This document shows positions 1 through 64,000 of a stretch of 64,000 bases of DNA, piece after piece. The position numbers were made by a program, and so were the translations under genes. The notes under the pieces are model-generated. The model was given only the letters and a program-made list of their open reading frames with translations, had not been told where the DNA came from and made no database searches. Source of the DNA: Candidatus Xenobia bacterium (lineage in GTDB: Bacteria; Vulcanimicrobiota; Xenobia; Xenobiales; QWHO01). How positions within the stretch are numbered: the stretch's first letter is position 1; the number at the start of each line of letters is the position of its first letter. Where the stretch lies: NCBI GenBank assembly GCA_045863235.1, contig BTUM01000007.1, positions 76,286-140,285 of the forward strand, in the 5' to 3' direction.

Positions 1-23
1 CGAATCAGGTCCCCTCCGGTAAG

Positions 24-1763
24 ATGGTTGCAGGCCGCCAATCCGGCCCAGGTGGCCAGGGCGAGCCCGGCCCAGGTGCGGTTCATGACGACGCTTGTTC
101 TGCCCACGGTGAAAGTGGCCTTCACCAGACCCTGGCGCGGAGGGTCGACCTGGCCAGGAATTCCGGTCGCGTCGGTAAACCTGGCCGGGTGACCAGGGCG
201 CGAAGGCTACGGGAGATACTGGCGGGCAGCCAGTTGGAGTTCCTGCTGGAAGCCCACAACGCTCTCGCAGCGCGGATTGTGGAAGAGTCGGGCTTTGCCG
301 GGATCTGGGCCAGCGGATTGGCCCTTTCGTCCCAGTTTGGGGTGCGAGACTCCAATGAAGCGAGTTGGACGCAGGTGGTCGACATGGTCGAATTCATGGT
401 TGATGCCACCAGCATTCCCATCCTGCTCGACGGAGACACCGGTTACGGGAATTTCAACAATCTTCGTCGGCTCATTCGTAAGCTCGAGCAGCGCTCGGTG
501 GCCGGGGTGTGTATCGAGGACAAGCTGTTTCCCAAGAGCAACAGCCTGATGGGGGAGCACCATCAACTGTGCAGCCTGGATGAGTTCTGTGGAAAGATCA
601 AGGCGGGTAAGGACAGCCAGACAGACCCGGACTTTTGCCTGATCGCTCGAGTCGAGGCCCTGGTGGCTGGTCAGAGCCTGAGCGAGGCCCTGCTTCGTGC
701 TGAGGCGTATCGCCAGGCCGGAGCGGACGCCATCTTGATTCATTCTTGCCGGGCCCAGCCCGACGAAGTGCTTGCATTTGCTCGCGAGTGGGCCGGAAGA
801 GGCCCCCTGGTCATCGTTCCCACCCGCTACTCGAGCACCCCGGTCGAGGTGTTTCGCCGGGCCAACATTCAGCTGATCATCTGGGCCAACCATATGCTTC
901 GGGCCTCCATCGCGGCCATGCAGTCGGCTGCTGGTCGGATCAAGGCTGAGGAAAGCACCCTGCAGGTCGAGGATGAGATCGCACCACTATCGGAAGTGTT
1001 TCGACTTCAGGGTGCGGATGAGCTGGTGGCGGCTGAGAAGCTTTACCTCGGACGTCCTCTTCGGGCCGTGTTGCTGGCCGCCACTCGAGGCGAGATGAAC
1101 GGTCTGACCTCGGACAGACCCAAAGGGATGATCCCCATTGCCGGCAAGCCTCTGCTGAGTTGGACGGTGGACGCCCTCAAGGCCCTGGGGGCTCATCCCA
1201 TCACCGTGGTGGCCGGCTGGCAGCCGGACGCGGTGGATCTGCCGGGTGTGGAGCGGGTGGTGAACGATGCCCACGCCTCCAGCGGCGAATTGGGCTCGCT
1301 CGCCCAGGCCCGGGAGGCACTGAGCCACGATGTCCTGGTGCTGTACGGCGATCTGCTGCTTCGCAGCTACATCCTGCGTGAGCTTGCCGGGAGCACGGCC
1401 GAAGTCACGGTGGTGGTGGATTCCGACCTTGAGGGGCGCCGCAAGACGGGTCACCAGGACTACGCCCGCTGTGATCGGCCCGACGACCGCGGCGTCCTTC
1501 AACCCGTGGTGAGGCTCGTGGAGATCTCCGAGCGACCTCAGGAGGTCCACGGACGTTTCATCGGAGCGGCCAGCTTTCGAGCCGCCGGGGTCACCTGGCT
1601 GCGGGAGGCGCTGCTCGAGTTGCCTCCCAATCTTGGTCTGCCCGATCTCCTGAATCACCTGGTGGGGCGGGGCAATCCAGTGCGCGTGCTCTATATTCAC
1701 GGCCACTGGTTGGACGTCAATACCGTGGAGGATCTACCTCAGGCAGGCAGCTTCCTGGCATAA
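24..1763 (+). CDS. ppm: Phosphoenolpyruvate phosphomutase (N-terminal, ~300 aa) fused to a C-terminal MobA/LicC-like nucleotidyltransferase domain; likely makes and nucleotide-activates a phosphonate. True start is probably the GTG near 188.
   Basis: ICL/PEPM-superfamily sequence EAHNALAARIVEESGFAGIWASGLA...DTGYGNFNN with the PEP-mutase-specific EDKLFPKSNS (EDKX5NS). The C-terminal 250 aa begin GMIPIAGKPLLSW...VVAGWQ, typical of sugar-phosphate/phosphonate nucleotidyltransferases. Residues 1-55 are low-complexity and probably not translated. Confidence 0.8.
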   Translation: MVAGRQSGPGGQGEPGPGAVHDDACSAHGESGLHQTLARRVDLARNSGRVGKPGRVTRARRLREILAGSQLEFLLEAHNALAARIVEESGFAGIWASGLALSSQFGVRDSNEASWTQVVDMVEFMVDATSIPILLDGDTGYGNFNNLRRLIRKLEQRSVAGVCIEDKLFPKSNSLMGEHHQLCSLDEFCGKIKAGKDSQTDPDFCLIARVEALVAGQSLSEALLRAEAYRQAGADAILIHSCRAQPDEVLAFAREWAGRGPLVIVPTRYSSTPVEVFRRANIQLIIWANHMLRASIAAMQSAAGRIKAEESTLQVEDEIAPLSEVFRLQGADELVAAEKLYLGRPLRAVLLAATRGEMNGLTSDRPKGMIPIAGKPLLSWTVDALKALGAHPITVVAGWQPDAVDLPGVERVVNDAHASSGELGSLAQAREALSHDVLVLYGDLLLRSYILRELAGSTAEVTVVVDSDLEGRRKTGHQDYARCDRPDDRGVLQPVVRLVEISERPQEVHGRFIGAASFRAAGVTWLREALLELPPNLGLPDLLNHLVGRGNPVRVLYIHGHWLDVNTVEDLPQAGSFLA

Positions 1764-1817
1764 AAAAGCCCCCCGCGGAGCGGAGGGCCTTGTTGTTGAA
1801 CCGAGACCGAGCGAGTG

Positions 1818-3452
1818 TCAGCGAACGCCGATCATCAGCGCGGTTGGGAACTGCGAAGCGGCGTTGGGCCGGCCGTCCACGATTCCATGCATGACGGTCC
1901 GGTTGGGACAGAACTGACCCGAGGTGAGGTTGATCTGCAACATGTTGCCGGTGATGGTACCGTCAGCGTTGACGCTGAAACTGCCTCCCACCACCGCTCC
2001 CATGACCTCGCGGACCAGCGGGAACGGGAAGATGGGAGTAAACGTGTCAGCATACAGCTTGGTAAACTGGAGGTTGGTGATGACCCCTCCGAGCAGGTCG
2101 ACGTTGGTGATATCCATGTCGGCGAGCAGTGACCCGTCGCCGCCGCGCAGGCCTACGTAGCGGATCTGGTTGGGCAGGTCATCGTTGCTGGACGTCTCGG
2201 TGGGCAGAGGAGCAGCATAGAAGACAAACTGCTGAAAGCCGAACTGAGCAGGAGTGGCGACTGCGGTCAGCATGACGCTGCCGTCGCCGGCCATGGTGCC
2301 CGACAGGCTGAAGTCGGAGATGCCGGGAATCGTGATCGTTCCTGTCACGTCGCCGTTGACGGCCACGTTATAGGTCCCGGTCGCGGAGTTGCCCACCACG
2401 GTACCCGTGAGATTGCCGGCTCCGTCGAATACAAGGTCGCCCGCTTGAGCCCCGGAATTGGGAGTAAAGCCGATCACGCCCGAGCCAGAGACCTTGAACG
2501 GCCCGTTCAAGCTGGCGTTGCTGAGGCCTGTCTGGGCTTTCTGCAGCTTGGCCATGCCGACCATGTAGTCGGTGGTCGGAGGATCGCCTCCAAAGAAGGT
2601 GGTGTAGATGGCGTCACCTGCTGGCGTGACCGTGACTCGCCCGTCCCAATCGATGTCGGCGAGGCGATCGGTGATCATGTCGGCGTGAAAATTTCGGGCC
2701 GCGTCGATGGTGTAGGTACCGCCGGTGATGTTGTAGGTCGTGCTCAAGTAGGTAGCCGGCGGGCCGGCCAGCGTGCCAAACGGGTTGGATTTGAGGATCT
2801 GGCCCCCGGTGATGTTGCCATTGCCGTCCAGGGTCACATTGCCGCTGATGACCCCGCTGCCGACGGCGCCACTGGCGCCGGTGATGGTGTAAGCACCCAC
2901 AGCCAGGCCATTGGTGCCGGTCAGCTGGTCGAAGAAGTCAGGGTTGTTGATGGGAAAGGTTTCATTGGCAACCAGCTGGACGAACTGGGTAAAGGTTCCC
3001 ACGACGTTGGTGCCCTGGACAAACTGGACGACCAGGATGACCACGGTCGGATCGACATCTTCGATCAGGATCTGCGCCGCCAGAGGCAGGTCGGCAGTCT
3101 GGAGGAGCTGGGTTCCAGCCGCGTTGAAGCCGGTGACTCGCACGGCTGTGACCGTATTGGGGACCTGGCGGGGCTGGAGGTCGAGGTTGAGCTGGATGTC
3201 AGCCAGGTTGTTGGGTACGTTCCCCCCGTCGACGGCTCCGCCAGCGGCTGCCCCACCAGCGTTCCCTCCGGCGGCGTTCCCTCCAGCAGCGTTCCCTCCA
3301 GCGGCGTTCCCTCCGGCGGCCGCGCCACCATCATTGAACGTAAAGTCCCCCCCTGTGCCCCCACCGCTCACATCAGCGCCGCTGGTGCATCCGAAGGCGA
3401 TGAGCATCGTGAGGAAGATGAAAAGAAATGCAAATTGTCTGAGCTGAACCAA
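1818..3452 (-). CDS. Secreted lipoprotein with a (GGNAA)n low-complexity tract followed by a Gly/Thr-rich beta-rich domain; function unknown.
   Basis: TTG start at 3452 with GGAGGG 6 nt upstream. Signal peptide LRQFAFLFIFLTMLIAFGC has a lipobox (AFGC). The tract GGNAAGGNAAGGNAAGGNAGGAAAGG is encoded by 15-bp tandem repeats. The ORF part upstream of 3452 would overlap the divergent GT gene. Confidence 0.6.
   Translation of the reverse strand: MVQLRQFAFLFIFLTMLIAFGCTSGADVSGGGTGGDFTFNDGGAAAGGNAAGGNAAGGNAAGGNAGGAAAGGAVDGGNVPNNLADIQLNLDLQPRQVPNTVTAVRVTGFNAAGTQLLQTADLPLAAQILIEDVDPTVVILVVQFVQGTNVVGTFTQFVQLVANETFPINNPDFFDQLTGTNGLAVGAYTITGASGAVGSGVISGNVTLDGNGNITGGQILKSNPFGTLAGPPATYLSTTYNITGGTYTIDAARNFHADMITDRLADIDWDGRVTVTPAGDAIYTTFFGGDPPTTDYMVGMAKLQKAQTGLSNASLNGPFKVSGSGVIGFTPNSGAQAGDLVFDGAGNLTGTVVGNSATGTYNVAVNGDVTGTITIPGISDFSLSGTMAGDGSVMLTAVATPAQFGFQQFVFYAAPLPTETSSNDDLPNQIRYVGLRGGDGSLLADMDITNVDLLGGVITNLQFTKLYADTFTPIFPFPLVREVMGAVVGGSFSVNADGTITGNMLQINLTSGQFCPNRTVMHGIVDGRPNAASQFPTALMIGVR
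3258..3318. repeat. In-frame 15-bp tandem repeat (x4) inside the lipoprotein gene, encoding GGNAA units.
   Basis: cgttccctccRgcRg repeated four times. Confidence 0.8.
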
Positions 3453-3546
3453 AGTGGATCCCTCCCTTGTCGTGAAGCCGCCTGGTTCGCAGTGTGGACG
3501 GCAATCACCTGCAGGGGCCGATTCTCCCACGCCCGAACCTGGCCGG

Positions 3547-4563
3547 ATGCCGTGGCTGTTTTTCAGCAAGCTTGGCAATCCGGCCCTCGAGGAGCTGATC
3601 AGAGCCCTGCGAGGTCTGGGGCTTGCAGTCGAGGCCGTGCATCCAGGTCTCGCCTGGTCCCCCCTTTCGCGAGCGGTCCCGGTGCTGCCGGTCGGCCCTC
3701 GATGGCTTGCACAACTGCACGGGCCACTGCTCGAAGGACTGCGCCCCGAGGTCGTGGTCTACTCCTATCCTGACCAGGCACCGCTGGCGCGACGCTTCCC
3801 AGGCGCGAGCAAGGTTTACTACGTGCAAGACGATTTTCGAGCTTACAATTATCCGGACGCCCGGCTGCGAGCCTGGGAGGAAGAGCTCCTGCCGCGAATC
3901 GACTTGTTGGTGGTCGTCTCCGAGGCCCTGGCCGACTCGTATCGAGAGAGATACAAGTTTGAAGGCACGATTTTGGTTGCTCCACTGGCCGTCCCAGAGC
4001 GTTTCTTGCCGGCCGCTTGCCCCCCCCGCCTCTCTCGAGGCGGAAAAGTCGGGGTTCTCGGCCGGATCTCGAGCCGTCTGCGCCTGGGCTGGCTGCGACA
4101 GGCAGTGGAGCGGCTCAACTGGATGCGCCTCGAACTGGTTGGTGACGTGGAGGCCTCCGAGTTGATGGCCGAGGACCGCTACCACCTGCGCTACCTGCAG
4201 CAGTGCCCTCGCTGCCGGTTTTATGGTTGGAAGCCTTTCGCCCACCTGTTTGAGCGGGCTTCCCAGCTTGATCTGGCGCTCCTGCCGTACAGCCCTCGAA
4301 GTGTCAATCCCTGCGGCTCGGCCTATCGATTCTATATCCACCTTGCTTACGGGGCCCCCATGCTGGCCACCCCGGGCGTGGCTCAGCTTGAGGAGTATCA
4401 GCCTCTGGTTCAGATTTGCCGCAGCAGCGATGAGTTCTTGAGCAGGTTGGACGAGCTGGCCAGGCGGGGCTTTGATGACGGCCTCCATACGCAACGTTGG
4501 GAAGCCGCTCGGGCCAATACCTGGAGTCATCGGGCCCGGGCTCTACTGGAGGCTCTGGGGTAA
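3547..4563 (+). CDS. Putative GT-B fold glycosyltransferase (GT1/GT4-like).
   Basis: 339 aa from ATG 3547 (MPWLFFSKLG). Layout is a Rossmann-like N-terminal half and a C-terminal half (GKVGVLGRIS...ELVGDVE...LLPYSPRSVNPCGSA), as in GT4/GT1 enzymes. No signal peptide. Convergent with the minus-strand operon ending at 4585. Confidence 0.5.
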   Translation: MPWLFFSKLGNPALEELIRALRGLGLAVEAVHPGLAWSPLSRAVPVLPVGPRWLAQLHGPLLEGLRPEVVVYSYPDQAPLARRFPGASKVYYVQDDFRAYNYPDARLRAWEEELLPRIDLLVVVSEALADSYRERYKFEGTILVAPLAVPERFLPAACPPRLSRGGKVGVLGRISSRLRLGWLRQAVERLNWMRLELVGDVEASELMAEDRYHLRYLQQCPRCRFYGWKPFAHLFERASQLDLALLPYSPRSVNPCGSAYRFYIHLAYGAPMLATPGVAQLEEYQPLVQICRSSDEFLSRLDELARRGFDDGLHTQRWEAARANTWSHRARALLEALG

Positions 4564-4584
4564 GAATCGCCCGCCACCAGGACC

Positions 4585-5406
4585 TCAGGGTCGGGTCGGG
4601 AGGTCGCCCTGGCCTTGAGGGGCGCGCAGCCGCCAGGCCAGCACATCCAGCCAGCGGTGCAGCCAGTAGAATGCCCGCACCAGCGGGTCGGCAGCCATCG
4701 GGATCAGGTTGCTGACCTTGTTGCGCGTGCGCAGAAAAGGTACCGGGTCGGGCGAGCTGATGTCGAGGGCGTCCCGGGTCAAGGTAACCAGTCCGCGCTC
4801 CTGGGCATCGTAAAGCAACAGGCTCAGAAGGGCCTGCTCGAACTGGTGCACCGCCAGTCGAGCTCCCGGAGGGTTCTGGATGCAGCCATTGAGAGCCCAC
4901 TGCTTCCACCGCTCCGTCAGGGCTCGAACCCATTCGCGGCGGCCATCGAAAGCGCACACTCCGCTGGCCCGGGTGCGCAGGCGGGCCAGCTCAGGGTTCA
5001 CTCCCGTGAGCGTCAACGGCCCGGGAAGCACCCGAATGGGGCCACCCCCTCCAAACGGGGTATACACCCCCGTGCGCTCCACCTCCCGGGTGATCCGGTC
5101 GAGAGGGCCAAGTACGACGGTTGCTGAGTCCAGCCAGAGGACAGGCCCCTGATAGTGACTGACCAGGTCGGCCACGATGATAGGTTTCCAGGCGTAGGCG
5201 CCCCTTTCGAGTCGGACGTGATCCGGATATCGGTCAAAGGGAAAGACGCGCAACTCATAGCGTTCTGACAACCACCGGCGCTGTTGGGCCGTCATGCCCA
5301 GATCGTAGAGCACCAGTTGATCAGACAGGCCAGCGCGCTCGAGGCTGAGCAGGAACTGACGCAGCGACCGATAGTAGACCCGGTCAGCCCCCGAGACGAT
5401 CAGCAC
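4585..5406 (-). CDS. Putative nucleotide-diphospho-sugar (GT-A-like, DxD-type) transferase; last gene of the minus-strand operon.
   Basis: GTG start at 5406 overlaps the TGA of the upstream gene (GTGCTGA). The region VLIVSGADRVYY...YAWKPIIVADL...VLWLDSATVV resembles GT8/GT-A DxD transferases. The N-terminal 50 aa of the longer ORF call overlap the upstream gene and are rejected. Confidence 0.4.
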   Translation of the reverse strand: MLIVSGADRVYYRSLRQFLLSLERAGLSDQLVLYDLGMTAQQRRWLSERYELRVFPFDRYPDHVRLERGAYAWKPIIVADLVSHYQGPVLWLDSATVVLGPLDRITREVERTGVYTPFGGGGPIRVLPGPLTLTGVNPELARLRTRASGVCAFDGRREWVRALTERWKQWALNGCIQNPPGARLAVHQFEQALLSLLLYDAQERGLVTLTRDALDISSPDPVPFLRTRNKVSNLIPMAADPLVRAFYWLHRWLDVLAWRLRAPQGQGDLPTRP

Positions 5407-6083
5407 AGTCTGGGATGCAGAGCACGGGCGCGAGCCAGTTGCCTGGCATCGTCGATCTCGGCCCACAGCAGGTCCTGCACTAACGGGCACGCAATCGGGT
5501 GGGTGGGCGCGCACCCGACCATCCCGTGGCTTTCGTAGTGCTGGCCAGGTTGGCACAGGAGCTTGGAATAGAGATTCTGGCTCACCCGCGAGATACCGAC
5601 TAGCTCACCGGTCACGTTGCTCAGTCGGCTGCGGTCTTTTGACATCGATACCAGCCAGCCGTCGCGCGCCTCCACCCAGACTTCGTCGCCCGCCCCGGTG
5701 GGGCCGGACAGCAGCACGGCGTCTGGATGAGAGAGTTGGAGCAAGACCTCGAGCGCACGCCGCTCATAGATGAGGTCCGATTCGAGCAGCAGAAAGTCGC
5801 CGGTCAAGTGTTCGCGTGCCGCCGCGAGGCTCTGCAGACTGCCGGTGCTGGCATAGTCAGCGTTGTGAACCAGGCGCACCCCCTCCAGCTCCTGGTAAAA
5901 GGAGGCAAGATGGCCCGTGACCACCACCACCTCGGTAATGCCCACCGATCGCAGCCGCTCCAACGACTCCGCCACGATGGGTAGCTCCCCCAGGCGGAGG
6001 AATCCCTTCGGGTAAGGCAGGGGCCCCAGTCGAGTCCCTTGTCCGGCGGCCAGGATGCAGGCCAGGTTCGGCATGGTGCTCAC
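5400..6083 (-). CDS. LicC-like nucleotidyltransferase (cytidylyltransferase for phosphocholine or 2-aminoethylphosphonate type substrates).
   Basis: N-terminal ILAAGQGTRLGPLP is the G-x-G-T-R-L signature of the sugar/phosphoalcohol NTP-transferase family. Size is 227 aa. The start overlaps the ABC gene stop (ATGA). Confidence 0.7.
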   Translation of the reverse strand: MSTMPNLACILAAGQGTRLGPLPYPKGFLRLGELPIVAESLERLRSVGITEVVVVTGHLASFYQELEGVRLVHNADYASTGSLQSLAAAREHLTGDFLLLESDLIYERRALEVLLQLSHPDAVLLSGPTGAGDEVWVEARDGWLVSMSKDRSRLSNVTGELVGISRVSQNLYSKLLCQPGQHYESHGMVGCAPTHPIACPLVQDLLWAEIDDARQLARARALHPRLC

Positions 6084-7867
6084 GGCAGTCGGGCCAGCTG
6101 CTGAAACTGGGGACTGGAATAGAGCAGCTCCTGGTAGGTGCCCCTGGCTCGCACCTGGCCCTCTTCCAGCAGGTAGATCTGCTCACAGGCCTGCACTGTC
6201 GTGAGTCGATGAGCGATGACCAGCAGCGTCTTGGAGTGGACCAGTTCGGCCAGGGCCTCCAGGAACCAGCGCTCGGTCTGATTGTCGAGCGCACTGGTGG
6301 CTTCGTCCAGGATTAAGAGCTCGGGCTCGTGATAGAGGGCGCGGGCGATGCCGATGCGCTGGCGCTCGCCCCCGCTCAGGGCCACTCCGCGCTCGCCCAG
6401 GACCGCGTCGTAGCCCTCGGGTCGGGCGGCGATGAATTCGTGCAGATGGGCTGCCCGGGCAGCCCGCTCGACAGCCAGCTCGTCGATCTCCTCGTCTGCC
6501 AGGCCGAGGGCGATGTTGCGACGGATCGTGTCGTCGGCCAGGTAAACCTCCTGGGGGACGTAACCGATGCATTGATGCCAACGTGTCAGGTCCTCGGGTC
6601 GCAGCGGTTGCCCGTCGACGAGCAAGGTGCCCTCTCCCGGCGTCAATAGCCCGGCCACCAGGTCGGCCACGGTGGTCTTACCCGAGCCGGTTCGACCCAC
6701 CAGGGCCACCGAGCTGTGTCGGGGAATGGTCAGGTCGAGGTCGTGCACAGCGGGAGCGACGGCCCCCGGGTAGGTGAATGCGACGCGGCGGAGCTCGATG
6801 GCTCGGGTGAAGGGCAGGGGGGGGTCCCCTTCTGCGGGCGTCAGGGGCTCGGGGTCGGCCAGCTCGCGGTAGATTTCCTCCACCAGGGGAAGCCGGAACT
6901 GCAGGTCCACCAGGTCGTCATAAAGGCACTGCAGGCACGGCACGAGCCGCCATGTGGCCATGACGTAGGCCCCCACCAGGGGAAGGGCCGCGCGACTGGC
7001 CTGGGTGATGCAGAGGTATACAAGAACGGTGACGATAGCAGCCAGGGCCAGAATTTCGGTGCAGGGCCGGGCGACCTCGCCCAGTGTCAGTCGGTGGAGG
7101 AGCAGCCTGTTCTCGCGCTCAAAGGCGCGTCGGTAGCTCTCCAGGAAGTGGCGCCTGCGAGGCAGGGCTTTGGCCTCCCGCAGGGCCGACAGACTCTCTG
7201 CCGCGATCTTTGCCCGCTGGTATCCTGCCTTGTGGCACTCGTTGCCCAATCGGTCCAGATTTCGGTTGAAAAATCGGTAGATGGCCATGAACAGCATGCT
7301 CAGGACCAGACCGGTGGTCAAAGCCACCCGATAGTCGAGCCAGAGCAGCCCGGCACAGAGAAACAGCGAGGTCATGGCTCGCATTGCCATGGTAGCCAGG
7401 GTTCGTACCACTTTGTGGACCAGCTCATCTACCTGCTGCAGTACCACCCTCGTCAACCGACTTGTGTTCTGACCAAGATGCCAGACATGCGGACGGTGAA
7501 GGTAGCGGCGCAGCAGATTGAGCGACAGGTCGGAGCTGACCTCGGTGGTCAAACGGTAGATGAACCACCAGGTCAGCGTGTTGAGAAAGCTGGTCAGAGC
7601 GAAAAGGGTCAGGAACAAGACTCCCAGCAGGGCAAAGAAGCTCTCGAAGCTGGCGCAACCCGACCAGGTGTAGAAGCGGTTCAGCGTAGCGTTCTGTTGG
7701 ACTAAATCCGGGTCGGCGGCTACTGCGAGCAGGGGCACCAGGCCGGCCACTCCCGACAATTCAGTGCTTGCGTTGACAAGGGTGCACAGGCCAAGACTGA
7801 GGGCTTTGCGGCGCGCGGCGGGAGAAAGAATGGCTCGAACCATTCGGAATGCTTCAAACACCGCCAT
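6080..7867 (-). CDS. ABC exporter, fused 6-TM permease and ATPase (MsbA/type-I exporter-like).
   Basis: Six predicted TM helices in the N-terminal half. Walker A GRTGSGKTT, ABC signature LSGGERQRIGIARAL, Walker B LLILDEATSALD. Confidence 0.85.
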   Translation of the reverse strand: MAVFEAFRMVRAILSPAARRKALSLGLCTLVNASTELSGVAGLVPLLAVAADPDLVQQNATLNRFYTWSGCASFESFFALLGVLFLTLFALTSFLNTLTWWFIYRLTTEVSSDLSLNLLRRYLHRPHVWHLGQNTSRLTRVVLQQVDELVHKVVRTLATMAMRAMTSLFLCAGLLWLDYRVALTTGLVLSMLFMAIYRFFNRNLDRLGNECHKAGYQRAKIAAESLSALREAKALPRRRHFLESYRRAFERENRLLLHRLTLGEVARPCTEILALAAIVTVLVYLCITQASRAALPLVGAYVMATWRLVPCLQCLYDDLVDLQFRLPLVEEIYRELADPEPLTPAEGDPPLPFTRAIELRRVAFTYPGAVAPAVHDLDLTIPRHSSVALVGRTGSGKTTVADLVAGLLTPGEGTLLVDGQPLRPEDLTRWHQCIGYVPQEVYLADDTIRRNIALGLADEEIDELAVERAARAAHLHEFIAARPEGYDAVLGERGVALSGGERQRIGIARALYHEPELLILDEATSALDNQTERWFLEALAELVHSKTLLVIAHRLTTVQACEQIYLLEEGQVRARGTYQELLYSSPQFQQLARLP

Positions 7868-7908
7868 GATCGCGCGAGGTTCGACGCGGAAGGGGCGATT
7901 CCGCCTCG

Positions 7909-8514
7909 TCAGTTTCGCTGGCGGACGAAGTAGCCCGTGGCCCGGTCACGCACGGCGTCCGAGCCCAGGTATCCATAGTGGTGCTCGAGCAGCTCCCGGG
8001 GCCGGGCAGGTAGCCACGTTTCCTGGCCCAGGAAGGTTGCGCTCTGCAAGGGGAAAACGAACTCGTCGGGAATCTTGGAGCGCTCGCCCGGAAAGGTGCC
8101 TCGCTCGAGGGGGAGGAGCCAGCTCTGCTCGGCTCGGTAGAAATAGAGGTCGGCTTCCCATCCGTCCCACTCGACGTAGAGCTTGGGGCCGAGGTGTCGC
8201 GCGCTGGTGTCCTGGAGCCGAAAGCCCGGCGGAAGACGAGAAGCGGCCTTCTTCACACGGGTGTAGTCCGACTCACGCAGTCCGAAGTCGACATCCACGT
8301 CGCCTCTGATGATCTGGCCTTCTCGATGCTGGCCGAGCAGAGTGCCGAAGGCCAGCCAGTAGTCCACCCCCGTCTCGCGCAGGAAGGCGTTGGTGGTGAC
8401 GAACAGTCGGCCCAGCTGCCGGGCCACCGCCTCACGGTGGCTTGCCCCGAGCAGGAGGGGGTTGTAGCGGACGTGGCGCCAGAGCAGCCTGGCGGTTCGT
8501 GGCAGCCTGATCAT
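7909..8514 (-). CDS. LicD-family phosphotransferase (transfers a phosphocholine or phosphonate head group from a CDP/CMP-activated donor to a glycan).
   Basis: YWLAFGTLLGQHREGQIIRGDVDVDFGL matches the LicD GTLLGAxR...DDDID core. Size is 201 aa. Its start ATG overlaps the stop of the PhyH gene (ATGA). Confidence 0.7.
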   Translation of the reverse strand: MIRLPRTARLLWRHVRYNPLLLGASHREAVARQLGRLFVTTNAFLRETGVDYWLAFGTLLGQHREGQIIRGDVDVDFGLRESDYTRVKKAASRLPPGFRLQDTSARHLGPKLYVEWDGWEADLYFYRAEQSWLLPLERGTFPGERSKIPDEFVFPLQSATFLGQETWLPARPRELLEHHYGYLGSDAVRDRATGYFVRQRN

Positions 8515-9290
8515 ACCCGGTAGCGATAGGTCCTGCCCGGCTCGCGCTCGCAGTCAGGAGGATAGCTCTTGCGCTTGGCAGCAAAGTATTCTTCGCGCCG
8601 ATCCCCCTCGCGACGCAGGCCGTAGGTGATGTACAGGATGCGCCGTGCCTGCGAGCTGTCGTTGGGACCCGACCGGTGGGGCACGAACGAGTCGAAGAAG
8701 ATGGTATCTCCCGGGGCCGCTTCCAGAGGCTGAAACTCGAGCCCCAACTCGCTCAGGGGCTCGTGCATCGGCCCGAGCAATCCTTCGCGGTGGCGCCCCG
8801 GGACGACTTCCAGGCAACCATTGCCCGGGGTGGCTCGATCGATGGCCACCATGGCCGTCAGGTGGATCGAGCCCCAGGCGTCCCAACCGGCCTGAACGTC
8901 CTGGTGGGGGGCAAAGCCGTCCCCTCCGGGAAGCTTGAAGTTCAACTTGTCCTTAAACAAGACCAGGCTCTCGCCCATGAGTTGCTCGGCGGTTTCGAGC
9001 AGCGCGCCCGTGCAGAGCTCCCGCAGATCGGGGTGGTAGGGAAGGAAGTTTTCGGCCCGGCAGAGCAAGCGTTGGTGGGGAATTCTTCGGTGAGGCTCGT
9101 AGTAGAGCATCCATTTGCCCTGGGTCTCGGGCCAGCTCTCCAACTCACCCACCCACTCTCGCAGAGGCTCGGCAGGCAAGAATCCGCTCAGGTGAAGGTA
9201 GCCGTCTCGTCGGTAATGCTCGACCTGATCAGGGGTCAGACTCACGGCTGGAGGTTTGACGCGCCTGGGCATTTCCTGCCAGGCGCTCAT
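8511..9290 (-). CDS. PhyH-family Fe(II)/2-oxoglutarate dioxygenase (PhnY*-like hydroxylase class).
   Basis: HxD...H...R arrangement: FAPHQDVQAGW and later FFDSFVPHRSGPNDSSQARR. About 250 aa. The start codon is uncertain because the first 60 nt overlap the PAP2 gene 3' end. Confidence 0.7.
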   Translation of the reverse strand: MSAWQEMPRRVKPPAVSLTPDQVEHYRRDGYLHLSGFLPAEPLREWVGELESWPETQGKWMLYYEPHRRIPHQRLLCRAENFLPYHPDLRELCTGALLETAEQLMGESLVLFKDKLNFKLPGGDGFAPHQDVQAGWDAWGSIHLTAMVAIDRATPGNGCLEVVPGRHREGLLGPMHEPLSELGLEFQPLEAAPGDTIFFDSFVPHRSGPNDSSQARRILYITYGLRREGDRREEYFAAKRKSYPPDCEREPGRTYRYRV

Positions 9291-10098
9291 AGAGCCCGGG
9301 TCCTACCAGGGCCCAGCCCAGAGCTACCGCCCAGCCAGCTGGCACGTCCACCAGGTAGTGGAATCGCGCGTAAACCGTGGCGAAAGCAATCGAGAGAGCG
9401 ATGAAGAGATAAAGACCGGTCAGGCCCGAGCGGGCACGCCAGGCGGCCAGCGCAGCGGCGGTGGACCAGGCGACATGACTTGAAGGAAAGGCGGCGCCGT
9501 CGACGGCTCCGTGATCGACCAGGCGATGGCACATATGCCAGAAGAAGCCCTGGCAGGCCGGCTCGAGGGCTGGCCAGAGCGGACGGGGACCCTGCACCGG
9601 AAAGAAGACTGCCACGAGATAGCAGGAGTAGAGCGTGGCCAGGCCCGTGAAAGTGGCCTGCTCGGCCGCTCCGGGGCGGCCCAGTTGGCGCAACCTCAGG
9701 GTCAGCAACGGGAGCAGAAGGTAGTAAAGCAGATAGCAGAGGTGCAGCCATTCGGAGAGCAGTCGATAGGGGAGCACCTGGCTCAGCCAGGCCGCCGGAG
9801 AGGCTCCAAAGAGCCGGGTCTCCCAGGCCAGCACGGTGGCGTCGTAATAAACCCCTGACAGGATGCGGTTCTGGATCTCTAATTCGCTGTACATGGGGAT
9901 CAGGAGGAAGAAGGGGTAGAGTCGGACCAGTCCGCCGCCAAGACGCGGGATCAGCCAGATGACCGCCAGGTGCCACAGGATACGGAGCGTGAGCTCTGCG
10001 GTGCTATGCCCGGCCGGCGGGTGGAACAGGCCCAGGGCCAGAAAGCCGGCAGTCAGGGCCAGGTAGGCCCGCACCAGCAGATCGACCGGATCGCTCAT
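9229..10098 (-). CDS. PAP2-superfamily membrane phosphatase/phosphotransferase (lipid phosphate phosphatase or sphingomyelin-synthase-like fold).
   Basis: Five or six TM segments. PAP2 motifs PSSHVAWS (C2) and SRFHYLVDV (C3: SRxxxxxHxxxD). The start ATG overlaps the upstream stop (ATGA). Confidence 0.65.
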   Translation of the reverse strand: MSDPVDLLVRAYLALTAGFLALGLFHPPAGHSTAELTLRILWHLAVIWLIPRLGGGLVRLYPFFLLIPMYSELEIQNRILSGVYYDATVLAWETRLFGASPAAWLSQVLPYRLLSEWLHLCYLLYYLLLPLLTLRLRQLGRPGAAEQATFTGLATLYSCYLVAVFFPVQGPRPLWPALEPACQGFFWHMCHRLVDHGAVDGAAFPSSHVAWSTAAALAAWRARSGLTGLYLFIALSIAFATVYARFHYLVDVPAGWAVALGWALVGPGLYERLAGNAQARQTSSRESDP

Positions 10099-11132
10099 CG
10101 CTTTCGCACCAGGAAGAAGGGGTCGTGGACGATTCGGCGGGCATCGATGAGGACCAGGTCATCCTCCACCACCAGATGGTGCAGCCCGTCGGGATAGGGC
10201 CAGCACTTCCGGGGAGAGAGCCGCAGCACGGGCTTCTCGTGAAAGGTCTCTGGAGTCAGCTCGAGCACCTCGTTGATCACTACGGCGTCGCCATAGCTCG
10301 AGGAGCAATCCTGGGCCGGGCGATAGAGGCGGCCGTCGAGCCGAAAAGGCTTGCCGGCCGAGCGCGTGGAGCGGATGTCCTGTTTGAGCGGGCTCTGAGC
10401 ATGGGGCTGAAAAGGGCCCAGCGGGGTCGCTGCAAAGGCAGCTTTGAGCCGGTAAGCGCCATGCCGGCTGGGACCGGTGTAGAGCAGCCACCAGCGGCCT
10501 TGATGCTCGAACAACACCGGATCCACGACTTGCGCGTCCTCGAGCAGAACCCGTTCCAGGATCAGGCCGTCTTGCACCCGATAGAGCTTGAGTCGCTGCT
10601 CGGCCAGGCTCTCCGGCAGGCAGTAGAGCTGGTCGTTCCAGGTGAGCAGGTAGGGGAATGAATGGTGCGAGCCTTCCAGGCGGGGAATGCGCTGGTTGTT
10701 CTCCGTAATCTCGACCAGTCGGGCCGGCCTTCCGTGACGGTGCTCCTCGACCATCAGGTGCCAGGCGTGATCTTGTCGGAAAGCGAAGGGGTCGGCCTCA
10801 TAGGTGAGCGGAGCGAGCTCGGGGCGCCAGGCCCACTTGAGGTGAGGGAGCTCGGAGAGGCTCTGAAGGCGATGGAGGGCGTAGCCAACTGCCCAGATGT
10901 CGTAAGTGAAAGCTTCGCGATAGAGATACTCGAGCCCGCGTCGTGCCTCGAACAGGGCTGTGAGGAATCGCTGGGGCCAGCTGATTCGAGCCGCCGGTTG
11001 AGCTCGGTGGAACTGCCCGGCCGCGCGCCGCAGAGTGCCCTGGTAGCTCCAGTGGGGGCGGAACCAGGCCTCGAACCCGTCCTCGCGCACGACCTTGATG
11101 GGCTTTCGTCGCCAGTACTCTTGAATGGTCAC
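10095..11132 (-). CDS. Hypothetical protein, predicted beta-rich (propeller or glycoside-hydrolase-like) fold; function unknown.
   Basis: GTG start at 11132 overlaps the GNAT gene stop (GTGA). No TM segment or signal peptide. The N-terminal 37 aa of the longer ORF call overlap the upstream gene and are rejected. Confidence 0.45.
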   Translation of the reverse strand: MTIQEYWRRKPIKVVREDGFEAWFRPHWSYQGTLRRAAGQFHRAQPAARISWPQRFLTALFEARRGLEYLYREAFTYDIWAVGYALHRLQSLSELPHLKWAWRPELAPLTYEADPFAFRQDHAWHLMVEEHRHGRPARLVEITENNQRIPRLEGSHHSFPYLLTWNDQLYCLPESLAEQRLKLYRVQDGLILERVLLEDAQVVDPVLFEHQGRWWLLYTGPSRHGAYRLKAAFAATPLGPFQPHAQSPLKQDIRSTRSAGKPFRLDGRLYRPAQDCSSSYGDAVVINEVLELTPETFHEKPVLRLSPRKCWPYPDGLHHLVVEDDLVLIDARRIVHDPFFLVRKR

Positions 11133-12196
11133 GCCCGCTCCAGCAGGCGGTAGGTCTTCTCGCGCCGAGCTCCCAGGGCGTTCAGCATGGCCTGCATGGG
11201 GCGGTTGTCGGCCAGCACCCAGGAAGCCTCCAGTCGCTCCCACGGGATGCGCGCGTCCAGTTTTACCAGCGCCTCGATCATGGCCCCAGCTACGTCAAGC
11301 TGTCGAGCCTCGCGCACGATCCCGATGGCATAGGCTCGATAGTTGCGGATCCAGCTGCGGCGCGTGAGGTAGTCGTAGAGAAGGCGAAGGGTCAATCGTC
11401 CCTGGCTTCGGGTCAGCATGGGGTTGAGATCGGGCAGGGTGATGAGAGCGCCCACCGTGGCGCCCTGATGCTCGGCGAACAGCACGGTCTCCGGGCGGAT
11501 CAAGAGCAAGCTGAGGACCACGAACTCCCGCATCATGGGCTCGTCGAATTCTTCGAAGCCCCAGTTGTCGGCCAGCGCGTTGTTGAAGACACTTGCCAGC
11601 CTGCGGGTGTCGCGAACCCGGTGCCAGGGATCCATGGATCGCACCGTCACCCCCTGCTCGGCCGCCCGGCGGGCCCGGCCTCGCATCAGGTCTTGCCTGA
11701 CCTCGCCCCGCTGGAAGCTGTAGGTATGCATCTCCTGCAGACTGCGAAAGCCGGCTTGCTCGAGCAACTCGGCGTAGTAGGGTGGGTGGTAGGCCAGCAA
11801 GAAGCTAGGCGGGGTGTCGAAGCCATCGACCAGCAGGCCCGGGTAGGGGTCCTCCTGGCGAAAATGGTAGGGGCCCCGCAGGGGCAGTCCGGGAAAAGTC
11901 TCGCAGGCCTGCTTGAAGAGTTCGTTCAGAGCCTGGTGCTGCCCCGGCAGGCACTCCAGAAAGCCGAAGTGGAGAGCTTGCTGATGGCGCTTGACGCCCA
12001 GGTGAGCCACCGGCTCGCCGTTATGCCAGGCCACGTAGAAGGCGCGCTCGGGGTCGTCGAGCCCACCCATCAGCTGTCGGTAGTGCTGCCAGAGCGGAGG
12101 CACCCAGGCCGGATGGCGGCCCGGGTAGATGGCTCGCGCGAGGCTCCAGAAAGCCAGACGCTCGCGCTCGGTGCGCACGCGGGTGATGCTCGTCAA
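11129..12196 (-). CDS. GNAT-like acyl/acetyltransferase with an extended N-terminal domain (putative).
   Basis: C-terminal VGALITLPDLNP...AIGIVREARQLDVAGAMIEALV fits the GNAT acyl-CoA-binding core. 355 aa. Confidence 0.45.
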   Translation of the reverse strand: MTSITRVRTERERLAFWSLARAIYPGRHPAWVPPLWQHYRQLMGGLDDPERAFYVAWHNGEPVAHLGVKRHQQALHFGFLECLPGQHQALNELFKQACETFPGLPLRGPYHFRQEDPYPGLLVDGFDTPPSFLLAYHPPYYAELLEQAGFRSLQEMHTYSFQRGEVRQDLMRGRARRAAEQGVTVRSMDPWHRVRDTRRLASVFNNALADNWGFEEFDEPMMREFVVLSLLLIRPETVLFAEHQGATVGALITLPDLNPMLTRSQGRLTLRLLYDYLTRRSWIRNYRAYAIGIVREARQLDVAGAMIEALVKLDARIPWERLEASWVLADNRPMQAMLNALGARREKTYRLLERA

Positions 12197-12233
12197 GGCC
12201 AGGTTTGTTCTGAACCGGCCGGGATGGGCCCTC

Positions 12234-13163
12234 TCAGGCCGAGCGGGTCAAGGGCTCCAATCGACGCATGTAGCGGGCCAGGGTCTGGATGGTGGGACCG
12301 TAGCCCTTGTGATAGATCGCGTACTCGAGCTCGTAGCCAAGCTTGCCGGCGCTCTCGAGCCGCTCGTTCGGATCGGGGGCCAGGCAACGATCGAGGGTTG
12401 CGGCCAGCATCGGGGTCAGGCCCGGGGGACTGCTCAGCCGGGTGCTCAGAAGCCGGGTGAGGGTTTCGCTCAAGCTCTCTCCCTCCACCAGGAAGGGATT
12501 CCGGCCCGTCAACAGCTCGTAGTAGACGACACCCAGGCTGAAGAGGTCGCTGCGACCGTCGGTGACCTGGCAGCTGGCCTGCTCGGGCGCCATGTACTCT
12601 ACCCGGCCATAGACCTGCTCGCCTTCTTTTGACTCGAGGTAGTGGGCCGCCTTGGCCACCCCGAAGTCTGCCAGCTTGACCTCGCCTTCGCCGGAAATCA
12701 GGATATTGTTGGGCGACACGTCACGATGGACCAGACCCAGGGGCTGGCCCTGCTCGTCGGTGCGCTCGTGAGCATACTCCAGGGCCCGGGCCAGCCGGCT
12801 GACGATGAAGGTGGCCAGCTCGACCGGCACGGTCTTTCCAGCGTGCAGATCGAGAAAGTGCCTCAGGCTCATCCCCTCGATCAGCTCCATGGCGATATAG
12901 GCTCCAAAGTCCGCCCGGCCCAGCTGGTAAATTTGCACGATGTTGGGGTGGATCAGGTTGGCCACCAGACGAGCTTCCCCCACGAACATCTGGCTGAACT
13001 CGCTCGACTCGCTCAACCAGGGGTGCAACACCTTGAGGGCAACCCGCTTGGAGAAGCCGTCGGCTCCCAGTTGCTGAGCCTCGTAAACGGTGCCCATGCC
13101 TCCCGAAGCGAGCTCGCGGATGATCCGGTAGCGAGTTTCTTGAACGAAATACTGAGGAGTCAC
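12234..13163 (-). CDS. Hanks-type Ser/Thr protein kinase, kinase domain only.
   Basis: GxGxxGxV loop (LASGGMGTVYEA), VAIK-like ALKVL, catalytic HRDVSPNNILI, DFGVAK, APE (MAPEQ). No sensor or TM domain. First gene of the minus-strand operon. Confidence 0.85.
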   Translation of the reverse strand: MTPQYFVQETRYRIIRELASGGMGTVYEAQQLGADGFSKRVALKVLHPWLSESSEFSQMFVGEARLVANLIHPNIVQIYQLGRADFGAYIAMELIEGMSLRHFLDLHAGKTVPVELATFIVSRLARALEYAHERTDEQGQPLGLVHRDVSPNNILISGEGEVKLADFGVAKAAHYLESKEGEQVYGRVEYMAPEQASCQVTDGRSDLFSLGVVYYELLTGRNPFLVEGESLSETLTRLLSTRLSSPPGLTPMLAATLDRCLAPDPNERLESAGKLGYELEYAIYHKGYGPTIQTLARYMRRLEPLTRSA

Positions 13164-13245
13164 GACAGAGCTTGACTTCGATTCAAGCGCTCGCGGTCCT
13201 TCTTTTCGGGTTTCCTTCAGGCAGGCAGGCTAGTCTGATGTCAAC

Positions 13246-14391
13246 ATGCGCATTCTGGTTACCCATAGCTCCTCCACCGGACACGGCCACCGGATGGCCG
13301 CCGAGGCCCTGGTCAGCGCCCTGCGCGAGCATCCGGGTGTGGAGGCCGAGTCGTTCGACATGCTCAGCGTCTGCCCGCCCGAGGTGCGCGAAGCCCAGAA
13401 GAAGAGCGTGCAGGCCTTCGAAAGCCGCGAGAAGCTGGCTCGCTGGAGCTACGAGCTGGCCCTGGCCGGCAACCCTGTCATCGGCACCGTGCAGTGGGCC
13501 ATCAACCACTACAAGGCATGGATGGCCCCGGAAGCTCTGCAGTACATCAAAGACTACCAGCCTGACCTGATCGTCAGCACCCACGAGCAGGCCAGCGGCC
13601 TGGTGGACATCTGGAAAGATAGCGGCGAGCTGACCGCCCCGCTGGTCAACGTGCACACCGACCACCTGGCCGACATGCGCTGGGTGCAGCCCCAGGTGCA
13701 GCACTACTTCGTCGCCAACGAGCTCATGCGCGAGGATCTCGCCCGCCTGGGGGTCGAGCCCGAGAAGGTGAGCGTCACCGGAATTCCCATTCGTCCGGAG
13801 TTTGGCCAGCCCGCCCCGGCCGATCTGGATCAGAAGCTGGGCCTCGACCCGACCTTGCCCACCGTGCTCATCATGGGCGGCGGGCTGGGCCTGCAGCCCT
13901 TCAATCGCCAGGTGGAGGCGCTCGAGCGCCAGCCGTATCCGATGCAGATCGTGTGCGTGTGCGGCACCAACCAGGCTGCCTACGACGAGCTGAAGGCCCG
14001 CCAGGGTGGCAATCACCCGTTGCATGTGCTGGGCTCGGTCAAGAATATGCCCGAGCTGTTGAAGGCGGCCGACGTGGTGGTCAGCAAGGCGGGGGGGTTG
14101 ACCACCTCGGAGATCCTGGCCACCGGCAAGCCGATGATTCTGTACAATCCGCGTCTGGGTCTGTCGGTGCACCAGTCCAATCGGCTCGAGTCCATCGGGG
14201 TCGCCAGCATCGCCCGCAGTGGCGACGAGATGGCCGGCCAGGTGGTGGGCTACCTGAGCGACGAGACTCGCAAGGAGCAGGTAGCCCAGGCCATGGCCCG
14301 GGCCAGCAAGCCCGACTCCAGTCGCGCCATCGCCTCCGAGCTGGTCCAGATGGCAGCCCGGCACCAGAACACCCTGAACGTCTCAGCCTGA
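13246..14391 (+). CDS. GT28-family diacylglycerol glycosyltransferase (MGDG synthase/UgtP-like).
   Basis: N-terminal RILVTHSSSTGHGHRMAAEAL matches the MGDG-synthase/UgtP N-terminal signature. C-terminal GT-B half has GGLTTSE. 381 aa. Divergent from the kinase gene. Confidence 0.75.
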   Translation: MRILVTHSSSTGHGHRMAAEALVSALREHPGVEAESFDMLSVCPPEVREAQKKSVQAFESREKLARWSYELALAGNPVIGTVQWAINHYKAWMAPEALQYIKDYQPDLIVSTHEQASGLVDIWKDSGELTAPLVNVHTDHLADMRWVQPQVQHYFVANELMREDLARLGVEPEKVSVTGIPIRPEFGQPAPADLDQKLGLDPTLPTVLIMGGGLGLQPFNRQVEALERQPYPMQIVCVCGTNQAAYDELKARQGGNHPLHVLGSVKNMPELLKAADVVVSKAGGLTTSEILATGKPMILYNPRLGLSVHQSNRLESIGVASIARSGDEMAGQVVGYLSDETRKEQVAQAMARASKPDSSRAIASELVQMAARHQNTLNVSA

Positions 14392-14461
14392 CTTCGTCTA
14401 TAGCGATGTTGAGAGGGTCTTGCCCTGTTCTTGGGGGAAAGCTGCTGCAGAGGCTCCGCGC

Positions 14462-16939
14462 TCAGATCTTGTTCAACAGGTCGTACTTGCGCGTGACAGG
14501 AGCGACCGCGGTCAGTCCGGTGTGCAATCCCTCCACCGTCACCGATGACACGCGGGTGCGCCAGGGACGAACCGAGTGGATCAGCCCGCCCCAGCTCTCC
14601 ATACCGGTATCTTTCCGATATTGCCCGGGGAAGAAGATGGGGTCGGGCATCTGGATGGAAAGCCCGCTGGCTGCTCCCAGCGACGCCTCGTTGCGATTCA
14701 CCACCACCGCCTCCTGCAAAAGCGCCTGGCAGCGGGCGGCCAGCTGGGCCACCTCGGCATCGGGACAGCCCTGCTGCAGCTTTTCCAGAAAGCTCCCAAG
14801 GTCGCCGTAGCCCGGGAAGTTCACGAAGCGCTTGAGCCCCAGCCACAAGTTCTCCAGTGTTCCTCGCCAGCCCGGGGCGGTGGACTTCTCCTCGCGAGGG
14901 AAATGGCGCGTCTGGGCGGCCGCTTGCTGGAAGTGCTCGCCGACCACGGGTAGCTTCTCTTGCACTATGGCCGCCAGCTCTTCCACCGAGGCGGTCAGGG
15001 CCGGCAGCTTCTCCAGGTCCACCAGCGAGAGCGTGGGCACCACCTCGTTGCCGCCATGGCGTTTCACCAGCATTTCGCCGAAGGTCTTGGGGTCCTTGTC
15101 GATCTCTCCCAGTCGGGGCAGGATATAGGTCCAGGGCAGACCTGCTTCCCACAGGCTGTCCTGGCTGACCACTGCGTAGCGGGCGTGCTGGCCCAGGTCC
15201 TTGAGCGCTTCCAGGTTGGCCATCTCGCAGGCTTCCATGATCAGCACGTCAACCTTTTTGCCCGTCTGGGCGTGGGTCAGCTCCAGGGCTTTGCTCACGT
15301 CGGCCATCTTCATGCCGGCCAGGCGCTTGTAGCCCAGGCCATGGCCTTCGAGCAGCACGGCAGTGTGCTCGGAAGGGTAACGTTTCATCGAGCGCACCCA
15401 CAGGTTGCTCAGGGCTTCGGGGCTGGGCGCGTCGGTGCTGGAGCTGCGCTCGACCGTGTGGGTCTGGATGGTGTTGCGGCCGGGAGTGTGCACGCCCCCG
15501 GCAGCCAGTTCGTAGGTGCGGGTGCCCGACCAGCTGGCCTCCTCGTGAGCCTCAGCCACCCGGCCGGCGGTCCGGCGGTCCTTGATACCCTGATAGATGG
15601 AGAAAGCCGCCCCCTGAGCCAGCTGGCTTCCCACCAGCAGGGCCGGGATTCCGGCCAGACCGAACAGTCCGAAAGCTGCTGCGCCTGCCGCCACGGCCAG
15701 GGCCGGCAGAGCATAGATCTTGAAAGTCGCGCTGCGCTTTAAAGACTCCACGTCTTTGCCCTCGCGTCGCAACTGCAGCACCACGTGGGCATCCGGATGG
15801 GGGTTGCGCTCGAAGTCGATCACCTGACGGGTGCGCATCGGCTCGAGCTCACTGGCAGTGGCGTCCAGGTGCCCGACGATGGTCCAGGGGCGGGAAGCGG
15901 CCATCGGCACCATCGGCAGGGACTCCCTGACACTGGTTGGAGTTTCCACCTGGCAACCGCATCCGCAGCCGACCGGGTGGCGATGGCTCTCGCCCTGCCC
16001 GTCCACCAGATCGCGGGTGAGGTTGCGTCCCAGCACTCGCCCGCCGTGCCAGCCCTCGATGGCGCCCAGTTTGAGTCCTTTGCCCAGCCCGACCGCGAGG
16101 CCGGCCACAAAACCCGCCGGGCCCAGCACGGCCGAGGCGGCCAGACTGCCAACGGCTCTTGCCATGCTTTCGTGCCAACCGGCCAGCGTTTTGTCCAGCT
16201 TCGAGCCTTCCGCCGAGGGGCCGTATCTCTTGGTCCAGCTCGCTTCCAGGCTGGCGTTTTGACCGAGCCCCGAGTTGACTCCCCGGAAGGCCCCGTAGCT
16301 GGCTCCCACCAGTCCGAAGGCGCACAGTCCGGTCAGGCCGCCCAGCACTCCACCCACCACCGAGCCGGTGGCGGTGGCCGCTCCGGCCAGCGGGCCCAGT
16401 TTTTTCTTATCGGGCTGCACCCAGGGCCGGTTGTGAATGATCTTGAAGCGCGGGGGAGCGGTCGGATCGTGGTCGGGATGCTCCACGACCAGCACCCGCA
16501 GCTCGTCCTTGAGGATCTTGACCCACTCTTCATTGAGGGCTTTCGCCTCGCTGGCCCGCCCGGCTTTCAGCTCGGACTGCATCCGGCCCAGAATCTGGTG
16601 CACATCCGCCAGACGCTCGAGCGCAGCCTGGTCTTCCACCGCAAAGCGCGTTCCCACCTGATCGGGTGGTGTCGTGGCCAGCTGTACCACAAACTGTTTC
16701 AAGCGCTCCTCATACTGGTCGGACGAGCAACGCTTGAGGCGCATCAACCCCGAGAAGGCCCCCTGGACCATGCCATCCTGCTCGACGGCTTCCTTCATGA
16801 AAGCACTGCAGGACGGGGTGTACATGCAGTGAGCGCCCCGCTCGCCGTTGTAGTCGGCCGAGATGTAGTCCTGGTAAAGGCTGACCACCTTGTGAGCGGC
16901 GCCTGCCACGACCTGGCGAGGGATCTGGGTCACCTTCAT
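14462..16939 (-). CDS. Multi-domain membrane protein: N-terminal YidD-like (membrane-protein insertion efficiency factor) domain, two Gly-zipper TM regions, C-terminal clostripain-like (peptidase C11) domain.
   Basis: N-terminus LYQDYIS...CMYTPSCSAFMKEAVEQDGMVQGAFSGLMRLKRC parallels the YidD core (FYQxFIS...CRFxPTCSxYaxeAi...RC). The C-terminal 300 aa carry the C11 His/Cys dyad context (LLEGHGLGYK ... VDVLIMEACEMANLEA). Hydrophobic GxxxG-rich segments lie in the middle. Confidence 0.7.
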   Translation of the reverse strand: MKVTQIPRQVVAGAAHKVVSLYQDYISADYNGERGAHCMYTPSCSAFMKEAVEQDGMVQGAFSGLMRLKRCSSDQYEERLKQFVVQLATTPPDQVGTRFAVEDQAALERLADVHQILGRMQSELKAGRASEAKALNEEWVKILKDELRVLVVEHPDHDPTAPPRFKIIHNRPWVQPDKKKLGPLAGAATATGSVVGGVLGGLTGLCAFGLVGASYGAFRGVNSGLGQNASLEASWTKRYGPSAEGSKLDKTLAGWHESMARAVGSLAASAVLGPAGFVAGLAVGLGKGLKLGAIEGWHGGRVLGRNLTRDLVDGQGESHRHPVGCGCGCQVETPTSVRESLPMVPMAASRPWTIVGHLDATASELEPMRTRQVIDFERNPHPDAHVVLQLRREGKDVESLKRSATFKIYALPALAVAAGAAAFGLFGLAGIPALLVGSQLAQGAAFSIYQGIKDRRTAGRVAEAHEEASWSGTRTYELAAGGVHTPGRNTIQTHTVERSSSTDAPSPEALSNLWVRSMKRYPSEHTAVLLEGHGLGYKRLAGMKMADVSKALELTHAQTGKKVDVLIMEACEMANLEALKDLGQHARYAVVSQDSLWEAGLPWTYILPRLGEIDKDPKTFGEMLVKRHGGNEVVPTLSLVDLEKLPALTASVEELAAIVQEKLPVVGEHFQQAAAQTRHFPREEKSTAPGWRGTLENLWLGLKRFVNFPGYGDLGSFLEKLQQGCPDAEVAQLAARCQALLQEAVVVNRNEASLGAASGLSIQMPDPIFFPGQYRKDTGMESWGGLIHSVRPWRTRVSSVTVEGLHTGLTAVAPVTRKYDLLNKI

Positions 16940-17017
16940 AGCTCGATTATCCCGCCATGAACTGAAAGAAGCCTGACGAGCATTCTCGCCAGGCTTCTCG
17001 AGGGTGCTACGCGTGGA

Positions 17018-17293
17018 TCAGCCGCGCTGGTTCTGACCGTTGGAGCAGCAGACGCTGAAGACTACCAGGGCGCAGACACCGGCGGCCACCAGGGTGAGGA
17101 AGTCGGTCTCCATGTTGGCGGCCTTGCTGTTGGGCGCGGCGGTTTCGGCGTAAGCGACCTTGGGGGAGACGGCTTCGTCCGAGACGCTGCCGGCGTAGCC
17201 GTCCTGGCTGCCGGACGCGGCCTGCGGCTGGGAGCCGGAGGCGCGGGTCGCCTGGGTGTAGCCGGCGACGGCGGGGTTGATGGTGCTGATCAT
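17018..17293 (-). CDS. Small (91 aa) tail-anchored membrane protein; Ala/Ser/Gln-rich N-terminus, C-terminal TM helix, Cys-Cys near the C-terminus.
   Basis: GGGAGG Shine-Dalgarno 6 nt upstream of the ATG. C-terminal FLTLVAAGVCALVVFSVCCS is a TM segment. Isolated transcription unit. Confidence 0.45.
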   Translation of the reverse strand: MISTINPAVAGYTQATRASGSQPQAASGSQDGYAGSVSDEAVSPKVAYAETAAPNSKAANMETDFLTLVAAGVCALVVFSVCCSNGQNQRG

Positions 17294-17419
17294 GGTGGTC
17301 CTCCCGTGTTTGTGATTTGGTCCCTTGTCTGTGACGATTTGCGTCGAGACTACCCAGGTGGCCTGAAAATCTTCTGAAGCGGCAGGAACCGTGCGCTCGG
17401 CCGCACAGAATCAGACCGC

Positions 17420-18325
17420 ATGGCACGTATTGCTCGCAAAGGACGCGACGGGGCGCTCTATATCGGCTACCGAGAAGAAGACGGCGGGATCTTGATCCCC
17501 GACGAGCGCATGAAGGGGCCGGCCGGCAGCACGCGCACCGGGGATATCGTGGGCCACGAGTTTCGCTCGGAGATTCTCGGCGATGAGCGCATCATCATGG
17601 TCTATCGGCCGCCCGGCTATTCGCCCATGAATCCCTGGCGCTACCCGGTGCTCTACCTCAACGACGGACAGAACATGTTCGATGCCGCCACTTCGGCCTT
17701 CGGTGTCGAATGGCAGGTGGACGAGACGCTCGAGCGCCTCATCTCTGAGCGAGCCATTCAGCCGATTCTGGCGGTAGCGGTCTACAACTCGGCGGAGCGT
17801 TTCGACGAATACACCCCCGCGCCCGATCCCGAGCATGGGGGCGGTGGAGCCGACCGCTACGGGATGTTCCTGGCCAACGAGTTGCAGCCATTCATCAACC
17901 GCGAGTATCGCACCAACACCGATCAGACCGCCTTGATGGGCTCCAGCCTGGGGGGTCTTTGCTCATTGTACCTGGGCTGGCAGTATCCGCGTTGCTTCAA
18001 CCTGGTGGCCGCCCTCTCGCCCTCCCTCTGGTGGGCAGGGCGGGAGCTGACCAGAGCCATTGCCGAGTCTCCCCGCACGTGTGACGACGGGCCGGAGAAG
18101 ATCTGGCTCGACATGGGAACGAAGGAAGACAAGGACGACGACCTGATCGCTGACATTCGCGCCCTGCGCAAGGTTCTGGTGAGCAAGGGATACGTGGTGG
18201 GGGAGAACCTGTTTTATCGCGAGGTCAAGGGGGCCTATCACACCGAGTCTTCCTGGGCCAAGCGGGTGGGGGACGTCTTGCAGGCGTTGTTCCCTCCCGG
18301 TCGAGGCTACTTTACGGCCGACTGA
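17420..18325 (+). CDS. Esterase-family alpha/beta hydrolase (enterochelin-esterase/esterase D-like).
   Basis: Nucleophile elbow LMGSSLGG (GxSxG), central VLYLNDGQNMFD motif, C-terminal His. 301 aa. Confidence 0.7.
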   Translation: MARIARKGRDGALYIGYREEDGGILIPDERMKGPAGSTRTGDIVGHEFRSEILGDERIIMVYRPPGYSPMNPWRYPVLYLNDGQNMFDAATSAFGVEWQVDETLERLISERAIQPILAVAVYNSAERFDEYTPAPDPEHGGGGADRYGMFLANELQPFINREYRTNTDQTALMGSSLGGLCSLYLGWQYPRCFNLVAALSPSLWWAGRELTRAIAESPRTCDDGPEKIWLDMGTKEDKDDDLIADIRALRKVLVSKGYVVGENLFYREVKGAYHTESSWAKRVGDVLQALFPPGRGYFTAD

Positions 18326-18375
18326 CCTGCGTTTTCAATTTCGTGGTGGCTGTCTGGAAGGAGTCCCCCTCGGAT

Positions 18376-18480
18376 GCCGAATCATGCGGCTGGATTTTTT
18401 TTCAAGGAGCTTCGATGCGTTTAAGAACCAGCCTCTACTTGCTAGCTTTGCTCTTCCTGTTCGGCTGTTCCGGCGGGGGG
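18376..18480 (+). repeat. Duplicated leader/5' region, copy A: hairpin-like gccgaatcatgcggc, then T8, SD AAGGAGC, ATG, and signal-peptide codons. Near-identical to 19916-20020.
   Basis: Direct comparison of the two regions (~90% identity across leader, RBS and first ~60 codons). Confidence 0.8.
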
Positions 18481-19782
18481 TCGAGTTCCGCCGGCGGCGG
18501 CGTGCCCGCCCCGCCTCCAGGCCCCCAGCTGGTGAGCATGAAACTCGATGTCGAGGTCCTCGACCAGGCTCAGCGGTCCATCCAGGGCCGTTCGGGGGTC
18601 ATCGAGGTGGTCGCCGAGGTGGTGGACCGCAATACTCTCGATACCGGCACTCTCAGCGGCCGCAAGGTCATCTCGCGAGGGGCGGCCACGGTGGGGGACA
18701 CCGACCGAGTCGTCAAGATCTTGCTGGACATCATTCCGGGCATCTGGGATATCTACATCTTCGGCCTGGACTCCGAGGGCAAGGTGGTGGCACTTTCCAC
18801 CATCGATCAGCTGACCATCACTCCGGGAGTGGTGCTCGAGCAGCGGGTCAGCCTGCAGTCCCAGAGTCGCTCGGTGTTCGTCAATCCGTCCAATGCGGCT
18901 ATCCAGGTCGGACAGCAGCAGCAATTCTCCGCCCTCGTCTTCCTCCCCACCGGGAACAGCACCAGCGTGAACTGGGCCTCGGACAACCCGGCCGTCGCTA
19001 CGGTAGACGCTAACGGCCTGGCGACCGGGTTGGCGGCCGGTGTCACCACCATCCGGGCGACTTCCACGGTGGACAACAGCCTGCAGGGCTCCGCCCAATT
19101 GACCGTGGCTGCCGACAACAATGCCCGCCTTGTTGGCCTTTACACCGTGGCCCTGGCGGGAACGAGCGCGGACGGCCTGGATGTCTTCTCGGTTCTGTCC
19201 AACCTGAATTTGGACGGAGCGGGAGGAGTTACTGATGCCGGCTCCGGTCTCTTCGAGGATGGAGTGCCCGGTCTGCAGCCAGTGACTCTGGGCCTCGTGC
19301 AGTACAGCGTCGCCAATGACGGGACGGTCACCTTTACCGGGAATGCCACCGCCAGTACCGGCGTGGGCCCCCTCTCGGCGGACAATCTGACCATTCCTCT
19401 GACCTTCGCGGGACCGGCGGGGAGCGGCGAGGGGTTTGCCGTTCGCCAGGAGGCGGGCGGGGTGACCCCTGCCTCCATCGCAGGGAACTGGACGGGGGCG
19501 CTTCTGAGGAGTACGGGGGTTCCGTTCGCGCCCGGTACCACGGCGACCGTGACGATCAATGGCAATGGCACGCTCAGTGGAGCCATTCAGGAGCCTGGCC
19601 TGCCCGACGTGACCTTTGCCGGAAACTTCACCGTGACCGCAACTGGCCTGCTGCAGGCAAACGTGGTCGATGGCTTCGGAGATCCCATCGTCATCAACGG
19701 CCAGGTCGGGGCCAACCAGACCCGGATCGTCATCATCGGTCAGGACAGCTTGAATACAAGCTTTGCCGCCGTGCTTCAGTAG
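18415..19782 (+). CDS. Lipoprotein with a Big_2 (bacterial Ig-like) domain; paralog A.
   Basis: ATG at 18415 with AAGGAG 5 nt upstream. Signal peptide MRLRTSLYLLALLFLFGCSGG (lipobox LFGC). Big_2-like segment VFVNPSNAAIQVGQQQQF...VNWASDNPAVATVDANGLATG. Confidence 0.7.
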   Translation: MRLRTSLYLLALLFLFGCSGGGSSSAGGGVPAPPPGPQLVSMKLDVEVLDQAQRSIQGRSGVIEVVAEVVDRNTLDTGTLSGRKVISRGAATVGDTDRVVKILLDIIPGIWDIYIFGLDSEGKVVALSTIDQLTITPGVVLEQRVSLQSQSRSVFVNPSNAAIQVGQQQQFSALVFLPTGNSTSVNWASDNPAVATVDANGLATGLAAGVTTIRATSTVDNSLQGSAQLTVAADNNARLVGLYTVALAGTSADGLDVFSVLSNLNLDGAGGVTDAGSGLFEDGVPGLQPVTLGLVQYSVANDGTVTFTGNATASTGVGPLSADNLTIPLTFAGPAGSGEGFAVRQEAGGVTPASIAGNWTGALLRSTGVPFAPGTTATVTINGNGTLSGAIQEPGLPDVTFAGNFTVTATGLLQANVVDGFGDPIVINGQVGANQTRIVIIGQDSLNTSFAAVLQ

Positions 19783-19793
19783 CTCGTTCTCTG

Positions 19794-19881
19794 CGTTCGA
19801 GCCAGTCCGACTGGCTTGAACGCAGGGTCGTTCGTCTCAGTCAAGCCAGTCACAGGCTCTCTGCTTGTGCTGGCTTGACTG
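19794..19881. promoter_or_regulatory. Array of four alternating-orientation copies of a ~11-bp motif (GACTGGCTTGA / TCAAGCCAGTC) forming two hairpins or palindromic operators upstream of lipoprotein paralog B. It overlaps a TTGACT -35-like hexamer.
   Basis: gttcgagccagtc|cgactggcttgaac and cagtcaagccag...ctggcttgactg. Confidence 0.4.
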
Positions 19882-19915
19882 CGTGTTGGGCTGGAAAAGG
19901 AGTTTGCCCTGAATG

Positions 19916-20020
19916 CCGAATCATGGGGCTGGATTTTTTTTCAAGGAGCTCTGATGCGTTTAAGAACCAGCCTTTACTTGCTAGCTCTGCTCTTCCTGTT
20001 CGGCTGTTCCGGCGGGGGGG
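19916..20020 (+). repeat. Duplicated leader/5' region, copy B (see 18376-18480).
   Basis: Same T8 tract, SD and signal-peptide coding as copy A. Confidence 0.8.
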
Positions 20021-21915
20021 CGAGTTCTGCCGGCGGTGGTGTGCCTGCCCCCCCTCCAGGCCCTCAGTTCGTGAGCATGCGACTCGATGTCGCGGTGCCC
20101 GATCTGGCCCAGCGGGCCGTTCAGAGCCGCTCGCAGATCTTCGAAGTGGTGGTCGAGGTCGTTGATCGGAATTCGCTCGACCCGGGCACCCTCAGCGGCC
20201 GGAAGATCATCTCTCGCGGGGCGGCCTCGGTGGGTGAAACCGACCGGACTGTGAAGGTTCTCCTGGATGTGATTCCGGGGATCTGGGACATCTACATTTT
20301 CGGCCTGGATTCGCAGGGCAAAGTGGCGGCCCTCTCGACCATCGACCAGCTCGCGATCGTCGCGGGCGCCGTCATTGAGCGGAAGGTCAACCTTCAACAG
20401 GTGAACCAGGGAGTCTTCGTGACTCCCACCAGTGCGGCGGTTCCTGTCGGCGGGCAGGCTCAATTTTCAGCCGTGGTCTTCCTGCCGACCGGGACCAGCA
20501 CCAGTGTCAACTGGGTTTCTGATAATCCCGCAGTGGCCGGCGTTGACGCCAACGGCTTGGCGACCGGTTTGTCTCCGGGTCAGGCTCTTATCCGGGCGAT
20601 TTCCACCGTGGACAGCACCCTCCAGGGGACCGGGGTCCTGAATGTGACACCGCCCAATGTCACCGTGCAGTCGGTCACGCTCACTTTCAACCCCGGCTCC
20701 CCGGTGCGGCTTGGCCAGGCGGGTCTGCAGTTCAGCGCAGTTGCGAGTTTTAGCGATGGCACAAGCCAGGCTATTACACCGGACCAGTTCGTCAGCAGCG
20801 ATCCGACGGTGCTATCCGTGGATTCGGCCGGAGCGGCTCAGGCTCTGGACGTGGGCACGAGTGACGTGACGGCGGACTTCATGGGCGTGACGAGCGCACC
20901 GGTGACCGTGGACGTCGAGGCAAGCCGGGTCATCGTCGTGGAGTCCGAGCTCATCCAGCCCGACGAGATTTTCTCCTATCTTCTCGATGAGGGGACGGGC
21001 AGTCTCGTCCAGGTTGATGTCGAGACAGTCCCGGGCGGAGTCGGGGCTGGAATGGGCGGAGATCCTGACAGCGATGCCGTGTTCGTCAGCCAGACCAACA
21101 ACACTCTGGCGATTTACCTGGTGAGCGCACTGGGTATTCTGAACCAGTCCCAGATCATCGGTCTGGGCGGTGCTCCGACGCTTGTGCCCGCCACCGGCGC
21201 GGGAGGCTTCCTCTACCTCGCCGACAACAACCCGACTCCCCCTGATCTTCGCACCTTTGCCTTTGACGGTGTGCTCTACAACCTGGTCGGCCTCTCAAGT
21301 CCTGCTGGCGTTGCCGAGGTCCAGGTGATGGCCGCCAAGAACGGGATTCCAGCACTCTACCTGGCAGATTTCCTCGGGAATCTGTTGAACGGCCTGGTGC
21401 TGACCGGCTCCATTCCGGATGCGGTCGGAACCCAGGTGGGCGGCTCTCCCCAGGCGCTCGGCACTTCGCCTGCTCGCCTCGAGATTCACCCCAGCAACAA
21501 CTTCCTGGTGGTCGGTCGTACCGCTCATCTCGATGTCTTCCCCATCGATGCTGCCGGCAACATCACCGGGCCCGCCATCAGCACCCAGGTGACGGCCGGG
21601 ACGGCTTTCACCGCCCTGGCCATTCACCCGAGCGGGAACTTCGTGGCCGCCTGCACCCAGCAGGCCGGGGGAGTGATCGAGATCTTCCCGATCAACGCTT
21701 CGGGCATCCTGTCGCCGGCGGTGGCTACCATTCCCTCATCCGGCTCGCAGATCTTTGGCCTCGGTTTCAACGCCACCGGGACCTTCCTGATCTATCCGGA
21801 GCTGACCAACAATCAGGTGGTGGTCCAGCGGTTCGATCCGAATACCGGTGCCGTGACCCCCGCCACCACCAGCGGCGGGATCAACCGGCCCTTCGAGATG
21901 TTCATCTTCCCCTGA
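19954..21915 (+). CDS. Lipoprotein, paralog B: same signal peptide and N-terminal domain as 18415-19782 plus two Big_2-like domains and a C-terminal lactonase-like beta-propeller region.
   Basis: The first ~220 aa are ~75% identical to paralog A, including an identical lipobox. The C-terminal 200 aa (HPSNNFLVV...FPIDAAGNITGP...AIHPSGNFVAA...) have repeated propeller-blade-like units. Confidence 0.7.
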   Translation: MRLRTSLYLLALLFLFGCSGGGASSAGGGVPAPPPGPQFVSMRLDVAVPDLAQRAVQSRSQIFEVVVEVVDRNSLDPGTLSGRKIISRGAASVGETDRTVKVLLDVIPGIWDIYIFGLDSQGKVAALSTIDQLAIVAGAVIERKVNLQQVNQGVFVTPTSAAVPVGGQAQFSAVVFLPTGTSTSVNWVSDNPAVAGVDANGLATGLSPGQALIRAISTVDSTLQGTGVLNVTPPNVTVQSVTLTFNPGSPVRLGQAGLQFSAVASFSDGTSQAITPDQFVSSDPTVLSVDSAGAAQALDVGTSDVTADFMGVTSAPVTVDVEASRVIVVESELIQPDEIFSYLLDEGTGSLVQVDVETVPGGVGAGMGGDPDSDAVFVSQTNNTLAIYLVSALGILNQSQIIGLGGAPTLVPATGAGGFLYLADNNPTPPDLRTFAFDGVLYNLVGLSSPAGVAEVQVMAAKNGIPALYLADFLGNLLNGLVLTGSIPDAVGTQVGGSPQALGTSPARLEIHPSNNFLVVGRTAHLDVFPIDAAGNITGPAISTQVTAGTAFTALAIHPSGNFVAACTQQAGGVIEIFPINASGILSPAVATIPSSGSQIFGLGFNATGTFLIYPELTNNQVVVQRFDPNTGAVTPATTSGGINRPFEMFIFP

Positions 21916-21935
21916 CACTCGACGGTAGACCAGCA

Positions 21936-21975
21936 AGAAGGCGCGGAGCCGAAGCATCCGCGCCTTCTTCTGTTG
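21936..21975 (+). terminator. Rho-independent terminator-like hairpin after lipoprotein B (12-bp perfect stem, 9-nt loop, then TCTGTTG).
   Basis: agaaggcgcgga gccgaagca tccgcgccttct tctgtt. Confidence 0.5.
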
Positions 21976-22034
21976 AGGACGAACATACTTTTGAAAGGGA
22001 TTCAACCAGCTCGGGCGTAATTGAAGAACATCCT

Positions 22035-23750
22035 ATGCTCTCCATTTCCGCAAGTGCCGAGTTTCGTCTGGCCGCCGCGGCCGATCTGCCGGCCGAGCTG
22101 GCTCGACTGCCTGAGGGTGCCACCGCCGTGCTCGCGCCCGGTCGCTACCGGCTCGGTGAGCTGACGCTCAAGCGCAACCTGCGATTGGTGGGTGCCGGGC
22201 TGGAGCGCACGGTATTGGAGGGGTCCCTGCGTCTCGAGCAGGGGCAATTCGGGCTGCTCGACCTCACCGTGGGGAAACTGCAGGCTCTCGACTGCCAGCT
22301 CGAGATAGAGCGCTGTCGGCTGCCGGGTATGGCCCTCGAGGGTGAGACCAGCGCCCGGGTGCGCTTCTGCCAGTGCGAGGGAGAAGAGGTGGGCATCCGG
22401 GTGGGCGGAACCGCTCGGGCCGAGCTGGAGAGCAATCGTTGCTGTCAGTGTGCCCTGTACGGCATTCTCTTTCAGGACGAGAGCAGCGGGCGGGCGGTTC
22501 AAAACGATTGCTCCGGCAACCAGGTGGGTATCGGCGTGATGGGGCAGGCCGCTGCGGAGCTTCTTGGTAACCACTGCAGCCAGAACGAGTCGGCCGGCAT
22601 TGCCTACCATCAGGAGGGCGGTGGTTTGGCTCGCAACAATGACTGCGAGGACAACGGCCACCATGGCATCGCTGTGGCCGGTCAGGCGGCCCCCCGTTTG
22701 CAGGGAAACTCCTGCTGTCACAACGGCTTCTGCGGCATCGACTACAGCGGCCAGGCCTCCGGCAGCGCCGAGAGCAACACTTGTTACGGCAACCAGGCCT
22801 ATGGCATTCAGGTAGGGGAGACCTCGGAACCGCGCTTGCTGGCCAATAGTTGCTCGGAGAATGCTCAGGCCGGGCTGGCCTACTTTGGCCGCGGCCAGGG
22901 CTCGGCCGACCGGAATCAGTGCGCTCGCAATCAGTTGCATGGCATCCAGGTGGGTGAGGAGGCTGCTCCCGCCCTACGGAGCAACATCTGCAGCCAGAAC
23001 TTGCTCTCCGGGCTGGCCTACTATGGCAAGAGCGGCGGCCAGGCCGGGCAGAACGAGCTCCACGACAACCAGTACCATGGCCTGCAGGTTTGCGAGCAGG
23101 CTCGTCCCGTGCTATGCGACAACGTGTGCCGGGCCAATGTCATGTCGGGGATCGCCTGTTTTGGCGAATCGCAGCCTGTGCTGGTGCGCAATCAGTGCCT
23201 CCACAATCAGCTGCACGGTCTCTACGTGGGCGAGCAGGCCGTTCCGGTGGCCCATGCCAACCTGGCCCACGAGAACCAGGGCAACGGTTTGCTGTTCACC
23301 GAGGAGGCGGCTGGCCTGGCCACCCACAATCAGGCTGATGCCAACGGCCGCCATGGACTCTACCTGGGCCATCGGGCCACTCCCTTCGCGCGCGAGAACC
23401 TCTGCCGGCGCAACTTGCTGTCGGACGTTGTGACCCTGGGCCAGGTCGACCCCGTGGTCAGCGTGGCGCCCGTGCGACGTCACCGGCTGACCCTCGAGTC
23501 CGAGGGCGGTTCCTTCGAGCTGGCCCTGCCCTTCGAGCTGAAGCCCACCGAGCGGGCGGTGCTCGAGCACCTGGCCCGCTACGGCCGCATGAGCGAGGCG
23601 GCCCTGGGCAAGGCGGTGGGCACCCGGCGCATCGGGGGGCTCTTAGAGAGCCTGGTGGAGCGCCTGAACCGGGCTGGATTTCTGGCTCTGGGCCGTGAGG
23701 GGGACGGCCCGGAGGGCAATGTCTATGAGCTGAGGAGAGACCGACTGTGA
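22035..23750 (+). CDS. Cytoplasmic Cys-rich right-handed parallel beta-helix (PbH1-repeat) protein with a C-terminal winged-helix-like domain; first gene of the four-gene coupled operon.
   Basis: About 17 tandem ~23-aa units of the form NxC..N..xGI/L....A.P.L (e.g. NHCSQNESAGIAYHQEGGGLARN / NDCEDNGHHGIAVAGQAAPRLQG). No signal peptide. C-terminal 90 aa (LEHLARYGRMSEAALGKAVGTRRIGGLLESLVERLNRAGFLAL) look like a winged HTH. The stop overlaps the next gene start (GTGA). Confidence 0.7.
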   Translation: MLSISASAEFRLAAAADLPAELARLPEGATAVLAPGRYRLGELTLKRNLRLVGAGLERTVLEGSLRLEQGQFGLLDLTVGKLQALDCQLEIERCRLPGMALEGETSARVRFCQCEGEEVGIRVGGTARAELESNRCCQCALYGILFQDESSGRAVQNDCSGNQVGIGVMGQAAAELLGNHCSQNESAGIAYHQEGGGLARNNDCEDNGHHGIAVAGQAAPRLQGNSCCHNGFCGIDYSGQASGSAESNTCYGNQAYGIQVGETSEPRLLANSCSENAQAGLAYFGRGQGSADRNQCARNQLHGIQVGEEAAPALRSNICSQNLLSGLAYYGKSGGQAGQNELHDNQYHGLQVCEQARPVLCDNVCRANVMSGIACFGESQPVLVRNQCLHNQLHGLYVGEQAVPVAHANLAHENQGNGLLFTEEAAGLATHNQADANGRHGLYLGHRATPFARENLCRRNLLSDVVTLGQVDPVVSVAPVRRHRLTLESEGGSFELALPFELKPTERAVLEHLARYGRMSEAALGKAVGTRRIGGLLESLVERLNRAGFLALGREGDGPEGNVYELRRDRL

Positions 23751-25066
23751 ACCAAAACCCCCAAGTCCTCGACCGGGCCGTCGCCCTGGGAATCGTCAAC
23801 GCCCTGCGCTCGGGAACCGTTCCCCCTGAAGGGCTCGAGCACTTTGCCGTGGGGCTGGACGCCCCGATGAAAGCCCTGTCCGAGCAGCGGGCCTACGTCA
23901 AGCAGGGCAAGAGCGCCTACAAGTTCATCCGGGGAAGCTACGGGTCGGGCAAGACTTTCTTGACCAGCCTGGCCGGTGCCCAGGCCCTGCAGGATGGCTT
24001 TTTGACCAGTAAAGTGGTCATCTCGGTCGCGGATACGCCTTTGTATCGGCTGAGCGAAGTCTATCGTCGTCTGTGCCAGAACCTGACCCTGCCCGGTCGC
24101 AGGGGTGGGGCCCTGCAAAGCCTGCTCGACCGCTGGCTCTACGGCCTGGAGGAGCAGGTCATCGAGGTGGACGGCGTGGACGAGAATGCACCCGAGTTCG
24201 AAGCCGCCGTGGGCCAGAAAGTGGAGCAGCACCTGGTGGCCGTCGGCCAGCGGGCGGGCCGCCTGGCTGCCTGCCTGAAGGCTTACCACGAGGCCAAGTT
24301 TCGCCAGGATTTCGAGGAGGCCCGGGGCATTCTCGACTGGATGGCGGGGGAGGCCAAAGTGGGCGCGGCCATCAAGCGGGTCGCCGGGGTCACCGGGCAG
24401 ATCGACAACACCGACGCCCTGGTCTTCTTGCGCGGCTGGCTCGAGCTGGTGCGGGCCGCCGGTCACGCCGGCATCCTGGTCATTCTCGACGAGGTGGAGA
24501 CGGTGCTGCGCCTGCGCCGTCCCGAGCGGCTCAAGAGCCTGGAGGTGCTGCGGCAGCTGGTGGACGCCCAGGATAACCAGGAATTCCCCGGTCTACACCT
24601 GCTCATTACCGGCACGCCCGATTTCTTTGACAGCCCGCAAGGGGTGCTCGAGCTCGAGCCCCTGCACGAGCGCATCAAGGTGCTCAAAGCCCACGATCAG
24701 CCCGAGAACCTGCGCCAGCCCCAGATCCCCCTGCGGCCCTTCGATACCGCTCGGCTCTTGCTCGCGGCCCGGCGCATTCGCGAGCTGTACCCGGCCGATC
24801 ACCCCGAGCGCTTGAAAGCCAGGGTGACCGATGATGTCTTCGAGGCCATGGTCGAGCGGGTCACGCGAGGTTTCGGTGGACGGGTCGAAGTCGTGCCGCG
24901 TCTGTTCTTGCGCGAGGTCGTCAACCTGCTCGACCTGGTGGATCAGCATGAGAGCTACGCGCCGATGCGCGACTACAGCTTCGACGAGAGCGCGGTGAAG
25001 ACGCTGGCCCTGGCTCCCGAGGAGGAGGAAGCCCTCAGCGGTGCTGTGCGCGAAGTGGTGCTGTGA
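23747..25066 (+). CDS. P-loop ATPase resembling the BREX ATP-binding protein BrxD (DUF2791-like).
   Basis: Walker A GSYGSGKTFL and Walker B ILVILDEVET in a ~440-aa protein. Domain order and length match BrxD-type ATPases. GTG start overlaps the previous stop; its own stop overlaps the helicase start (GTGCTGTGA). Confidence 0.6.
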   Translation: MNQNPQVLDRAVALGIVNALRSGTVPPEGLEHFAVGLDAPMKALSEQRAYVKQGKSAYKFIRGSYGSGKTFLTSLAGAQALQDGFLTSKVVISVADTPLYRLSEVYRRLCQNLTLPGRRGGALQSLLDRWLYGLEEQVIEVDGVDENAPEFEAAVGQKVEQHLVAVGQRAGRLAACLKAYHEAKFRQDFEEARGILDWMAGEAKVGAAIKRVAGVTGQIDNTDALVFLRGWLELVRAAGHAGILVILDEVETVLRLRRPERLKSLEVLRQLVDAQDNQEFPGLHLLITGTPDFFDSPQGVLELEPLHERIKVLKAHDQPENLRQPQIPLRPFDTARLLLAARRIRELYPADHPERLKARVTDDVFEAMVERVTRGFGGRVEVVPRLFLREVVNLLDLVDQHESYAPMRDYSFDESAVKTLALAPEEEEALSGAVREVVL

Positions 25067-27165
25067 CCTCGGCGCCCCCCAGCGCCTTCTTCCAGCTCTC
25101 CGAGCGAATGCGCCACGGCCTGGTCCACCGACTGGGATGGCGCTCCTTGCGTCCGGTGCAAGAGGTCAGCTTCCCGCCCATCCTGGCGGGCGAGAATGTG
25201 CTGGTTCTGGCCCCCACCGCCGGAGGCAAGACCGAGGCTGCCGTTCTGCCTGTGCTGGACCGACTGGGAACCGGGTTGGGCGCCCTGTTTCTCTCTCCTC
25301 TGCGGGCCCTGCTCAACAACCAGGAGCCGCGCCTCAAGGAGCTCGCCTCCCTGGTCGGGCTGGAGGTCTTCAAGTGGCACGGGGACGTTTCCGCCCATCT
25401 CAAGAAGCGGGTACAGGCCCACCTCTTGATGATCACGCCCGAGTCGCTGGAGGTCATCCTGACCTCGGGCCGGGGCGAGATGTTGAGCGAACTTTCCTGC
25501 GTCATCGTGGATGAGATCCACGCTTTCGCTGGAGATGACAGGGGAGACCATCTCCTGTGCCTGCTCGAGCGCCTGCGCGCCTACACTCCCCACGATTTCC
25601 AGCGCATCGGCCTGTCGGCCACGGTGGGAAATCCCGAGACGCTGTGTGAGTGGCTGCAGGGGTCGAGTCAGCGCCCGCGTCGGGTCGTGTCGCCCACGCG
25701 TGAGCCCGGTCGCCGCTTGATCGAGATCCACCCTCATGAGGAGTTCCAGGACCCGATTCGCACCGCGGCCCGTCTGGCCCGGGGCAAGAAGTCGCTCTTC
25801 TTCGCCGAGTCGCGGGGCAAGGTGGAGCGGGTTCGTGGGCAGCTCCAGGAGCTGGGGGTGCAGGCACTGGTGCACCACTCCTCGCTATCGCGCGAGGTGC
25901 GCGAGGCCACCGAGCAGGCCTTTCGCTCCGGCAGTAACTGTGCCATCGTGTGTACCCGCACCCTGGAGCTGGGATTGGACGTCGGGGACCTCGACCTGGT
26001 GCTGCAGCTCGACGCTCCCACTACGGTCTCGGGGTTTCTCCAGCGCCTCGGACGCACCGGGCGGCGCGACGGGGCGCGCGGGCACATGGCTTTCTGCACC
26101 GATGACCGTTGGAGCTTCCTCAGAGCCATCTCCCTGATTTCCCTGGCTGCCAAGGGGGTGGTCGAGCCGGTGCGCCCCTCGCGCTTTTCGCCCCATCTGT
26201 TCGTTCATCAGGTGCTCACCCGGGCGCTCGAGCAGCGCGGTCTCTCGCGCCCGGCCCTGCTGGCCACCCAGGGCTACTGTTTCTCCGACCTGACTGATTT
26301 GCAGCGCGAGCGCATTCTCGACCACCTGCTCGAGATGGACATCCTGGCCCGGGTCGACGGGCGTCTGGTGGTAGGCCGTCAGGGGGAGAAGGAGTTCGGA
26401 CGGGGCTACTTCCGCGAGCTCTACTCGGTCTTCGAGGCCCCTCGCGAGCTGGCCGTGGAAACTCCCGACGGCAAGCGCATCGGGTCGGTGGAATGCTGGT
26501 TTGCCCAGGTGAGCGGCGATAAACCGTTCTGCTTCCTGCTGGCCGGTCGTGCCTGGCGGGCGGTTCGCTGCCTCTGGGAGCGCTCCGTTCTGCTCGTCGA
26601 GCCAGCCGGCCAGGGGGCCATCCCTTCTTGGAGCGGCGAGCTGGTGCTGCTTCATCGGGACCTGTGCCGCGAGATGCGCGCTCACCTCGTGGCCGAGGAG
26701 CCGGTCTTGTTCTTGTCCGACGCCGCTCAGGCGATCCTCGAGCGGCTGCGCTCCGAGTGGCGCCCGCTCCTTTCTCACGCCCCGGTGATCTTGGAGCGCC
26801 GTGACCAGAAAGCGACCCTCTACACCTTTGCCGGGGGGCGCGTCAACAACGTGGTAGCAAGGCTCTACGCTCAGAGGACGGGGCTCGAGGCCCGGGCCGA
26901 CAACCTGCGGGTGCGCTTTGAGATGCCCACGGATGAGGTCTGGTCCGGCCCCATGGAGCGAGTTCTGGAGGAGCTGGCCACGCCCCTCTCGGGCGAGACC
27001 CTGCAGGCCCTCGTGAAAAGCATCCCCCGCGCGCGCGCCTCGAAGTTCCAGCCCTTTTTGCCGCCCGACCTGGAGGCCGCTTTCGTAGCCGGGCGATTGT
27101 TGGACCTGGAGGGAGCCATGAGCCTGGCGGCCGAAGACCTCGGGGTGGTGACCTTCGATGCCTGA
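25063..27165 (+). CDS. Lhr-like superfamily-2 DEAH helicase (BREX BrxHI-like).
   Basis: Motif I LAPTAGGKTEAA, motif II DEIHAF (DExH), motif III SAT (GLSATVGN), motif VI QRLGRTGRR. 700 aa with a C-terminal domain of Lhr-core type. GTG start overlaps the BrxD-like gene stop. Confidence 0.8.
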   Translation: MTSAPPSAFFQLSERMRHGLVHRLGWRSLRPVQEVSFPPILAGENVLVLAPTAGGKTEAAVLPVLDRLGTGLGALFLSPLRALLNNQEPRLKELASLVGLEVFKWHGDVSAHLKKRVQAHLLMITPESLEVILTSGRGEMLSELSCVIVDEIHAFAGDDRGDHLLCLLERLRAYTPHDFQRIGLSATVGNPETLCEWLQGSSQRPRRVVSPTREPGRRLIEIHPHEEFQDPIRTAARLARGKKSLFFAESRGKVERVRGQLQELGVQALVHHSSLSREVREATEQAFRSGSNCAIVCTRTLELGLDVGDLDLVLQLDAPTTVSGFLQRLGRTGRRDGARGHMAFCTDDRWSFLRAISLISLAAKGVVEPVRPSRFSPHLFVHQVLTRALEQRGLSRPALLATQGYCFSDLTDLQRERILDHLLEMDILARVDGRLVVGRQGEKEFGRGYFRELYSVFEAPRELAVETPDGKRIGSVECWFAQVSGDKPFCFLLAGRAWRAVRCLWERSVLLVEPAGQGAIPSWSGELVLLHRDLCREMRAHLVAEEPVLFLSDAAQAILERLRSEWRPLLSHAPVILERRDQKATLYTFAGGRVNNVVARLYAQRTGLEARADNLRVRFEMPTDEVWSGPMERVLEELATPLSGETLQALVKSIPRARASKFQPFLPPDLEAAFVAGRLLDLEGAMSLAAEDLGVVTFDA

Positions 27166-27496
27166 GCCGAAAAAGTTTGCTCTGAGTGCTGATGAGATCC
27201 GTCCTCTGGTTTCGGGGCGGGGCGCCTGTTTTGCCAGCGATCGGATCACCGTGGACGGGAGCCGGGTCGGCTACTGCTATCGAGAAGAGCCCGACAACGA
27301 GGTGGATAGTGGCTGGAGGTTCCTGGCCGGGGATGAGACGGACGCTTACATGGAGGACGTCGCCAATCACGGTGTTTACGACGTGAACACGATTGCCAAC
27401 TACGACCCGGACATCATCGCCCTGCTCGATTCTCCCATCGGCTCGGAGTTTGCGCGGGATCGGGCCAGCGGGGAGTTCCGGACCCTCCCGGGCTAG
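27158..27496 (+). CDS. Small (112 aa) acidic protein, fourth gene of the coupled operon; function unknown (immunity-protein-like DUF).
   Basis: ATG at 27158 overlaps the helicase stop (GATGCCTGA). Acidic, with a DSGWRF motif. No TM segment or signal peptide. Confidence 0.5.
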   Translation: MPEPKKFALSADEIRPLVSGRGACFASDRITVDGSRVGYCYREEPDNEVDSGWRFLAGDETDAYMEDVANHGVYDVNTIANYDPDIIALLDSPIGSEFARDRASGEFRTLPG

Positions 27497-27527
27497 GAGC
27501 GCAGCCGGAAACCCCCTTGACACGACC
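27497..27527. repeat. ~30-bp motif GAGCGCAGCCGGAAACCC(C/A)TTGAC(-/G)ACACG, copy 1, directly after the stop of the 112-aa gene. Copy 2 is at 45968-45999.
   Basis: 20-nt exact match aggagcgcagccggaaaccc plus a conserved TTGAC...ACACG tail. Both copies lie in convergent intergenic regions. Confidence 0.75.
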
Positions 27528-27570
27528 TACTGTGGTGTCCTCTAAACCTCGTCGCTTTGACCGTGCCAGG

Positions 27571-28065
27571 TTAAAGGAGACGGCCGAGCAGGGCGGGCTC
27601 GTCGGAGGGCTTGTGGAAGATCGAGTCGACCTCCAAGACGCCGTAGGTGTCGAAAGCCTTGACATCGTTGGGCCGCCGGGCGCTGTAAAGGATGCCCTCG
27701 ATGTCTTGCTGCTGGAATTCGTCAAGCAGGCGCTCGGCCCGGTCGCTGGTGCAGAAATTGGGATCGCACCCCTCGAGAATGGTATCCAGCAGTTGCTTGC
27801 GGTAGTCGCTGGGAGGTCGCTGGCTCAACAGCTCGAGAAAGTTCAGGCCGTTGATGCGCTCTTGAAGGTCGGCCAGGTCGAGGTCGAAGTCCGAGACGAT
27901 CGCTCGGAGACGCGAGAGCTTACCGTCCTCGTGGGCTGCCAGGAGCGTCTGCAAGGCTTCACAGGGGCTATCCACGACCCGGCAGCGCAGCTTCTTGGAG
28001 CGCAAACGTAAGACAGCGCGCTCGATCAGTTCAGGCTCATTTTCGATCCACAGTACCCAGGCCAT
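27571..28065 (-). CDS. Degenerate (pseudo-)receiver domain protein.
   Basis: CheY-like beta-alpha pattern VLWIENEP...LRCRVVDS...AIVSDFDLD, but the conserved Asp pair is replaced by E-N-E. 164 aa. Convergent with the four-gene operon. Confidence 0.45.
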   Translation of the reverse strand: MAWVLWIENEPELIERAVLRLRSKKLRCRVVDSPCEALQTLLAAHEDGKLSRLRAIVSDFDLDLADLQERINGLNFLELLSQRPPSDYRKQLLDTILEGCDPNFCTSDRAERLLDEFQQQDIEGILYSARRPNDVKAFDTYGVLEVDSIFHKPSDEPALLGRLL

Positions 28066-28104
28066 GACTCCCGGGATATCTACACCTGCCCCGGATCTCC
28101 TGCT

Positions 28105-28548
28105 TCAGACGTTGTGCTCGCTGCGGGCCGACCGTCTCTGGTAGTCGATCTCGGTGAGGATCTCCTCGAACTGAGGGAAAAAAAATTGCTCGATCCGGGC
28201 GAAGGACGTCCCGTCGCTGACCGTGGCCACCATGAAGCTGCCCTTGATCCTCTGGGGCTTGAGCAGGGTGACGTTGCGCCAGCGGATAGCCAGCTCTTGC
28301 TTTCCATTCTCGTAGAGCAGGCAGTCGGGCCGGAGGGTGAATCGCTTGCCGCGGTATGCATTGAAGGCCAGGACGGGCAACAGCAGCAAGAGCAGGGACA
28401 TCCCAATGGGTAGATAGCCTGCGATGAGACGGAGACCGGGCTCATTCAATTGCTTGGGGATTCCAATGTTCAGCTCGTAAACCCCGGCGGCGATCCCCAG
28501 CAGGCTTACCACCACAGCAGCGATGGCAAAGGGCCAGAATCGCTTCAT
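28105..28548 (-). CDS. Small membrane protein with two TM helices and a bacterial PH-like C-terminal domain.
   Basis: MKRFWPFAIAAVVVSLLGIAAGV and LIAGYLPIGMSLLLLLLPVLAF are TM helices. The upstream 200 codons of the longer ORF call overlap the divergent pilin gene and are rejected. Confidence 0.45.
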   Translation of the reverse strand: MKRFWPFAIAAVVVSLLGIAAGVYELNIGIPKQLNEPGLRLIAGYLPIGMSLLLLLLPVLAFNAYRGKRFTLRPDCLLYENGKQELAIRWRNVTLLKPQRIKGSFMVATVSDGTSFARIEQFFFPQFEEILTEIDYQRRSARSEHNV

Positions 28549-28698
28549 GTTGGCCTGATAGACTTTGAATTGAGGTTCCTGCTTCTTCGGAGGCACCAGT
28601 TTTCTTTCGGGGTAATGCCGATGCTTCCCTACCCTAGCTAGCAACAGGATTCGCGTCACCAGAAGAGAAAAAACCTCCAAGTAAGACAGGAGGCCAGG

Positions 28699-29112
28699 AT
28701 GCAAGTTCGCCGCCGGCGAGGGTTCACACTGATCGAGCTCATGATCGTGTTGATGATCTTCGTCATCCTGTTGACCTTGATGATGCCCAGCCTGATCAAG
28801 GCCCGCTACCGGGCCCAGCTGACCGCCTGCATGGATACTGTCAAGCATGTCGCTACCGCTCTCGAGCAGTATTCGGTGGACAACAAGGTCTACCCCATAG
28901 CGCTCGATCCCACCTTCACCAAGGCCTATCTCAATCGCACCAAAGTGGTGTGTCCCAGCTCGCAGCAAGACTATTCCTACCAGGTCGACAATGTGGAGCA
29001 CAGCTTCACCATCTACTGCGGGACGGGCATGCACGAAGTGGCCCTGCCGGGCGTGGTCCTCAGCGGTTACCCCCAATTCTCGCATCATCTCGGCTCGGTG
29101 ATGCTCAAGTAA
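28699..29112 (+). CDS. Prepilin-type (type IV pilin / T2SS pseudopilin) protein.
   Basis: Class-III signal and N-methylation motif RRRGFTLIELMIVLMIFVIL. AGGAGG 6 nt upstream of the ATG. Two hairpins follow the stop. Confidence 0.75.
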   Translation: MQVRRRRGFTLIELMIVLMIFVILLTLMMPSLIKARYRAQLTACMDTVKHVATALEQYSVDNKVYPIALDPTFTKAYLNRTKVVCPSSQQDYSYQVDNVEHSFTIYCGTGMHEVALPGVVLSGYPQFSHHLGSVMLK

Positions 29113-29171
29113 AGTGCAAGGCTTCTGGTCTTGCACTGTGCAGCGCGCCGTCGTCTGATTCAGGGCGGCGC
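29113..29171 (+). terminator. Two consecutive hairpins immediately after the pilin stop codon.
   Basis: agtgcaag-gcttctggt-cttgcact, then gcgcgccg-tcgtctgattcagg-gcggcgc. Confidence 0.4.
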
Positions 29172-29341
29172 TCGTTGAAGTCAGACAATCTGTTGAACGG
29201 CGCCACGCTACAGCCTCAGGTCAAACGCGGGCGTGTAGAAGGCGAGCACATTCGCTCGAGGGGAACTGTTCACCCCTTTTTCACAAAATTCGGGGCCGGC
29301 TCGCTTATGCTCCCGCCAGACAAGCAGGCAGGAGGAACCCC

Positions 29342-30037
29342 GTGCAAGCCGCAGCCCTGGCATTTCGGCCCGCTCTGGCGCTCACCAGCGCGGGCACGCA
29401 GACGTGGAAGAACGGCGTCGTGCACACGGACGGCTCGGCTGATGTGTATGAGCTTCCCAGCCAGACTCCGGGCGTGGCACAGCGCATCGAGGTGCGGCCA
29501 GTCCTGTGGGGCCTGCTGGGCAAAGAGGTGACGGCCACCGATTGTCAGGGCAAGCCGCTGCAGGCAACTCGGGATTGGAGTGGACTGGTGACGCGCGATC
29601 CGCGCTCGGGCCTGGAGACCGTGCTTGACCCGAAGGCCCGGACGATCACCGTTTCAACTCCGATGGTGCGCGAGAAGCTCGAAGACAAGAATAACTTCCA
29701 GCGGGACAGCTATCATCGGGAGGCCCGTCAGGAGGTCGATGACCAGGGCAACTGCCGCTATGTGAGCAATCTGCACGGTGAGAGCGAGGCCGTCATGATC
29801 TCCATGGTGCGCGAGATGCCTCCCAACCAGCGCTGCGTAACCCGTGACAGCAAGAGTTGGGAAGAAACCACGCTGTCTCCGGGTCGAGCGCCGGAGACCC
29901 GGCGGCTGAGCTCGGAGCAGCACACGGGACCGCGTCTTGAAGCAACCCTCTCCAGCTCGCTCTCACTCGATGGCAAGCTGGTCGTGGTGGGCGACGACGG
30001 GGTCACCCGAACCTACGAGATGTTTCTGAAGGTCTGA
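29342..30037 (+). CDS. Hypothetical, probably secreted protein.
   Basis: GTG start with AGGAGG 8 nt upstream. The N-terminus AAALAFRPALALTSAG looks like a signal peptide. No recognisable domain. Confidence 0.4.
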   Translation: MQAAALAFRPALALTSAGTQTWKNGVVHTDGSADVYELPSQTPGVAQRIEVRPVLWGLLGKEVTATDCQGKPLQATRDWSGLVTRDPRSGLETVLDPKARTITVSTPMVREKLEDKNNFQRDSYHREARQEVDDQGNCRYVSNLHGESEAVMISMVREMPPNQRCVTRDSKSWEETTLSPGRAPETRRLSSEQHTGPRLEATLSSSLSLDGKLVVVGDDGVTRTYEMFLKV

Positions 30038-30041
30038 AGCC

Positions 30042-30671
30042 ATGGCAGTGCTCACCCTGATCGCCACCTGCCTGGGAATTTTTTTGTCCATCTTGAACCT
30101 GATCGTCTTCTTGCGCGAAAAAGACCGCAGCTACCTCAAGCTGGCTCTGTCGGTCGTCTTCCTGGGTGGAGCCCTGGTGACCTGTTTGACCCTGCCAGGC
30201 TTTGCGCCCGACCTGGCCCGGCGCTTCGCTCGGCAGCTCCCCGACCACCATCTGGTGCGCCTCTGGCTCTCCCAAGCTGGCTCCGGCGAGCACCCGCCTG
30301 ACGCTTCGCCTCTTCGCGGCTCGTTCACGCCCGAGTTGCAGCACAACCTGTTCGGTGGCATCTCGGGACTCAAGCTCAAGTTTCGTTTTGTCTCCCTGCA
30401 TTCGGTTCGGGCCCGGGTGCTGGGGTACCGCCTCCGGATCGAGCCCGAGCGCGGTCAGGCAGAGTTGAGCTACGAGCGCTTGCTTTCCGAGCCCCTGGTG
30501 GTCGAGCCTCATGAAACGGGTCTGGTCGAAGTTGAAGTGGACCGGGAGATTCTCGAGGCCTACTTCCGACGGATGGATGCGGCCAATCCGGGCAGGATCT
30601 CCATTACCTGGCAGGGGGCCGACGAGCGAGGTCAGAGCTTCGACTTTTCCGCCGAAGGCGGTACGACTTGA
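30042..30671 (+). CDS. Hypothetical membrane protein (two N-terminal TM helices).
   Basis: MAVLTLIATCLGIFLSILNLIVFL and LALSVVFLGGALVTCLTL are TM helices. Start lies 5 nt after the previous stop. Confidence 0.45.
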   Translation: MAVLTLIATCLGIFLSILNLIVFLREKDRSYLKLALSVVFLGGALVTCLTLPGFAPDLARRFARQLPDHHLVRLWLSQAGSGEHPPDASPLRGSFTPELQHNLFGGISGLKLKFRFVSLHSVRARVLGYRLRIEPERGQAELSYERLLSEPLVVEPHETGLVEVEVDREILEAYFRRMDAANPGRISITWQGADERGQSFDFSAEGGTT

Positions 30672-30749
30672 GGCCGCGCGTTGATCTTCAGCAGTAGGCA
30701 ATGAGCGCTCAAGGCCGGGCGAGCCTGCTGCTCGGCTCCCTGGTGAGGC

Positions 30750-31313
30750 TCAGACGTTGAGTTGTTCCATGTAGACCATTCGCTTGCGTTGCTCGCGAAC
30801 CAGGCCCCAGATCGTCTCCTTCATCTTCTCCGGGTGGGGGATTCCCCGCATGGCCAGGTCGGGCTCGGTCTTGTCGGTGCTGATCAGGTGCAGATCGCCC
30901 ACCTTGAAGAGCCGGTTCCAAAAGGTCTGGTTGAAGTTGATGTCCTCGACCCTGACCAGCTTGAGGTCCTCGGAACTGCGGCCGAAGACGCCTGAAGTCA
31001 CCGTCAAGCGCTCGCTGGTCAGCCGATAGTGTCGGTTGGCCTTGCGATACCAGGCCACCCCAAGAAAGATCACAATCGGGACCACGAGCAGGAACCCGAT
31101 GAACCACCACAGATTCAAGAGCGAGCTGGCGGCGCAGGTTCCCTCCCAGACCAGGCGCTCGGGCTCATCGGTGGGGGCCGGAGCGTGCGCTTGCATGGAC
31201 TTGCCGCAATGGTTGCAGAACTGCGAGCCGTCGGGGTTATCCTTCAGACAGGCGGGGCAGTTCAAGCTAACTTCCCATGCTGCGCCACTGGTCGATCCAG
31301 TTCTGCAGCCCAT
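30750..31313 (-). CDS. Zinc-ribbon plus bacterial PH (YdbS/bPH_2-like) domain membrane protein.
   Basis: CPACLKD...CNHCGK zinc ribbon, TM helix LLNLWWFIGFLLVVPIVIFLGVAW, then a bPH_2-like region (YRLTSERLTVTSGVFGRSSEDLKLVRVEDI). The start may be internal because it overlaps the upstream gene by 46 nt. Confidence 0.5.
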   Translation of the reverse strand: MGCRTGSTSGAAWEVSLNCPACLKDNPDGSQFCNHCGKSMQAHAPAPTDEPERLVWEGTCAASSLLNLWWFIGFLLVVPIVIFLGVAWYRKANRHYRLTSERLTVTSGVFGRSSEDLKLVRVEDINFNQTFWNRLFKVGDLHLISTDKTEPDLAMRGIPHPEKMKETIWGLVREQRKRMVYMEQLNV

Positions 31314-33771
31314 CGATCACGGCCGGATTGGCGTTCAGGAGGGCTCGATAGAGATCCTGGCCGGACTGGAGCAGGGGCTCGAGGTTGGGGTAGCTCTTGC
31401 AGGCCTCTTCGAGCACTCCGAGCGAGTAGTAAAGCTCTTCCGCCAGAGGCTCGGCGTGGGCCCGGCTGGGCTGGCGGCGAAGCCGGTCGAGCTTTTGCTC
31501 CACTCCGTCCAGCCGCTCCAGGAACTGCTGGCGAAGGTTCTTCGGTTCGACCGCGCCGGAGACTGTGGTGCGGCCAGGCACGTGCCCGACGGCTGCCGCC
31601 TCGGCTCCAAACGTCCAGACGGACTCGAAGGCCGGGTCGATCTCGCCCGTCACGCGAGTCATGCTGTCGTCTTGAATCAGCCGCCGGACCTCCGGGGTCT
31701 CCTTGTTGATGGAGTCGAGCTTGTCTTTGTGCTTGTCGCGGATCTTGGCGGCCTGCTCGCCCTCGATCTTGGCTCGATCGCTTCCAGGAGGCTTCTGGCG
31801 AGTAAACTGAGCTTTGGCACCCTCGGCAATCTTCTTGGCGCCGCCCTGGCTCTTGGCTGTCAAGCGATTGGAAGTATTCACCCCGGTTTTGGCGGTCAGG
31901 CCCCGATCTCTACGCACTTCCAGGGGCTTGGGCGCCGGGGGAGCCGGAGCGGGCTCGGCCGGAGGCTTGTTCTCCAGCGGTGGGAGCGGCGGCAGTTTGG
32001 CAGTCTCCACTGCGGGTTGCGCGGGTTGCTTCGCCGGCGCTGGTGGGTCGGCCAGTGCTTGTGAGGACGCAGCCGCCGGACCAGTTCCATCTGCCAGCAC
32101 GTGAAGGTGGGCCACGTTTTGCAGATCGAGCAGCACCAGGGCGGTGGCCAGGCTGAGGACGCCGCTCTGGACGGAAAGCTCACTGAGCTCCTGGGTCAAC
32201 CCCGCCTGGTCGGATGGGCCGGCAAGCTGACGCTGCTCTTCCAGTTGAGCCAGGCGCAGGCGGGCCCAACCCGCTGCCAGAGCCGGGTTCTTGCTGGGGA
32301 AGGGAGCGATCTTGGCGGTGCGGACGGCGGTCTCGTGCGGGAGTTTGAGCTGCAGGGCCAGGGCACCCTGGCCCGTCTTGCGGCCTGCTGCCGAGACCGG
32401 TCGCTGGGCCAGGAGGTCGCTCAGCTGGGTCGGAACCAGAGAGTCGGGCAGAAGACCCAGCCCCTGGTCCTGGAGCTCGAGCTCGAAGGCGACCGGTTGG
32501 CGAAGACTGCCGATCAGACGCTCGACCGCGTCCTTCAGTTGCTCGGCCTGGACCTGGAAGGCGTGACCGCGGCACTGATCGGAGAGTCGACTGAGAACGA
32601 CCTGGTTTTCGCGCGAAAGGCTGAACGCATAGAGCCGCCCGGGCAGGGGACGAGTCCGGGCGGCTTTGATGAGCTCACCACCCTGGGGCAGGCTCGATGC
32701 GGTGATGAGCACGAGCCAGAGGGTCCGGCCCGTACCAGGCACCGCTCGCAGTTGCTCGAGCACCTTGGGCAGATCGGCCGTCCCGGCAGGAGCCAGGGTC
32801 TTCAGCCACTCGAGCGCGGCCGGGCGCTCGGCCGGTCCGGTCAAACGCCCGCCGGATGGCCCGGCAAGTTGCTCGTTGTAGGCCCAGATGGCAAATCGGT
32901 CACGCTCACCCAGCATTCCCAGGGCCTGGGTCAGGGCCTGGCGAGCCCCATCGAGGTTGGCCCCGGCCATAGCCTGAGAGCGGTCGAGCAGGAACACCAC
33001 GTCCACCCCGGCAGGGCTGGGGACGGTGTTCTTGGGGGGCAGAATCCCGACGTGGAAATGCTGATCGCCGGCAAAGAGCTGAACCCTGGGTTGCTCGGCT
33101 CCCAGCCGAAAGCGGAGGGTGAAGTCGCGAGGCTTCAGCTCCGCCGGGCGGGCCAGCTCGATGCGCAGGTCCCCCCTCTGGCTCGATTGAGTGGCGGTGG
33201 GCTGGCTGGCTGCCAGCCGAGCCGGTGGCACCCCGGCCGTTTCGAGCACGGTCACCATCTGAAAGTTGGCCGGCACGTTCCCGGCCTGGTCCAGCAAAGG
33301 AAAATGGAACACCAGGTCGCCGCCGGCTTGCGGCTCGAGGGCCTCGACATAGGCCAGATTGATGGCGACCTCGGAACCGGGGGGGACAGCTCCCAGATTA
33401 ATCTGGAGGGTAGCGACCGATTGCTCGGTGAGAGTGGCTGGTTGGCCCTTGGCCAGCACGGCCTGATAGGCCTGCATGGCCCGCCCCCGGTCCTGCAGCC
33501 GTCCTTCCAGGACTTTGCCGGCAACCTGAGCCCGGAAACGGCTCAGCCTGGCCCCGAGGGGAAAAGCGAGCTGGTAGGTCAGCGGGGTTGTTCCGGACCC
33601 GGCCGTATAGCGCGCCGTGCTCTCCACCCAGGCCAGCGACCCGGAGATCCAGACCCGAACGGATGCGTCCAGAAGTTGCCCGCCCGAGAGCATGCCAGGG
33701 CCAAGACCCCGCGAAATCGAGGGGCACTCGGCATCGCCAAGTAGCTCCAGGGCCCGGGCAGCTGCCTCCAT
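31267..33771 (-). CDS. VIT (vault protein inter-alpha-trypsin) plus von Willebrand factor A domain protein with a low-complexity, coiled C-terminal tail.
   Basis: N-terminal VIT-like region. vWA MIDAS motif VVFLLDRSQAM (DxSxS). Pro/Ala/Lys-rich C-terminal 350 aa. 834 aa. Confidence 0.7.
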   Translation of the reverse strand: MEAAARALELLGDAECPSISRGLGPGMLSGGQLLDASVRVWISGSLAWVESTARYTAGSGTTPLTYQLAFPLGARLSRFRAQVAGKVLEGRLQDRGRAMQAYQAVLAKGQPATLTEQSVATLQINLGAVPPGSEVAINLAYVEALEPQAGGDLVFHFPLLDQAGNVPANFQMVTVLETAGVPPARLAASQPTATQSSQRGDLRIELARPAELKPRDFTLRFRLGAEQPRVQLFAGDQHFHVGILPPKNTVPSPAGVDVVFLLDRSQAMAGANLDGARQALTQALGMLGERDRFAIWAYNEQLAGPSGGRLTGPAERPAALEWLKTLAPAGTADLPKVLEQLRAVPGTGRTLWLVLITASSLPQGGELIKAARTRPLPGRLYAFSLSRENQVVLSRLSDQCRGHAFQVQAEQLKDAVERLIGSLRQPVAFELELQDQGLGLLPDSLVPTQLSDLLAQRPVSAAGRKTGQGALALQLKLPHETAVRTAKIAPFPSKNPALAAGWARLRLAQLEEQRQLAGPSDQAGLTQELSELSVQSGVLSLATALVLLDLQNVAHLHVLADGTGPAAASSQALADPPAPAKQPAQPAVETAKLPPLPPLENKPPAEPAPAPPAPKPLEVRRDRGLTAKTGVNTSNRLTAKSQGGAKKIAEGAKAQFTRQKPPGSDRAKIEGEQAAKIRDKHKDKLDSINKETPEVRRLIQDDSMTRVTGEIDPAFESVWTFGAEAAAVGHVPGRTTVSGAVEPKNLRQQFLERLDGVEQKLDRLRRQPSRAHAEPLAEELYYSLGVLEEACKSYPNLEPLLQSGQDLYRALLNANPAVIDGLQNWIDQWRSMGS

Positions 33772-34244
33772 CAGTTCCTTTCCGTCAGTTTTGTAGTCCC
33801 AGGTTCGCTCCCGGAGGCTTCCGCCCCTACTGCGCTCCGGGTCAAGTCCCGGGTGAGCAGGGAGCGCACCTCGGGTTGAATGGGTCGAGTCTGACCGGTC
33901 GCGTAGTCGTAGCCCACCTGCACGGTGCGCCCAACCGCGGCCACCTGTCCATCGCCTCGTCGGACCCGGTACTCCAGGTCAAAGCTCTTGGTCCCCAGCT
34001 TGGAGCAGCGCACGCCCACCTGGAGGGTGTCAGGGAAGGACACGCTGCTGCGGTAATCGCATTCGACCCGGGCCAGGATGAAGTCCAGAGCGGCCACCGA
34101 GCGAACCCCGCTCAACTGCATCCAGTATGCCGTACGGGCGATTTCGAAGTAGGTGAGAAAACTGGCGTGGTTCACGTGGCCGAGCGCGTCCAGGTCGCGA
34201 AAGCGTACCTCTACCGGATGCTCGAAGCTAAACTCCCCGTCCAT
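33771..34244 (-). CDS. Hotdog-fold acyl-CoA thioesterase (4HBT/YbgC-like).
   Basis: FEHPVEVRFRDLDALGHVNHASFLTYFEIART matches the 4HBT active-site region (D...GHVNN). Start taken at MDGEF. Confidence 0.65.
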   Translation of the reverse strand: MDGEFSFEHPVEVRFRDLDALGHVNHASFLTYFEIARTAYWMQLSGVRSVAALDFILARVECDYRSSVSFPDTLQVGVRCSKLGTKSFDLEYRVRRGDGQVAAVGRTVQVGYDYATGQTRPIQPEVRSLLTRDLTRSAVGAEASGSEPGTTKLTERN

Positions 34245-34291
34245 GCTGGCTCGCCCATTCGCCCAGGAAGGGAAGGCAACCTGCCCTGAGC

Positions 34292-36079
34292 TCACCGATA
34301 GACCAGATAGAGGCTGGTGGCGACAAATCCGGCAGTGAGGGCAACCGGGAGCAGCAGACGTACGATACCGTTGCTGATCCAGCGATCCAAAATTCCAGTA
34401 ACCGACAAGAAGAGATAGATGCTGGCAAGGAGATTGAAGGCGGCAAACCAGACGAACTGATGGGCGTAGCTCATCACGGCCAGCTCCGGGTGGAGGAACA
34501 GGCGACTCGACAGGGCGGGCCCGGTCAGGATCACGGACAGGATAATCAGCGGCAGGGTCATGCCCAGCAGGTAGATCATCCCAAATTCGCCTTGCTGACG
34601 GTTGGGTAAGCGCTGGTAGAGCTTGGTGGTGATGAGCGGGGCCAGCACGGCCAGCAGGAAGTAGAAGAGTGCCGTGGTCTCGACCATCGGCAAGACGTCC
34701 ACCTCGAGGGCGGAGATGCCTGAGCCTTGAAGCGAGACCGGTTGTCGGCCCAGGTAGGACTCTTGAAAAGCCGTGCTGGTATAGCTCAGAAGGTAATGCT
34801 TGATGCGTCCCAAGGAGTAGTAAAAGCGGAACAGGATATAGGCGGTGCCGATCAAGCTGGGACCAAGCAGCAGCAAAATGGCTCGGGCCGGTGTCAGGTT
34901 GGGGATCTTCGAGCTGGGCAGCAGCATGGTGAGCGGGATCTTCCTGATCTCATGCGGGGTCTGGATGATGAGATACTCGGGCCCGTCACTCAGGGCTGCC
35001 GGATCGATCCAGTAGTCGATCCGGGCATAGCTGCCTTGAAAGACCGTCGGCTTCACGGTCACCTTGGGGTGGGTCGCGCGGATCTGACCGGTGACCGGGC
35101 TGTCGTCCGGCAAGATGATCTCCACGCGCCCCCGGTAGGAGTATCGCCCCTCCTGACTGCGGTCGGGACCGACATAGGTAATCTGGTGGTGCAGCCTCGG
35201 GGTCGGGGGCGGCTCGGGCGCCTTCTCCTCGACCATCTCTTCTTTCTTCTTGATGGGGCCGGTGTGCTCGCGTTGGAGCATGCTCACGACCAGCCGGGTC
35301 AATTCTTCGGCTTCCTGGGTAGCCGACCCGGCAGGAGAGTTGGCCCCGGAGACCGGCGGCGGGGACACTGCCCCCGACTTTCGGCCCTCACGCAAGCGCA
35401 GCGTGAAGCCGGTGCGAAGCAGACGGTCGCGCCAGCGAACGACCATCTCCATTTGTCCGAATTTCGACCCGGTCTCGAAGCGGTGGTCACAATCTTGGAG
35501 AAAACGCCGCGAAGCCAACACCCAATCGTGCAAGACAGGGAGGAACATCTTGAGCTGTTGCTCGCACACCTCCACCGGGGGCGTTTCCTGGGTGGAGGCA
35601 AACCAGGCAATCAGCTGGTCTTTCCCTTCCACCGGCTCGCCTGCGCCAAGCAGGCGGGTGAAAGTACGGGGGCCCCAGCCCGGCTCAACGAACACCTCAA
35701 CCAGCACGCGGGCCAGGGGGTCCTCGGTCATATCGGCCAGGGCTTGCAGGGAGAGCACGATTAGCTCGACTCGCTCGGGTGTGCTGCGGGCCTCGCGCCA
35801 GAGGGTGAGCACTTCGGGAGGAGGGGCCGCCAGGCTGCGCCATGCGGCCGGCAGAACGCCTGCATAGTATCGGGTCAGCAGGCCCAGGGCGTCACGAGTG
35901 GCTGCCCAGCAGCGAGCCGGGTCTCCTTGAGCCAGTTTGCGCTCGAGCTCGCGCAACAAGACCACCAGGTGATCGGGGGCACCTACCGGCACCAGGGGCG
36001 CGTCCAAGCCCTCCAGGGCATTGCTGGCCGGCGGTGTGCCTGAAGAGGCGGGCGGGTTATGCCCTGCAAGCTCGGACAT
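34292..36079 (-). CDS. Hypothetical protein with a soluble N-terminal ~380 aa and a polytopic C-terminal membrane domain (~6 TM).
   Basis: Hydropathy of the C-terminal 200 aa (LLLGPSLIGTAYILF..., LFYFLLAVLAPLITT..., MIYLLGMTLPLIILSVILTG...). No recognisable catalytic motif. Confidence 0.5.
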   Translation of the reverse strand: MSELAGHNPPASSGTPPASNALEGLDAPLVPVGAPDHLVVLLRELERKLAQGDPARCWAATRDALGLLTRYYAGVLPAAWRSLAAPPPEVLTLWREARSTPERVELIVLSLQALADMTEDPLARVLVEVFVEPGWGPRTFTRLLGAGEPVEGKDQLIAWFASTQETPPVEVCEQQLKMFLPVLHDWVLASRRFLQDCDHRFETGSKFGQMEMVVRWRDRLLRTGFTLRLREGRKSGAVSPPPVSGANSPAGSATQEAEELTRLVVSMLQREHTGPIKKKEEMVEEKAPEPPPTPRLHHQITYVGPDRSQEGRYSYRGRVEIILPDDSPVTGQIRATHPKVTVKPTVFQGSYARIDYWIDPAALSDGPEYLIIQTPHEIRKIPLTMLLPSSKIPNLTPARAILLLLGPSLIGTAYILFRFYYSLGRIKHYLLSYTSTAFQESYLGRQPVSLQGSGISALEVDVLPMVETTALFYFLLAVLAPLITTKLYQRLPNRQQGEFGMIYLLGMTLPLIILSVILTGPALSSRLFLHPELAVMSYAHQFVWFAAFNLLASIYLFLSVTGILDRWISNGIVRLLLPVALTAGFVATSLYLVYR

Positions 36080-36125
36080 CGATCTTGAGCTACTTCGCTC
36101 CCGCGGCAGCTCAGCCTTCCGCCGG

Positions 36126-37214
36126 CTACCTCTCGGTCAGCTCGGTCCACACCTGGCCCAGGCGTGACTGGCAGTGCCGGGCCAGGTTCAAAAGCTTTTG
36201 CAGATCGCCGATGCGTTCGTCCATGGCCAGCTCGACCACGGCCGCCCGGTCGGGGAAGTAGGAGACCAGGACCAGCACGGAGGGCCCACTCGCCGGCGTA
36301 ACTGCCTCCTCCTCCCCCTCGTCCTCAGTGGTCTGGGAGAGGGCGGGGGCATTCTGATCGATGCGGGTTGGAACCCCTCGGAAGCTGGGTGCCTGCGAGC
36401 TGGCTGCCATTCCGGCGTCGAGGTAGTCAGGCCGGGCCGGGCCGGTGGGCGTGATGTCGCCAAAGGCGACCGAAGGGGAGGGAGGCGCTTGCGGGGCAGG
36501 GGGAGCTTGCTCGGCTGCCTGAGGCTGCCCGGGGGCTGGTTCGGGCTCGGCTGGCAGCGGCAGGCGGGCAAGAAAGCTCTCGCTGCCAATTCCAAAGACG
36601 TCCTCGCGCTTGAGGGCGGCTGCCTTGAGGGTGTGATAGATCTGCTCGGCCTTGATGCTGGTCGTGCCCCCGTAGACCGCCACCTGAACGAATCCGAGGC
36701 TCTCGGTGTTGTAGCGCCTCAGACTGAAGGGCACGGGAGCCTCGCTGCCTCTGGTGCGCAGCATATTGTTCGGCCGGGATGTGCGCGGACGAAGGCCCGC
36801 GCTGGGGGCATAACTGTAAGGAGCCACTTTCCCGAATACCTCAGGTTGAGGTCCGGTGGGCCTGGCTTGCAGTTCAGCCAGCATCTCCGGAGGCAGGTCT
36901 TTGGGCAGGGCAGGCTCGAGGGTGGGGAAGGGAGGGACGTCCCACTGCTTGGGGGGCGGAAGCGAGCGACCCGGACGGTCTTCGGCCACAGGGACGTCGC
37001 TCAGAGGCACGACCGGCGGGCCGAGCAAGGAGGGAGCAGACTCCTCGACGCTCTGGAATCGCTGGCCAAGGGAGATCTCTTCCTCGACGTCCCGCTGGCT
37101 CATCAGCGTCACAGCGAGGTCCCGGGGGTAGATGGTCGAGTTCTGTGCCTGGCAAAGCAGCAGCGAGCCCAGAAAGAAGGCCAGCCCCACCAGTTTGCCC
37201 GGCAATCGTCCCAT
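36126..37214 (-). CDS. Secreted proline-rich protein.
   Basis: Signal peptide MGRLPGKLVGLAFFLGSLLLCQAQ. Pro-rich linker (PAPGQPQAAEQAPPAPQAPPSP). Confidence 0.5.
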   Translation of the reverse strand: MGRLPGKLVGLAFFLGSLLLCQAQNSTIYPRDLAVTLMSQRDVEEEISLGQRFQSVEESAPSLLGPPVVPLSDVPVAEDRPGRSLPPPKQWDVPPFPTLEPALPKDLPPEMLAELQARPTGPQPEVFGKVAPYSYAPSAGLRPRTSRPNNMLRTRGSEAPVPFSLRRYNTESLGFVQVAVYGGTTSIKAEQIYHTLKAAALKREDVFGIGSESFLARLPLPAEPEPAPGQPQAAEQAPPAPQAPPSPSVAFGDITPTGPARPDYLDAGMAASSQAPSFRGVPTRIDQNAPALSQTTEDEGEEEAVTPASGPSVLVLVSYFPDRAAVVELAMDERIGDLQKLLNLARHCQSRLGQVWTELTER

Positions 37215-37230
37215 CCAGAACTCCCTTTCC

Positions 37231-37350
37231 CGCTCGCAGGCTCGCTGCGCGCTTCGCTTGCCCTTGGAGCTACGCTCGCAGGCTCGCTGCGCGCTTCGCT
37301 TGCCCTTGGAGCTACGCTCGCAGGCTCGCTGCGCGCTTCGCTTGCTTGTT
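37231..37350. repeat. 42-bp direct tandem repeat, 2.8 copies, in the divergent intergenic region between the Pro-rich secreted protein gene and the beta-CASP gene.
   Basis: Unit cgctcgcaggctcgctgcgcgcttcgcttgcccttggagcta repeated exactly twice, plus a diverged third copy. Confidence 0.85.
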
Positions 37351-37417
37351 GGGCTTTGGTGGCTCGAATCCTGCTCACAGGATCTTTCTTGCAGCCGCGC
37401 GAACCGCGTGCCCTGTC

Positions 37418-38824
37418 ATGTTGAGCTTGCAGTTTCTTGGAGCCGCCGGCACGGTCACCGGCTCGAAATACCTCCTGACCTACCAGGGCCGTCGCATTCT
37501 GATCGATTGCGGACTCTTCCAGGGCCTCAAAGAGATCCGCTCACGCAACTGGGAGGACCTGCCCGTCGACCCGGCCTCGATCGAGGCCCTGGTGCTGACG
37601 CACGCCCACATCGACCACACCGGGTTCATTCCCCGGCTGGTGCGGGACGGCTTTAAAGGCAAGATTCACTGTACCCCGGCGACCCGTGACCTTTGCACGC
37701 TGCTCTTGCCCGATTCGGCCCACCTGCAAGAAGAGCAGGCTTTCTATATGAATAAGGAGCGACTCAGCCGCCACAAGCCGGCCCTGCCCCTGTACACGAT
37801 CTACGATGCCGAGGCGAGCTTGAGGCGCTTCGTCACCCACGACTACCACGAGGCCTTTGAGCCCCTTCCCGGGATCTCCATCGTCTACCACGACGCCGGC
37901 CACATTCTGGGCTCGGCCTGGATCGAGCTCACGGTGGATGGGAGAAAGATTGTCTTCTCGGGCGATCTGGGGCGGAAGAACGCCCCCATCCTGCGCGATC
38001 CGGAAGCGCTGGTGGGCTGCGAGTACCTGGTGTGCGAGTCCACTTACGGTGATCGTCTGCACGGAGACCACCCCGTTCAGGAGAATATGCGCGAGATCTT
38101 GTGGGAGACGATGAAGCGGTTTGGAGTGCTGGTCATCCCGGCCTTCGCCGTGGAGCGCTCTCAGGAGATCGTCTATCTCTTGCAGGAGATTCGTCGTGAC
38201 GGCGGCATTCCCGACGTCCCGGTCTTCATCGACTCCCCGATGGCCGCCCGGGCCACCCGTATCTTCGCCAACTACCCCCAGTACTTCGACGAGGATGCTC
38301 TGGAGCAGCTGCGCACCCAGGGCGCCCTGCCGGGCCTCAAGCTGTGCGAGAGCGTGGCCGATTCGAAGGCCATTGCCAGCGTGCGCCCGCCCTTCGTGGT
38401 CATTTCGGCCAGCGGGATGGCCACCGGAGGTCGTATCCTTCACCACCTCAAGCAGTATCTGCCCGATGCTCGTAATACCGTGCTGCTGGTAGGCTACCAG
38501 TCGATCGGTACGCGCGGTTGGCAGCTGCAGCAGGGTGAGGAGCGGATCAAGATCTTCGGGCAGTTCGTTCCTGTTCACGCTCGCGTTCGCAAGCTGGATG
38601 GGTTTTCTGGTCATGCCGATTACGAGCAGATCAATGAGTGGCTGAGAGCCTGTCCTCAACCGCCCAGGCGGGTCTTCTTGACCCACGGTGAAGGAGCCGC
38701 CCTGGAAGCTCAGCGCGCGCGCATCTCGGCCTGGCCGGGATGGCAGGCCCATGTGCCCGAGCACCTCGAGGAGGTGCAGCTTACATTCCAGACCAGGGAG
38801 GCCGCCGGTGGAGCTGTGGTTTGA
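37418..38824 (+). CDS. MBL-fold beta-CASP family RNA-metabolising hydrolase (CPSF/Ysh1-like).
   Basis: HxHxDH motif LTHAHIDHTG. beta-CASP motifs DSP..A and C-terminal GHAD (SGHADYEQI). 468 aa. The longer ORF call starting at 36779 crosses the tandem-repeat region and is rejected. Confidence 0.8.
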   Translation: MLSLQFLGAAGTVTGSKYLLTYQGRRILIDCGLFQGLKEIRSRNWEDLPVDPASIEALVLTHAHIDHTGFIPRLVRDGFKGKIHCTPATRDLCTLLLPDSAHLQEEQAFYMNKERLSRHKPALPLYTIYDAEASLRRFVTHDYHEAFEPLPGISIVYHDAGHILGSAWIELTVDGRKIVFSGDLGRKNAPILRDPEALVGCEYLVCESTYGDRLHGDHPVQENMREILWETMKRFGVLVIPAFAVERSQEIVYLLQEIRRDGGIPDVPVFIDSPMAARATRIFANYPQYFDEDALEQLRTQGALPGLKLCESVADSKAIASVRPPFVVISASGMATGGRILHHLKQYLPDARNTVLLVGYQSIGTRGWQLQQGEERIKIFGQFVPVHARVRKLDGFSGHADYEQINEWLRACPQPPRRVFLTHGEGAALEAQRARISAWPGWQAHVPEHLEEVQLTFQTREAAGGAVV

Positions 38825-39644
38825 GGAGAGCACGCCTGAGGGCTGGGGTCTGAAGGTGCGCCTCGAGCGCACGCTGGAGTCTGTCCAGAGCCAGTTCCAG
38901 CGAATCGACCTCTATCAGACCTCAGGGATGGGGAAGCTCCTGGTCATCGACGGGAAGGTCCAACTGTGCGAGTTGGACGAGTTCACCTATCACGAGATGC
39001 TGGCCCACGTTCCGCTGCTCTGCCACCCGGCTCCTCGCCGGGTCATGGTGGTGGGCGGAGGGGACGGCGGCACCATGCGGGAGGTGCTGGCCCACCCCAG
39101 CGTGGAGAGAGCGGTGCTCGTCGAGATCGACCCCGAGGTGGTGCGCGTATGCCGCGAGCATCTGCCGACCCTGTCCGGGCGGCTGGGCGACCCGAGAGTG
39201 GAGATTGTGGCCGCCGACGCGGCCGAGTACATGCGCACCGCCCGCGATTTTGACGCCATCCTGGTGGACTCGAGCGATCCGGTGGGACCCTCCGAGGTGC
39301 TCTTCAGCGGCGGGTTCTATTCGGATCTCCGTCAGGCGCTCACCCCGCAGGGCGTTATGGCCATGCAGTCCGGCTCCCCCTTCTTCTACCTCGAGCAGAT
39401 CGTCGGCGCTGTGCGCGGATTGAAGGAGCAATTTCGCCACGTGCGTCCGCTGATCGTGCCTGTGCCGACCTATCCCAGCGGTACCTGGTCGTTGGTGGCC
39501 GCTTCGCTGGGCGAGGATCTCGAGCTCGGCGCGGATGAGCTGGCCCGCCGTTATCGCGAGCGCGGACTGCAAACCCGGTGGTACAGCCCCCAGATGCATC
39601 GGGCCAGCCTGGCTCTTCCCCCCTTCCTGGAGCAGGCCTTGTAG
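38808..39644 (+). CDS. speE: Spermidine synthase.
   Basis: SAM-binding VMVVGGGDGGTMREVL and aminopropyltransferase motif VDSSDPVGP. GTG start overlaps the MBL gene 3' end. Confidence 0.8.
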   Translation: MELWFEESTPEGWGLKVRLERTLESVQSQFQRIDLYQTSGMGKLLVIDGKVQLCELDEFTYHEMLAHVPLLCHPAPRRVMVVGGGDGGTMREVLAHPSVERAVLVEIDPEVVRVCREHLPTLSGRLGDPRVEIVAADAAEYMRTARDFDAILVDSSDPVGPSEVLFSGGFYSDLRQALTPQGVMAMQSGSPFFYLEQIVGAVRGLKEQFRHVRPLIVPVPTYPSGTWSLVAASLGEDLELGADELARRYRERGLQTRWYSPQMHRASLALPPFLEQAL

Positions 39645-39647
39645 GCG

Positions 39648-41012
39648 ATGGAGATCGTCCATCTCCCGCCGGCCATGGTCGGGCTCCTCAATGCGCTGCG
39701 GGAAGGGGAGGCCGACGTTGACACCCGGCTGGAAGAGTTTCGCTCCGAGCGCCAGGCGGCGGGGCGCTGGCTGGAGTTCCACGGGGCCTTCAGTCTAGAC
39801 GCTGAGGACGAGAAGGACCTCGAGAACATCGCTTATCTTTTCGAGCAGGTGGATGAGGCGCTGGATGATCTTGCTCTGGAGCGTCTGCTTCCGCCTCTCT
39901 ATCAGGCCGTGGCCTTGATGGAGCGGGTCAACAAGCGCCGCGAGCAGCCCCACTTTTCCCCGCAACCGGCCGTGAATGACTTCATCATGGCCGCGGCTGC
40001 CTACCTCCAGGGCCGGGGCCAGAAGCGAGGCGTGCTCGAGCGTCTGCCGATGCTGGACGAATCTTATCAGAGCCTGCGCCAGCTCTACCGCCTGCGCAAG
40101 GATGAGCTGAAGAGCGAAGTGCGACCCGAGCTCGAGACCGGCCTGCGCCATCTCAAGAGGGGCCTGGAGGAGGCCCGCTCAGCCCTGGAGGCCGACGATC
40201 GCGACGGATTGCACGATTCCCTGGCTCGTCTTTCGGGTGGAGCCGGGATTCTGGACCACTTGCTGGAGTGGGAACGTCAAGACCGGCAGCGGTATCAGGC
40301 CCGCTATCGCCGCTACAACATCCCTCTGGTGGGCAGCGACCTGGAGCTGGCTCTGGAAACGGGCCGCCAGGTGCCCCGCGAGGACTGGCGGCGGGGAGTT
40401 CGCAATCTGGTGGATACCGTGCTGCCCCGCCTCTTCGGGTTCTGGAACCAGGTGCGCTGGCTACTGGTCTTGCCCATGGAGGACCGAGGGTTGCTCGAAG
40501 AGATCGACCTGGGCCTGGAACGTCTGGAGGACGCGGTCGGCCAATTGATGGTGAGCGAGATCACGGCCGAGGAGGCTCTCGGCGAGTATGCCGCGGCTTG
40601 CGAAAGCCTTCACCATCTCTTCTCGAGCCTCGAGAGCCGGGCTCTGCGAGGAGATCGATACGCCGGCACTCCGGCTGGCGCCTACTGGCAGGTTGGCACC
40701 GGGCTGCTGGCCGGAAGCGTGCCGCTGGTAGCTCTGGAGGAGCTGCTTTTGCGCTCACCCCCGCTGGCTGAGTGGGGAGAGGTGGGCGAGCTGATGTCCC
40801 AGTTTCTGCGGCGACCCGACCTCGAGCTCGTCAGGGAGGCCCTCTGCCTGTTGCACGAGCTGGTCCCTGAGCCGGAGCCGGACGGCGGCTCCGTGCCCGA
40901 CAGTTGGAGCTGCGGGTTCTGCGGTTTTGTGAATCCGCTCGGTCAGCACCCCTGCCGACGCTGCGGGGCCAGCCCATCGGCTTCCTCAATCGAGGAAGCC
41001 TGGGAGGCCTAA
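39648..41012 (+). CDS. Hypothetical protein with a C-terminal RanBP2-like zinc ribbon.
   Basis: ATG 4 nt after the speE stop. C-terminus WSCGFCGFVNPLGQHPCRRCGA. Otherwise alpha-helical with no known motif. Confidence 0.5.
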   Translation: MEIVHLPPAMVGLLNALREGEADVDTRLEEFRSERQAAGRWLEFHGAFSLDAEDEKDLENIAYLFEQVDEALDDLALERLLPPLYQAVALMERVNKRREQPHFSPQPAVNDFIMAAAAYLQGRGQKRGVLERLPMLDESYQSLRQLYRLRKDELKSEVRPELETGLRHLKRGLEEARSALEADDRDGLHDSLARLSGGAGILDHLLEWERQDRQRYQARYRRYNIPLVGSDLELALETGRQVPREDWRRGVRNLVDTVLPRLFGFWNQVRWLLVLPMEDRGLLEEIDLGLERLEDAVGQLMVSEITAEEALGEYAAACESLHHLFSSLESRALRGDRYAGTPAGAYWQVGTGLLAGSVPLVALEELLLRSPPLAEWGEVGELMSQFLRRPDLELVREALCLLHELVPEPEPDGGSVPDSWSCGFCGFVNPLGQHPCRRCGASPSASSIEEAWEA

Positions 41013-41037
41013 AAAAAAGTCGGGCTGTCGGGCAGCC
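41009..41037. terminator. A8 tract followed by a GC hairpin (gggctg tcggg cagccc). Would be a canonical intrinsic terminator on the minus strand and an A-tract-first terminator on the plus strand.
   Basis: taaaaaaaagtcgggctgtcgggcagcccgc directly after the stop of 39648-41012. Confidence 0.3.
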
Positions 41038-41192
41038 CGCATAAGGGAAGGAGGCCTGGGGATCTTGTGCGACCGGGCGTCGCACGGAACTTGATCGTTG
41101 AGCTTATCATCACCCCGGTCCGGCCTCTGACCAGGGGGAGAAGGTTACTCTTTCGTTTCCAGTCTGTTACAAGATTGTGAAGCGGCCCTTTC

Positions 41193-42248
41193 ATGGGCCT
41201 TTCAGCCTCTCTGGGTAGAATGGGCAGGATGCAAATTCATGCTTTCAGCAGATCTCTTGCCTCCCTCGGCTCGCCTCGTTCGGCGGCTTCCGAGCCCGCC
41301 TCGGGGGATCGGGTCACCCTGTCGCACCCGGCCGGCTGCGCGTGCTGCCAGCCGGCCACGGGGCCCGTGCCAGCCGGCCAGCCCTCCTTGCGGCAACGCC
41401 TGGACGCCCTGAAGCTCAAGCCCGAGGAAGTAACCCACGTTCTCTATCACGACCCTTGTTTCGATGGCTACGGGGCAGCCTGGGCTGCCCACCGGGCGCT
41501 GGGAGACCGGGCTCAGTACATCGGGGTCAACTATGACGAGCCGGTGCCCGAGCTGCCCAGGGACGCAAAGGTTGCCATCGTGGACTTCAGCTACCCCCGC
41601 GAGAAGCTTTTGGCCCTGAAAGAGCAGGTAGCCGACCTGGTGGTGCTCGACCACCACAAGACCGCCGAAGAGGGCCTCCAGGGCCTCTCTTTCGCCGTCT
41701 TCGAGAAGACGCGGGCGGGCGCCGGCATCGCCTGGGAATACTTTCATCCGCACAAAGCCGTGCCAGCCCTGGTCTCCTACGTAGAGGATCGCGATCTGTG
41801 GAAGTGGGAGCTGCCCCAGAGCCGCGAGGTATCCGCCGCTCTGGCCAGCTATCCTCGTGAATTCTCGGTCTGGAACCAGCTGGATACCGACCTGGAGAGG
41901 CTCAAGACCGAAGGGGGGGCCATCCGGCGCTACAAGGACCAGCTGGTGGAGGCCACTCTGGAGCGGGTGCGCACGGGGAACATCCGCGGCTATCAGGTGC
42001 CCATCGTGAACACTCCCGCCGAGCTTCGCTCGGAAGTGGGCGATGCCATGTGTGAAAAGTTCCCAGAAGCCCCCTTCGTGGCCCTCTACTTCGACGACGC
42101 GCAGGGCGATCGCAAGTGGTCGCTTCGCTCGCGGGGCGAGTTCGACGCCACCACGGTGGCCAGGACCTTTCCGGGTGGAGGGGGCCATCCTCAGGCATGC
42201 GGCTTCGAGCAGCCCCGGGCGAACCTGAGCGAGGAGTGGTTGGCCTGA
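41193..42248 (+). CDS. DHH-family phosphoesterase (NrnA-like oligoribonuclease/pAp phosphatase fold).
   Basis: DHH motifs HDPCFDGYGAAW (motif I/II region), VLDHHK (motif III), and GGGH (PGGGGHPQA) in the DHHA1-like C-terminal domain. Start uncertain; alternative M at 41220. Confidence 0.65.
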   Translation: MGLSASLGRMGRMQIHAFSRSLASLGSPRSAASEPASGDRVTLSHPAGCACCQPATGPVPAGQPSLRQRLDALKLKPEEVTHVLYHDPCFDGYGAAWAAHRALGDRAQYIGVNYDEPVPELPRDAKVAIVDFSYPREKLLALKEQVADLVVLDHHKTAEEGLQGLSFAVFEKTRAGAGIAWEYFHPHKAVPALVSYVEDRDLWKWELPQSREVSAALASYPREFSVWNQLDTDLERLKTEGGAIRRYKDQLVEATLERVRTGNIRGYQVPIVNTPAELRSEVGDAMCEKFPEAPFVALYFDDAQGDRKWSLRSRGEFDATTVARTFPGGGGHPQACGFEQPRANLSEEWLA

Positions 42249-42252
42249 CGAT

Positions 42253-42320
42253 CAGCGGTCGAATTCTTCAGCGACGACAGGAGCGGTCGAATTCCTCAGC
42301 GACGACAGGAGCGGTCGAAA
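42253..42320. repeat. 28-bp direct repeat, 2.5 copies, spanning the trmB stop codon and 3' end.
   Basis: agcggtcgaattcttcagcgacgacagg / agcggtcgaattcctcagcgacgacagg / agcggtcgaaagtt. Confidence 0.8.
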
Positions 42321-43231
42321 GTTTGGTGCAGGGCATCCAGGGCACGCTGGACTCCGCGAGTGGGGTAGAAGACGCATCCCGGAGCCGGCCGCAGGTGCCA
42401 GGCGCCTTCCGAGGGGGTGAGCTCGATCCAAAGGTCCTGGTGGAGGGGCTCTTCCACCACGAACACCCGCACCATGGCCTTCTGACGCTCGCGGTCGAAG
42501 ACCAGGTCACGGAACTGCACTCGGAAGGCTCCCTCAGCCACCGTCTCGGGCAGATTCCAGCGATCGGGGAATTCTTTGACCACGTAAGTGCGCACGGGAA
42601 CCTCCGCAGGACGGGGAGCGGGGGGAGCCGGTCCCTCGGGATAGAGCCACGATTCAAAAAATTCTTGCTGTCCTTCGGAGGTCCAGCGCCGTTCGTACTT
42701 GGTGTTCAGAGAAGCCGGCACGGTTCGAGTCTGGATCTTATACCCGGCTGCCGGCGCGTTGGCCTGGATCTGCTGGAACAGGGGCTCGAAGTCGGTCACG
42801 ATCCAGATCCCCCCGTCCGGCTTCAGACGATGGCGCAGCAACCCCAAGAACTCCACCGAGAACAGGCGATGACGCTCGTGGCGACGCTTGGGCCAGGGAC
42901 AGGGGAACAGGATGGTGACCTGGCTCAGACAGTCGGATGACAGGCTCCATTCCACCATCTGGCGGGCGTCGCCTTGCATCACTCGCAGGTTGGTCAGTTT
43001 CTCCTGGGCGGCCCGACGCAGGGCCCGCCGCACCGACTTCCACTCCAGGTCGATGCCCAGGAAGTTCTTCTCACGCTCCGCGCTGGCCGTTCGGACCAGG
43101 AACTCACCGTTACCAAAGCCGATCTCCAGCACCACCGGCGCCTGGCGTCCGAACAGTGTTCCCAGGTCCAGTGGGCGCGGGCTCGAGCGCCAGCAGACCA
43201 GGGGCGCCAGGGAGAGATACTTGCCCTGCAT
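42296..43231 (-). CDS. trmB: tRNA (guanine46-N7)-methyltransferase with a C-terminal extension.
   Basis: SAM-binding LEIGFGNGEF and the TrmB-specific FPCPWPKRRH (canonical FPDPWPKKRH). Confidence 0.75.
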   Translation of the reverse strand: MQGKYLSLAPLVCWRSSPRPLDLGTLFGRQAPVVLEIGFGNGEFLVRTASAEREKNFLGIDLEWKSVRRALRRAAQEKLTNLRVMQGDARQMVEWSLSSDCLSQVTILFPCPWPKRRHERHRLFSVEFLGLLRHRLKPDGGIWIVTDFEPLFQQIQANAPAAGYKIQTRTVPASLNTKYERRWTSEGQQEFFESWLYPEGPAPPAPRPAEVPVRTYVVKEFPDRWNLPETVAEGAFRVQFRDLVFDRERQKAMVRVFVVEEPLHQDLWIELTPSEGAWHLRPAPGCVFYPTRGVQRALDALHQTFDRSCRR

Positions 43232-43480
43232 GGCCAGTTTGCTTCTGGGCCACGCTGAAATGACCTGGAGGCGCGGCCGGAAAGGTTTCGCGTAGGCTGG
43301 GTCGATCCCCGTCAGGATGTGCCAGGAGGGCCGATGAGGCCTGGCCTGACCTGAGAGGCTTGACCGGACCTGGGACCCAGCTCGCTGTCAATCGGGTTGT
43401 GTTGGTCGGAGACATGTCCTCCATTGAGGGAGTCTCCCCCAGGTTCCACCCGAGGTCGAGGCCTTCGGCTGCCGACCCCT

Positions 43481-44008
43481 CTACTCGGGAACGACGTACA
43501 GCGTACGGTCCGGCTTGTTGAAACCCTCCATCTTCTCGGTCGGCACGCCGAATGTGGCCGCGAACGTCCGGGTGGGGACACCGGCGAAGCTGGTCGAGAT
43601 CCCGATGTCCTGGGGCTTGCTGTTGTTGAAGCAAATTGCCAGTTCGCACTCGGTGTCGCCAGCGTTCTCCAGGTAGTGGAGGTAGCCTTGGGGGATGAAC
43701 CCGACATCGCCCGGGTTCAGCACGACCTCGTCGAAGGTGTCGTCCGGATTGACGACCCCCAGGCGCACCTGGCCTTTCACTACGAAGTTCAACTCCCAGC
43801 AATTGGGGTGCCAGTGGGGCTCGCGCAGCCCCTTGGGCTCCAGACGCACGTAGTATACGGCTGCCGCCTGACCGGTGACCACCGGGAATACGTCCTGGTC
43901 GCAGACGCTGACTGACCCAACGGACGTTTTGACGACGGGGGTGATGCTGGTAAGGGGGAAACGGTGCGTGGGCCCGCCGGCTTTCAGGGTTGGTTTACTG
44001 TCCATGCG
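43481..44008 (-). CDS. Cupin-domain protein (germin/oxalate-decarboxylase-like single cupin).
   Basis: Two-motif cupin core HWHPNCWELNFVVKGQ ... PGDVGFIPQGYLHY. Confidence 0.6.
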   Translation of the reverse strand, partial: RMDSKPTLKAGGPTHRFPLTSITPVVKTSVGSVSVCDQDVFPVVTGQAAAVYYVRLEPKGLREPHWHPNCWELNFVVKGQVRLGVVNPDDTFDEVVLNPGDVGFIPQGYLHYLENAGDTECELAICFNNSKPQDIGISTSFAGVPTRTFAATFGVPTEKMEGFNKPDRTLYVVPE

Positions 44009-44219
44009 CGACCGGTTCGAGCAGTCGGCGTTCAAGCCTGCCCGTGAGACGCACAGAAAGTGACGACCGTTTCGGACGCGCAATCAAGGGCTCCAGTCCA
44101 GAGGAACGGGGGTAGACCAGGGATTGGCTGCTCCCGGAACTCATCCACCCTACTGGAAGGGCGATTCTCCTGCCGCTCGAACAGTATGCGACCATCAAAG
44201 TTCTTCAAGGAGTCGCCGA

Positions 44220-45836
44220 ATGCACAAGTGTAATGTTCTGCTCGGAGTCCTGGCGGGGGGAATACTGTTCTGCGCCGGGTGCTCGGGGAGCACCGAACCG
44301 AACGTGACCACAGCGACTCCGCCTAACCCAAGCGCGCTTGACGTGCAGCTGAGGCAATTGGCCCAACAGAACGGGGTCACCCCGCTGGATAATCCGATTC
44401 CCACCGATCCTCCCAATGGCAGTGCCCGGGCCCAGATCTTCCTGGGTCAGCAGCTTTTTCGAGACAAAGCTATCAGCGGTAACGCCAGTATCTCCTGTAA
44501 CAGTTGTCATACGACGGCCCAGAACCTGGGAGACGGGATGTCGATCGGCGTGGGCCAGGATGCGCAGGGTACCGCTCCCTTTCGACGTAACGGCTTTCAG
44601 ACGGGCTTCCTGAATACCAGTGGGCTCCGCGTCCCTTATTTCCACCGCAACTCCATGCCGCTGTTCAATGTGGGCTCTGAGTTCTGGCGCGTTCGTCTCT
44701 GGGATGGACGGGTTCAGGAAGGCACCCAGACGATCGGCAATCTCGAGAGCAATGGCCAGTTCATCTCCCCGGCCGGCAACTTGCTGCCCCTTGGCTTCGA
44801 CAACGTAACGGCCGTGCTGGAATGCTTCCCGCCCACGACCGATCGCGAGATGCTTGGAAACATCGGTGATCATCGTCGCAATCCCCAGGACACGATGGTC
44901 TACACTGGCCCCTTGAACGAGGTCGCGTCGGCAGGCATCTCTCAGGTAGAGGGAACCCAGGAAGGCAGCGACCCCGAGTTTGCCGACCAGATCGGCGCCA
45001 TTATGGGGCGACTGTCGGGTCCTCTGAATCTGGCGGGCGAGCCCAACCCCTACATCGAGCTGTTCCAAGCCGCTTACGGCCATCCGCCGATCAACGGCCC
45101 CCAGGGCTACGTCGACGTAGGAAACGCCATGTCGGCCTTCTTGAAGGTGGCGTTCACCTATATCAACAGTCCTTTCGAACAGTATCTGCGGGGCGACGAC
45201 ACTGCTCTCAACGCCCAGGAGAAACGCGGCATGCTGGTGTTCTTCACCAATGGGCGCTGCGTGGCGTGCCACAACGGACCGCTGCTCACCGACCAGGACT
45301 TCCACAACATCGGTGTGCCGCAGATCGGTCCGGGAAACATCGCCGGCCTCGATTCCACGGCTCCCAACGGCGAGATCGCCACCAAGAGCGACTACGGCCG
45401 CTTCGGGCGCACGCTGATCGAGAGCGACAAGTTCAAGTTCCGTACGCCCACGCTGCACTCCACCGCTCTGACGGGGCCTTTCATGCACGACGGCACTTTC
45501 TTCACGCTGGAAGCCGCCGTGCGCCATCACCTGAACGTCCAGGGCTCGTTCCAGACGTACAATGCGGCGCAGGTGTTCCCGCAGCAATTGCTCGACCCTA
45601 ATCTGGGCGGCGGGCCGGTGAACCGCGATCCGATCCTCACCACCAACCTGGATCCGGTCGTGGCCAACGGCATCCCGCTGACCGAGGAGGAGATCCAGGA
45701 CCTGCTGGCTTTCCTGAACGCTTTGACCGACCCCGCCGCGCTTACCACCCTGGACCGCGCCAACCCGACGGGCCGATTCGCGACCATCAGCCCCAGCGGC
45801 ATGCCGATCAGCGACAGTTTTGGCGGCAACCCCTAG
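44220..45836 (+). CDS. Di-haem cytochrome c peroxidase family lipoprotein (CCP/MauG-like).
   Basis: AAGGAG 8 nt upstream of the ATG. Lipobox LFCAGCSGS. Two CxxCH haem sites (CNSCHT, CVACHN) and the conserved C-terminal PTLHSTA/FMHDGTF region. Confidence 0.75.
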   Translation: MHKCNVLLGVLAGGILFCAGCSGSTEPNVTTATPPNPSALDVQLRQLAQQNGVTPLDNPIPTDPPNGSARAQIFLGQQLFRDKAISGNASISCNSCHTTAQNLGDGMSIGVGQDAQGTAPFRRNGFQTGFLNTSGLRVPYFHRNSMPLFNVGSEFWRVRLWDGRVQEGTQTIGNLESNGQFISPAGNLLPLGFDNVTAVLECFPPTTDREMLGNIGDHRRNPQDTMVYTGPLNEVASAGISQVEGTQEGSDPEFADQIGAIMGRLSGPLNLAGEPNPYIELFQAAYGHPPINGPQGYVDVGNAMSAFLKVAFTYINSPFEQYLRGDDTALNAQEKRGMLVFFTNGRCVACHNGPLLTDQDFHNIGVPQIGPGNIAGLDSTAPNGEIATKSDYGRFGRTLIESDKFKFRTPTLHSTALTGPFMHDGTFFTLEAAVRHHLNVQGSFQTYNAAQVFPQQLLDPNLGGGPVNRDPILTTNLDPVVANGIPLTEEEIQDLLAFLNALTDPAALTTLDRANPTGRFATISPSGMPISDSFGGNP

Positions 45837-45918
45837 CTAGGAGACTGATGCAAAACCGGTTGTGGCGGCGGAGCTCTGCCACTACAAGAAATTGTGTAGG
45901 GCATCAGCCTGGCGCAGG

Positions 45919-45957
45919 ATGATGCAAAAGCCCTCTTCGAGGACTTTTGCATCATCT
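45919..45957. other. Perfect 13-bp inverted repeat (gatgatgcaaaag / cttttgcatcatc) with a 13-nt loop. AT-rich hairpin in the CCP-cydB convergent intergenic region.
   Basis: Sequence inspection. Confidence 0.6.
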
Positions 45958-45967
45958 CTGCCAGGCC

Positions 45968-45999
45968 AGGAGCGCAGCCGGAAACCCATTGACGACACG
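45968..45999. repeat. Copy 2 of the GAGCGCAGCCGGAAACCC-TTGAC motif. Here it carries an internal 10-bp inverted repeat (cagccggaaa / tttccggctg) and is preceded by an AT-rich 13-bp-stem hairpin (45919-45957).
   Basis: Direct sequence comparison with 27497-27527. Confidence 0.75.
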
Positions 46000-46081
46000 C
46001 CTTTCCGGCTGTGCGCGCCCAGCATATTGTTCGCTGGCGGAGGTGGGGGCCGGGGCCCCCGAGGGACTTTAGACCTGGACC

Positions 46082-47116
46082 TCAGGATTCCGACGACTCT
46101 CTGGTCTTCTCGCGGGCTTTGGCGCGAAACACCCAGTACACCGTCCCCGTGTAAGCCAGCGCCAGGGGCATGCCCACCAGCGCCACCCAGCGCATCGTGC
46201 TGAGCGTGCCCTGACTGGAGGCTGAGTTGTAAATCGTCAAGTTCAAGCCAGGGTCGGCGTGGGACGCGATCAGGTTGGGGAACAGCACGGCGGCGTAGAG
46301 GAAGGCCAGGCACGCGATGTTGGCGGCCGACAGCATGAACGCCACCACGGGACGGCTATGCGCGAGGGCAAGTCCGGAGCCCACCATCAGGGCGAGCTTG
46401 AGGCCCATTGCGACGCGCGCGATAGCCAGGTGGACGAGGCTGGTGTATTCCCAGAACACGTATTTCCAGGCATAGTATGAGACAGCAGCGTAGCTCAGGA
46501 GGTAGATGATCCAGAAAATCCAGGCGGCCCGTGTCACGCGGTCGAGCAGGGCTCCCGGCTCGATTCGCATGCGGAGAAACAGCGTTCCATGGAGCGCGAA
46601 AAGCATAATGGTCTTGAAGGCCACCAGGCCCGCCCCCACCGAGAAGAGGTCCGCCAGCGTGCCGGCGAATTCGTGGTGGGTCCCGAGCGGTACGCCCGCA
46701 AGGGCGTTGGCGATCATGCACCCGAACACAGCCGAGGTGAGCAGACAGGCCGCTCCCAGCGCCAGATCCCACAGCTTGCGCCACCAGGACCAGGTCTCAT
46801 GGTCACGCAGCTCCATCGCGACCGCGCGCAGAAGAAGTGCGGCCAGCAGGGCCATGAAGGGCAGATAGAACCCGGAGAACGCGGCAGCGTAGGCGTCCGG
46901 AAAGGCTCCGAAGAAGGCGCCGCCGAAACAGACCAGCCAGACCTCGTTGCCGTCCCAGAGGGGGGCGATCGTGCTCAGGAGCGTTCGCTTCTCCGCCTCG
47001 GTGCGCGCCAGCAGGTTGAGAACGATGCCCACGCCCAGATCGAATCCGTCCAGAATGGCATAGGCCGTCAGCATGACGGCCAGAAGCACGAACCAGAGGA
47101 CGTTCAGGTCGGTCAC
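46082..47116 (-). CDS. cydB: Cytochrome bd ubiquinol oxidase subunit II.
   Basis: GTG start overlaps the cydA TGA (GTGA). N-terminus LNVLWFVLLAVMLTAYAILDGFDLGVG is the CydB signature. The 120-codon N-terminal extension in the ORF call overlaps cydA and is rejected. Confidence 0.8.
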   Translation of the reverse strand: MTDLNVLWFVLLAVMLTAYAILDGFDLGVGIVLNLLARTEAEKRTLLSTIAPLWDGNEVWLVCFGGAFFGAFPDAYAAAFSGFYLPFMALLAALLLRAVAMELRDHETWSWWRKLWDLALGAACLLTSAVFGCMIANALAGVPLGTHHEFAGTLADLFSVGAGLVAFKTIMLFALHGTLFLRMRIEPGALLDRVTRAAWIFWIIYLLSYAAVSYYAWKYVFWEYTSLVHLAIARVAMGLKLALMVGSGLALAHSRPVVAFMLSAANIACLAFLYAAVLFPNLIASHADPGLNLTIYNSASSQGTLSTMRWVALVGMPLALAYTGTVYWVFRAKAREKTRESSES

Positions 47117-48519
47117 TCGTTCACCCTGGATTTGGCGCGGGATACCACGCTGTCTGCCCATCCCCTGGCCAGGCTCTGGTTGGTGCCGAGCGCGAAGACC
47201 TCCGGGCCGGCCTGGATCCGCCGCTTGAGGGTGTAGAGCCAGAGCAGGCCCATCAGAAAGTAGATGACCAGGAACATGAGGATGGATGCCAGCACATGCG
47301 AGGCCTGAACGGCCTCGCTGATGGCGTCGCTGGTGCGGAGGAGCTTGTACACGATCCAGGGCTGCCTCCCCACCTCGGCGGCGACCCAGCCGGCCTCGTT
47401 GGCCAGGAAGGCTGCCGGAGCGCCCATCATCAGGAGGACCAGGAGCCAACGTTGGCGCTCCAGGCTCTTCCGCCAATGGAAGAATAGCCCCACGTACGCC
47501 ACCGTGGCCATGTAGACCCCTAGAAACGCCATCAGGTGAAACGAGAAGAAGGAGAGGGGGAGGGGAGGCCAGTCCTGCTCAGGGGTCTGGTCGAGCCCGG
47601 GAACCGGCTTGTTCTCGAGCGAGTGATAGGTCAGGATACTGAGCAGCCACGGTATCTCGATCGCGTAGCGTAGCTTCTTGGCCTCTTTGTCGGGCCAGCC
47701 GATAAGGGCGAAGGACGACCGCCCGGTGCCGGTTTCGAAGTGACCCTCGAAGGCCGCCAGCTTGGTCGGCTGGTGCTGCGCCACCATTCGGGCGCTCGAG
47801 TCCCCCGAAACCATCACCAGGGTGCAGGCGATGGCTGCGTAGAACAGACCCAGCCTCAGCATGATAGGGGTCATGTCCGGGTGCTGCTTGCGCAGCGCGT
47901 ACCAGGCGGAGATCGCCAGCGAGAAGTAGGCACCCAGCACGAACGCGGCCAGCCAGACGTGCACCAGGCGGTCCACGGTGGACGGGTTGAGCACCATCGC
48001 CCAGAAGTCCGTGACGTGCGCCCGAGCATTCAGGCCTGTTCCCACGATCGTGTACCCTGCCGGGGTCTGCATCCAGGAGTTGGCGATCACGATCCAGATG
48101 CTGGAGAAGATCCCTCCGAACATCACCATCGTGGTGCAGAAGAAGTGAAACCTGGGGGAGACGCGGTTCCAGCCGAACACGACGACGCCGAAGAACCCTG
48201 TCTCCAGGAAGAAGGCGAAGATTCCCTCGGACGCGAGCGCCGTGCCGAAGATGTCCCCCACGAACCGCGAGTAGGCGGCCCAGTTCGTCCCGAACTGGAA
48301 CTGGTTCACGATGCCAGTGGCCACGCCCATCACGAACGTCACGCCGAAGAGCTTGGTCCAGAAGTGGGCGATGGAAAGGTAACGAACGTCCTTCGTCTTG
48401 AGGTAAAGCCCCTCGGCCACCACCATCAGCACACTCAGCCCGATCGTTAGCGGCGGGAACAGGTAGTGGAACATGATGGTCATCGCAAACTGAAGGCGGG
48501 AGAGGATAACGACGTCCAT
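47113..48519 (-). CDS. cydA: Cytochrome bd ubiquinol oxidase subunit I.
   Basis: AAGGAGAGG Shine-Dalgarno. Motifs [14 protein letters not shown]-loop and GRQPW. Confidence 0.9.
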
Positions 48520-48745
48520 CAGGTGCCTCTCCTTTGTGGGATGGGCCCGATCCCCTGCGTTCGGATGTTCAAAGAGCTAAGGGCCAGGAAAACTGCTCGA
48601 AACTTTCTCAATGGTGGTTATCGACGGCTGCGTCCTTCTGCATTTACTCCCTGAGTGCCACCATCGGCCGGGACCAACCTCGTCCCCGGCCGGGCTGCAG
48701 TCGACAAGTGGAAGAATGACCGCCATAGCGGGCTGATGTGGTCTG

Positions 48746-49339
48746 CTAGTTGCGCGGAGCGGCGGAGAACACGTTGGTCTGAACTTCCATCTGCATCGAG
48801 TTGGGACGGCGCCGCTGGGCTACGATGGTCAGCCCCAAGACTCCCCCCAGGTCCTGGACCTGGAAGCTGGTGACCGAGCGGGCCAGGACTCGTCCGCCTA
48901 CCAGGCTGTTGGCCAGGGGCTGGCCGGTGTACTGCTCGATCGGCACCACGGCGCTGGTGGGGGGAACGATGGGCACCTCCAGGTAACGCACCTCGCCCGA
49001 GGGGGCGTCGAAATAGTAGAGCTGATAGCTCTGCCAGATCAGCTCGCTGGTGGTGGGGTCGATGGCGAAAACCCCGGCCGGGGTGATGGCCGAGGGCAGG
49101 CTGCAGGCATTCCCGGTGGCTGACAGGCTGATGGCCGACAGGCTTGCCGTCTCGGTCTCGCGCACCCAGCGTCCTCCGACCGCCTGGCCCTGTTGCTGTA
49201 GCTCGGCCAGCCCATCGGCTTTGAACCAGGCCCCGATGCCCATGCGGAAGATGGCGAAGATGGCTGCGGTCAGGATGGCCAGGATGCCGGCTCCAACCAT
49301 CGTCTCGAGCAGGGTGGCTGCCCGCTGATCAGGGCGCAT
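48746..49339 (-). CDS. Pseudopilin (GspJ/PilW-like minor pilin).
   Basis: N-terminal prepilin-type TM segment AATLLETMVGAGILAILTAAIFAIF. Confidence 0.55.
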   Translation of the reverse strand: MRPDQRAATLLETMVGAGILAILTAAIFAIFRMGIGAWFKADGLAELQQQGQAVGGRWVRETETASLSAISLSATGNACSLPSAITPAGVFAIDPTTSELIWQSYQLYYFDAPSGEVRYLEVPIVPPTSAVVPIEQYTGQPLANSLVGGRVLARSVTSFQVQDLGGVLGLTIVAQRRRPNSMQMEVQTNVFSAAPRN

Positions 49340-49736
49340 AGAAACAGCTCTCCGTCATCACCCGGTGCTGTTGCTGCCAGCGAACCTCGACTCGCACGGC
49401 CACGAAGTCCGGGCGGATCGGCTGGGTGGTCACGAACAGGGTGAAGGGCAGATTGGCCACCGCGGCGGTGGGGTAGGGCGCGGGCGGAAAGCCGGCCACC
49501 GTAGGGGTGGGAATGGAGCCATCGAAGGTCAGGGCGTTGTGCGGGACGTTGCCTGAAACGCGCACCTGCTCGAGCAACTGGCGGGCGAGCTGGGTGGCCG
49601 CTTGGGCGTCGCGCGATTGGGCCAGCAGGCGTAGACCCGAGGTGAAGACCCCGATCAGGGCCAGCATCGCCACCGCCAGGATGCCCACGGCCAGCATGAT
49701 CTCGGCCAGGTTGATGCCTCGCCGACGCGAATTCAA
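49329..49736 (-). CDS. Pseudopilin (GspI/PilV-like minor pilin).
   Basis: RRRGINLAEIMLAVGILAVAMLAL prepilin N-terminus. Overlaps the upstream gene stop (ATGA). Confidence 0.55.
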   Translation of the reverse strand: MNSRRRGINLAEIMLAVGILAVAMLALIGVFTSGLRLLAQSRDAQAATQLARQLLEQVRVSGNVPHNALTFDGSIPTPTVAGFPPAPYPTAAVANLPFTLFVTTQPIRPDFVAVRVEVRWQQQHRVMTESCFYAP

Positions 49737-51550
49737 CGACTCATCCAGACGCTGACCTGGAACGTGCCGATGGTCGAGCCGGATTGCTCGAGCAGATCGC
49801 GCACGAAGGTCACTCGCACTCCCCGGTTGAGGTAGATGTCGCCTGGATTCACCTGCAAGCCGGGGTTGGTGGGGTCCGGGAAGCCAGGGGGCTGGGTCCC
49901 GTCGTCGGCGGCGATCAGCCCGCCCCGGATGTTGACCTCGTTCTCCGAGTAGAAGTAACCGTTGGTGTAGATCAGGCCGTTGAAATGGGCCGCGCCCAGC
50001 TTGTCATAGTCGAGCTGGCTCATGGTGGAGCTGATCAGGCTGTAAATCAGGGCCTGCTGAGCCGGCCCATAGGTGGAATAGGAGTCGTTGGAGCCGTCTG
50101 CCAGACCATCCGTAGATCCGTTCGCCAGCGCAGCGTTGACGTCGTTCTGCGAGTCGCCTACGCCGGCGTGCCAGGCATACAGGCCCTTGAGCTGGTCATT
50201 GGGATCCTGCAGGTAGGTGAATTTTTCCAGCAGGAACTGCTGGGTCGGGCTGAACGGCTGGGCCTGGAGCAGGTTATTGAGCTTGACGACCGGGGCCATC
50301 TCGTTTGGGGCCACCACGAAAGGAGGGGTCACATCGGCCGTGCCCTGGTGGCCCAGCATGTCGATGCAGAAGTCGAAGTCCGAGCCTTGAAAGCCGTAAT
50401 CCGTGGGCCCGAAGTTGGCCAGAAAGGTCTGGGCCTGTTGGGTCCAGTTCTTGGTGTTGGTCCAGTGGGTGCTGTAAGGAACCCCGTTGGGGTCGTTACC
50501 GGCCGTGGCCACCAGGTTGTCGAGGTAGGTGGTGCCGTCGAAGCCACGCAGGGCCACGCTACCCTTGCTGTACACGGAGACCTGCTCGGCGTTGCTGGCG
50601 GTGATCTCGCTGTCGCCGTAGAAACTTGTGTTACCGCCCGTGAACACGCTGCCCTGGCCTTTGATCGTGCCGTTCACTGTCAGATTGCCGGCCACGTAGA
50701 GGTTGGCTCCCTGCAGGTCGAGATCGCCATTGTAGTTGAGGTTGCCCCCCACGTAGTAGTCGCCAGCCGCCAGGGTGGTCACTCCGGGAACCAGGACCGG
50801 GGCCGGAGCGGCCGAGTTGGCGCTGATGCGTCCGGTGATGTCCACGATGGGCGGAGGGGGAGAGGGCTGGTTGTTCTGGACCTGGCCCGTGACGCTGGCT
50901 CCGGCCATCTGGATGGCTGAGGGATGGGCGCTGGCCGAGAAGACGGAGCCCTTGATGGTGGCTGATTCGCCCGGGACGCCGGTCCAGACGACCTGGCCTG
51001 CGGAGTTGACACTCGAGCCCGAACGCACGTCGGCATCCACCGGAACGGGATTGCTGAGACTTTCGATGCCGTCGATCTCCACGTTGCCCCGCATGCGGAT
51101 GACGCCCGAGCCGGTCAGGGAGGCCGTCGTGCTGGCCGGGCCCTGGCGCGTGACGATGACCTCGAGCACCCGGTGGGTCAGGCCCTGCTCGCCGTCCACC
51201 ACCAGAAAGGCGGTGCCGGGTTGGACCGGCCCGCGAGGGCCGGGTACGGCCACCCCGCCGCCGATGTTGTTGACCGAGGCGGTCGGTGAGAAGCGGATGC
51301 TGTAGCGAGCGCCACCCGAGGGGAGGGGCTGGTTGATGAGGTCGGTGGACCAGCCGGGAAGGGCGGTCAGGCGTGACAGAGCATCGGCCACGCCTGCTTC
51401 GGCTGCGTTGAGAGCGGCCAGGCCGCTCTGAGACTGCAGTCCAAAGAATCCCTGGGCTCGCAATCGCACCGTGAAAGCGATCAGCATCAGGGCCAGGATA
51501 CCCATCATCAAGAGAGTGGTGACCAGAGCCATCGCTCGGTGGTTGCGCAT
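49733..51550 (-). CDS. Large minor pseudopilin (GspK/PilX-like) with a beta-rich body.
   Basis: N-terminal TM MALVTTLLMMGILALMLIAF followed by a NAAEAG-type motif. 605 aa. Heads a three-gene pseudopilin operon. Confidence 0.5.
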   Translation of the reverse strand: MRNHRAMALVTTLLMMGILALMLIAFTVRLRAQGFFGLQSQSGLAALNAAEAGVADALSRLTALPGWSTDLINQPLPSGGARYSIRFSPTASVNNIGGGVAVPGPRGPVQPGTAFLVVDGEQGLTHRVLEVIVTRQGPASTTASLTGSGVIRMRGNVEIDGIESLSNPVPVDADVRSGSSVNSAGQVVWTGVPGESATIKGSVFSASAHPSAIQMAGASVTGQVQNNQPSPPPPIVDITGRISANSAAPAPVLVPGVTTLAAGDYYVGGNLNYNGDLDLQGANLYVAGNLTVNGTIKGQGSVFTGGNTSFYGDSEITASNAEQVSVYSKGSVALRGFDGTTYLDNLVATAGNDPNGVPYSTHWTNTKNWTQQAQTFLANFGPTDYGFQGSDFDFCIDMLGHQGTADVTPPFVVAPNEMAPVVKLNNLLQAQPFSPTQQFLLEKFTYLQDPNDQLKGLYAWHAGVGDSQNDVNAALANGSTDGLADGSNDSYSTYGPAQQALIYSLISSTMSQLDYDKLGAAHFNGLIYTNGYFYSENEVNIRGGLIAADDGTQPPGFPDPTNPGLQVNPGDIYLNRGVRVTFVRDLLEQSGSTIGTFQVSVWMSR

Positions 51551-51558
51551 ATGTTCTT

Positions 51559-52215
51559 ATGGTAGCACTGATTCGTGGGGTCGGCAGGTGCCGGCGCCCG
51601 GAGGGCAAAAATGCCGCCGTGGCACTCGATCTCCCCGACCTCGACCCCGATCCGCTCAGGCAGTTCCAGAGTTGGTATGCCGATTGGTGCAAAGTCTGCC
51701 CGCGCGACCCTGAGGCCATGTTCCTGGCCACCTGCTCTCCCGAGGGCCAGCCGTCGGTGCGCACGGTGCTGTTGCGCGGTCTGGACGAGCGAGGGTTCTG
51801 CTTTTATACCAACTACGAAGGGCGTAAGGGGCGCGAATTGAGCCGAAATCCCCTGGCTTGCCTGCTCTTTTACTGGCTCGAGCCCGGTCGGCAGGTTCGG
51901 GTGGACGGTCCGGTCGAGCGCATGGACGAGGCTGAGTCGGATGACTACTTTGCCGGAAGGCCCCGCCTGAGCCAGCTGGGGGCCTGGGCCAGCCACCAGA
52001 GCCAGCCCCTGGAGAGCCGACACCAACTGCTCGACCGCCTGCACGAGTTGGAGCGGCGCTACCCCGAGGTGGTCCCGCGTCCGCCCCACTGGGGTGGTTA
52101 TCGCTTGCGCCCCAACAGCTGGGAGTTCTGGCAGGCAGGGGAGTTCCGCCTGCACGACCGGTTTCTCTATCAGGCCCGTGAGGGCGGCTGGAGTATCCTT
52201 CGCCTCAACCCTTGA
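51559..52215 (+). CDS. pdxH: Pyridoxamine 5'-phosphate oxidase.
   Basis: LDLPDLDPDPLRQFQSW, FCFYTNYEGRKG, and C-terminal EFWQAGEFRLHDRFLY are classic PdxH motifs. Start uncertain (ATG 51559 with no SD; alternative GTG 51625). Confidence 0.75.
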   Translation: MVALIRGVGRCRRPEGKNAAVALDLPDLDPDPLRQFQSWYADWCKVCPRDPEAMFLATCSPEGQPSVRTVLLRGLDERGFCFYTNYEGRKGRELSRNPLACLLFYWLEPGRQVRVDGPVERMDEAESDDYFAGRPRLSQLGAWASHQSQPLESRHQLLDRLHELERRYPEVVPRPPHWGGYRLRPNSWEFWQAGEFRLHDRFLYQAREGGWSILRLNP

Positions 52216-52260
52216 GGCTGTTCGAGAGGAACGCCGCAGGGAGCGCGAGAAAGCCCCGCC

Positions 52261-52818
52261 ATGGTCGTCGAGGAACTTCTTCAAGAGCTGGATGGTCGAC
52301 TGCGCGATTGCTGCGACTGCCAGGCAAAAGTCCAAGCAACCTGCCAGCTGCTCGAGCAGAGCTCGCATTGCTGCGAGCTACCCGGCCGGCTCCAGCAGAT
52401 GAGCGCTCAGGGGTACGCGCGGCACCTCGTCTATCGCCATCCAGACGACCGCTACTGCGTCGTTGCGATGGTTTGGGGCCCGGGCCAGGGCACGGCCATT
52501 CACGACCACGATAACACCTGGTGCGTCGAGGGCTGCGTGGCCGGACAACTGGCCATCACCAGCTACGAGGTGGTGGCTCGGCACGAGGATCTGCTCGAGT
52601 TGCGTCCTGAGCGCACCATCGAAGTCGGGGTGGGGTCGGTTGGCTGCCTGATCCCGCCCTTCGAGCACCATCGCATCTTCAATCCATTCGAGCGGGAAGC
52701 CATCACGCTGCACGTCTACGGCAAAGAGCTCAAGCAGTGTACGCGTTTCCTCGAGACCGACCGCCCGAACTTCTACCGCGTGGAGCGCGTTCAGCTCGGC
52801 TACTGCACCATGCCTTGA
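52261..52818 (+). CDS. Cysteine-dioxygenase-type cupin (CDO or 3-mercaptopropionate dioxygenase family).
   Basis: 3-His cupin motifs GQGTAIHDHDNTWCVEGCVAG and PFEHHRIFN. 185 aa. Confidence 0.6.
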   Translation: MVVEELLQELDGRLRDCCDCQAKVQATCQLLEQSSHCCELPGRLQQMSAQGYARHLVYRHPDDRYCVVAMVWGPGQGTAIHDHDNTWCVEGCVAGQLAITSYEVVARHEDLLELRPERTIEVGVGSVGCLIPPFEHHRIFNPFEREAITLHVYGKELKQCTRFLETDRPNFYRVERVQLGYCTMP

Positions 52819-55379
52819 GGCTCCACCGGGCCGGTTGGCGCTACCTGCAGCAGCACCCGGGGCAGCTGCTGCTGGCCTTGCTGGGCATCGCGCTGGGGGT
52901 GGCCTCGGTGCTGGGGATCGAGCTGGCCAATCAGAGCGCCCGTCAGGCCTTCGAGCTATCCGTTCAGGCTGTTTCGGGGCGAGCCACCCACCAGCTCCAC
53001 GGGCCTCCTGCCGGAATTCCTGAGGAGATCTACGTTCGCCTGCGCCAGTCCGGCGTGGTGGCTGCTCCGGTGGTGGAGGGCTACCTGCGGCTGGATCGGG
53101 GCGAGCCCCTCACCGGCAAGGCGATTCCCATCTCCGGGCCCACCTTTCGCCTGCTGGGTCTGGATCTGACCGCGGAGGCGCCTTTTCGAGCTTATACCGG
53201 AGCTGGCTCGCCCGTGCCCCTGGACTCCTTTCTGACTCTGCACGGAGCCGTGTTGATGTCCGGTCCGGTTGCCCGGCGACTGGGTCTTGCTCCGGGTCAG
53301 GAGCTCGCGGTGTACATGGGGACCCAGGGCAAGACCTTGCGGCTGGTCGGCCTGCTCGAGCCCTCCAGCGATCTCAGCCGGCGAGCCCTGGAGGGGGTTC
53401 TGGTGGCCGATCTGGCCACTGCCCAGGAAGTGCTGGGGCAGGTGGGCCGCCTCAGTCGCATCGACCTGATCCTCCCGAAAGGACGTCTCCCCTTCGAGCT
53501 TCCAGCCAACCTGCGCCTGGTGGCTGCCGGCGAGAACGACCGCACGCTGGGTGCCATGAGCGAGGCCTTTCATCTGAACCTGACCGCCCTGAGTCTGCTC
53601 AGCCTGGTGGTGGGGATGTTTCTGATTTACCAGACTTCGGCCTTCACGGTGGTGCAGCGTCGCTTTCTGTGGGGCCGACTGCGCACGCTGGGGGTCACCC
53701 GGGGCGAGATCCTGCGCCTGGTCCTGGCTGAGGCAGCCGTGCTCGGTGGCCTCGGCACCTTGCTGGGAATGGCTCTGGGTCTGGCTCTGAGCCAGGTTCT
53801 GCTGCGACTGGTCACGCGCACCCTCAATGACCTTTACTTCGTGGTCTCGGTCGAGCAGGTGAGCCTCGATCCGGGCGCCCTGGCTCGGGCCGCCGCTCTG
53901 GGGCTCGGCGGGACGCTGCTGGCCGCCCTGGCCCCCGCCTGGGAGGCCACCACCACCCCCGCCGGGTGCGTGCTCTCGCGGGCCGATTCGGAGGAGCGGG
54001 CCAGCCGGCTGACCTGGGCCATGGCCGGGGCCGGTTTGCTGGCCGTGGGGCTGGGAGGAGGGCTGTTGAGCTGGCCCGGTCGGGCCATCCTGCCCGGACT
54101 TGCGGGGATGTTCGGCGTCATGGTGGGTCTGGCCGTGATGGGGCCCTGGCTGGTCGGCCTGGTCAGCCGTCGGATGCCTCTGCCCGGGCTGGGAGTCCTG
54201 TCAAAAGGCTTTCCCTCTGCGCTTCTGGTGGTCCGGCTGGGCGTGCGCTCGGTGCAGCGCTCCTTGAGTCGCACGGCCGTGGCCCTGGCGGCTCTCACAC
54301 TGGCCGTCTCGGCCACGGTCGGGATCGGGGTGATGGTGGACAGTTTTCGCTCCACCCTGGTGCACTGGCTGGCCGTCACGCTGCAGGAGGACGTGTACCT
54401 GGCCCCGCCCACGGTGGTAGCGGGTAAGAACCTCTCCACGCTGGATCAGGATCTGGTCGAGCTGGTGCGCCGCGAGAGCGGGGTCGCTTCGGTGAGCCTC
54501 TACCGGGGAGTGGACGCTCTGGCTCGCACGGTGAGCCATTCCGGCCAGGCCCGTCTGGTGGGTCTGGATGCCTCGCCGGCGGCCCGGCGGGCCTTTCTCT
54601 TCTTCGCCCAGAGCCCCGAGGTCTGGCAACGTTTCGAGGCCGGCAGCCTGCTGGTCAGCGAGCCCTTTGCCTATCGCTGGGGTCTCGAGCCGGGGTCCCA
54701 GCTCGACCTGCTGACCGAAACCGGCTACCGCTCGTTCGAAGTGGCCGGCGTGTTCGCCGACTATGGCTCTCCGGAGGGGGCGGTGCTGATGTCGCGGCCG
54801 GTCTATGTCCGGCACTGGGGAGACCCCCAGATCACTTCCTGTGCCCTGACGGCCACCCCCGGGACGGACGTGGACGAGCTGGTGGAGCGGCTCACGCGCA
54901 GACTGGGAGACCGGGAGGTGCTGGTGCGCTCCAACCGCGCCCTGCGAGAGGCCTCGTTGGCCATCTTCGAGCGCACCTTCGCGGTCACGGGGGTGCTGCG
55001 CACGCTGGCTGTGGTGGTGGCTTTCGTGGGACTGGTCAGCAGCCTGATCGCGCTGGGATTGGAGCGCTCGCGTGAGATCGCCATCTTGCGCTCTCTGGGA
55101 CTGACAACCTCTCAGGTCTGGCAAATTCTGGCCGTGCAGAGCGGCTGGATGGGTCTGTGGGCAGGGTTGTTGGCCCTGCCTCTGGGCCTGGTGCAGGCCC
55201 TGGGCATGATCTACGTGATCAACAAGCGCTCCTTTGGCTGGACCCTCCAGTTCTCGCTCTCACCCTCCATCCTGGCGCAGGCCGTGCTGGTCGCCCTGGC
55301 GGCCTCCCTGGCCGCCTCGGTTGTGCCTGCCTGGCGGCAGGCTCGTATGCCGGTGGCGGCCGCCCTGCGTGAGGAGTGA
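52815..55379 (+). CDS. ABC transporter permease, FtsX/MacB-like with duplicated 4-TM modules.
   Basis: N-terminus LRLHRAGWRYLQQHPGQLLLALLGIALGVASV is a typical MacB/FtsX start. Two FtsX-type permease domains, each preceded by a periplasmic domain. Proposed TTG start overlaps the previous stop (TTGA); alternative in-frame ATG at 52737. Confidence 0.65.
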   Translation: MRLHRAGWRYLQQHPGQLLLALLGIALGVASVLGIELANQSARQAFELSVQAVSGRATHQLHGPPAGIPEEIYVRLRQSGVVAAPVVEGYLRLDRGEPLTGKAIPISGPTFRLLGLDLTAEAPFRAYTGAGSPVPLDSFLTLHGAVLMSGPVARRLGLAPGQELAVYMGTQGKTLRLVGLLEPSSDLSRRALEGVLVADLATAQEVLGQVGRLSRIDLILPKGRLPFELPANLRLVAAGENDRTLGAMSEAFHLNLTALSLLSLVVGMFLIYQTSAFTVVQRRFLWGRLRTLGVTRGEILRLVLAEAAVLGGLGTLLGMALGLALSQVLLRLVTRTLNDLYFVVSVEQVSLDPGALARAAALGLGGTLLAALAPAWEATTTPAGCVLSRADSEERASRLTWAMAGAGLLAVGLGGGLLSWPGRAILPGLAGMFGVMVGLAVMGPWLVGLVSRRMPLPGLGVLSKGFPSALLVVRLGVRSVQRSLSRTAVALAALTLAVSATVGIGVMVDSFRSTLVHWLAVTLQEDVYLAPPTVVAGKNLSTLDQDLVELVRRESGVASVSLYRGVDALARTVSHSGQARLVGLDASPAARRAFLFFAQSPEVWQRFEAGSLLVSEPFAYRWGLEPGSQLDLLTETGYRSFEVAGVFADYGSPEGAVLMSRPVYVRHWGDPQITSCALTATPGTDVDELVERLTRRLGDREVLVRSNRALREASLAIFERTFAVTGVLRTLAVVVAFVGLVSSLIALGLERSREIAILRSLGLTTSQVWQILAVQSGWMGLWAGLLALPLGLVQALGMIYVINKRSFGWTLQFSLSPSILAQAVLVALAASLAASVVPAWRQARMPVAAALREE

Positions 55380-55475
55380 GCCGCTCAAAGCGCCGCGTTC
55401 AACAGATTGTCTAACTCCCGCGCGTTCTCAGCAACAGTAGCAGGAAGAATCTTCAACGCCTGGGAAGTTCTTTGG

Positions 55476-56180
55476 ATGCGCAGGTTGATGGTAGCCCTGT
55501 TTCTCCTGGTGCTGGCGCCCCTGGCTCTGCAGGCCCAGCCCGGTCGGGCCATCAAGCTGCAGGCCACTCGCAACACGCGGGATGTGGGCGGTCTGCCGGT
55601 GAGCTACGGAACGGTGCGCAAGGGGATGCTCTATCGTTCCGGTGCCCTTTGCTTTTTGACCGGTCAGGATGTGAGCCGCATGCGAGAGCTCAAGCTCAAG
55701 ACCATTCTCGACCTGCGTAACTCGAGCGAGATCCGCAAGGATGGACCGGACCGCCCGGCCCTGACCGAGGGGGTGCGGGTGCTGCACCTGCCCATGGCCA
55801 ACAGCCGGGGTTTGCGCCGCGAGGCCTACCACTACTATATTCGCGAGAACCCGCACGTCTGGCGGGGGTTTTACGCCGAGCTGGCGCGTGTCCAGGCATA
55901 TCCGATGTTGTTTCATTGCTCGGCCGGCAAGGATCGGACCGGGATCCTGACGGCCGTCTTGCTCGAACAACTCGGGGCCGAGCGCAGGGTCGTGCTCGAC
56001 GACTATCTTCAGTCCGTGCGCAATAGCCCTGGCCTGGAAGTCCATCCGGAGTGGATCCAGGAGGTTTTCGACTACGTGGATGCGAGCGGAGGCGCCTCGG
56101 CCTTCCTGGTCAAGAACGGGGTCAGTCTGCAGACGCAGCAAGCCGCGCGCGACATCCTGGTGGAGAGGAAAGTCCCGTGA
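55476..56180 (+). CDS. Secreted protein tyrosine/Ser phosphatase (CX5R type).
   Basis: Signal peptide MRRLMVALFLLVLAPLALQA. Active-site P-loop HCSAGKDRTG. Confidence 0.7.
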   Translation: MRRLMVALFLLVLAPLALQAQPGRAIKLQATRNTRDVGGLPVSYGTVRKGMLYRSGALCFLTGQDVSRMRELKLKTILDLRNSSEIRKDGPDRPALTEGVRVLHLPMANSRGLRREAYHYYIRENPHVWRGFYAELARVQAYPMLFHCSAGKDRTGILTAVLLEQLGAERRVVLDDYLQSVRNSPGLEVHPEWIQEVFDYVDASGGASAFLVKNGVSLQTQQAARDILVERKVP

Positions 56181-56566
56181 AACATACGCCCGCCTTCGAG
56201 GAGCTGGTTAACCGCTCGCGCGCTCGCATCCGCGAGACCAACTGCGCCGAGGTGCGTGAGCGTCAGGAACGCAACGAAGCTTTCCACCTCGTGGACGTGC
56301 GCGAGGAGAGCGAGTGGGCTCGAGGCCACCTGCCGGGGGCCATCCACATCGGCAAGGGGGTCATCGAGCGCGACATCGAGTCCCTCATCCCAGAGCTTCA
56401 AAGCGAGATCATCCTCTACTGCGGCGGCGGGTACCGCTCGGCCCTGGCGGCCGACGCCCTGCAGCAGATGGGTTACACCAACGTTGCCTCCATGGACGGC
56501 GGTTGGCGCGGCTGGACCGAAGCCGGATTCCCCACCGTCAGGCCCGGGATCGCACCTCCAACGTAA
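56177..56566 (+). CDS. Single-domain rhodanese-like sulfurtransferase.
   Basis: GTG start overlaps the PTP stop (GTGA), with GGAGAGG upstream. Active-site loop CGGGYRS. Confidence 0.7.
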   Translation: MKHTPAFEELVNRSRARIRETNCAEVRERQERNEAFHLVDVREESEWARGHLPGAIHIGKGVIERDIESLIPELQSEIILYCGGGYRSALAADALQQMGYTNVASMDGGWRGWTEAGFPTVRPGIAPPT

Positions 56567-58844
56567 AGCTGGCCCCGCCAAGTTGGGGCGAGCGCTCCAC
56601 GTGCACGAATCCACCGTGGCGCTGGGCGACTCGATTGGTGATGGCCAGGCCCAGCCCCGTGCCCTTGCCGGGCGGCTTGGTGGTGAAAAAGGGGTCGAAG
56701 ATCCGCGAGATCAGGGTCGGCTCGACTCCCGGGCCGCTGTCGGAAACGTTGACGAACACCCGCTCGCCCTCATAGAACGTGCTGATGGCGATGCGCGGCT
56801 CAGGCGAGCTTTCGGCCGCATCCCGGGCGTTGAGCACCAGGTTGCTGATCGCCTGGCGCAACTCCTGGGAGTTCCCGGGCACGCCTGGCAGATTGGTATC
56901 CACGTTCAACTCCAGCTGCACTCCGGAGCGTTCGATCAGGGGGCCGAGCATCTCCAGCACGTCGTGCACCAGCTTGTTCAGCCGGCAGGGCTCGCGGTCG
57001 TTGGCCGTCTGCTCGCGGGTATAGACCAGCAAGCTCTCAACGATCTGGCGCGACCGCTCCAGGGCCCGGCTGGCTTTCTCCAGGCTCCCATGGGCGGTGG
57101 TCGGAGCGGTGTCCATGGTGTCGGCGGCCAGGTCGATGGCCAGTTGCACCGCTCCCAGCGGATTGTTCAACTCGTGGGCGATGCCGGCAGCCAGGCCACC
57201 GATGGCGGCCAGCTTCGAGCTCTGGGTCACCTCGCGCTGAAGGCTCAGAGTCGTGAGGGCGGCTGCGGCCTGGTAGGCCAGCAGCGAGAACTGGTCTTGC
57301 TGGCGTCGGGTGAAGCATTCCTTCCTGGAGGCTGCCACCAGCACTCCGAGGGGCTCTCTTTCGAAGGCCAGGGGCACGATCAGCCAGCTCCTCATCGAGC
57401 GCAGGGGGGGCGGAAGTCGGCTGGTTGCCGGCTCGGTGACCAGCAGCGGCTTGCCCGAGTGGGCCACCGAGCGGCAGGCGGCCGGGTCACCCAGCTCGCC
57501 CCGATAAGCCACCGGACGGTCATTTAGTACGGCCAGCCAGGCGTCGGTTTTCAGGAGGCGCTCGGCGGTCTGCATGGCCTGGCGCAGGATCTGCTCCTCG
57601 TCCAGGGCGGTGGCCAGCAGGCGGCTGGCGCTGAGCAGCTCTTCCAACACCTGCACCGATTCTTGCAGCCGGCGGTGCTCGCGTGAGAGGCGGCTGAGCT
57701 GGGCCTGGAAGGATTGACTCCGAAGGGCGGTCGCCAGGGCAACCGTGGTGTGCTCGGCCAGGATGGCCAGGCGCTGTTTGTCGTCTTGATCGAAGGTGTC
57801 ATAAGGGTCGTCGCGCCCGGCATAGAGCACGCCGAATCCTGGGATTGGATAAGAGAGCTGCAAGCGCTCCTCCGGGGGAGCGACCTGCATGAAGACCGGC
57901 TTCTGGCGATGCCAGCAGGCCGAGACCGAGGTTTCGACCACACCGGAAAGGGCGGCGCCAGCCAGCCGCTCGGAATCGGGGCTGAGGTAAGCCGCGGCCA
58001 GCAGGTGTCCACTCTGGTGAAGCCAGATCACCACACTGCGGCAGCGAACCAGCTCCATGGCCACCCGCAGCACGGTGTTCAGGGCAGTGTCCACATCTTT
58101 AGCCGACGCGATGGCCCGGGCCATCTGGGTGAAGAGGCTCTGCTCCTGCCGACGGGCGATCAGGCCCGAGCGGGTGCGTCGCAACTCCCGGCTCTGCACG
58201 GCCAGCTCCTCCTGGCGGCGGGAAAGCTCGTTGGCCAGGGTCATCTCTTCTTCCGGGCTGGCCTGGCGGGCCAGATAGAGAACGCCGAGGTAAAGCCCCA
58301 GCATGGTCGGGATCAAGAGCAGGATCAGCCAGTCCGGGTGGAGCTGGGTGGCCGCCACCCCCAGCCCCACGGCTCCGAGTCGGACGGGCATGTACTCGCC
58401 CCAGTCGCTGGGGGTGCGCTCACCTGGATCGTAGTAGCTGGATACCCAGACGGCGGTGAAACAATAGACGGCCAGGCCAACGTGGGGATGCACCAGCCCC
58501 ATCACGGCCAGAGGGGGCAGAACGCCCAGAAGGTCGATCAGCATCTCCTGGGCGCGCACCGGCAGACTGGCGCCCCCTCGAGCCAGGGTGCGCATCAGGA
58601 TGGCCAGGCCGGCGAGCAGAATGGCCGGGCCCCACCCGGTCTTGATGGCTGCTGCCGCATAGACTGCGCTGGCCAGACTCACAAATCCACCCTGCGGCAG
58701 TCGAGTTGCCGTCAGTTCCACGGTCACGGCCAGGCCCAGCAGGAGCAGCCAGGTACCGACATCGGGCAACCGGGTCTGCGTCCCGCCCAGGATCCACAGA
58801 GCCAAACCGACCGCGAGTCCAACCGTCAGGCGCGGGCTCATCAA
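56538..58844 (-). CDS. Sensor histidine kinase: polytopic N-terminal membrane domain, GAF-like domains, HisKA and HATPase_c.
   Basis: H-box IAHELNNPL. N-box LNARDA. G-boxes DSGPGV and GTGLGL. About 10 TM helices at the N-terminus. Confidence 0.85.
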   Translation of the reverse strand: MMSPRLTVGLAVGLALWILGGTQTRLPDVGTWLLLLGLAVTVELTATRLPQGGFVSLASAVYAAAAIKTGWGPAILLAGLAILMRTLARGGASLPVRAQEMLIDLLGVLPPLAVMGLVHPHVGLAVYCFTAVWVSSYYDPGERTPSDWGEYMPVRLGAVGLGVAATQLHPDWLILLLIPTMLGLYLGVLYLARQASPEEEMTLANELSRRQEELAVQSRELRRTRSGLIARRQEQSLFTQMARAIASAKDVDTALNTVLRVAMELVRCRSVVIWLHQSGHLLAAAYLSPDSERLAGAALSGVVETSVSACWHRQKPVFMQVAPPEERLQLSYPIPGFGVLYAGRDDPYDTFDQDDKQRLAILAEHTTVALATALRSQSFQAQLSRLSREHRRLQESVQVLEELLSASRLLATALDEEQILRQAMQTAERLLKTDAWLAVLNDRPVAYRGELGDPAACRSVAHSGKPLLVTEPATSRLPPPLRSMRSWLIVPLAFEREPLGVLVAASRKECFTRRQQDQFSLLAYQAAAALTTLSLQREVTQSSKLAAIGGLAAGIAHELNNPLGAVQLAIDLAADTMDTAPTTAHGSLEKASRALERSRQIVESLLVYTREQTANDREPCRLNKLVHDVLEMLGPLIERSGVQLELNVDTNLPGVPGNSQELRQAISNLVLNARDAAESSPEPRIAISTFYEGERVFVNVSDSGPGVEPTLISRIFDPFFTTKPPGKGTGLGLAITNRVAQRHGGFVHVERSPQLGGASFTLEVRSRA

Positions 58845-59062
58845 TGGTCAGTCTCGATTCGAACCGGTGTTGATGGCATATTCCCCCATGTTCGCTTGCA
58901 GACTCGTTTCGTTCGCTCTTTTCACGAACCCTGCGCCCCGACTTCGGCCGCTCCCGGTTCGCAGTATGGAACTTCCCCAGGAAGGACTCCGACCTCTCAG
59001 AGCAAAGCCGCATGCCGAGAGAGTTGCCGGGGGAGCACAGCAAGATTCACAGGAGCCCGTTC

Positions 59063-60154
59063 ATGTCCAGCCCAGCCATTGTGAGTTCTCCGGTCCAGGC
59101 CCACAACGAATGGGATCCGCTGGAGGAGGTGATCGTGGGCCGCCTCGATGGAGCCGTGATCCCCTCCAGCCACATCGGGGTCGGGATCAGCGTGCCTCGT
59201 TCGGTGGCCTGGATCTTCAATATCGTCTCGGGGATGCGTTACCCCCGGTTCATGATCCAGCCAGCCGAGCGCGAGCTCGAGCGCTTCATCCGGGTACTCG
59301 AGGGGGAAGGCGTCACGGTGCGGCGACCCGACCCGCTCGATGGTCGGGTCAAGTTCCAGACACCCCACTGGTCCAGCCGGGGCTTTTGCACGGCCTGTCC
59401 CCGGGACGGCTTCCTGGTGGTGGGGGAGGAGATCATCGAGACCCCCATGGCCTGGCGCTGTCGCCAGTTGGAGATGCTGGCCTATCGCAAGCTCTTCAAG
59501 GAATACTGGCGCCAGGGCGCTCGCTGGACGGCCGCCCCGCGGCCGGAGCTGTCCGACCAGCTGTTTGACTACCGTTTCAAGCTCCCCAAGCCGGGCGAGC
59601 CGATGCGTTACGTCATCAATGAATTCGAGCCGGTTTTCGACGCGGCCGACTTCGTGCGCTGCGGCAAGGACCTCTTCGTGACCCGCTCCAATGTCACCAA
59701 CGAGTCCGGCATCCAGTGGCTGGAGCGCCATCTGGGCGATAGCTACCGCATTCACCGCGTGGAGAGCAAGTGCCGTCAACCCATGCACATCGACTCCACC
59801 TTCATGCCGCTGGCTCCAGGAAAGGTGCTGATCAATCCCGACTTCATCGACACCGAGCGTCTGCCGGCGGTGATTCGCAAGAGCTGGGACGTGCTGGTGG
59901 CCCCCCGGCCGGACAAGGCTCCCGGTCCCCTGATGTCGCTCTGCAGCGCCTGGCTCAGCATGAACGTCCTGATGCTCGACGAGAAGCGGGTGGTCTGCGA
60001 GACTTCCCAGAAGTCGATGATTCGGGCCCTGAAGGGCTGGGGCTTCGAGCCCATCGACCTGCCTTTCACCAACTTTGCCCCCTTTGGGGGAGCGTTCCAC
60101 TGCGCCACTCTGGACGTTCGGAGGCGGGGAACGCTTCAATCCTACTTCGACTGA
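59063..60154 (+). CDS. Amidinotransferase (glycine/inosamine amidinotransferase family).
   Basis: AGGAG 8 nt upstream. Family motifs DPLEEVIVG, FTRD-like region (VTRSN), and the C-terminal catalytic Cys context GGAFHCATLD. Confidence 0.75.
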   Translation: MSSPAIVSSPVQAHNEWDPLEEVIVGRLDGAVIPSSHIGVGISVPRSVAWIFNIVSGMRYPRFMIQPAERELERFIRVLEGEGVTVRRPDPLDGRVKFQTPHWSSRGFCTACPRDGFLVVGEEIIETPMAWRCRQLEMLAYRKLFKEYWRQGARWTAAPRPELSDQLFDYRFKLPKPGEPMRYVINEFEPVFDAADFVRCGKDLFVTRSNVTNESGIQWLERHLGDSYRIHRVESKCRQPMHIDSTFMPLAPGKVLINPDFIDTERLPAVIRKSWDVLVAPRPDKAPGPLMSLCSAWLSMNVLMLDEKRVVCETSQKSMIRALKGWGFEPIDLPFTNFAPFGGAFHCATLDVRRRGTLQSYFD

Positions 60155-60160
60155 CCGGCC

Positions 60161-60538
60161 GTGCTGCGCACCGTCCTCATCGTCAGCCTGGCGGTCCTGC
60201 TCTCGTCCATCGGGGATGTCTTGATGTCGCGAGCCATGCGTCGTCTGGGACCTTTCGAGTGGACCGGCCTGAGCTCGCTTGGGAGGTTCCTCCTGACGGC
60301 CCTGCATTCCGCCTGGTTCTGGGTAGCCGTGGCGTTCATGGCCGGCCACTTCTTCTTGTGGCTTTCGGTGCTGTCCTGGGCCGAGCTGTCGGTTGCCGTG
60401 CCTCTGACTGCCCTGCAGTATGTCTACAACGCCGTTCTCGCTCAAGCTGTGCTGGGTGAGCGGGTCAATTCCATGCGCTGGTGGGGCACCGCCGTCATCA
60501 TGACCGGGGTGTTGATGCTCACTCTGGGAGACCCCTGA
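60161..60538 (+). CDS. EamA-like 4-TM half transporter (DMT superfamily), partner 1.
   Basis: 125 aa with four TM helices. GTG start 6 nt after the amidinotransferase stop. Confidence 0.55.
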   Translation: MLRTVLIVSLAVLLSSIGDVLMSRAMRRLGPFEWTGLSSLGRFLLTALHSAWFWVAVAFMAGHFFLWLSVLSWAELSVAVPLTALQYVYNAVLAQAVLGERVNSMRWWGTAVIMTGVLMLTLGDP

Positions 60539-60975
60539 TGCGGCCCGGTCTGCTGGCCCGGACGGTTGTCGTCACGCTGGTAGCCGTGCTGGCCGCCACC
60601 CTGGGAGACATCTTTCTTTCGATGGCCATGAAATCGGTGGGGGAAGTGCAGGTGGACAGCCTCTCCTCGCTCTTCAAGACCGGGCTTCGCGTCTTTGGCT
60701 CCGCCCGGGTCTGGCTGGCCATCGCGCTGCTCTTCACCCACTTCCTGCTCTGGTTGGCGGTGCTCTCCTGGGCCGACCTGTCTCTGGCCTTCCCTCTCAA
60801 GGCCAGCAACTACGTCTTCAATGCCGTGCTGGCAGGGGCTTTGCTGCAAGAGGAGGTGACCTTGTGGCGCTGGTTGGGCACTCTGGTGGTGGCTTTCGGG
60901 GTGCTGCTGGTCAGCTTGAGTGCTCAGCAGCCAGCTTCTGAGCCAGCTCGATCGTCTCTGGCGTCAGCTGACTGA
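60538..60975 (+). CDS. EamA-like 4-TM half transporter, partner 2.
   Basis: ATG overlaps the TGA of partner 1 (TGATG). Paralogous to partner 1 (LWLSVLSWAELS vs LWLAVLSWADLS). Confidence 0.55.
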   Translation: MRPGLLARTVVVTLVAVLAATLGDIFLSMAMKSVGEVQVDSLSSLFKTGLRVFGSARVWLAIALLFTHFLLWLAVLSWADLSLAFPLKASNYVFNAVLAGALLQEEVTLWRWLGTLVVAFGVLLVSLSAQQPASEPARSSLASAD

Positions 60976-62038
60976 CGGCCAGACGGTCGCCGGGATAGCC
61001 CACCAGCTCGGTGTAGGCACGTCCCTGGACCGGCTGTCCGGCGATGGTGCCGGTCACGTGCATGCTGCCCTCCCAGTAGGTGGGCTTGGGCCCGAGCTCG
61101 GGATAGCTGAAGGGCGGATGGCCCACCATTTCCTGAGCATCCAGGCTGGGTTTGAGGTCGAGCTCGATCTGTTGCTGGGGCAGTGACAGGTGCCACTCGA
61201 TCGGGTATTCGGCCCCCGTCTCCTCGCTCTTCCAGGTGCGCCCTGGAGTGAGTCTGAGGTCTTCGGTCACGGACTGGCTGCCGTCCGGGTTCAGGATGCC
61301 CACCGAAGCCTGCACCGTGCCCCCATCGCCGGCCCGGAAGTGGAAGGCGTTGATCTCAGTGCGGTTGTCGAGCTGGATGCCGAACCAGTCCCAGCCTTTG
61401 TAGCCGTCGAAGATGGCCATGTCGCCCCACTGGTGGTCGAGCCAGGCGTTCCCCTTGACGGTCTTCTCCTCGCCGTCGAGCAGCAGCGTTCCCTGGACCT
61501 CCATGCGCGGGATCGAATAGTACTTGGAGAGCCCCTTGGGTCCCATTTTGATCTCGCCCTCGCCCCCCATCAGCAGGACGGGCTTGGTCTGCTTCATGTC
61601 CAGGTCGAGGTGGCCCCGGCCAGCGATGCCGCTGACCTTGATGGTCTGGCTGTCCCAGCGCCTCATGCGGAAGTTGCCCTCCGGGCCGCGATAGCTCACG
61701 TCCAGCTCGTTCTGCTTGAGCCCGGGGTGTTTGAGAAAGGGGGGCAGGATGGTCATCTGGCGCGAGCGGGTATGCTGGCCATCGGTCTCCTCGGTGAGGG
61801 CCGCGTCCAGGGCCATAGCTCCGGGCATGGCCGGAAGGTCCACGTTGTAGCGCCCGTTGATCACGTCCGGGGCATCGAACAGGGCGTGGTGGAAGCCGTA
61901 GCTTTTGCCCTCCTCGTCCTCGAGGTAGCCGTGCAGGTACCACCACTCGGTTTTGGCCTCGGGATGAGCGCCTTCGTCGGTGGGGAACTCGACCTTGGGT
62001 CGGGAGACGGGCTGGGGTCTGGCGGCGGTGATCAGCAT
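60911..62038 (-). CDS. CrtC/AttH-like lipocalin-domain protein (carotenoid 1,2-hydratase / AttH family).
   Basis: N-terminal FPTDEGAHPEAKTEWWYLHGYL matches the CrtC/AttH signature (FP.DHG.HP....EWWY.TG.L). 375 aa. Confidence 0.6.
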   Translation of the reverse strand: MLITAARPQPVSRPKVEFPTDEGAHPEAKTEWWYLHGYLEDEEGKSYGFHHALFDAPDVINGRYNVDLPAMPGAMALDAALTEETDGQHTRSRQMTILPPFLKHPGLKQNELDVSYRGPEGNFRMRRWDSQTIKVSGIAGRGHLDLDMKQTKPVLLMGGEGEIKMGPKGLSKYYSIPRMEVQGTLLLDGEEKTVKGNAWLDHQWGDMAIFDGYKGWDWFGIQLDNRTEINAFHFRAGDGGTVQASVGILNPDGSQSVTEDLRLTPGRTWKSEETGAEYPIEWHLSLPQQQIELDLKPSLDAQEMVGHPPFSYPELGPKPTYWEGSMHVTGTIAGQPVQGRAYTELVGYPGDRLAVSQLTPETIELAQKLAAEHSS

Positions 62039-62134
62039 GGGGGTAGTTTAAGGGCTCGAGAGGGGGAAGGCTTTGCCGATTCGTAAACTGACCAGGGAGT
62101 CGGACACGTGGCCTGTGACCCGATCACCGAAGGC

Positions 62135-62554
62135 TCAGCCCTCGGCGCGGGCCTTGAGTCCGGCGCAGAAGCCTTCGAAGGCCCCGGTCATGTCGGGCAG
62201 ACTCGATCCGATCATGAAGAGCATCGGCCCGCTGAAGACCTCGCGCAGCTCGAAATGCTGGGCCTCGCCCTGTGGGGTCAGGGTGAACGAACGGACGCCC
62301 TTGAACAGGCCGAGCGGCATCCCGCCCTCCCAGGTCATGCGCTTGCCGGGCGTAAACTCCCTGACCTTGACCGGGAACGTGCGTCCCGGGCTGAGTTTGG
62401 AGTGTACCTTCAGGGTCTCGCCGGGGGCGATCCGGCCCTCGAGCCTGGTGACGGACGGCTCCCACTCCGGGTAGCGGGAGCCGTCCGTGAGAATCTCCCA
62501 GATTTTCTCGGGACTGGCGTTGATCGTGGTGCTGGCTTTGAATTCCTTGGGCAT
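62135..62554 (-). CDS. SRPBCC (polyketide cyclase/START-like) small protein.
   Basis: ASTTINASPEKIWEILTDGSRYPEWEP is a typical SRPBCC N-terminus. About 140 aa from MPKEFK. Confidence 0.55.
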   Translation of the reverse strand: MPKEFKASTTINASPEKIWEILTDGSRYPEWEPSVTRLEGRIAPGETLKVHSKLSPGRTFPVKVREFTPGKRMTWEGGMPLGLFKGVRSFTLTPQGEAQHFELREVFSGPMLFMIGSSLPDMTGAFEGFCAGLKARAEG

Positions 62555-62676
62555 CGCGCTCCCTTCCTGGGAACGGCCCGTCATGCCTTCTGTGCCGGAG
62601 GTGGTTGTCGTCAGCCGCGCCTGCCAAGGTGGGGGGCTCTCGGGCGCCGTACCGCCCGAGAGCCGTGCGAATGCGA

Positions 62677-64000
62677 TCAGGCCGGGGCCACCTCGACGCG
62701 CAGCAGCCCGGGGCTGCCGGCTCGATCCTCACGGTACATGTTGCGCACGCACAGGGTGAAGTGCTGGGTTCCCGCGGCTGTGGCCACCAGGGGGATGGTG
62801 ACCTGTGCGGCGCCCGCGAAGTCGACCGCGAACTCCTTGACCTGGCCGCCTCCCACCACGCGAGTCAGGCAGTCCGGCAGGTTGAGGTAGACCAGATCCC
62901 CCATCTCGTAGCCCTCCTCGAGCTGCACATGCAGGTCCACCGCCTCGCCCACCCGCAACTGGCGGGGGGTCCACCAGACGCGCAGAGGAACGGCGAAGGA
63001 AAGCTCGCTCCAGTCCTCGGTGACCAGCAGATCCACCTCCACCGTGGCCAGGCCTTCCAGCACCCGCAAGGTGTCCTCGGTGCTCTCGGTGCGCGCCTGG
63101 CCGTTGAGCAGGCCACTGGCCGAGAGCTCGCGGAACATGGCCAGGGCGGCCACCGAGTCGCAGGTGGAGTAGAGCCGGCCCTGCTCGTTGAGGTCGGCGG
63201 TGATGGCGTTGGCCGTGCTGAGGACCGACTCCAGCTCGCCGCAGCGAAGCAGAATGGCCACCGCGAAGGCCGCCTGGGTGCGCCAGGCCACCCGGTCCGG
63301 CCCCCGGTCCTCGGCCAGGAAGGCCCGCGCCTGGCGGGCCGCCTCCTCCTGGCGCTGGGGCAGGCTCCAGTAGACGCCTGCCAGGGCGGTCTTCTCCAGG
63401 TTGGGGTAGACCTGCTGGACCCGGTTATCCAGCGCCTCGACGCGCGAGTCGGGGTAGAGCTGGCGCAGGGCCCGCAGGTTCATGGCCGCCATCTCGCTCC
63501 AGTAGGCATGCACCGTGGATTGCTCGGGGTAGATTCGAAAGCCCCGCCGATCCATCCACATCGACTCCAGCCGTTGGAGGCCAGCGCGCAGAGCGGCCTC
63601 GGCCTTCAGGCGACGCTCGGTGGTGCGGGCCAGCTCGAGCATGGTGGCTGCCGCCACCATTCGGGCCGAGGTCTGCTCGCAGCAACAGTAGCTGTAGTCG
63701 GTGGTGGCTTCGGCCAGGGTCTCGAGTGGCTGCTCACAGTTGGGGAGCAACCGCCAGGAGAGAATCTCGGGACTGAGCGACACCGACTCGCCGGCCCGCA
63801 GCAGGCGCAGGCTGCGCATCCTTCGGCGCAGCTTGCCGGGAGGGTTGACCCGGCACTCGGCGGTCAGACGCCCGGCCTGAGCGCGGTAGAGGCCGGGCTG
63901 GACCGGGAAGGTAAGATTCGGGCCCAGCTCCACTGGCTCCCCGTCCCGGGTCAGAGTCACCTCCGCCTGGCCTACCTGGAGCAGCCTTCCGGTGACCTGG
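62677..64000 (-). CDS. Bacterial alpha-2-macroglobulin family protein, C-terminal part (gene continues beyond the window end).
   Basis: Thioester-like CCCEQT (canonical CxEQ) followed by an alpha-helical TED-like region and C-terminal receptor-binding-like beta domain. The frame is open to position 64000. Confidence 0.6.
   Translation of the reverse strand, partial: QVTGRLLQVGQAEVTLTRDGEPVELGPNLTFPVQPGLYRAQAGRLTAECRVNPPGKLRRRMRSLRLLRAGESVSLSPEILSWRLLPNCEQPLETLAEATTDYSYCCCEQTSARMVAAATMLELARTTERRLKAEAALRAGLQRLESMWMDRRGFRIYPEQSTVHAYWSEMAAMNLRALRQLYPDSRVEALDNRVQQVYPNLEKTALAGVYWSLPQRQEEAARQARAFLAEDRGPDRVAWRTQAAFAVAILLRCGELESVLSTANAITADLNEQGRLYSTCDSVAALAMFRELSASGLLNGQARTESTEDTLRVLEGLATVEVDLLVTEDWSELSFAVPLRVWWTPRQLRVGEAVDLHVQLEEGYEMGDLVYLNLPDCLTRVVGGGQVKEFAVDFAGAAQVTIPLVATAAGTQHFTLCVRNMYREDRAGSPGLLRVEVAPA

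Follow-up and report, generated by a model that had tools for sequence, protein, structure and literature searches.

A PEP mutase-linked gene cluster of Candidatus Xenobia with a predicted role in phosphonolipid synthesis

The window analysed here, a 64 kb stretch of DNA (64% GC) from the uncultured soil-type bacterium Candidatus Xenobia (Eremiobacterota), contains a gene cluster of an already known type, a phosphonyl-tailoring or phosphonolipid cluster. Its product is predicted to be a phosphonolipid, a membrane lipid whose head group is a phosphonate, with a probability that we put at about 0.5, and the lipid acceptor is possibly a sphingolipid or a glycolipid. Missing from the locus are Ppd and the 2-aminoethylphosphonate (AEP) transaminase (AEPT), the pair of enzymes by which the phosphonate is normally completed. 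We infer the product, the acceptor and the phosphonopyruvate-consuming step from sequence comparisons with other loci, which are designated below by L-numbers. All 13 genes of the locus were confirmed to be present (Table 1), and each of those named in a preliminary description of this DNA lies where it had been placed or within a few codons. As dN/dS is 0.04–0.24 across all of the genes, each being kept in relatives, these are real genes and not chance open reading frames in a 64% GC sequence. The gene set had been put forward as undescribed, and indeed we found no published description of it in the literature searched.

Table 1. Genes of the locus, with their coordinates in the window and the basis of each assignment.
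Gene product	Coordinates	Strand	Basis
PEP phosphomutase with C-terminal MobA-like nucleotidyltransferase domain (Ppm-NTase; PepM)	24..1763	+	Pfam, TIGR02320
Secreted or lipoprotein-like protein with GGNAA repeats; accessory	1818..3452	-	Translation
Divergent GT-B-like (GT4-like) protein, weak assignment; accessory	3547..4563	+	Glyco_transf_4, sub-threshold
DUF1647 protein, last gene of the operon; accessory	4585..5406	-	Pfam DUF1647 E 7e-8
PntC-type cytidylyltransferase (NTase2)	5400..6083	-	NTP_transf_3 E 3.5e-18
Half-size ABC exporter, fused membrane and ATPase domains, MsbA/PglK/HepA-like	6080..7867	-	ABC_membrane and ABC_tran
Short LicD-family phosphotransferase, 201 aa	7909..8514	-	LicD 41.7 bits
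Fe(II)/2-oxoglutarate dioxygenase, PhyH family, PhnY*-like	8511..9290	-	PhyH E 5.9e-24
PAP2_3 membrane phosphotransferase or phosphatase	9229..10098	-	PAP2_3 E 4.2e-15
GINT1_N five-bladed beta-propeller protein, 345 aa	10095..11132	-	GINT1_N E 1.8e-28
N-acyltransferase, bacterial ceramide synthase (bCerS) family	11129..12196	-	Homologues and neighbourhood; weak GNAT hit
Hanks-type Ser/Thr kinase, catalytic domain only, first gene of the operon	12234..13163	-	Pkinase E 2.9e-40
GT28 glycosyl-diacylglycerol synthase-like glycosyltransferase	13246..14391	+	MGDG_synth E 9e-21 and Glyco_tran_28_C

Profile and motif matches identify PepM as a genuine PEP mutase with a fused nucleotidyltransferase, in agreement with the preliminary description. 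It passes the cut-off of the PEP mutase equivalog TIGR02320 (367.5 bits against 319.6), carries the EDKLFPKSNS motif, contains the Pfam domains PEP_mutase (E 4e-58) and NTP_transf_3 (E 4.8e-13) and matches the Mytilus PEP mutase (PDB entry 1M1B; E 2e-113). Its start is either ATG 24 or GTG 189, and relatives show no sequence that aligns with the initial ~134 nt of the window. The gene is under purifying selection (dN/dS of 0.12 against L001 and L002, 0.12–0.17 overall). The fusion is not unusual, since a PF12804 domain is found fused to about 33% of Ppm enzymes (PMC6697681).

PepM is convergent with the nine-gene minus-strand operon, lying on the opposite strand, and is not co-transcribed with it. 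This arrangement would suit a reading in which PepM is an unrelated neighbour and the operon builds a phosphonate-free lipid head group such as phosphoethanolamine, phosphocholine or inositol phosphate. The linkage is indeed not obligate, as L091 has an STK–GINT1_N–AKR module without PepM; pairs of bCerS-like and PAP2_3 genes also occur with CDP-alcohol transferases and inositol-1-P synthase, and without PepM, in L083, L084 and L096, and an NTase–CobD-like fusion in L002 could provide CDP-ethanolamine-type donors. We nevertheless consider this reading quite improbable. PepM adjoins the operon in L001, L002, L087/L088 and L097, a single GT4 gene separating the two in L001, L087 and L097, and in L089 a 71% identical PepM adjoins GINT1_N and GT28. 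As had been proposed, the second NTase, LicD and the PhyH dioxygenase are tied to PepM physically and evolutionarily, being adjacent in L001, L087 and L097, and the characters of NTase2 and of the dioxygenase also argue against a phosphonate-free head group.

NTase2 had been called LicC-like, but its best solved relative is the PntC of Treponema denticola Tde1415 (6PD1; E 6.2e-34, residues 7–219), the match to LicC (E 1e-11) being more than 20 orders of magnitude weaker. NTase2 keeps the residue equivalent to Tde Glu104, and Tde1415 PntC is AEP-specific (PMC6697681). The LicD match of the short transferase (cut-off 22.6 bits) is confined to the N-terminal part of the profile (60 of 227 positions); the protein has a DVDVD motif and matches the catalytic domain of FKRP (E 6e-4). 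The short and long LicD genes match the Mf1 cholinephosphotransferase family NF045866 weakly (E 1e-5 and 2e-10, respectively; cut-off 225 bits). For the dioxygenase, the best family match is PhnY*, the methylphosphonate hydroxylase (NF052437; E 2.6e-58, 197.5 bits, below the cut-off of 500), and other characterised PhyH enzymes match far more weakly (E 1e-6 to 1e-9). Its product has H129-x-D131 and H205, and orthologues 49–51% identical to it lie beside PepM in five other lineages (L058, L079, L080, L098 and L145), of which L098 and L145 also carry Ppd and L098 also AEPT. These matches lend support to the earlier idea of a hydroxylated phosphonate and make the gene a candidate hydroxylase of the phosphonate α-carbon.

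The preliminary description had raised the question of whether ppd and an AEP transaminase gene are situated just upstream of position 1. Neither is found in the 64 kb window, nor in the relatives with 91–93% identical PepM, for which up to 10 kb upstream of that gene was covered; there, this region holds LicD, Stealth, a decayed NTase–decarboxylase gene and Omp85. Ppd is present in 128 of 160 PepM–NTase loci, directly downstream of PepM in the loci examined, and missing throughout the Xenobia group (the window, L001, L002, L087/L088, L089 and L097), in which PepM is nonetheless under purifying selection. Because Ppd and AEPT are absent from the locus, the head group might not be AEP but a direct derivative of phosphonopyruvate placed on a lipid or a glycan: phosphonolactate (through a reductase), phosphonoalanine, phosphonoacetate (through oxidative decarboxylation by PhyH) or CMP-phosphonopyruvate (through the fused NTase). 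The selection on PepM is consistent with such a route, as are the aldo-keto reductase gene overlapping the start of PepM by 4 nt in L089, the fusion of an NTase to a CobD-like decarboxylase in L002 (an FrbH-like architecture) and the absence of all known early enzymes from about 13% of ppm neighbourhoods (PMC8942020). However, the window has no aldo-keto reductase, the NTase–decarboxylase fusion is dispensable, being internally deleted and frameshifted in L001, L087 and L088, and the PhyH orthologues occur in ordinary Ppd-containing clusters. With an AEP-specific PntC as the closest relative of NTase2, and with ppd and aept possibly located elsewhere in the genome, we regard such a direct derivative of phosphonopyruvate as distinctly unlikely.

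The nine genes of the operon are tightly coupled. Four junctions (bCerS/GINT1_N, GINT1_N/PAP2, PhyH/LicD and ABC/NTase2) are 4-nt ATGA/GTGA overlaps, PAP2 and PhyH overlap by 62 nt and NTase2 and DUF1647 by 7 nt, and the remaining two junctions are gaps of 37 and 41 nt; this layout is that of a translationally coupled operon. A core of bCerS-like, PAP2_3, GINT1_N, PhyH, LicD and NTase2 genes is retained in L001 and L087, both without the ABC exporter, DUF1647 and the weak glycosyltransferase.

Several genes of the locus point to a lipid. The acyltransferase, previously described as GNAT-like, does give a weak GNAT hit, but its family is that of bacterial ceramide synthase, with about 1400 homologues of 355–380 aa. 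Along its entire length it shows 30–31% identity (E 2e-36) to proteins of L085 and L086 whose genes are neighbours of Spt, ACP, CerR-like epimerase and AMP-binding enzyme (acyl-ACP synthetase) genes, and it is 41–51% identical to proteins of PKS-Spt/ACP/KR/PAP2_3 clusters (L081–L083, L095 and L096). The assignment is to the family, and draws on 30% identity and gene neighbourhood. The PAP2_3 protein, with PSSH and HYLVDV motifs, is 44 and 40% identical to those of L084 and L083, the genes of which adjoin bCerS-like, CDP-OH_P_transf, Spt-like and inositol-1-P synthase genes, and is a candidate for moving the head group onto ceramide or another lipid. The protein first noted simply as beta-rich is so, and can now be assigned to the GINT1_N family: its true start is GTG 11132 (the open reading frame had been listed to 11243), its orthologues measure 337–348 aa, and its propeller (AlphaFold2 model, pLDDT 94) matches GH117, GH43 and GH130 in Foldseek, a glycoside-hydrolase-like fold which suggests that a sugar is involved. 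Across L089 and L091, GINT1_N is linked to MGDG_synth, kinase and PepM genes. The ABC exporter is an accessory gene, present in L002; it best matches MsbA (297.6 bits), followed by HepA and PglK, all below their NCBIfam cut-offs, and is a candidate lipid flippase. The GT28 gene, transcribed divergently from the operon, has diglucosyl diacylglycerol synthase as its best NCBIfam match (E 2.3e-49, below cut-off) and keeps its place beside GINT1_N in L087, L089 and L091. A surface glycan had been proposed as an acceptor; the bCerS and PAP2_3 pair, which recurs in sphingolipid clusters, together with GINT1_N, the MsbA-like flippase and the diglucosyl-DAG-synthase-like GT28, makes a membrane lipid the more likely one. 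A lipid cluster elsewhere (L094) unites PhyH, GINT1_N, DUF1647 and an ABC exporter with four CDP-alcohol phosphatidyltransferases, a CdsA-like enzyme and a DAG-kinase-like enzyme, with no PepM in the 20 kb examined.

LicD enzymes classically decorate glycans, and the family membership and FKRP match of the LicD protein would fit a phosphonoglycan, in which LicD moves CMP-AEP onto a sugar, whether this belongs to a surface polysaccharide, to an LPS-like molecule or to a lipid-linked oligosaccharide. Assembly and export of the glycan would then fall to the glycosyltransferases, Stealth and a PglK-like ABC flippase, the bCerS-like and PAP2_3 genes being unrelated or accessory in role. The PepM transcription unit of relatives does include a Stealth sugar-phosphate transferase and a second LicD (these and GT4 are co-directional with PepM in L001, L002 and L087), the exporter also matches PglK and HepA, the GINT1_N propeller resembles glycoside hydrolases, and clusters with PntC and LicD have been tied to cell-wall glycans (Rice et al., PMC6697681). 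Yet the operons of L001 and L087 drop the exporter, DUF1647 and the weak glycosyltransferase and keep the bCerS-like and PAP2_3 genes, which overlap their neighbours by 4 nt and are found in sphingolipid clusters elsewhere; moreover, among the genes of the locus we saw neither Wzx/Wzy nor a polyprenyl-phosphate glycosyltransferase, nor any sugar-nucleotide gene. A glycan acceptor is unlikely in our view.

The kinase is 96% identical in L087 and 72% in L091, where it also precedes GINT1_N. DUF1647 probably starts at GTG 5406 (273 aa); it had been described as GT-A-like, and DUF1647 is its sole match. It is 40% identical to the DUF1647 gene adjoining GINT1_N in L094. The GT-B-like gene (Glyco_transf_4, 25.5 bits against a cut-off of 28.5; likely start ATG 3547) is 80% identical in L002, with a dN/dS of 0.14. 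Between it and PepM sits a gene that the preliminary description had not listed; it starts at TTG 3452, with AAGGGAGG just before, and encodes the GGNAA-repeat protein, with a hydrophobic leader that has a Cys at its end and no Pfam or NCBIfam family hit. This gene is found only in the window and in L002 (89% identical, dN/dS 0.09), and is missing from L001 and L087.

In the phosphonolipid pathway that we favour, PepM would make phosphonopyruvate, which would be converted to AEP by enzymes outside the locus, either through Ppd and AEPT from another part of the genome or through an unknown route. The PhnY*-like enzyme would hydroxylate C-1. Phosphonolipids with 1-hydroxy-AEP are predicted for clusters that combine lipid genes and a 2OG oxygenase with both a Ppm–PntC fusion and a second PntC, and 1-hydroxy-AEP sphingophosphonolipids are known from Bacteriovorax stolpii (PMC8942020). 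PntC and/or the fused NTase would then form the CMP-phosphonate, and LicD would transfer the phosphonate to a hydroxyl of a glycolipid or diacylglycerol. PAP2_3 would subsequently move the head group to a ceramide-like lipid built with the bCerS-family enzyme, a step modelled on IPC synthase and sphingomyelin synthase. Where present, the ABC exporter would flip the product to the membrane's outer face.

The GGPL pathway of Mycoplasma fermentans pairs a glucosyl-DAG synthase with the LicD-family cholinephosphotransferase Mf1. The window shares with it a glycosyl-DAG synthase paired with a LicD-family transferase that would pass a CDP/CMP-activated head group to a glycolipid, but its NF045866 matches are far below cut-off, its donor would be a phosphonate and it has many extra genes. 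With the bacterial sphingolipid clusters, whether Caulobacter-type (Spt–ACP–CerR–bCerS) or PKS-derived (PMC11087976, PMC11334938, PMC12134224), it has in common the bCerS-family N-acyltransferase (30–51% identical) and the associated PAP2_3 (40–44% identical). Unlike them, it lacks Spt, ACP, ketoreductase and CerR throughout its 64 kb (and in the relatives, Spt, ACP and ceramide reductase are likewise absent from the stretch of up to 10 kb that lies upstream of PepM), and it links a PEP mutase to its head-group genes, an association seen in none of the sphingolipid clusters examined. The Pnt clusters with PntC and LicD of the oral anaerobes T. denticola (Tde1415), Atopobium rimae and Olsenella uli (Rice et al., 2019; PMC6697681) share the PntC-like NTase2 (E 6e-34 to the Tde1415 domain), the logic of CMP activation and a LicD-like transferase with glycosyltransferases nearby; they are thought to decorate glycans and encode Ppd and AEPT (fused to PntC in Tde1415), whereas the window lacks both and has sphingolipid-type genes. 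Finally, the 'Burkholderiales_CDP-OH' phosphonolipid family, which corresponds to the Group 1 phosphonolipids of Yu et al. (2013) (Li & Horsman, 2022; PMC8942020), has in common with the window a Ppm–PF12804 cytidylyltransferase fusion, a second stand-alone PntC, an Fe/2OG oxygenase (with a predicted 1-hydroxy phosphonate) and membrane-lipid head-group genes. It differs in having Ppd and AEPT next to Ppm, a CDP-alcohol phosphatidyltransferase, LPG_synthase_TM-type genes and a HalD/2OG-FeII_Oxy_3-type oxygenase, in place of which the window has LicD, PAP2_3, the bCerS-family enzyme, GINT1_N, a PhyH-type oxygenase and the kinase.

The window has a GC content of about 64%, at which long spurious ORFs are common; genes were chosen by third-position GC content, family searches and conservation in related loci. 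All the genes listed in the preliminary description proved to be real, with family matches and dN/dS values of 0.04-0.24 against relatives. The overlapping junctions claimed for the nine-gene operon were borne out at six of the eight junctions, four as ATGA/GTGA overlaps and two as overlaps of 62 and 7 nt, the remaining two being gaps of 37 and 41 nt. The GTGA count includes the start of the GINT1_N gene, which orthologue lengths place at GTG 11132 (345 aa), so that an apparent overlap of 115 nt becomes a GTGA overlap. Two genes lie between the operon and the gene for the PEP phosphomutase–nucleotidyltransferase fusion (PepM). The product of the first has no Pfam or NCBIfam match, but is 89% identical to its counterpart in the related locus L002 and is under purifying selection. 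The second, previously described as a GT-B glycosyltransferase, is a genuine gene, although its GT4 assignment is weak. Finally, it should be noted that the comparison loci L001 and L097, otherwise 91-93% identical, show no alignable counterpart of the window's first ~134 nt, which contain the ATG at position 24. This leaves some doubt about the true start of PepM (ATG 24 or GTG 189) and about which genes precede the window.

Features of the probable phosphonate locus and of the genes that follow it, in window coordinates
Feature	Coordinates	Strand	Remarks
PepM, PEP phosphomutase fused to a nucleotidyltransferase	24-1763	+	PEP_mutase, then NTP_transf_3
Secreted/lipoprotein-like protein, 544 aa	1818-3452	-	GGNAA repeat run after leader peptide; absent from the preliminary list
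GT4-like gene (weak)	3547-4563	+	Pfam scores under the gathering score
Nine-gene operon	13163 to 4585	-	In order: Ser/Thr kinase, weakly GNAT-like protein, GINT1_N, PAP2_3, PhyH, LicD, ABC exporter, NTP_transf_3, DUF1647
NTase2, stand-alone cytidylyltransferase (NTP_transf_3)	5400-6083	-	Operon gene
bCerS-like (weakly GNAT-like) gene	11129-12196	-	Operon gene
GT28 gene	13246-14391	+	MGDG synthase-like; divergent from the operon
YidD–Peptidase_C11 protein, 825 aa	14462-16939	-	Unusual fusion
BrxD, then overlapping DEXH-box helicase gene	23729-27165

The two last entries of the table lie beyond the locus. The 825-residue protein has a YidD domain (membrane-protein insertion efficiency factor) at its N terminus and a clostripain-like Peptidase_C11 domain at its C terminus. 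Its gene is missing at the matching position of L087, where an esterase gene directly follows GT28. BrxD exceeds the cut-off of the NCBIfam BREX_BrxD equivalog (465 versus 350 bits), and together with the helicase it appears to belong to a BREX-related defence module; in L087 a BrxC_BrxD gene is found at the corresponding place.

PepM contains a PEP_mutase domain (Pfam, E = 4e-58) followed by an NTP_transf_3 domain (E = 4.8e-13). As evidence of a PEP mutase we took an equivalog match above the curated cut-off that also beats phosphonopyruvate hydrolase and methylisocitrate lyase. PepM scores 367.5 bits with the PEP-mutase equivalog TIGR02320 (cut-off 319.55), better than with the two other families; with the phosphonopyruvate hydrolase model it reaches 229 bits, under the cut-off of 374. 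It matches the Mytilus mutase structure 1M1B with an E value of 2e-113. The catalytic motif EDKXXXXXNS, as defined in PMC6697681, is present as EDKLFPKSNS, in agreement with the identification as a true mutase in the preliminary description. With a dN/dS of 0.12-0.17, PepM is under purifying selection. Its fusion to a nucleotidyltransferase is a common architecture, 33% of Ppm enzymes being fused to PF12804 (PMC6697681).

The two nucleotidyltransferases of the locus differ in their affinities. We assigned a protein to PntC when it has the PF12804 fold and is nearer to the PntC of Treponema denticola Tde1415, an AEP-preferring cytidylyltransferase (PMC6697681), than to the phosphocholine enzyme LicC. 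NTase2 has this fold, and among solved structures it is nearest to the PntC domain of Tde1415 (6PD1), which it matches over its whole length with an E value of 6.2e-34, compared with 1e-11 for LicC (1JYK). It had been described as a LicC-like nucleotidyltransferase; a PntC-like cytidylyltransferase is now predicted. Two glutamates of Tde-PntC, Glu104 and Glu196, contact the AEP amine (PMC6697681). The equivalent of Glu104 is kept in NTase2 (LLLES), and Glu196 aligns to a serine beside a seven-residue alignment gap. The domain fused to PepM is more divergent than NTase2: it gave no 6PD1 match at 1e-5 or better and was not assigned to PntC, its best matches being sugar-1-phosphate nucleotidyltransferases and LicC (~1e-6 to 1e-7).

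The assignment of the 201-residue LicD protein to its family is upheld by a PF04991 score of 41.7 bits (gathering score 22.6), covering only profile positions 2-60 of 227, and by an acidic DxD-type motif, DVDVD; the catalytic domain of FKRP is matched with an E value of 6e-4. The best family match of the PhyH enzyme is NF052437, the methylphosphonate hydroxylase PhnY* of Gimesia (E = 2.6e-58), compared with 1e-6 to 1e-9 for other characterized PhyH enzymes. With 197.5 bits against a cut-off of 500, no equivalog-level match to NF052437 is reached, and the enzyme is a relative rather than an equivalog. Its Fe(II) facial triad is present (H129-x-D131 and H205). Orthologues with 49-51% identity are found beside PepM in five unrelated lineages (L058, L079, L080, L098 and L145); Ppd also occurs in two of these five loci, one of which has AEPT too. 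A further orthologue lies in the lipid cluster L094, in which PepM is not visible, and might point to an acyl-CoA or lipid 2-hydroxylase. The PhnY* match and the five PepM-adjacent orthologues outweigh this reading, which we keep as a minor possibility.

The organism can be placed from the closest proteins. The GINT1_N protein of the window is identical at 344 of 345 positions to a protein from a 'Candidatus Xenobia bacterium' MAG, whereas an exact-sequence search with the PepM protein had no match; the window thus represents a closely similar but separate assembly. The remaining close homologues that bear a name are from MAGs of Eremiobacterota and, in one case, from a MAG labelled Armatimonadetes. 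The source is therefore most likely a Xenobia member (Eremiobacterota). We set aside the 'uncultured Burkholderiales' label of L001 and L002. In the genome and metagenome collections, the close relatives of the locus are L001 (PepM 91% identical), L002 (78%), L087, L088 and L097 (93%). In L001, L087 and L097 one strand carries a long LicD, Stealth, PepM–NTase and GT4, and the other carries NTase2, the short LicD, PhyH, PAP2_3, GINT1_N, the bCerS-like gene and the kinase, with GT28 next; the phosphonate gene and the operon thus directly adjoin. The lipoprotein, weak glycosyltransferase, DUF1647 and ABC exporter genes constitute an insert that is confined to the window and L002, which marks them as accessory. 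In the more distant L089 (PepM 71% identical) GT28, GINT1_N, an aldo-keto reductase and PepM–NTase are consecutive, and in L091, which has no PepM, the order is GT28, a gene of no assigned family, the kinase, GINT1_N and the same aldo-keto reductase.

Several operon genes point to lipid chemistry. The 'GNAT-like acyltransferase' of the preliminary description is still predicted to be an acyltransferase, but its similarity to GNAT is weak. Its full-length homologues, 355-380 residues long, number about 1400. Those of L085 and L086 are 30-31% identical to it (E = 2e-36) over residues 4/9-354 of 355 (about 97-99% of the protein) and adjoin Spt, ACP, a CerR-like epimerase and an AMP-binding/acyl-ACP-synthetase-like enzyme, a neighbourhood that corresponds to the canonical bacterial ceramide cluster (PMC11087976, PMC11334938). 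Closer homologues, with 41-51% identity, are present in L083 and L096, and partial versions of such clusters in L081, L082 and L095, the last from an Eremiobacterota MAG. L083 (1090-9380) and L096 (5779-14115) share the order KS-DH-aminotransferase PKS fusion, ACP, bCerS-like protein, ketoreductase, LPG_synthase_TM, PAP2_3 and CDP-OH_P_transf. This appears to be a PKS-type sphingolipid pathway of uncultured bacteria, complete with head-group genes, and resembles the described PKS-derived sphingolipid pathway (PMC12134224). Because its homologues sit in ceramide and PKS sphingolipid clusters, we assign the protein, from sequence, to the bCerS family. No NCBIfam model matched it, and neither Spt, ACP nor CerR was found in the 64-kb window by tblastn (E up to 1) or by a Pfam scan of essentially all large ORFs; co-localization of bCerS with Spt and CerR is not obligatory (PMC11334938). 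Searches of solved-structure sequences were uninformative for the bCerS-like, PAP2 and DUF1647 proteins.

The PAP2_3 domain scores 56.5 bits (cut-off 27) and contains the catalytic motifs PSSH and HYLVDV, which place it with IPC/sphingomyelin-synthase-like proteins; the phosphoinositol dihydroceramide synthase model NF052609 gives a weak match (E = 6e-5). Identity to the PAP2_3 proteins of L084 and L083 is 44 and 40%, respectively, and in L084 the gene adjoins those for inositol-1-phosphate synthase, a CDP-alcohol transferase and an Spt-like protein. The GINT1_N protein had been listed as a beta-rich hypothetical protein. Its AlphaFold2 model (pLDDT 94) retains the beta structure but reveals a five-bladed propeller of the GINT1_N family that resembles GH117, GH43 and GH130 enzymes. 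Among NCBIfam models the ABC exporter is nearest to MsbA, HepA and PglK, and GT28 to diglucosyl-diacylglycerol synthase. L094 shares PhyH (48% identity), GINT1_N (42%), DUF1647 (40%) and the ABC exporter (30%) with the window, and also holds four CDP-alcohol phosphatidyltransferases together with CdsA-like, DAG-kinase-like and KS/KR/ACP genes. The linkage of GINT1_N and the kinase to GT28 is conserved, which suggests that they serve in a glycolipid step and in regulating it. A fusion of a Ser/Thr kinase with a cyclic-nucleotide-binding domain lies a few kilobases from PepM in L052 (4873-6192) and in about 20 other loci (for example L012, L028, L035 and L127-L130). These fusions, in ordinary Ppd-containing phosphonolipid clusters, are 35-39% identical to the operon kinase, which suggests that phosphonolipid loci are repeatedly accompanied by a kinase.

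The preliminary description had asked whether ppd and the gene for an AEP transaminase immediately precede the window. At the corresponding place in L001, L087 and L097 there is neither; the genes upstream of PepM encode Stealth, the long LicD, a third NTase, Omp85 and ThrE. Searches by tblastn with representative sequences (E up to 1) gave no Ppd or AEPT in the window, L001, L002 or L097, and scanning the remainder of the window with Pfam revealed no TPP enzyme or suitable aminotransferase. Nor did these four loci yield CDP-OH_P_transf, LPG_synthase_TM or a HalD-type oxygenase (tblastn with E up to 1, and the Pfam scan of essentially all large window ORFs), or any homologue of a neighbour that could pull the mutase equilibrium (Ppd, PalB-, FrbC- or VlpB-type). 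Of the PepM–NTase loci at large, 69 of 80 genomic and 59 of 80 metagenomic ones (128/160) carry Ppd, directly downstream of PepM in the loci examined, and 54 and 40, respectively, carry AEPT. The Ppd-bearing loci correspond to the known 'CDP-OH' phosphonolipid family, and about 13% of ppm neighbourhoods have no known early-branch gene (PMC8942020); the Xenobia loci belong to this 13%.

Two leads to another route were followed. In L002 (1974-3755, minus strand) a 594-residue fusion of NTP_transf_3 with a CobD-like domain (threonine/serine-phosphate decarboxylase), of FrbH-like architecture, lies upstream of the LicD–Stealth–PepM unit and could in principle provide CMP-AEP independently of Ppd in the manner of FrbH. 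Only remnants of it are left in the relatives whose PepM is 91% identical, at L001 (5867-6849), L087 (18338-19320) and L088 (13050-14032), which have lost residues ~187-428 and carry a frameshift. Since the gene has decayed there while PepM stays under selection, the fusion cannot be the general answer. In L089 (6152-8739), with no Ppd nearby, the aldo-keto reductase gene overlaps the start of PepM–NTase by 4 nt, and its product is possibly a phosphonopyruvate or phosphonoacetaldehyde reductase; the window has no such gene. With no early enzymes and both leads failing, the phosphonopyruvate-consuming step would be encoded elsewhere or follow a route not yet known.

From the gene and family assignments, which are sequence evidence, we infer each step of the following scheme. 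PepM would supply phosphonopyruvate, which would be converted to AEP, a choice favoured by the resemblance of NTase2 to PntC and of the PhyH enzyme to PhnY*. The PhyH enzyme would hydroxylate C-1, and the PntC-like enzyme and/or the fused NTase would form the CMP-phosphonate. LicD could then move the phosphonate onto a hydroxyl of glycosyl-DAG or DAG, and PAP2_3 could hand the head group to a ceramide-like lipid that received its N-acyl chain from the bCerS-family enzyme, a step modelled on clusters in which this PAP2_3 and bCerS pairing usually acts alongside a CDP-alcohol transferase. Where present, the MsbA-like exporter would flip the product. We give a probability of about one half to the locus being a phosphonolipid pathway, and within this reading a sphingolipid anchor and a glycoglycerolipid anchor are roughly equally likely. 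It seems rather unlikely that PAP2_3 functions as a ceramide aminoethylphosphonate synthase together with PntC, LicD and a bCerS paralogue dedicated to this task, as a first blueprint for a phosphonate head group on a bacterial sphingolipid, and that Xenobia makes its phosphonate without Ppd and AEPT. If true, the latter implies an undescribed phosphonopyruvate-consuming enzyme or route.

Some bacteria, protists and marine invertebrates contain phosphonolipids and sphingophosphonolipids in abundance, and these lipids add to the marine pool of C-P compounds. In the literature searched we found no enzyme named for the attachment of a phosphonate head group to ceramide and no gene assigned to head-group attachment in bacterial sphingophosphonolipids. 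A PEP mutase and PntC beside bCerS-family and IPC-synthase-like PAP2 enzymes provide a short, directly testable list of candidates. The locus is moreover a clean example of ppm neighbourhoods without known early-branch enzymes, and the purifying selection on PepM makes it a good place to seek a novel mechanism that pulls the mutase equilibrium. It would also extend phosphonate and sphingolipid-type lipid chemistry to the Eremiobacterota, a phylum with few cultured members.

Among the closest known systems is the 'Burkholderiales_CDP-OH' cluster, whose core comprises seven genes: Ppm-PntC, a second PntC, Ppd, AEPT, a 2OG oxygenase and two phospholipid genes. For clusters in which two PntCs occur with an oxygenase and lipid genes, 1-hydroxy-AEP phosphonolipids are the predicted product (PMC8942020). 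The window shares Ppm-PntC and the second PntC and has an oxygenase of another family, but lacks Ppd, AEPT, CDP-OH_P_transf and LPG_synthase_TM, and hence the complete core. As the preliminary description had maintained, we found no description of this gene set in the literature searched. What is new compared with the known clusters is the consistent absence of Ppd and AEPT, the host phylum Eremiobacterota, and the replacement of the CDP-alcohol transferase genes by those for LicD, PAP2_3, a bCerS-family enzyme and GINT1_N.

Follow-up and report, generated by a model that had tools for sequence, protein, structure and literature searches.

A YidD-like domain, glycine-zipper helices and a clostripain-family (C11) peptidase joined in one protein of Candidatus Xenobia

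YidD is near-universal in bacteria, and its gene adjoins yidC in most bacterial genomes. To our knowledge, its molecular role is still described merely as that of a 'putative insertion efficiency factor'. The bacterial peptidases of the C11 (clostripain) family characterised to date are, as far as we know, all secreted or surface proteins. E. coli YidD has been grouped with the SecYEG/YidC-associated factors, for which transport and cross-linking assays are cited (Yu et al. 2011, as reported in PMC8082313). The Pfam family of YidD, PF01809, originally bore the name 'haemolytic domain', after the cell lysis caused by B. subtilis YtjA (PMC3573977). In PmC11, PNT1 and clostripain, the presumed S1 residue is acidic and precedes the catalytic Cys by two positions (PMC4850289). 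Here, we describe a gene of Candidatus Xenobia in which a YidD-like domain and a C11 peptidase are parts of a single protein. It lies in a stretch of 64,000 nt, the window, to which all nucleotide positions refer.

The fusion protein and its modules

The gene occupies positions 14462..16939 of the minus strand, with its ATG at 16939 and its TGA at 14462-14464, and encodes 825 aa in the order YidD-like domain, glycine-zipper module, C11 peptidase. The product is identical to the NCBI protein AMXMBFR33_13440 from a Candidatus Xenobia MAG. A first-pass annotation, made from the letters of the window, had proposed a YidD-C11 fusion in one open reading frame; this is confirmed, with the strand, which it had not given, being the minus strand. 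Both of the domains it named score above the curated cut-offs of their profiles (PF01809 and PF03415), and no other Pfam family matches the protein at E up to 10. The AlphaFold model was built on an alignment of 52 sequences (pLDDT 89.7, pTM 0.81; three close sequences alone gave a pLDDT of 40) and shows two long glycine-zipper helices and a hairpin inside the C11 fold.

The YidD-like domain (residues 17-72; 16724..16891, minus strand) is matched by PF01809 with E 4.8e-13 (49.1 bits, cut-off 27) and by the NCBIfam model TIGR00278 with 43.9 bits (cut-off 40), and the core picked out earlier, LYQDYIS...CMYTPSCSAF...RLKRC, is present. Its three cysteines, Cys38 (16826-16828), Cys44 (16808-16810) and Cys71 (16727-16729), are kept in 33/34, 34/35 and 33/33 homologues, and P42-S43-C44-S45 is at least 86% conserved. 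All 33 homologues that contain the N-terminal half, here the N-module, match the YidD profile. The match in the Xenobia protein covers positions 6-57 of 67 (Pfam) or 4-58 of 64 (TIGR), and the canonical C-terminal end is absent; a divergent fusion, P0105, covers positions 6-67 and so keeps that part. By its sequence, the Xenobia domain is a divergent paralogue without the usual C-terminal end, and any YidC-related role may have been lost. Pfam scans of nine neighbouring ORFs (9229-21915) found no YidC or RnpA within 5 kb; the domains encoded there are PAP2, GINT1_N, kinase, MGDG synthase, esterase and Big_2. There is no second YidD-like ORF in the window.

The domain runs on into a family-specific helical linker with a short beta-hairpin (residues 73-180; 16400..16723, minus strand), modelled as a helix at 73-145 and strands at 147-152 and 164-169 with pLDDT 86-98. 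This region has no Pfam match and aligns across all stand-alone N-modules. Two hydrophobic glycine-zipper helices follow. The first (residues 183-224; 16268..16393, minus strand) is a single helix of 42 residues in the model, with a Kyte-Doolittle 19-residue maximum of 1.87 (residues 181-221) and glycines at i/i+4 spacing, G192/196/200/204 and G212/216/220, among which G204 is at least 90% conserved. The second (residues 265-313; 16001..16147, minus strand; maximum 1.77, residues 258-296) carries an unbroken (GxxxG)x6 ladder of G276, 280, 284, 288, 292, 296 and 300, each glycine being kept in 27-32 of 32-33 homologues (84-97%). The protein has no match to a curated Gly-zipper family; NCBIfam PRK11280, at E 1.6, is at chance level. 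The two GxxxG-rich hydrophobic regions of the first-pass annotation are therefore both real, by hydropathy and by the conserved ladder, but a third hydrophobic segment, residues 403-449, had been overlooked. The N-module ends at the fusion junction in a His/Cys-rich motif, HRHPVGCGCGCQ (residues 319-330; 15950..15985, minus strand), and the stand-alone N-modules P0019, P0023 and P0134 terminate in similar HPxxCxC motifs. Residues 311-349 are modelled with low confidence.

The C11 module, or C-module, comprises residues 350-825 (14465..15892, minus strand) and is identified by PF03415, by Foldseek and by the profile of the family itself. The Pfam match (residues 507-661, E 2e-13, 51.1 bits, cut-off 25.8) spans just profile positions 70-240, with the domain beginning near residue 350, because an inserted hairpin interrupts the C11 fold. 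The C11 profile is matched by 29/31 homologues that contain this module. The family profile finds clostripain with E 9e-17, aligning its GH and (D/E)xC motifs with clostripain HG and DAC, and Foldseek pairs the model with clostripain 9cip (E 6e-12), 6n9j (3.7e-10), 6mzo (1.6e-9) and also 6nag, the target TM-scores for C11 structures being 0.56-0.70. The His/Cys dyad had been located in the motifs EGHGLG ... LIMEACEMA; both motifs are present, and the two residues, His533 (15341-15343) and Cys571 (15227-15229, both minus strand), are conserved in 34/34 and 33/33 homologues. Judged by these residues, the module is catalytically intact. The position two before Cys571 is acidic in 30/31 homologues (Glu in 24, Asp in 6). 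Here it is Glu569 (15233-15235), the predicted S1 residue, and Glu in place of Asp would be expected to bear on specificity. The inserted hairpin (residues 397-464; 15548..15751, minus strand) consists of helices 397-426 and 432-464, with a hydropathy maximum of 2.03 (residues 403-449), and occupies a gap of ~4 residues between residues 108 and 113 of clostripain. Its turn has no Lys/Arg in 26 homologues.

Fused and split forms and a small upstream gene

An exhaustive profile search of a library of 1.84 billion representatives gave 1,457 hits. Among the best 150, which were assessed and clustered at 50% identity, there are ~12 clusters of fusions, ~23 of stand-alone N-modules and ~45 of stand-alone C-modules. 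Word-indexed homologue searches returned at least three proteins with the full-length query and at least eight with the N-module alignment, a profile scan of genome contigs two loci, and one of metagenome contigs three loci matched in the YidD core only. As sampled, the family is confined to Vulcanimicrobiota/Eremiobacterota and Armatimonadota. In public records these proteins have automatic names only ('membrane protein insertion efficiency factor YidD', 'hypothetical protein' and the like), and literature searches found no description of a YidD fusion or of YidD with clostripain. The architecture being rare in the assessed hits and its public names automatic, it is not a common and annotated one, and the earlier impression that no YidD-peptidase fusion had been described agrees with these searches.

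The neighbourhood evidence rests on ~10 loci. Four of the split N-module loci have sufficient flanking sequence, and in two of them, the P0160 locus and L010 (an Armatimonadota MAG), the N- and C-modules are neighbours in divergent orientation. Since related bacteria encode the two halves separately, the Xenobia protein represents a two-protein system that has become fused. A 474-aa protein upstream of the N-module P0064 (L006) was considered as a C-module and ruled out.

That the fusion is an artefact, either a pseudogene in decay or two adjacent genes merged through a frameshift or a mistake in assembly, is suggested only by one relative, L005, in which the gene is present as two ORFs of 439 and 383 aa, and we regard it as extremely improbable. 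The break in L005 corresponds to residue 444 of the Xenobia protein, within the C11 hairpin, whereas the modules meet at residues ~330-350; the break itself is therefore the likely error. Full-length fusions recur in at least five independent close assemblies and in ~10 more distant clusters, so an assembly chimera is not the explanation, and the domains on either side of the junction are modelled with high confidence. Measured against a relative of 94% identity, dN/dS is 0.07, and against one of 73% it is 0.26; this range holds in every region. Purifying selection thus acts steadily on the whole open reading frame.

Directly upstream on the same strand is a small gene for a protein of 91 aa (17018..17293, minus strand), preceded by a GGGAGG ribosome-binding site 7 nt before its ATG. 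The N-terminal part of the product is hydrophilic and has no signal peptide; towards the C-terminus there are one strongly hydrophobic helix, FLTLVAAGVCALVVFSVCC, and a short tail, and the protein also has a Cys-Cys motif. It belongs to a family of single-pass proteins of 70-95 aa with the Cys-Cys motif (12 clusters at 90% identity), whose DGYAGSV and CC motifs are common to members from different phyla. The L001 protein is 63% identical with an identical helix, and dN/dS against L003 is 0.04. In 7/7 loci that have both modules and for which the DNA is available (the window, L001, L003, L005, L010, L011 and L012), the small gene lies directly upstream in the same orientation, overlapping the start of the N-module in L010; it is missing from 4/4 loci with a single module. 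Its product is thus a candidate substrate or partner of the fusion protease.

Between the small gene and the large one lies a stem-loop resembling an intrinsic terminator, with a stem of 15 bp followed by UUUCAGUU (16960..16999, minus strand). It was found by RNA folding (81-nt intergenic RNA, -35.6 kcal/mol, z -3.9); a simple terminator scan gave no match. Hairpins with U-runs, of differing sequence, are also present in L001, L003, L005, L011 and L012, making 6/6 of the intergenic gaps. Such a terminator-like hairpin between the genes fits production of the small protein in larger amounts than the enzyme.

Topology, mechanism and rival readings

No signal peptide is found in any of the modules, and most likely all of the soluble parts of the fusion face the cytoplasm. 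The flanks of the hydrophobic segments are all rich in Lys/Arg and the hairpin turn is without them, which counts for such a same-side topology, as does the fusion P0012, in which a single glycine-zipper helix instead of two stands between the same domains. Against it, each glycine-zipper helix could span the membrane by its hydropathy. Furthermore, six stand-alone C-modules (P0044, P0049, P0051, P0057, P0060 and P0084) have one additional N-terminal hydrophobic helix, and if this is membrane-spanning, the C11 domain of these proteins would be extracellular. If the soluble parts are all cytoplasmic, then the enzyme is unlike the known, secreted C11 processing proteases of bacteria. The N-terminal extensions of these six C-modules were also considered as fused small proteins, but a small-protein HMM gave no significant match. 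Their resemblance to the small protein is an architectural parallel, not homology.

The reading that we favour, tentatively and at somewhat less than even chances, is a membrane-anchored C11 protease facing the cytoplasm, equipped with a YidD docking or insertion module and processing the small protein. The enzyme itself is a clan CD cysteine endopeptidase of the clostripain family, and the YidD-derived domain, the helical linker and the two long glycine-zipper helices form a second membrane module fused to it. The hairpin inserted in the C11 fold would keep the active site close to the cytoplasmic surface of the membrane, and the YidD-derived module might dock the complex either to the membrane itself or to the site at which YidC inserts the small protein. 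The first-pass annotation had suggested that the protease could use the YidD module for its own insertion or activation, which is a further hypothesis. The protease would then cleave the small protein after a basic residue, with Arg/Lys-directed P1 specificity; alternatively, the cut could fall in the linker between the N- and C-modules of the fusion itself. With the small membrane protein encoded beside the fusion, this is probably an undescribed three-part membrane processing system. A more specific form is rather doubtful, namely a three-component system of Vulcanimicrobiota/Eremiobacterota and Armatimonadota in which the YidD paralogue is the membrane- or insertase-docking arm of a cytoplasm-facing C11 protease that matures the co-encoded Cys-Cys protein during its insertion. 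Several observations run against the processing model: the small proteins have no invariant Arg/Lys at a fixed position, the N-modules in L006 and L008 have no C11 neighbour (that in L008 is paired with calpain, a different cysteine protease family), the C-modules in L013 and L014 have no N-module within 5 kb, and the YidD domain is shortened at its C-terminal end and encoded apart from yidC and rnpA.

Two other functions seem unlikely, each to a similar degree. One is a membrane-damaging effector for conflict or programmed death, in which a pore or lesion, made in the membrane by the zipper helices together with the 'haemolytic' YidD domain, would be activated or restrained by the protease, loosely as with bacterial gasdermins and their caspase-like proteases. 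GxxxG ladders are typical of channel-forming helices, and those of the fusion are long and conserved. The 'haemolytic' first name of PF01809 and the lysis of cells by B. subtilis YtjA (PMC3573977) point the same way, as do the calpain beside the N-module in L008 and neighbours of toxin-antitoxin or defence type, namely AbiEii at the P0160 locus, HepT/MNT in L010 and PIN in L012. Yet no PADLOC model is matched by the fusion, the small protein, one N-module or one C-module, and a conserved sensor or NTPase partner is absent. The neighbours in Xenobia are lipid, glycosyltransferase, kinase and esterase genes in conserved synteny, not a variable island, and the steady purifying selection on the gene also speaks against an effector. 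The other is a general quality-control or maturation protease for membrane proteins at a YidC/Sec site, with many substrates and with the small protein as an accessory subunit or unrelated. This would agree with the conserved catalytic site, with the stand-alone C-modules that have neither N-module nor small gene nearby, and with the placing of E. coli YidD among SecYEG/YidC-associated factors (Yu et al. 2011, as reported in PMC8082313). It fits poorly with the tight tie of the small gene to both-module loci across phyla (7/7 versus 0/4), with a distribution that is unusual for a housekeeping function, and with a YidD domain that is a divergent paralogue short of its canonical end.

Clan CD also includes transpeptidases, such as PorU of the type IX secretion system, GPI transamidase and the legumain-type ligases. 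A sortase-like reaction, in which the C11 domain would recognise the helix and Cys-Cys motif of the small protein, cleave it and move the N-terminal part to an acceptor, is prompted by the layout of that protein, which resembles a sorting signal (motif, hydrophobic helix and a short tail often ending in Arg), and by the hairpin, which would hold the protease at the membrane. It is very improbable, since the small protein lacks an N-terminal signal peptide and conserved genes for synthesis of an acceptor are absent nearby. We know of no evidence for transpeptidation in any C11 enzyme.

Should the more specific form of the processing model, with maturation during insertion, be true, the fusion would serve as a Rosetta stone made by nature: a YidD-type domain would gain its first specific client and partner, and the C11 peptidases their first member acting at the cytoplasmic face of a bacterial membrane. 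A YidD-type domain found with a protease, fused or adjacent, and a small membrane protein is a concrete and testable context for YidD. Likewise, a C11 fold with its own membrane hairpin, apparently facing the cytoplasm, would widen the biology of the C11 family. The system is compact, with two or three genes, and could be rebuilt in E. coli.

Comparison with known systems

The Xenobia domain shares with E. coli YidD the YQxxIS...CxxxPSCSxY...RxxRC core and the three cysteines. It differs from YidD, a free-standing protein of ~85 aa, in being part of an 825-aa protein, in lacking profile positions 58-67, in continuing into the linker and glycine-zipper helices, and in not being encoded within 5 kb of rnpA/yidC. 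Compared with what we take to be the E. coli sequence, it also has a four-residue insertion containing DYN ahead of the first Cys.

The C-module has the same fold, including the C-terminal domain, as clostripain and the PmC11-type enzymes (9cip, 3uws/4yec, 6n9j/6nag, 6mzo and 5dyn). Of these, 3uws/4yec are PmC11, 6n9j/6nag B. thetaiotaomicron enzymes of thetapain/iotapain type, 6mzo the distapain zymogen and 5dyn fragipain. The C-module shares with them the His-Cys dyad, the acidic residue two before the Cys and an N-terminal D-A-x-x-x-L-E motif. Unlike them, it has neither a signal peptide nor a lipoprotein signal, its predicted S1 residue is in this family usually Glu rather than Asp, and a YidD-like module is either part of the same protein or encoded in linkage with it. 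In place of the ~4 residues of clostripain it has a helical hydrophobic hairpin of ~65. The His and Cys are 38 residues apart compared with 46 in PmC11, whose dyad we take to be His133 and Cys179, and no obvious activation loop is seen, a putative absence.

Lantibiotic operons comprise a precursor-peptide gene, a leaky terminator and then the gene for a processing enzyme. The order at the Xenobia locus is similar: a small gene preceded by a strong ribosome-binding site is followed by a stem-loop that has a U-run and then by a protease gene on the same strand. However, the small protein has no recognisable leader and core and carries a transmembrane helix unlike the lantibiotic-type precursor peptides, and no modification enzymes are encoded nearby.

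Bacterial gasdermins are cut by caspase-like proteases. The Xenobia system resembles this pairing, and also PorU and GPI8, in that the clan CD cysteine protease is genetically coupled to a partner that acts on the membrane or is anchored in it. It differs from the gasdermin systems in having no gasdermin fold and no PADLOC match, and from all three in having no secretion signal and in the nature of the membrane partner, which here is a YidD and glycine-zipper module together with a small protein of tail-anchored-like design.

A gene for a YidD-C11 fusion protein

The region contains one long ORF (14462-16939, minus strand), which encodes 825 aa; at 65% G+C, the ORFs overlapping it in other frames are to be expected. 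The first-pass annotation had placed a YidD-like domain and a clostripain-type (C11) peptidase in this one protein, and Pfam upholds this, matching exactly two families, both above their curated cut-offs: YidD (PF01809) at residues 17-72 (E 4.8e-13, 49.1 bits versus a cut-off of 27) and Peptidase_C11 (PF03415) at residues 507-661 (E 2e-13, 51.1 bits versus 25.8). The NCBIfam YidD equivalog model, TIGR00278, is also passed (43.9 bits versus 40). A Candidatus Xenobia MAG (class Xenobia, phylum Vulcanimicrobiota) has the identical protein, recorded as ‘hypothetical protein’, and there are full-length relatives at 94%, 73% and 70% identity. The dN/dS is 0.07 for the comparison with the 94% relative and 0.26 for that with the 73% relative, and all regions are constrained. 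Given the domain matches, the full-length relatives and this constraint, the fusion is real and not an assembly artefact. A single relative, 64% identical, would speak for an artefact, its gene lying in two ORFs of 439 and 383 aa (L005, 6001-8481). The break falls at query residue 444, within a hairpin of the C11 domain; a frameshift or a fault in the assembly is its probable cause, more so than a natural division of the gene. An artefact is hardly credible as the explanation of the fusion.

The YidD core is conserved, its three cysteines being kept in 33/34, 34/35 and 33/33 homologues, and the final ten positions of the YidD profile are unmatched in the fusion protein. Neither yidC nor rnpA was found by Pfam among the nine flanking ORFs (9229-21915), nor was a second YidD-like ORF found in the 64-kb window. 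The YidD portion of the fusion is accordingly a diverged paralogue and not an orthologue; a distant 882-aa fusion, P0105, retains the full YidD profile and looks like an intermediate form.

Downstream (9229-14391) lie lipid and glycolipid genes, for a PAP2 phosphatase, a GINT1_N-like transferase, an MGDG-synthase/GT28 and a GNAT-like protein, together with a Ser/Thr kinase gene. Kinase, MGDG synthase and GINT1_N genes are again found near the fusion gene at L001, a related locus, in a different order. On the other flank, 18343-19782 (+) and 19954-21915 (+) are tandem paralogues that both have Big_2 domains and share a near-identical N-terminus of lipoprotein type (MRLRTSLYLLALLFLFGCSGGG...); a lactonase-like beta-propeller is matched in the second as well.

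Predicted fold, topology and active site

AlphaFold gave a pLDDT of 40 from a 3-sequence alignment and of 89.7 (pTM 0.81) from a 52-sequence alignment with remote homologues. In the model, residues 11-70 form a helical domain like YidD and residues 73-145 a helical linker; then come a beta-hairpin (147-169), a glycine-rich helix of 42 residues (183-224), two short helices and a 49-residue helix (265-313), whose seven glycines from G276 to G300 have exact i/i+4 spacing and are each kept in 27-32 of 32-33 homologues. Next, modelled with poor confidence, is the His/Cys-rich junction HRHPVGCGCGCQ (319-330), which separates this N-module of YidD domain, linker and glycine zippers from the C-module, the C11 domain extending from about residue 350 to the C-terminal end. 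The two hydrophobic regions noticed earlier are borne out by hydropathy. A third, at residues 403-449, is the most hydrophobic of the three and is modelled as a helix-turn-helix hairpin (helices 397-426 and 432-464) within the protease fold; clostripain aligns with the family profile on both sides of it. Because the hairpin is inserted in the C11 fold, the PF03415 match covers profile positions 70-240 only.

No signal peptide was found in any module, and stand-alone C-modules start a few residues ahead of the first beta-strand. Averaged over ~30 homologues, Lys and Arg number 1.1-2.0 per ten residues at all flanks of the hydrophobic segments, the inter-helix loop of the glycine zippers included; the turn of the hairpin has neither. 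The fusion P0012 has a single glycine-zipper helix versus two in the query, with the flanking domains unchanged, and so it is hard to see each such helix crossing the membrane once. On the simplest reading, the YidD and C11 domains would both face the cytoplasm, anchored by the hairpin and the glycine-zipper helices, which would cross the membrane in pairs or enter its inner leaflet. The caveat to this same-side topology is a subgroup of C-modules (P0044, P0049, P0051, P0057, P0060, P0084) with N-terminal extensions of 80-125 aa, comprising an acidic stretch and one additional hydrophobic helix.

Foldseek matched the C-terminal half to clostripain (9cip, E 6e-12), Bacteroides C11 (6n9j, 6nag) and the zymogen of distapain (6mzo), at target TM-scores between 0.56 and 0.70. 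The proposed His/Cys dyad context was confirmed: in the profile alignment the GH and (E/D)xC motifs coincide with clostripain HG and DAC, and His533 is kept in 34/34 and Cys571 in 33/33 aligned homologues. The predicted protease looks active by these motifs. The presumed S1 Asp of C11 enzymes lies two residues before the catalytic Cys (PMC4850289), a position occupied here by Glu (24/31) or Asp (6/31), suggesting that the preferred P1 residue would be Arg or Lys.

Separate modules and a linked small protein

When 1.84 billion representatives were searched exhaustively by HMM, 1,457 matched, 38 of them below 1e-30. The best 150 of the 1,457 include ~12 full fusions (630-880 aa), ~23 proteins with the N-module only (275-365 aa, query residues 10-310) and ~45 with the C-module only (420-590 aa, query residues 343-800, hairpin included), the remainder being ordinary C11 proteins matched over the catalytic core alone. 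Several stand-alone N-modules terminate in HPxxCxC, resembling the junction motif of the query, which would place the fusion point near residues 330-350. As far as names go, the carriers are Vulcanimicrobiota/Eremiobacterota/Xenobia and Armatimonadota MAGs.

At the P0160 locus (a JGI contig), a 464-aa PF03415 gene lies 87 bp from the N-module and divergent from it, and in an Armatimonadota MAG (L010) an operon whose last gene is the N-module P0035 runs divergently from the gene for the C-module P0033, which shares 32% identity with query residues 352-762 (E 1e-40). No partner module was found within 5-7 kb of the N-modules at L006 and L008 or the C-modules at L013 and L014. The stand-alone N-module P0066 has a calpain-family cysteine protease gene (PF00648; L008, 3-845, +) immediately upstream, and a second PF00648 gene lies ~0.9 kb downstream of the fusion P0004, which suggests that the partners of the N-module may include cysteine proteases of more than one family.

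The fusion gene is immediately preceded, on its own strand, by an ORF of 91 aa (17018-17293, minus) with a GGGAGG ribosome-binding site. Its product has a hydrophilic, fast-evolving N-terminal part, a strongly hydrophobic helix (mean Kyte-Doolittle ~2.6) with Cys-Cys at its end, and a short tail; small proteins of this single-helix kind are classic YidC clients. Homologues occupy the equivalent position in Xenobia (L001, L003, L005), in Eremiobacterota (L012, with the 634-aa fusion P0012), at L011 (a divergent 70-aa form, with the fusion P0008) and at L010, where the small gene runs into the beginning of the N-module gene. DGYAGSV and CC motifs are common to different phyla. Against its closest relative the small gene has a dN/dS of 0.04; a database search gave 12 clusters, none of which has a name or a Pfam domain. 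An HMM of the small protein has matches in 7/7 loci with both modules and in 0/4 with a single module. The parts of the system and their genetic linkage are direct observations.

Every locus with a gap between the small and large genes has a strong GC-rich stem-loop there, followed by a U-run. The terminator-like example in the window (16960-16999, minus; 15-bp stem), absent from the listing of a simple terminator scan, lies in an 81-nt intergenic sequence folding at -35.6 kcal/mol (z -3.9), and equivalents of lineage-specific sequence occur at L001, L003, L005, L011 and L012. Such a layout is as expected where the small product must exceed the downstream enzyme.

Some individual loci deserve mention. 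The L003 contig, CAZWUN010000005.1, is labelled ‘uncultured Burkholderiales’ and carries a fusion 94% identical to the Xenobia protein with a near-identical small ORF; its label or binning is probably wrong. At L002 (1-292), where a short contig ends upstream of a 70%-identical fusion gene, the expected small ORF was not found; the translated frames repeat LSTLDSQL / GVSPRDSRL and the sequence appears to be a tandem repeat. A 127-aa protein consisting almost wholly of GxxxG repeats adjoins P0066 (L008, 2114-2497, minus); its N-terminus, MISTVSN..., resembles MISTINP... of the small ORF in the window, and no significant similarity between the two was detected. The six extended C-modules were considered as fusions to the small protein; the layout is alike, and its HMM does not match them.

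Possible function and relation to known systems

Among the factors associated with SecYEG/YidC, E. coli YidD is listed on the basis of transport and cross-linking experiments (Yu et al. 2011, as cited in PMC8082313 and PMC3573977). The best-supported model, which we hold tentatively, is of a membrane-anchored, cytoplasm-facing C11 endopeptidase that would target basic residues and process the co-encoded small membrane protein at the membrane surface, while the YidD-derived module would supply docking to the membrane or the insertase; its substrate and specificity are inferred, as is what the YidD module does. As the linker between the modules is disordered and has basic residues, self-cleavage of the fusion there is possible.

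A protease-gated pore or toxin would suit the glycine zippers, the ‘haemolytic’ history of PF01809 and the toxin-antitoxin neighbours at some loci, but there is no PADLOC match and synteny is stable, and we think it unlikely. Similarly improbable is a general quality-control protease at the insertion site, to which the existence of stand-alone C-modules and the link of YidD to SecYEG/YidC both point. A sortase-like transpeptidase, suggested by the sorting-signal layout of the small protein, we regard as very unlikely.

The fusion is of interest for the concrete approach it offers to what YidD-type domains do. Both domains belong, by profile, to known families. What is new is the YidD-C11 architecture, including a membrane hairpin within the C11 fold, the two-module family in split and fused forms, and the small protein linked to the modules; a literature search found no publication on any of these, and database records of the proteins have automatic names only. 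Set against known systems, the fusion has both the fold and the dyad of C11 enzymes, whereas its N-terminal domain agrees with YidD in part only, and where clostripain has about four residues the C11 fold of the fusion carries its membrane hairpin.

What the first reader, a model, noticed from the sequence alone, without database searches (positions are those of the whole stretch)
22035..27496. Four-gene translationally coupled operon: Cys-rich beta-helix/wHTH protein, BrxD-like ATPase, BrxHI/Lhr-like helicase, small acidic protein. No methyltransferase or PglZ nearby, so it is a candidate undescribed defence-type system.
Four consecutive plus-strand genes are linked by overlapping stop/start codons: GTGA at 23747, GTGCTGTGA at 25063, GATGCCTGA at 27158. 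They are flanked upstream by a terminator hairpin and downstream by a convergent gene, so they form one self-contained unit. Genes 2 and 3 have the architecture of the BREX accessory pair. Gene 2 is a ~440-aa P-loop ATPase (Walker A GSYGSGKT, Walker B ILVILDEVET). Gene 3 is a 700-aa Lhr-core-like DEAH helicase (motifs I, II, III, VI all visible). In the BREX type 2 / Pgl systems this pair accompanies PglX, PglZ, BrxC and PglW. None of these, and no methyltransferase, phosphatase or nuclease gene, is present within at least 20 kb. Here the pair is instead wired to a cytoplasmic protein of ~17 Cys-containing parallel beta-helix repeats ending in a winged-helix-like domain, and to a 112-aa acidic protein. 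I know of no described defence system with this combination. The ATPase plus SF2 helicase core is the kind of module that underlies many anti-phage systems. No integrase, transposase or tRNA flanks it, so it is not obviously on a mobile island.
Basis: partly seen in the sequence, partly recalled or inferred. Interest (0 to 1): 0.85.

Follow-up and report, generated by a model that had tools for sequence, protein, structure and literature searches.

The report
Beta-helix partner for BREX ATPase-helicase pair
An uncultured soil-phylum bacterium (Eremiobacterota) carries a conserved three-gene module in which the ATPase-helicase pair of type-2 BREX phage defence is coupled to a beta-helix repeat protein that keeps only PglZ's small C-terminal winged-helix domain; this is probably an undescribed, methylation-free relative of BREX-2 and Shango, and no experiment has tested it.

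Summary
Four overlapping plus-strand genes lie at 22035-27496, between an upstream hairpin and a convergent gene. Gene 2 is BrxD (NCBIfam equivalog, 465 bits against a cutoff of 350). Gene 3 is BrxHI (PADLOC, E 2e-210). Gene 1 is a confidently modelled right-handed beta-helix followed by a winged helix (pLDDT 91). Gene 4 is an Imm33-family protein.

New findings:
- The window comes from an Eremiobacterota/Vulcanimicrobiota genome.
- Gene 1 plus BrxD are neighbours in all 17 related places that leave room to judge. BrxHI is present in most of them. Gene 4 occurs only in close relatives sharing 90% identity or more, so the core has three genes, not four.
- The C-terminal winged helix of gene 1 is homologous to the C-terminal winged helix of BREX-2 PglZ, the gene that precedes BrxD in BREX-2 (43% identity, E 2e-19).
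- A profile of that domain finds only 97 protein clusters. It always sits at the C-terminus, on beta-helix, PglZ, TPR, STAND-like or unknown heads. In every context I sampled, BrxD or BrxHI lies next to it or one gene away.
- No PglX, PglY, PglZ or PglW is present in the 64-kb window.

Verdict: this is a new variant of a known kind, a BREX-2-derived, Shango-like triad. A defence role is inferred and has not been shown.

The parts
21931..21975 (+). Stable hairpin followed by a T-rich tail. It is the likely terminator of the upstream Big_2/lactonase-like gene (19954-21915) and marks the 5' boundary of the unit.
   Evidence: dG -30.2 kcal/mol, z -5.25; sequence
22035..23465 (+). Gene 1, N-terminal part (residues 1 to about 477). 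A cytoplasmic right-handed parallel beta-helix made of very regular Cys/Asn/Gly-containing PbH1 repeats (23 Cys), with no signal peptide. This is the variable 'head'.
   Evidence: Pfam Beta_helix E 2.4e-48 and NosD E 8e-22; TIGR03804 repeat; AF2 model with pLDDT 91; Foldseek gives only generic beta-helix matches at 10-15% identity
23481..23750 (+). Gene 1, C-terminal domain (residues 483-571). A beta-hairpin followed by a three-stranded winged helix-turn-helix, homologous to the C-terminal wHTH of BREX-2 PglZ. This is the constant 'adaptor' domain that travels with BrxD.
   Evidence: AF2 pLDDT 91; 43% identity over 84 aa, E 2e-19, to the L017 PglZ C-terminus; HMM hits to the L017 and L025 PglZ C-termini at E 5e-36 and 1.5e-24; profile search finds 97 clusters, always at the C-terminus
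23747..25066 (+). Gene 2: BrxD, an ORC/Cdc6-type AAA+ ATPase with Walker A GSYGSGK69T and Walker B ILVILDEVET. Its start overlaps the stop of gene 1 (GTGA).
   Evidence: NCBIfam BREX_BrxD 465 bits against cutoff 350; PADLOC BrxD E 2.6e-141, SngB E 1.5e-45; Pfam BrxC_BrxD E 2e-121
25063..27165 (+). Gene 3: BrxHI, an Lhr/Ski2-like SF2 DEAH helicase with no nuclease domain. Its start overlaps the stop of gene 2 (GTGA).
   Evidence: PADLOC BrxHI E 2.3e-210 over residues 7-694, SngC E 1.6e-130; Pfam DEAD plus Helicase_C
27158..27496 (+). Gene 4: an acidic (pI 4.3) Imm33/DUF2185-family protein that overlaps the stop of gene 3 (ATGCCTGA). It is a species-level add-on and not part of the conserved core.
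   Evidence: Pfam Imm33 E 1.2e-34; present only in L006, L007, L026 and L027, absent in L008 and all others; dN/dS 0.04-0.10
27571..28065 (-). Convergent 164-aa gene of unknown function that marks the 3' boundary. It is not part of the module.
   Evidence: The minus frame is 98-100% conserved in relatives and 87% in L008; no Pfam or PADLOC hit

Best explanation
This is a three-gene module restricted, as far as found, to Eremiobacterota. It descends from the PglZ-BrxD-BrxHI block of type-2 BREX and has the same architecture as Shango. I think it most likely acts as a methylation-independent anti-phage or anti-plasmid system.

Shown here:
- Gene 1 keeps the C-terminal three-stranded winged helix of BREX-2 PglZ, but the phosphatase/nuclease body has been replaced by a ~470-residue cytoplasmic beta-helix.
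- Gene 2 is a bona fide BrxD AAA+ ATPase and gene 3 a bona fide BrxHI Lhr-like helicase.
- Gene 1 and BrxD are neighbours in every locus with room to judge. BrxHI usually follows.
- The winged-helix domain occurs on several different heads (PglZ, beta-helix, TPR, STAND-like NTPase, an unknown 445-aa protein). In each sampled case BrxD or BrxHI lies next to it or one gene away.

Inferred:
- The winged helix tethers a variable head to the BrxD-BrxHI motor, to DNA, or to both. Its recognition helix carries an invariant T-R-R.
- The beta-helix, like the TPR and STAND heads, is a non-enzymatic repeat scaffold that senses an invader-derived molecule.
- On sensing, oligomeric BrxD loads or activates BrxHI on foreign DNA or replication intermediates, and unwinding disrupts replication. 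Shango likewise encodes no nuclease.
- Imm33 (gene 4) is a recent lineage-specific accessory, perhaps a regulator.

The confidence given (0.55) is for the defence function. The evolutionary and structural statements listed under 'Shown here' I hold at about 0.9.
For: Family identities.

Structure of gene 1 and its C-terminal domain. The three-stranded wHTH matches what PMC12839542 (section 18) reports for type-2 PglZ.

Homology of the domain to BREX-2 PglZ: L017 at 43% identity, E 2e-19. L017's PglZ scores 628 bits on NCBIfam BREX_PglZ_2. HMM hits to the L017 and L025 PglZ C-termini are E 5e-36 and 1.5e-24, with a weak hit at the same position in the Azospirillum PglZ.

Conserved neighbourhood: L001, L002, L006-L016 and L026-L028. 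In L010 the BrxD-BrxHI pair is inverted but still adjacent. All-against-all ORF clustering finds only genes 1, 2 and 3 conserved across subclades.

The domain travels with BrxD/BrxHI on other heads:
- TPR head, BrxD directly downstream (L021, L022).
- STAND-like head, then Uma2, then BrxD (L024).
- 445-aa protein directly after a BrxHI-like helicase (L023).
- PglZ followed by BrxD (L017, L025).
- A beta-helix homologue that ends in a trypsin domain where gene 1 has the winged helix is not followed by BrxD (L005).

Rarity and position: 97 clusters among 1.84 billion representatives, always C-terminal.

Phylogeny: BrxDs linked to beta-helix genes form one clade sister to PglZ-linked BrxDs, with Shango SngB as outgroup.

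Rates: gene 1 is 29-43% identical across subclades where BrxD is 60-74%, as expected if a sensor evolves faster than the motor.

Precedent: Shango shares the gene order and sizes and is experimentally anti-phage.
Against: - No experiment exists for this module. The individual roles of BrxD and BrxHI within BREX-2 are themselves uncharacterised (PMC12839542).
- The locus is not in a recognisable defence island. There are no PADLOC hits in 10 flanking proteins, no tRNA, and flanks in other genomes are housekeeping genes.
- Within subclades the position is syntenic, for example next to MutS2 in L012, L013 and L016. This points to vertical inheritance, not mobility.
- dN/dS on the beta-helix is low (0.06-0.10), so there is no sign of an arms race at short range.
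- Three loci lack an adjacent helicase.
- No effector nuclease or toxin is encoded.
- Whole genomes could not be scanned, so BREX core genes acting in trans are not excluded. Some Eremiobacterota BrxDs fall outside the beta-helix clade (P0067, P0088, P0096).
- Binding of the winged helix to BrxD is inferred from neighbourhood only.
Confidence: 0.55

Rival explanations
1. The module is a lineage-specific housekeeping unit for DNA repair or replication restart. An ORC-like loader and an Lhr-type repair helicase would be guided by a DNA-binding beta-helix/wHTH protein, and the module would have nothing to do with immunity.
For: - Lhr-core helicases function in DNA repair. Gene 3 scores E 1.4e-69 on the ligase-associated DEXH helicase model, though far below its cutoff.
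- Flanks are ordinary genes.
- One subclade is syntenic with MutS2.
- BrxD is strongly conserved at 60-97% identity, and dN/dS is low.
- No mobile-element genes or tRNA were seen.
Against: - The nearest relatives of genes 2 and 3, and of the C-terminal domain, all lie in BREX-2 or BREX-like loci or in Shango.
- Head-domain swapping on a constant adaptor (beta-helix, TPR, STAND, PglZ) is typical of conflict systems.
- The helicase is dispensable in one subclade.
- Only 9 species genomes were recovered in the GTDB representative scan, although that scan's sensitivity is limited.
Confidence: 0.2
2. The module is an orphaned accessory block of a type-2 BREX system. It would work only together with PglX/PglY/PglZ/PglW encoded elsewhere in the same genome, and the beta-helix protein would merely add a sensor.
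For: - BrxD and BrxHI have so far been described only as type-2 BREX components.
- Eremiobacterota also hold BrxDs outside the beta-helix clade that may belong to true BREX-2 loci.
- The rest of the genome could not be examined.
Against: - No BREX core gene lies within the 64-kb window or within about 10 kb either side in any of the ~17 related loci.
- Gene 1 occupies PglZ's slot and carries PglZ's terminal domain, which argues for replacement and not addition.
- BrxDs linked to beta-helix genes are a separate, well-populated clade: 51 of the 120 best database clusters.
- Shango shows that an ATPase-helicase pair with one partner can defend on its own.
Confidence: 0.12
3. Gene 1 is a carbohydrate-active or cell-surface beta-helix enzyme (of the NosD, AlgG or lyase kind) that merely happens to sit next to a BrxD-BrxHI pair. 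A variant of this idea is that the operon is a toxin-immunity cassette, because gene 4 belongs to the Imm33 family.
For: - Pfam NosD and Beta_helix hits.
- Structural neighbours are alginate epimerases and lyases and phage tailspikes.
- Imm33 is annotated as a polymorphic-toxin immunity domain.
Against: - Gene 1 has no signal peptide or transmembrane segment.
- It is fused to the wHTH of cytoplasmic PglZ.
- It overlaps the start codon of BrxD and is adjacent to BrxD in all loci.
- Structural matches are generic, at 10-15% identity and low TM-score.
- NCBIfam enzyme models score far below their cutoffs.
- Conserved positions are repeat-core N, C and G residues and not a single active-site cluster.
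- Imm33 is absent from all but the closest relatives, and no toxin domain is present.
Confidence: 0.05

Closest known systems
Type-2 BREX / Pgl system (PglW, PglX, PglY, PglZ, BrxD, BrxHI)
   Same: - BrxD passes NCBI's equivalog cutoff and BrxHI matches its profile end to end.
- The order 'protein ending in a three-stranded wHTH, then BrxD, then BrxHI' is the same as PglZ-BrxD-BrxHI in L017, L025 and L029.
- The wHTH is homologous at 43% identity.
- BrxDs from beta-helix loci are sister to PglZ-linked BrxDs, at 57-61% identity.
   Different: - No PglX methyltransferase, PglY/BrxC, PglW or PglZ phosphatase domain is present in the window or in the flanks of related loci, so there is no modification arm and no known effector.
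- The body of PglZ is replaced by a beta-helix.
- As far as found, the module is restricted to Eremiobacterota.
Shango (SngA TerB-domain protein, SngB ATPase, SngC helicase)
   Same: - It is a three-gene operon with the same order and nearly the same sizes: 570-840, ~440 and ~730 aa, against 571, 439 and 700 aa here.
- SngB and SngC are homologues of genes 2 and 3 (PADLOC E 1.5e-45 and 1.6e-130).
- It encodes no methyltransferase or nuclease.
- It is experimentally anti-phage.
   Different: - Gene 1 has no TerB, TerB-N or TerB-C domain. The Pfam TerB_C hit is only E 0.23 and hhalign gives probability 0.4%.
- Genes 2 and 3 are only 24-30% identical to SngB/SngC and score far better on the BrxD/BrxHI profiles.
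- Shango occurs on plasmids and in defence hotspots of Proteobacteria and Firmicutes.
Repeat-sensor NTPase conflict systems (STAND/Avs-like architecture) and Hachiman (Ski2-like sensor helicase HamB)
   Same: There is a variable repeat head (beta-helix, TPR) alongside a conserved NTPase/helicase engine. According to PMC12839542, BrxHI belongs to the same Ski2-like helicase group as HamB.
   Different: The sensor, ATPase and helicase are separate polypeptides. There is no HamA-type nuclease or other effector domain. The comparison is an analogy only, and homology to these systems was not tested beyond the weak PADLOC HamB hits (E ~1e-17).

Membership tests
BREX type 2 (Pgl) | PglX (BrxX) N6-adenine methyltransferase in the locus | tested here: not met
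   No methyltransferase was found among any ORF of 550 aa or more in the 64-kb window, and no ORF exceeds 900 aa. None appears in the flanks of related loci.
BREX type 2 (Pgl) | PglZ alkaline-phosphatase-fold protein | tested here: not met
   tblastn with the L017 PglZ hits only residues 887-970, which align to the C-terminal domain of gene 1. Gene 1 has no Pfam PglZ domain. Only the terminal wHTH of PglZ-2 is present.
BREX type 2 (Pgl) | PglY/BrxC large ATPase and PglW kinase-nuclease | tested here: not met
   tblastn with the L017 PglY finds no match in the window. No ORF exceeds 900 aa.
BREX type 2 (Pgl) | BrxD ATPase plus BrxHI helicase as a linked dyad | tested here: met
   NCBIfam BREX_BrxD 465 bits against cutoff 350. 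PADLOC BrxD E 2.6e-141 and BrxHI E 2.3e-210. The two genes overlap by 4 nt.
Shango | SngA with TerB (and TerB-N / TerB-C) domains | tested here: not met
   Gene 1 has no TerB hit in Pfam, NCBIfam or PADLOC. The TerB_C hit is E 0.23 only. hhalign of the C-terminal domain against three SngA C-termini gives probability 0.4%. The domain HMM scores E above 0.1 on SngA.
Shango | SngB ATPase and SngC helicase following the first gene in one operon | tested here: inconclusive
   The proteins are homologous and the gene order is the same. However, genes 2 and 3 score much higher on BrxD/BrxHI than on SngB/SngC, and they branch with BREX-2 while Shango is the outgroup.
Right-handed parallel beta-helix (PF13229 / PbH1 repeats) | Pfam gathering score and a beta-helix fold | tested here: met
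   164 bits against cutoff 25.9. The AF2 model shows regular three-strand coils over residues 10-470 with pLDDT above 95.
Imm33 (PF09951) | Pfam gathering score | tested here: met
   Gene 4 scores 118 bits against cutoff 25.4 and covers 85 of 87 profile positions.
Anti-phage defence system (any) | Protection against phage on expression; enrichment in defence islands | not testable with these tools
   No experiment was possible. The flanks carry no PADLOC-recognised genes, so the defence-island criterion is not met in the window.

The most novel reading that the evidence does not exclude
BrxD-BrxHI may be a free-standing, methylation-independent immune motor. A ~90-residue winged-helix adaptor would plug interchangeable heads into it: the PglZ enzyme in BREX-2, and beta-helix, TPR or STAND-like sensors elsewhere. 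On this reading the Eremiobacterota beta-helix triad is a new autonomous defence system. It would also show that the C-terminal wHTH of type-2 PglZ is the physical link between the BREX core and its accessory helicase module, which gives a testable handle on the unexplained role of BrxD/BrxHI in Pgl/BREX-2.
Probability: 0.4. Interest if true: 0.72.

Novelty: new variant of a known kind. Interest (0 to 1): 0.6.

Why it matters
BrxD and BrxHI are the least understood parts of type-2 BREX, and the latest survey regards them as specific to that system. Here the pair is stably inherited without any BREX core, across a phylum-wide clade. It is always tied to a protein that retains only PglZ's terminal winged helix. 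That points to the domain through which the pair is coupled to its partner. It also suggests the pair can work without methylation, as Shango's homologous pair does. It adds a cytoplasmic beta-helix to the known sensor-like heads, and it gives a first candidate immune module for the largely uncultured Eremiobacterota. If the triad protects against phage, it would be a compact 5-kb model for studying what BrxD and BrxHI do.

Tried and rejected
1. TerB-C homology of the gene 1 C-terminus. The only lead was a Pfam hit at E 0.23. hhalign against SngA C-termini gave probability 0.4% and the HMM gave nothing. Rejected.
2. Gene 4 as a fourth component. It is absent in L008 and in all more distant loci. 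Rejected as part of the core.
3. A specific solved relative of the C-terminal domain. Foldseek against PDB gave only generic MarR-type wHTHs, with best E 0.015.
4. A catalytic assignment for the beta-helix. Foldseek gave generic epimerase, lyase and tailspike hits at 10-15% identity.
5. tblastn of the C-terminal domain against plasmids found no match. The Azospirillum plasmid's PglZ C-terminus matched only weakly with an HMM.
6. Defence-island context. There are no PADLOC hits in 10 flanking proteins and no tRNA.
7. A further conserved partner gene. All-against-all ORF clustering of 14 loci found none beyond genes 1-3.
8. The metagenome scan with the domain added only 3 loci. The pattern-based genome scan is insensitive, so prevalence within the phylum could not be estimated.
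9. The helicase NJ tree does not recover a single beta-helix clade, so I draw no conclusion from it.
10. The generic terminator and promoter scan found nothing significant in the operon.

Full report
OBSERVATION

Their start and stop codons overlap: GTGA at 23747, GTGA at 25063 and ATGCCTGA at 27158. A strong hairpin lies upstream at 21931-21975 (dG -30.2 kcal/mol, z -5.25). The downstream boundary is a real convergent gene: the minus frame of 27571-28065 is 98-100% conserved in relatives, against 70-78% for the overlapping plus frame. Against four close relatives all four genes show dN/dS of 0.04-0.10, so all four are functional genes.

IDENTITIES

- Gene 2 is BrxD. It scores 465 bits on the NCBIfam BREX_BrxD equivalog (cutoff 350), PADLOC BrxD E 2.6e-141, and Pfam BrxC_BrxD E 2e-121.
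- Gene 3 is BrxHI. It scores PADLOC E 2.3e-210 across residues 7-694, has DEAD and Helicase_C domains, and has no nuclease domain.
- Both also hit Shango's SngB and SngC, much more weakly (E 1.5e-45 and 1.6e-130).
- Gene 4 is an Imm33/DUF2185-family protein (E 1.2e-34).
- Gene 1 hits only generic beta-helix and NosD repeat models and has no PADLOC model.
- AlphaFold models gene 1 with pLDDT 91. It is an uninterrupted right-handed beta-helix over residues ~10-470, a short linker, then a beta-hairpin and a three-stranded winged helix-turn-helix at 483-566. There is no signal peptide.
- Structure searches return only generic relatives for both parts.

SOURCE AND CONSERVATION

A scan of one genome per GTDB species with a gene 1 alignment returned nine loci. 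Apart from two records titled only 'bacterium' (L009, L011), all are labelled as Eremiobacterota/Vulcanimicrobiota MAGs, or, for two TPA assemblies, 'Burkholderiales'. One of those two (L007) is 93% identical to the window across gene 1, so for it the label looks like a binning artefact. The window is 93-97% identical to two of the nine loci.

Together with loci reached through protein look-ups and a metagenome scan, tblastn shows the following.
- A gene 1 homologue lies next to BrxD in all 17 places that leave room to judge.
- BrxHI follows in the window, L001, L006-L009, L011, L014, L015 and L026-L028.
- In L010 the BrxD-BrxHI pair is inverted but still adjacent.
- Three loci (L012, L013, L016) share a divergent MutS2 neighbour and have only the gene 1-BrxD dyad.
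- All-against-all clustering of ORFs from 14 loci finds nothing else conserved across subclades.
- Gene 4 occurs only in the closest relatives. In L008 (gene 1 72% identical) the BrxHI stop abuts the same convergent gene with no gene 4.

The conserved unit is therefore a triad, not a tetrad. BrxD is 60-74% identical across subclades in which gene 1 is only 29-43% identical.

THE KEY LINK TO BREX-2

A BrxD homologue of 57% identity (P0092) lies in a BREX-2-type locus, L017, with the order PglY-PglZ-BrxD-BrxHI::nuclease. Its PglZ scores 628 bits on NCBIfam BREX_PglZ_2. The last ~90 residues of that PglZ lie beyond the end of the NCBIfam profile. They align to gene 1 residues 489-571 at 43% identity, E 2e-19. 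A second such locus, L025, behaves the same way. The PglZ of a complete BREX locus on an Azospirillum plasmid gives a weak hit at the same terminal position. That locus reads BrxC-like, PglX-type methylase, MBL, PglZ, BrxD, BrxHI. The 2026 BREX survey states that type-2 PglZ ends in a three-stranded wHTH and that BrxD and BrxHI are a tightly linked dyad specific to type 2 (PMC12839542). Gene 1 therefore occupies PglZ's slot and carries PglZ's terminal domain, with the enzyme body replaced by a beta-helix.

THE DOMAIN IS A RARE, MOBILE C-TERMINAL MODULE

A profile of the domain, searched against 1.84 billion representative proteins, found 97 clusters. In every one the domain sits at the extreme C-terminus. 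By BLAST and Pfam the carriers are:
- beta-helix proteins of ~565-611 aa;
- BREX-2 PglZs of 830-1030 aa;
- about eighteen ~600-aa proteins, of which the three scanned with Pfam are TPR proteins;
- a STAND-like NTPase;
- proteins of 350-500 aa with unknown heads;
- fragments.

I sampled the following contexts.
- A TPR carrier is followed directly by a BrxD (L021, L022).
- The STAND-like carrier is followed by Uma2 and then a BrxD (L024).
- A 445-aa carrier directly follows a BrxHI-like helicase (L023).
- A gene 1-like beta-helix protein that ends in a trypsin domain in its place is not next to BrxD (L005).

In a neighbour-joining tree the BrxDs linked to beta-helix genes form one clade. It includes 51 of the 120 best database clusters and is sister to the PglZ-linked BrxDs. 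The STAND-linked and TPR-linked BrxDs branch deeper, and Shango SngB is the outgroup. The helicase tree is less tidy.

ABSENCE OF THE BREX CORE AND OF AN ISLAND CONTEXT

No ORF in the window exceeds 900 aa. Every ORF of 550 aa or more was scanned and none is a BREX component. PglY and PglZ queries hit only the C-terminal domain of gene 1. Ten flanking proteins have no PADLOC hit and the window has no tRNA. Flanks in other genomes are ordinary metabolic or repair genes.

INTERPRETATION

The evolutionary and structural statements above rest on direct results, and I hold them with high confidence (about 0.9). The functional reading is an inference, which I hold at about 0.55: a methylation-independent anti-invader module in which a repeat-scaffold head is tethered by the wHTH to a BrxD loader and a BrxHI helicase. 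It rests on three things.
- Homology to BREX-2 and Shango. Shango has the same three-gene layout and protects against phage.
- The head-swapping pattern on a constant adaptor domain.
- The faster divergence of gene 1 relative to BrxD.

Several observations count against it:
- the non-island, partly syntenic genomic context;
- low dN/dS at short range;
- the lack of any encoded effector;
- the dyad-only subclade;
- the fact that whole genomes could not be checked for BREX genes acting in trans.

A housekeeping DNA-repair role is the main rival.

NOVELTY

PADLOC v2 has no model for gene 1. The BREX survey does not mention beta-helix or TPR partners, or Eremiobacterota. Literature searches for the combination returned nothing. 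I rate the module a new variant of a known kind, not a categorically new system.

Noticed in passing
L017:3380-19625 and L025:3379-14643: These are BREX-2-like loci with the order PglY-PglZ-BrxD-helicase and no PglX-type methyltransferase within about 10 kb. In L017 the BrxHI is fused to a PD-(D/E)XK nuclease (1714 aa) and is followed by an AddA-like UvrD-nuclease. In L025 the helicase is flanked by two BrxD paralogues (61% and 52% identical to gene 2).
   Followed up: partly
L021:1291-4381 (also L022): A TPR protein ending in the same winged-helix domain is followed directly by a 425-aa BrxD (38% identical to gene 2), with no helicase on the contig. This may be a separate TPR-BrxD dyad family (about 18 clusters of similar ~600-aa size; three of them confirmed as TPR).
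   Followed up: partly
L024:1644-6944: This locus reads NERD-UvrD-like helicase, STAND-like NTPase carrying the winged-helix domain, Uma2 nuclease-fold protein, then BrxD (45% identical, cut by the contig end). It looks like another defence-style arrangement of the same adaptor.
   Followed up: no
L012:4409-13086, L013:1257-8435, L016:5438-11305: In one subclade the beta-helix-BrxD dyad has no adjacent helicase and always sits divergently next to MutS2 (MutS_V plus Smr). In L016 MutS2 appears split into a 782-aa and a 79-aa Smr gene.
   Followed up: partly
L015:9352-9933 and L009:11770-12388: Small extra ORFs (50 and 141 aa in L015) or a ~620-bp gap separate the beta-helix gene from BrxD in some lineages, so translational coupling of genes 1 and 2 is not universal.
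   Followed up: no
window:14462-16939 (-): An 825-aa ORF combines an N-terminal YidD-like membrane-insertion-factor domain with a clostripain (Peptidase_C11) domain, which is an unusual pairing. The long ORF may merge two genes.
   Followed up: no
window:24-1763 (+): This ORF is a PEP mutase fused to a MobA-like nucleotidyltransferase domain, which suggests a phosphonate biosynthesis locus at the left end of the window.
   Followed up: no
L005:167-3076 (P0006) and L003:10001-12925 (P0004): The same Cys-rich beta-helix repeat type is fused to a C-terminal trypsin-like protease (969 aa) or to HEAT repeats (974 aa). Neither is shown to be next to BrxD; the L003 contig ends at the gene.
   Followed up: partly
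L002:1-752 (-): A fragment 56% identical to the N-terminus of gene 3 lies at the far end of the same 13.7-kb contig that carries the beta-helix-BrxD pair, in the opposite orientation. It may be an assembly artefact or a second helicase copy.
   Followed up: no
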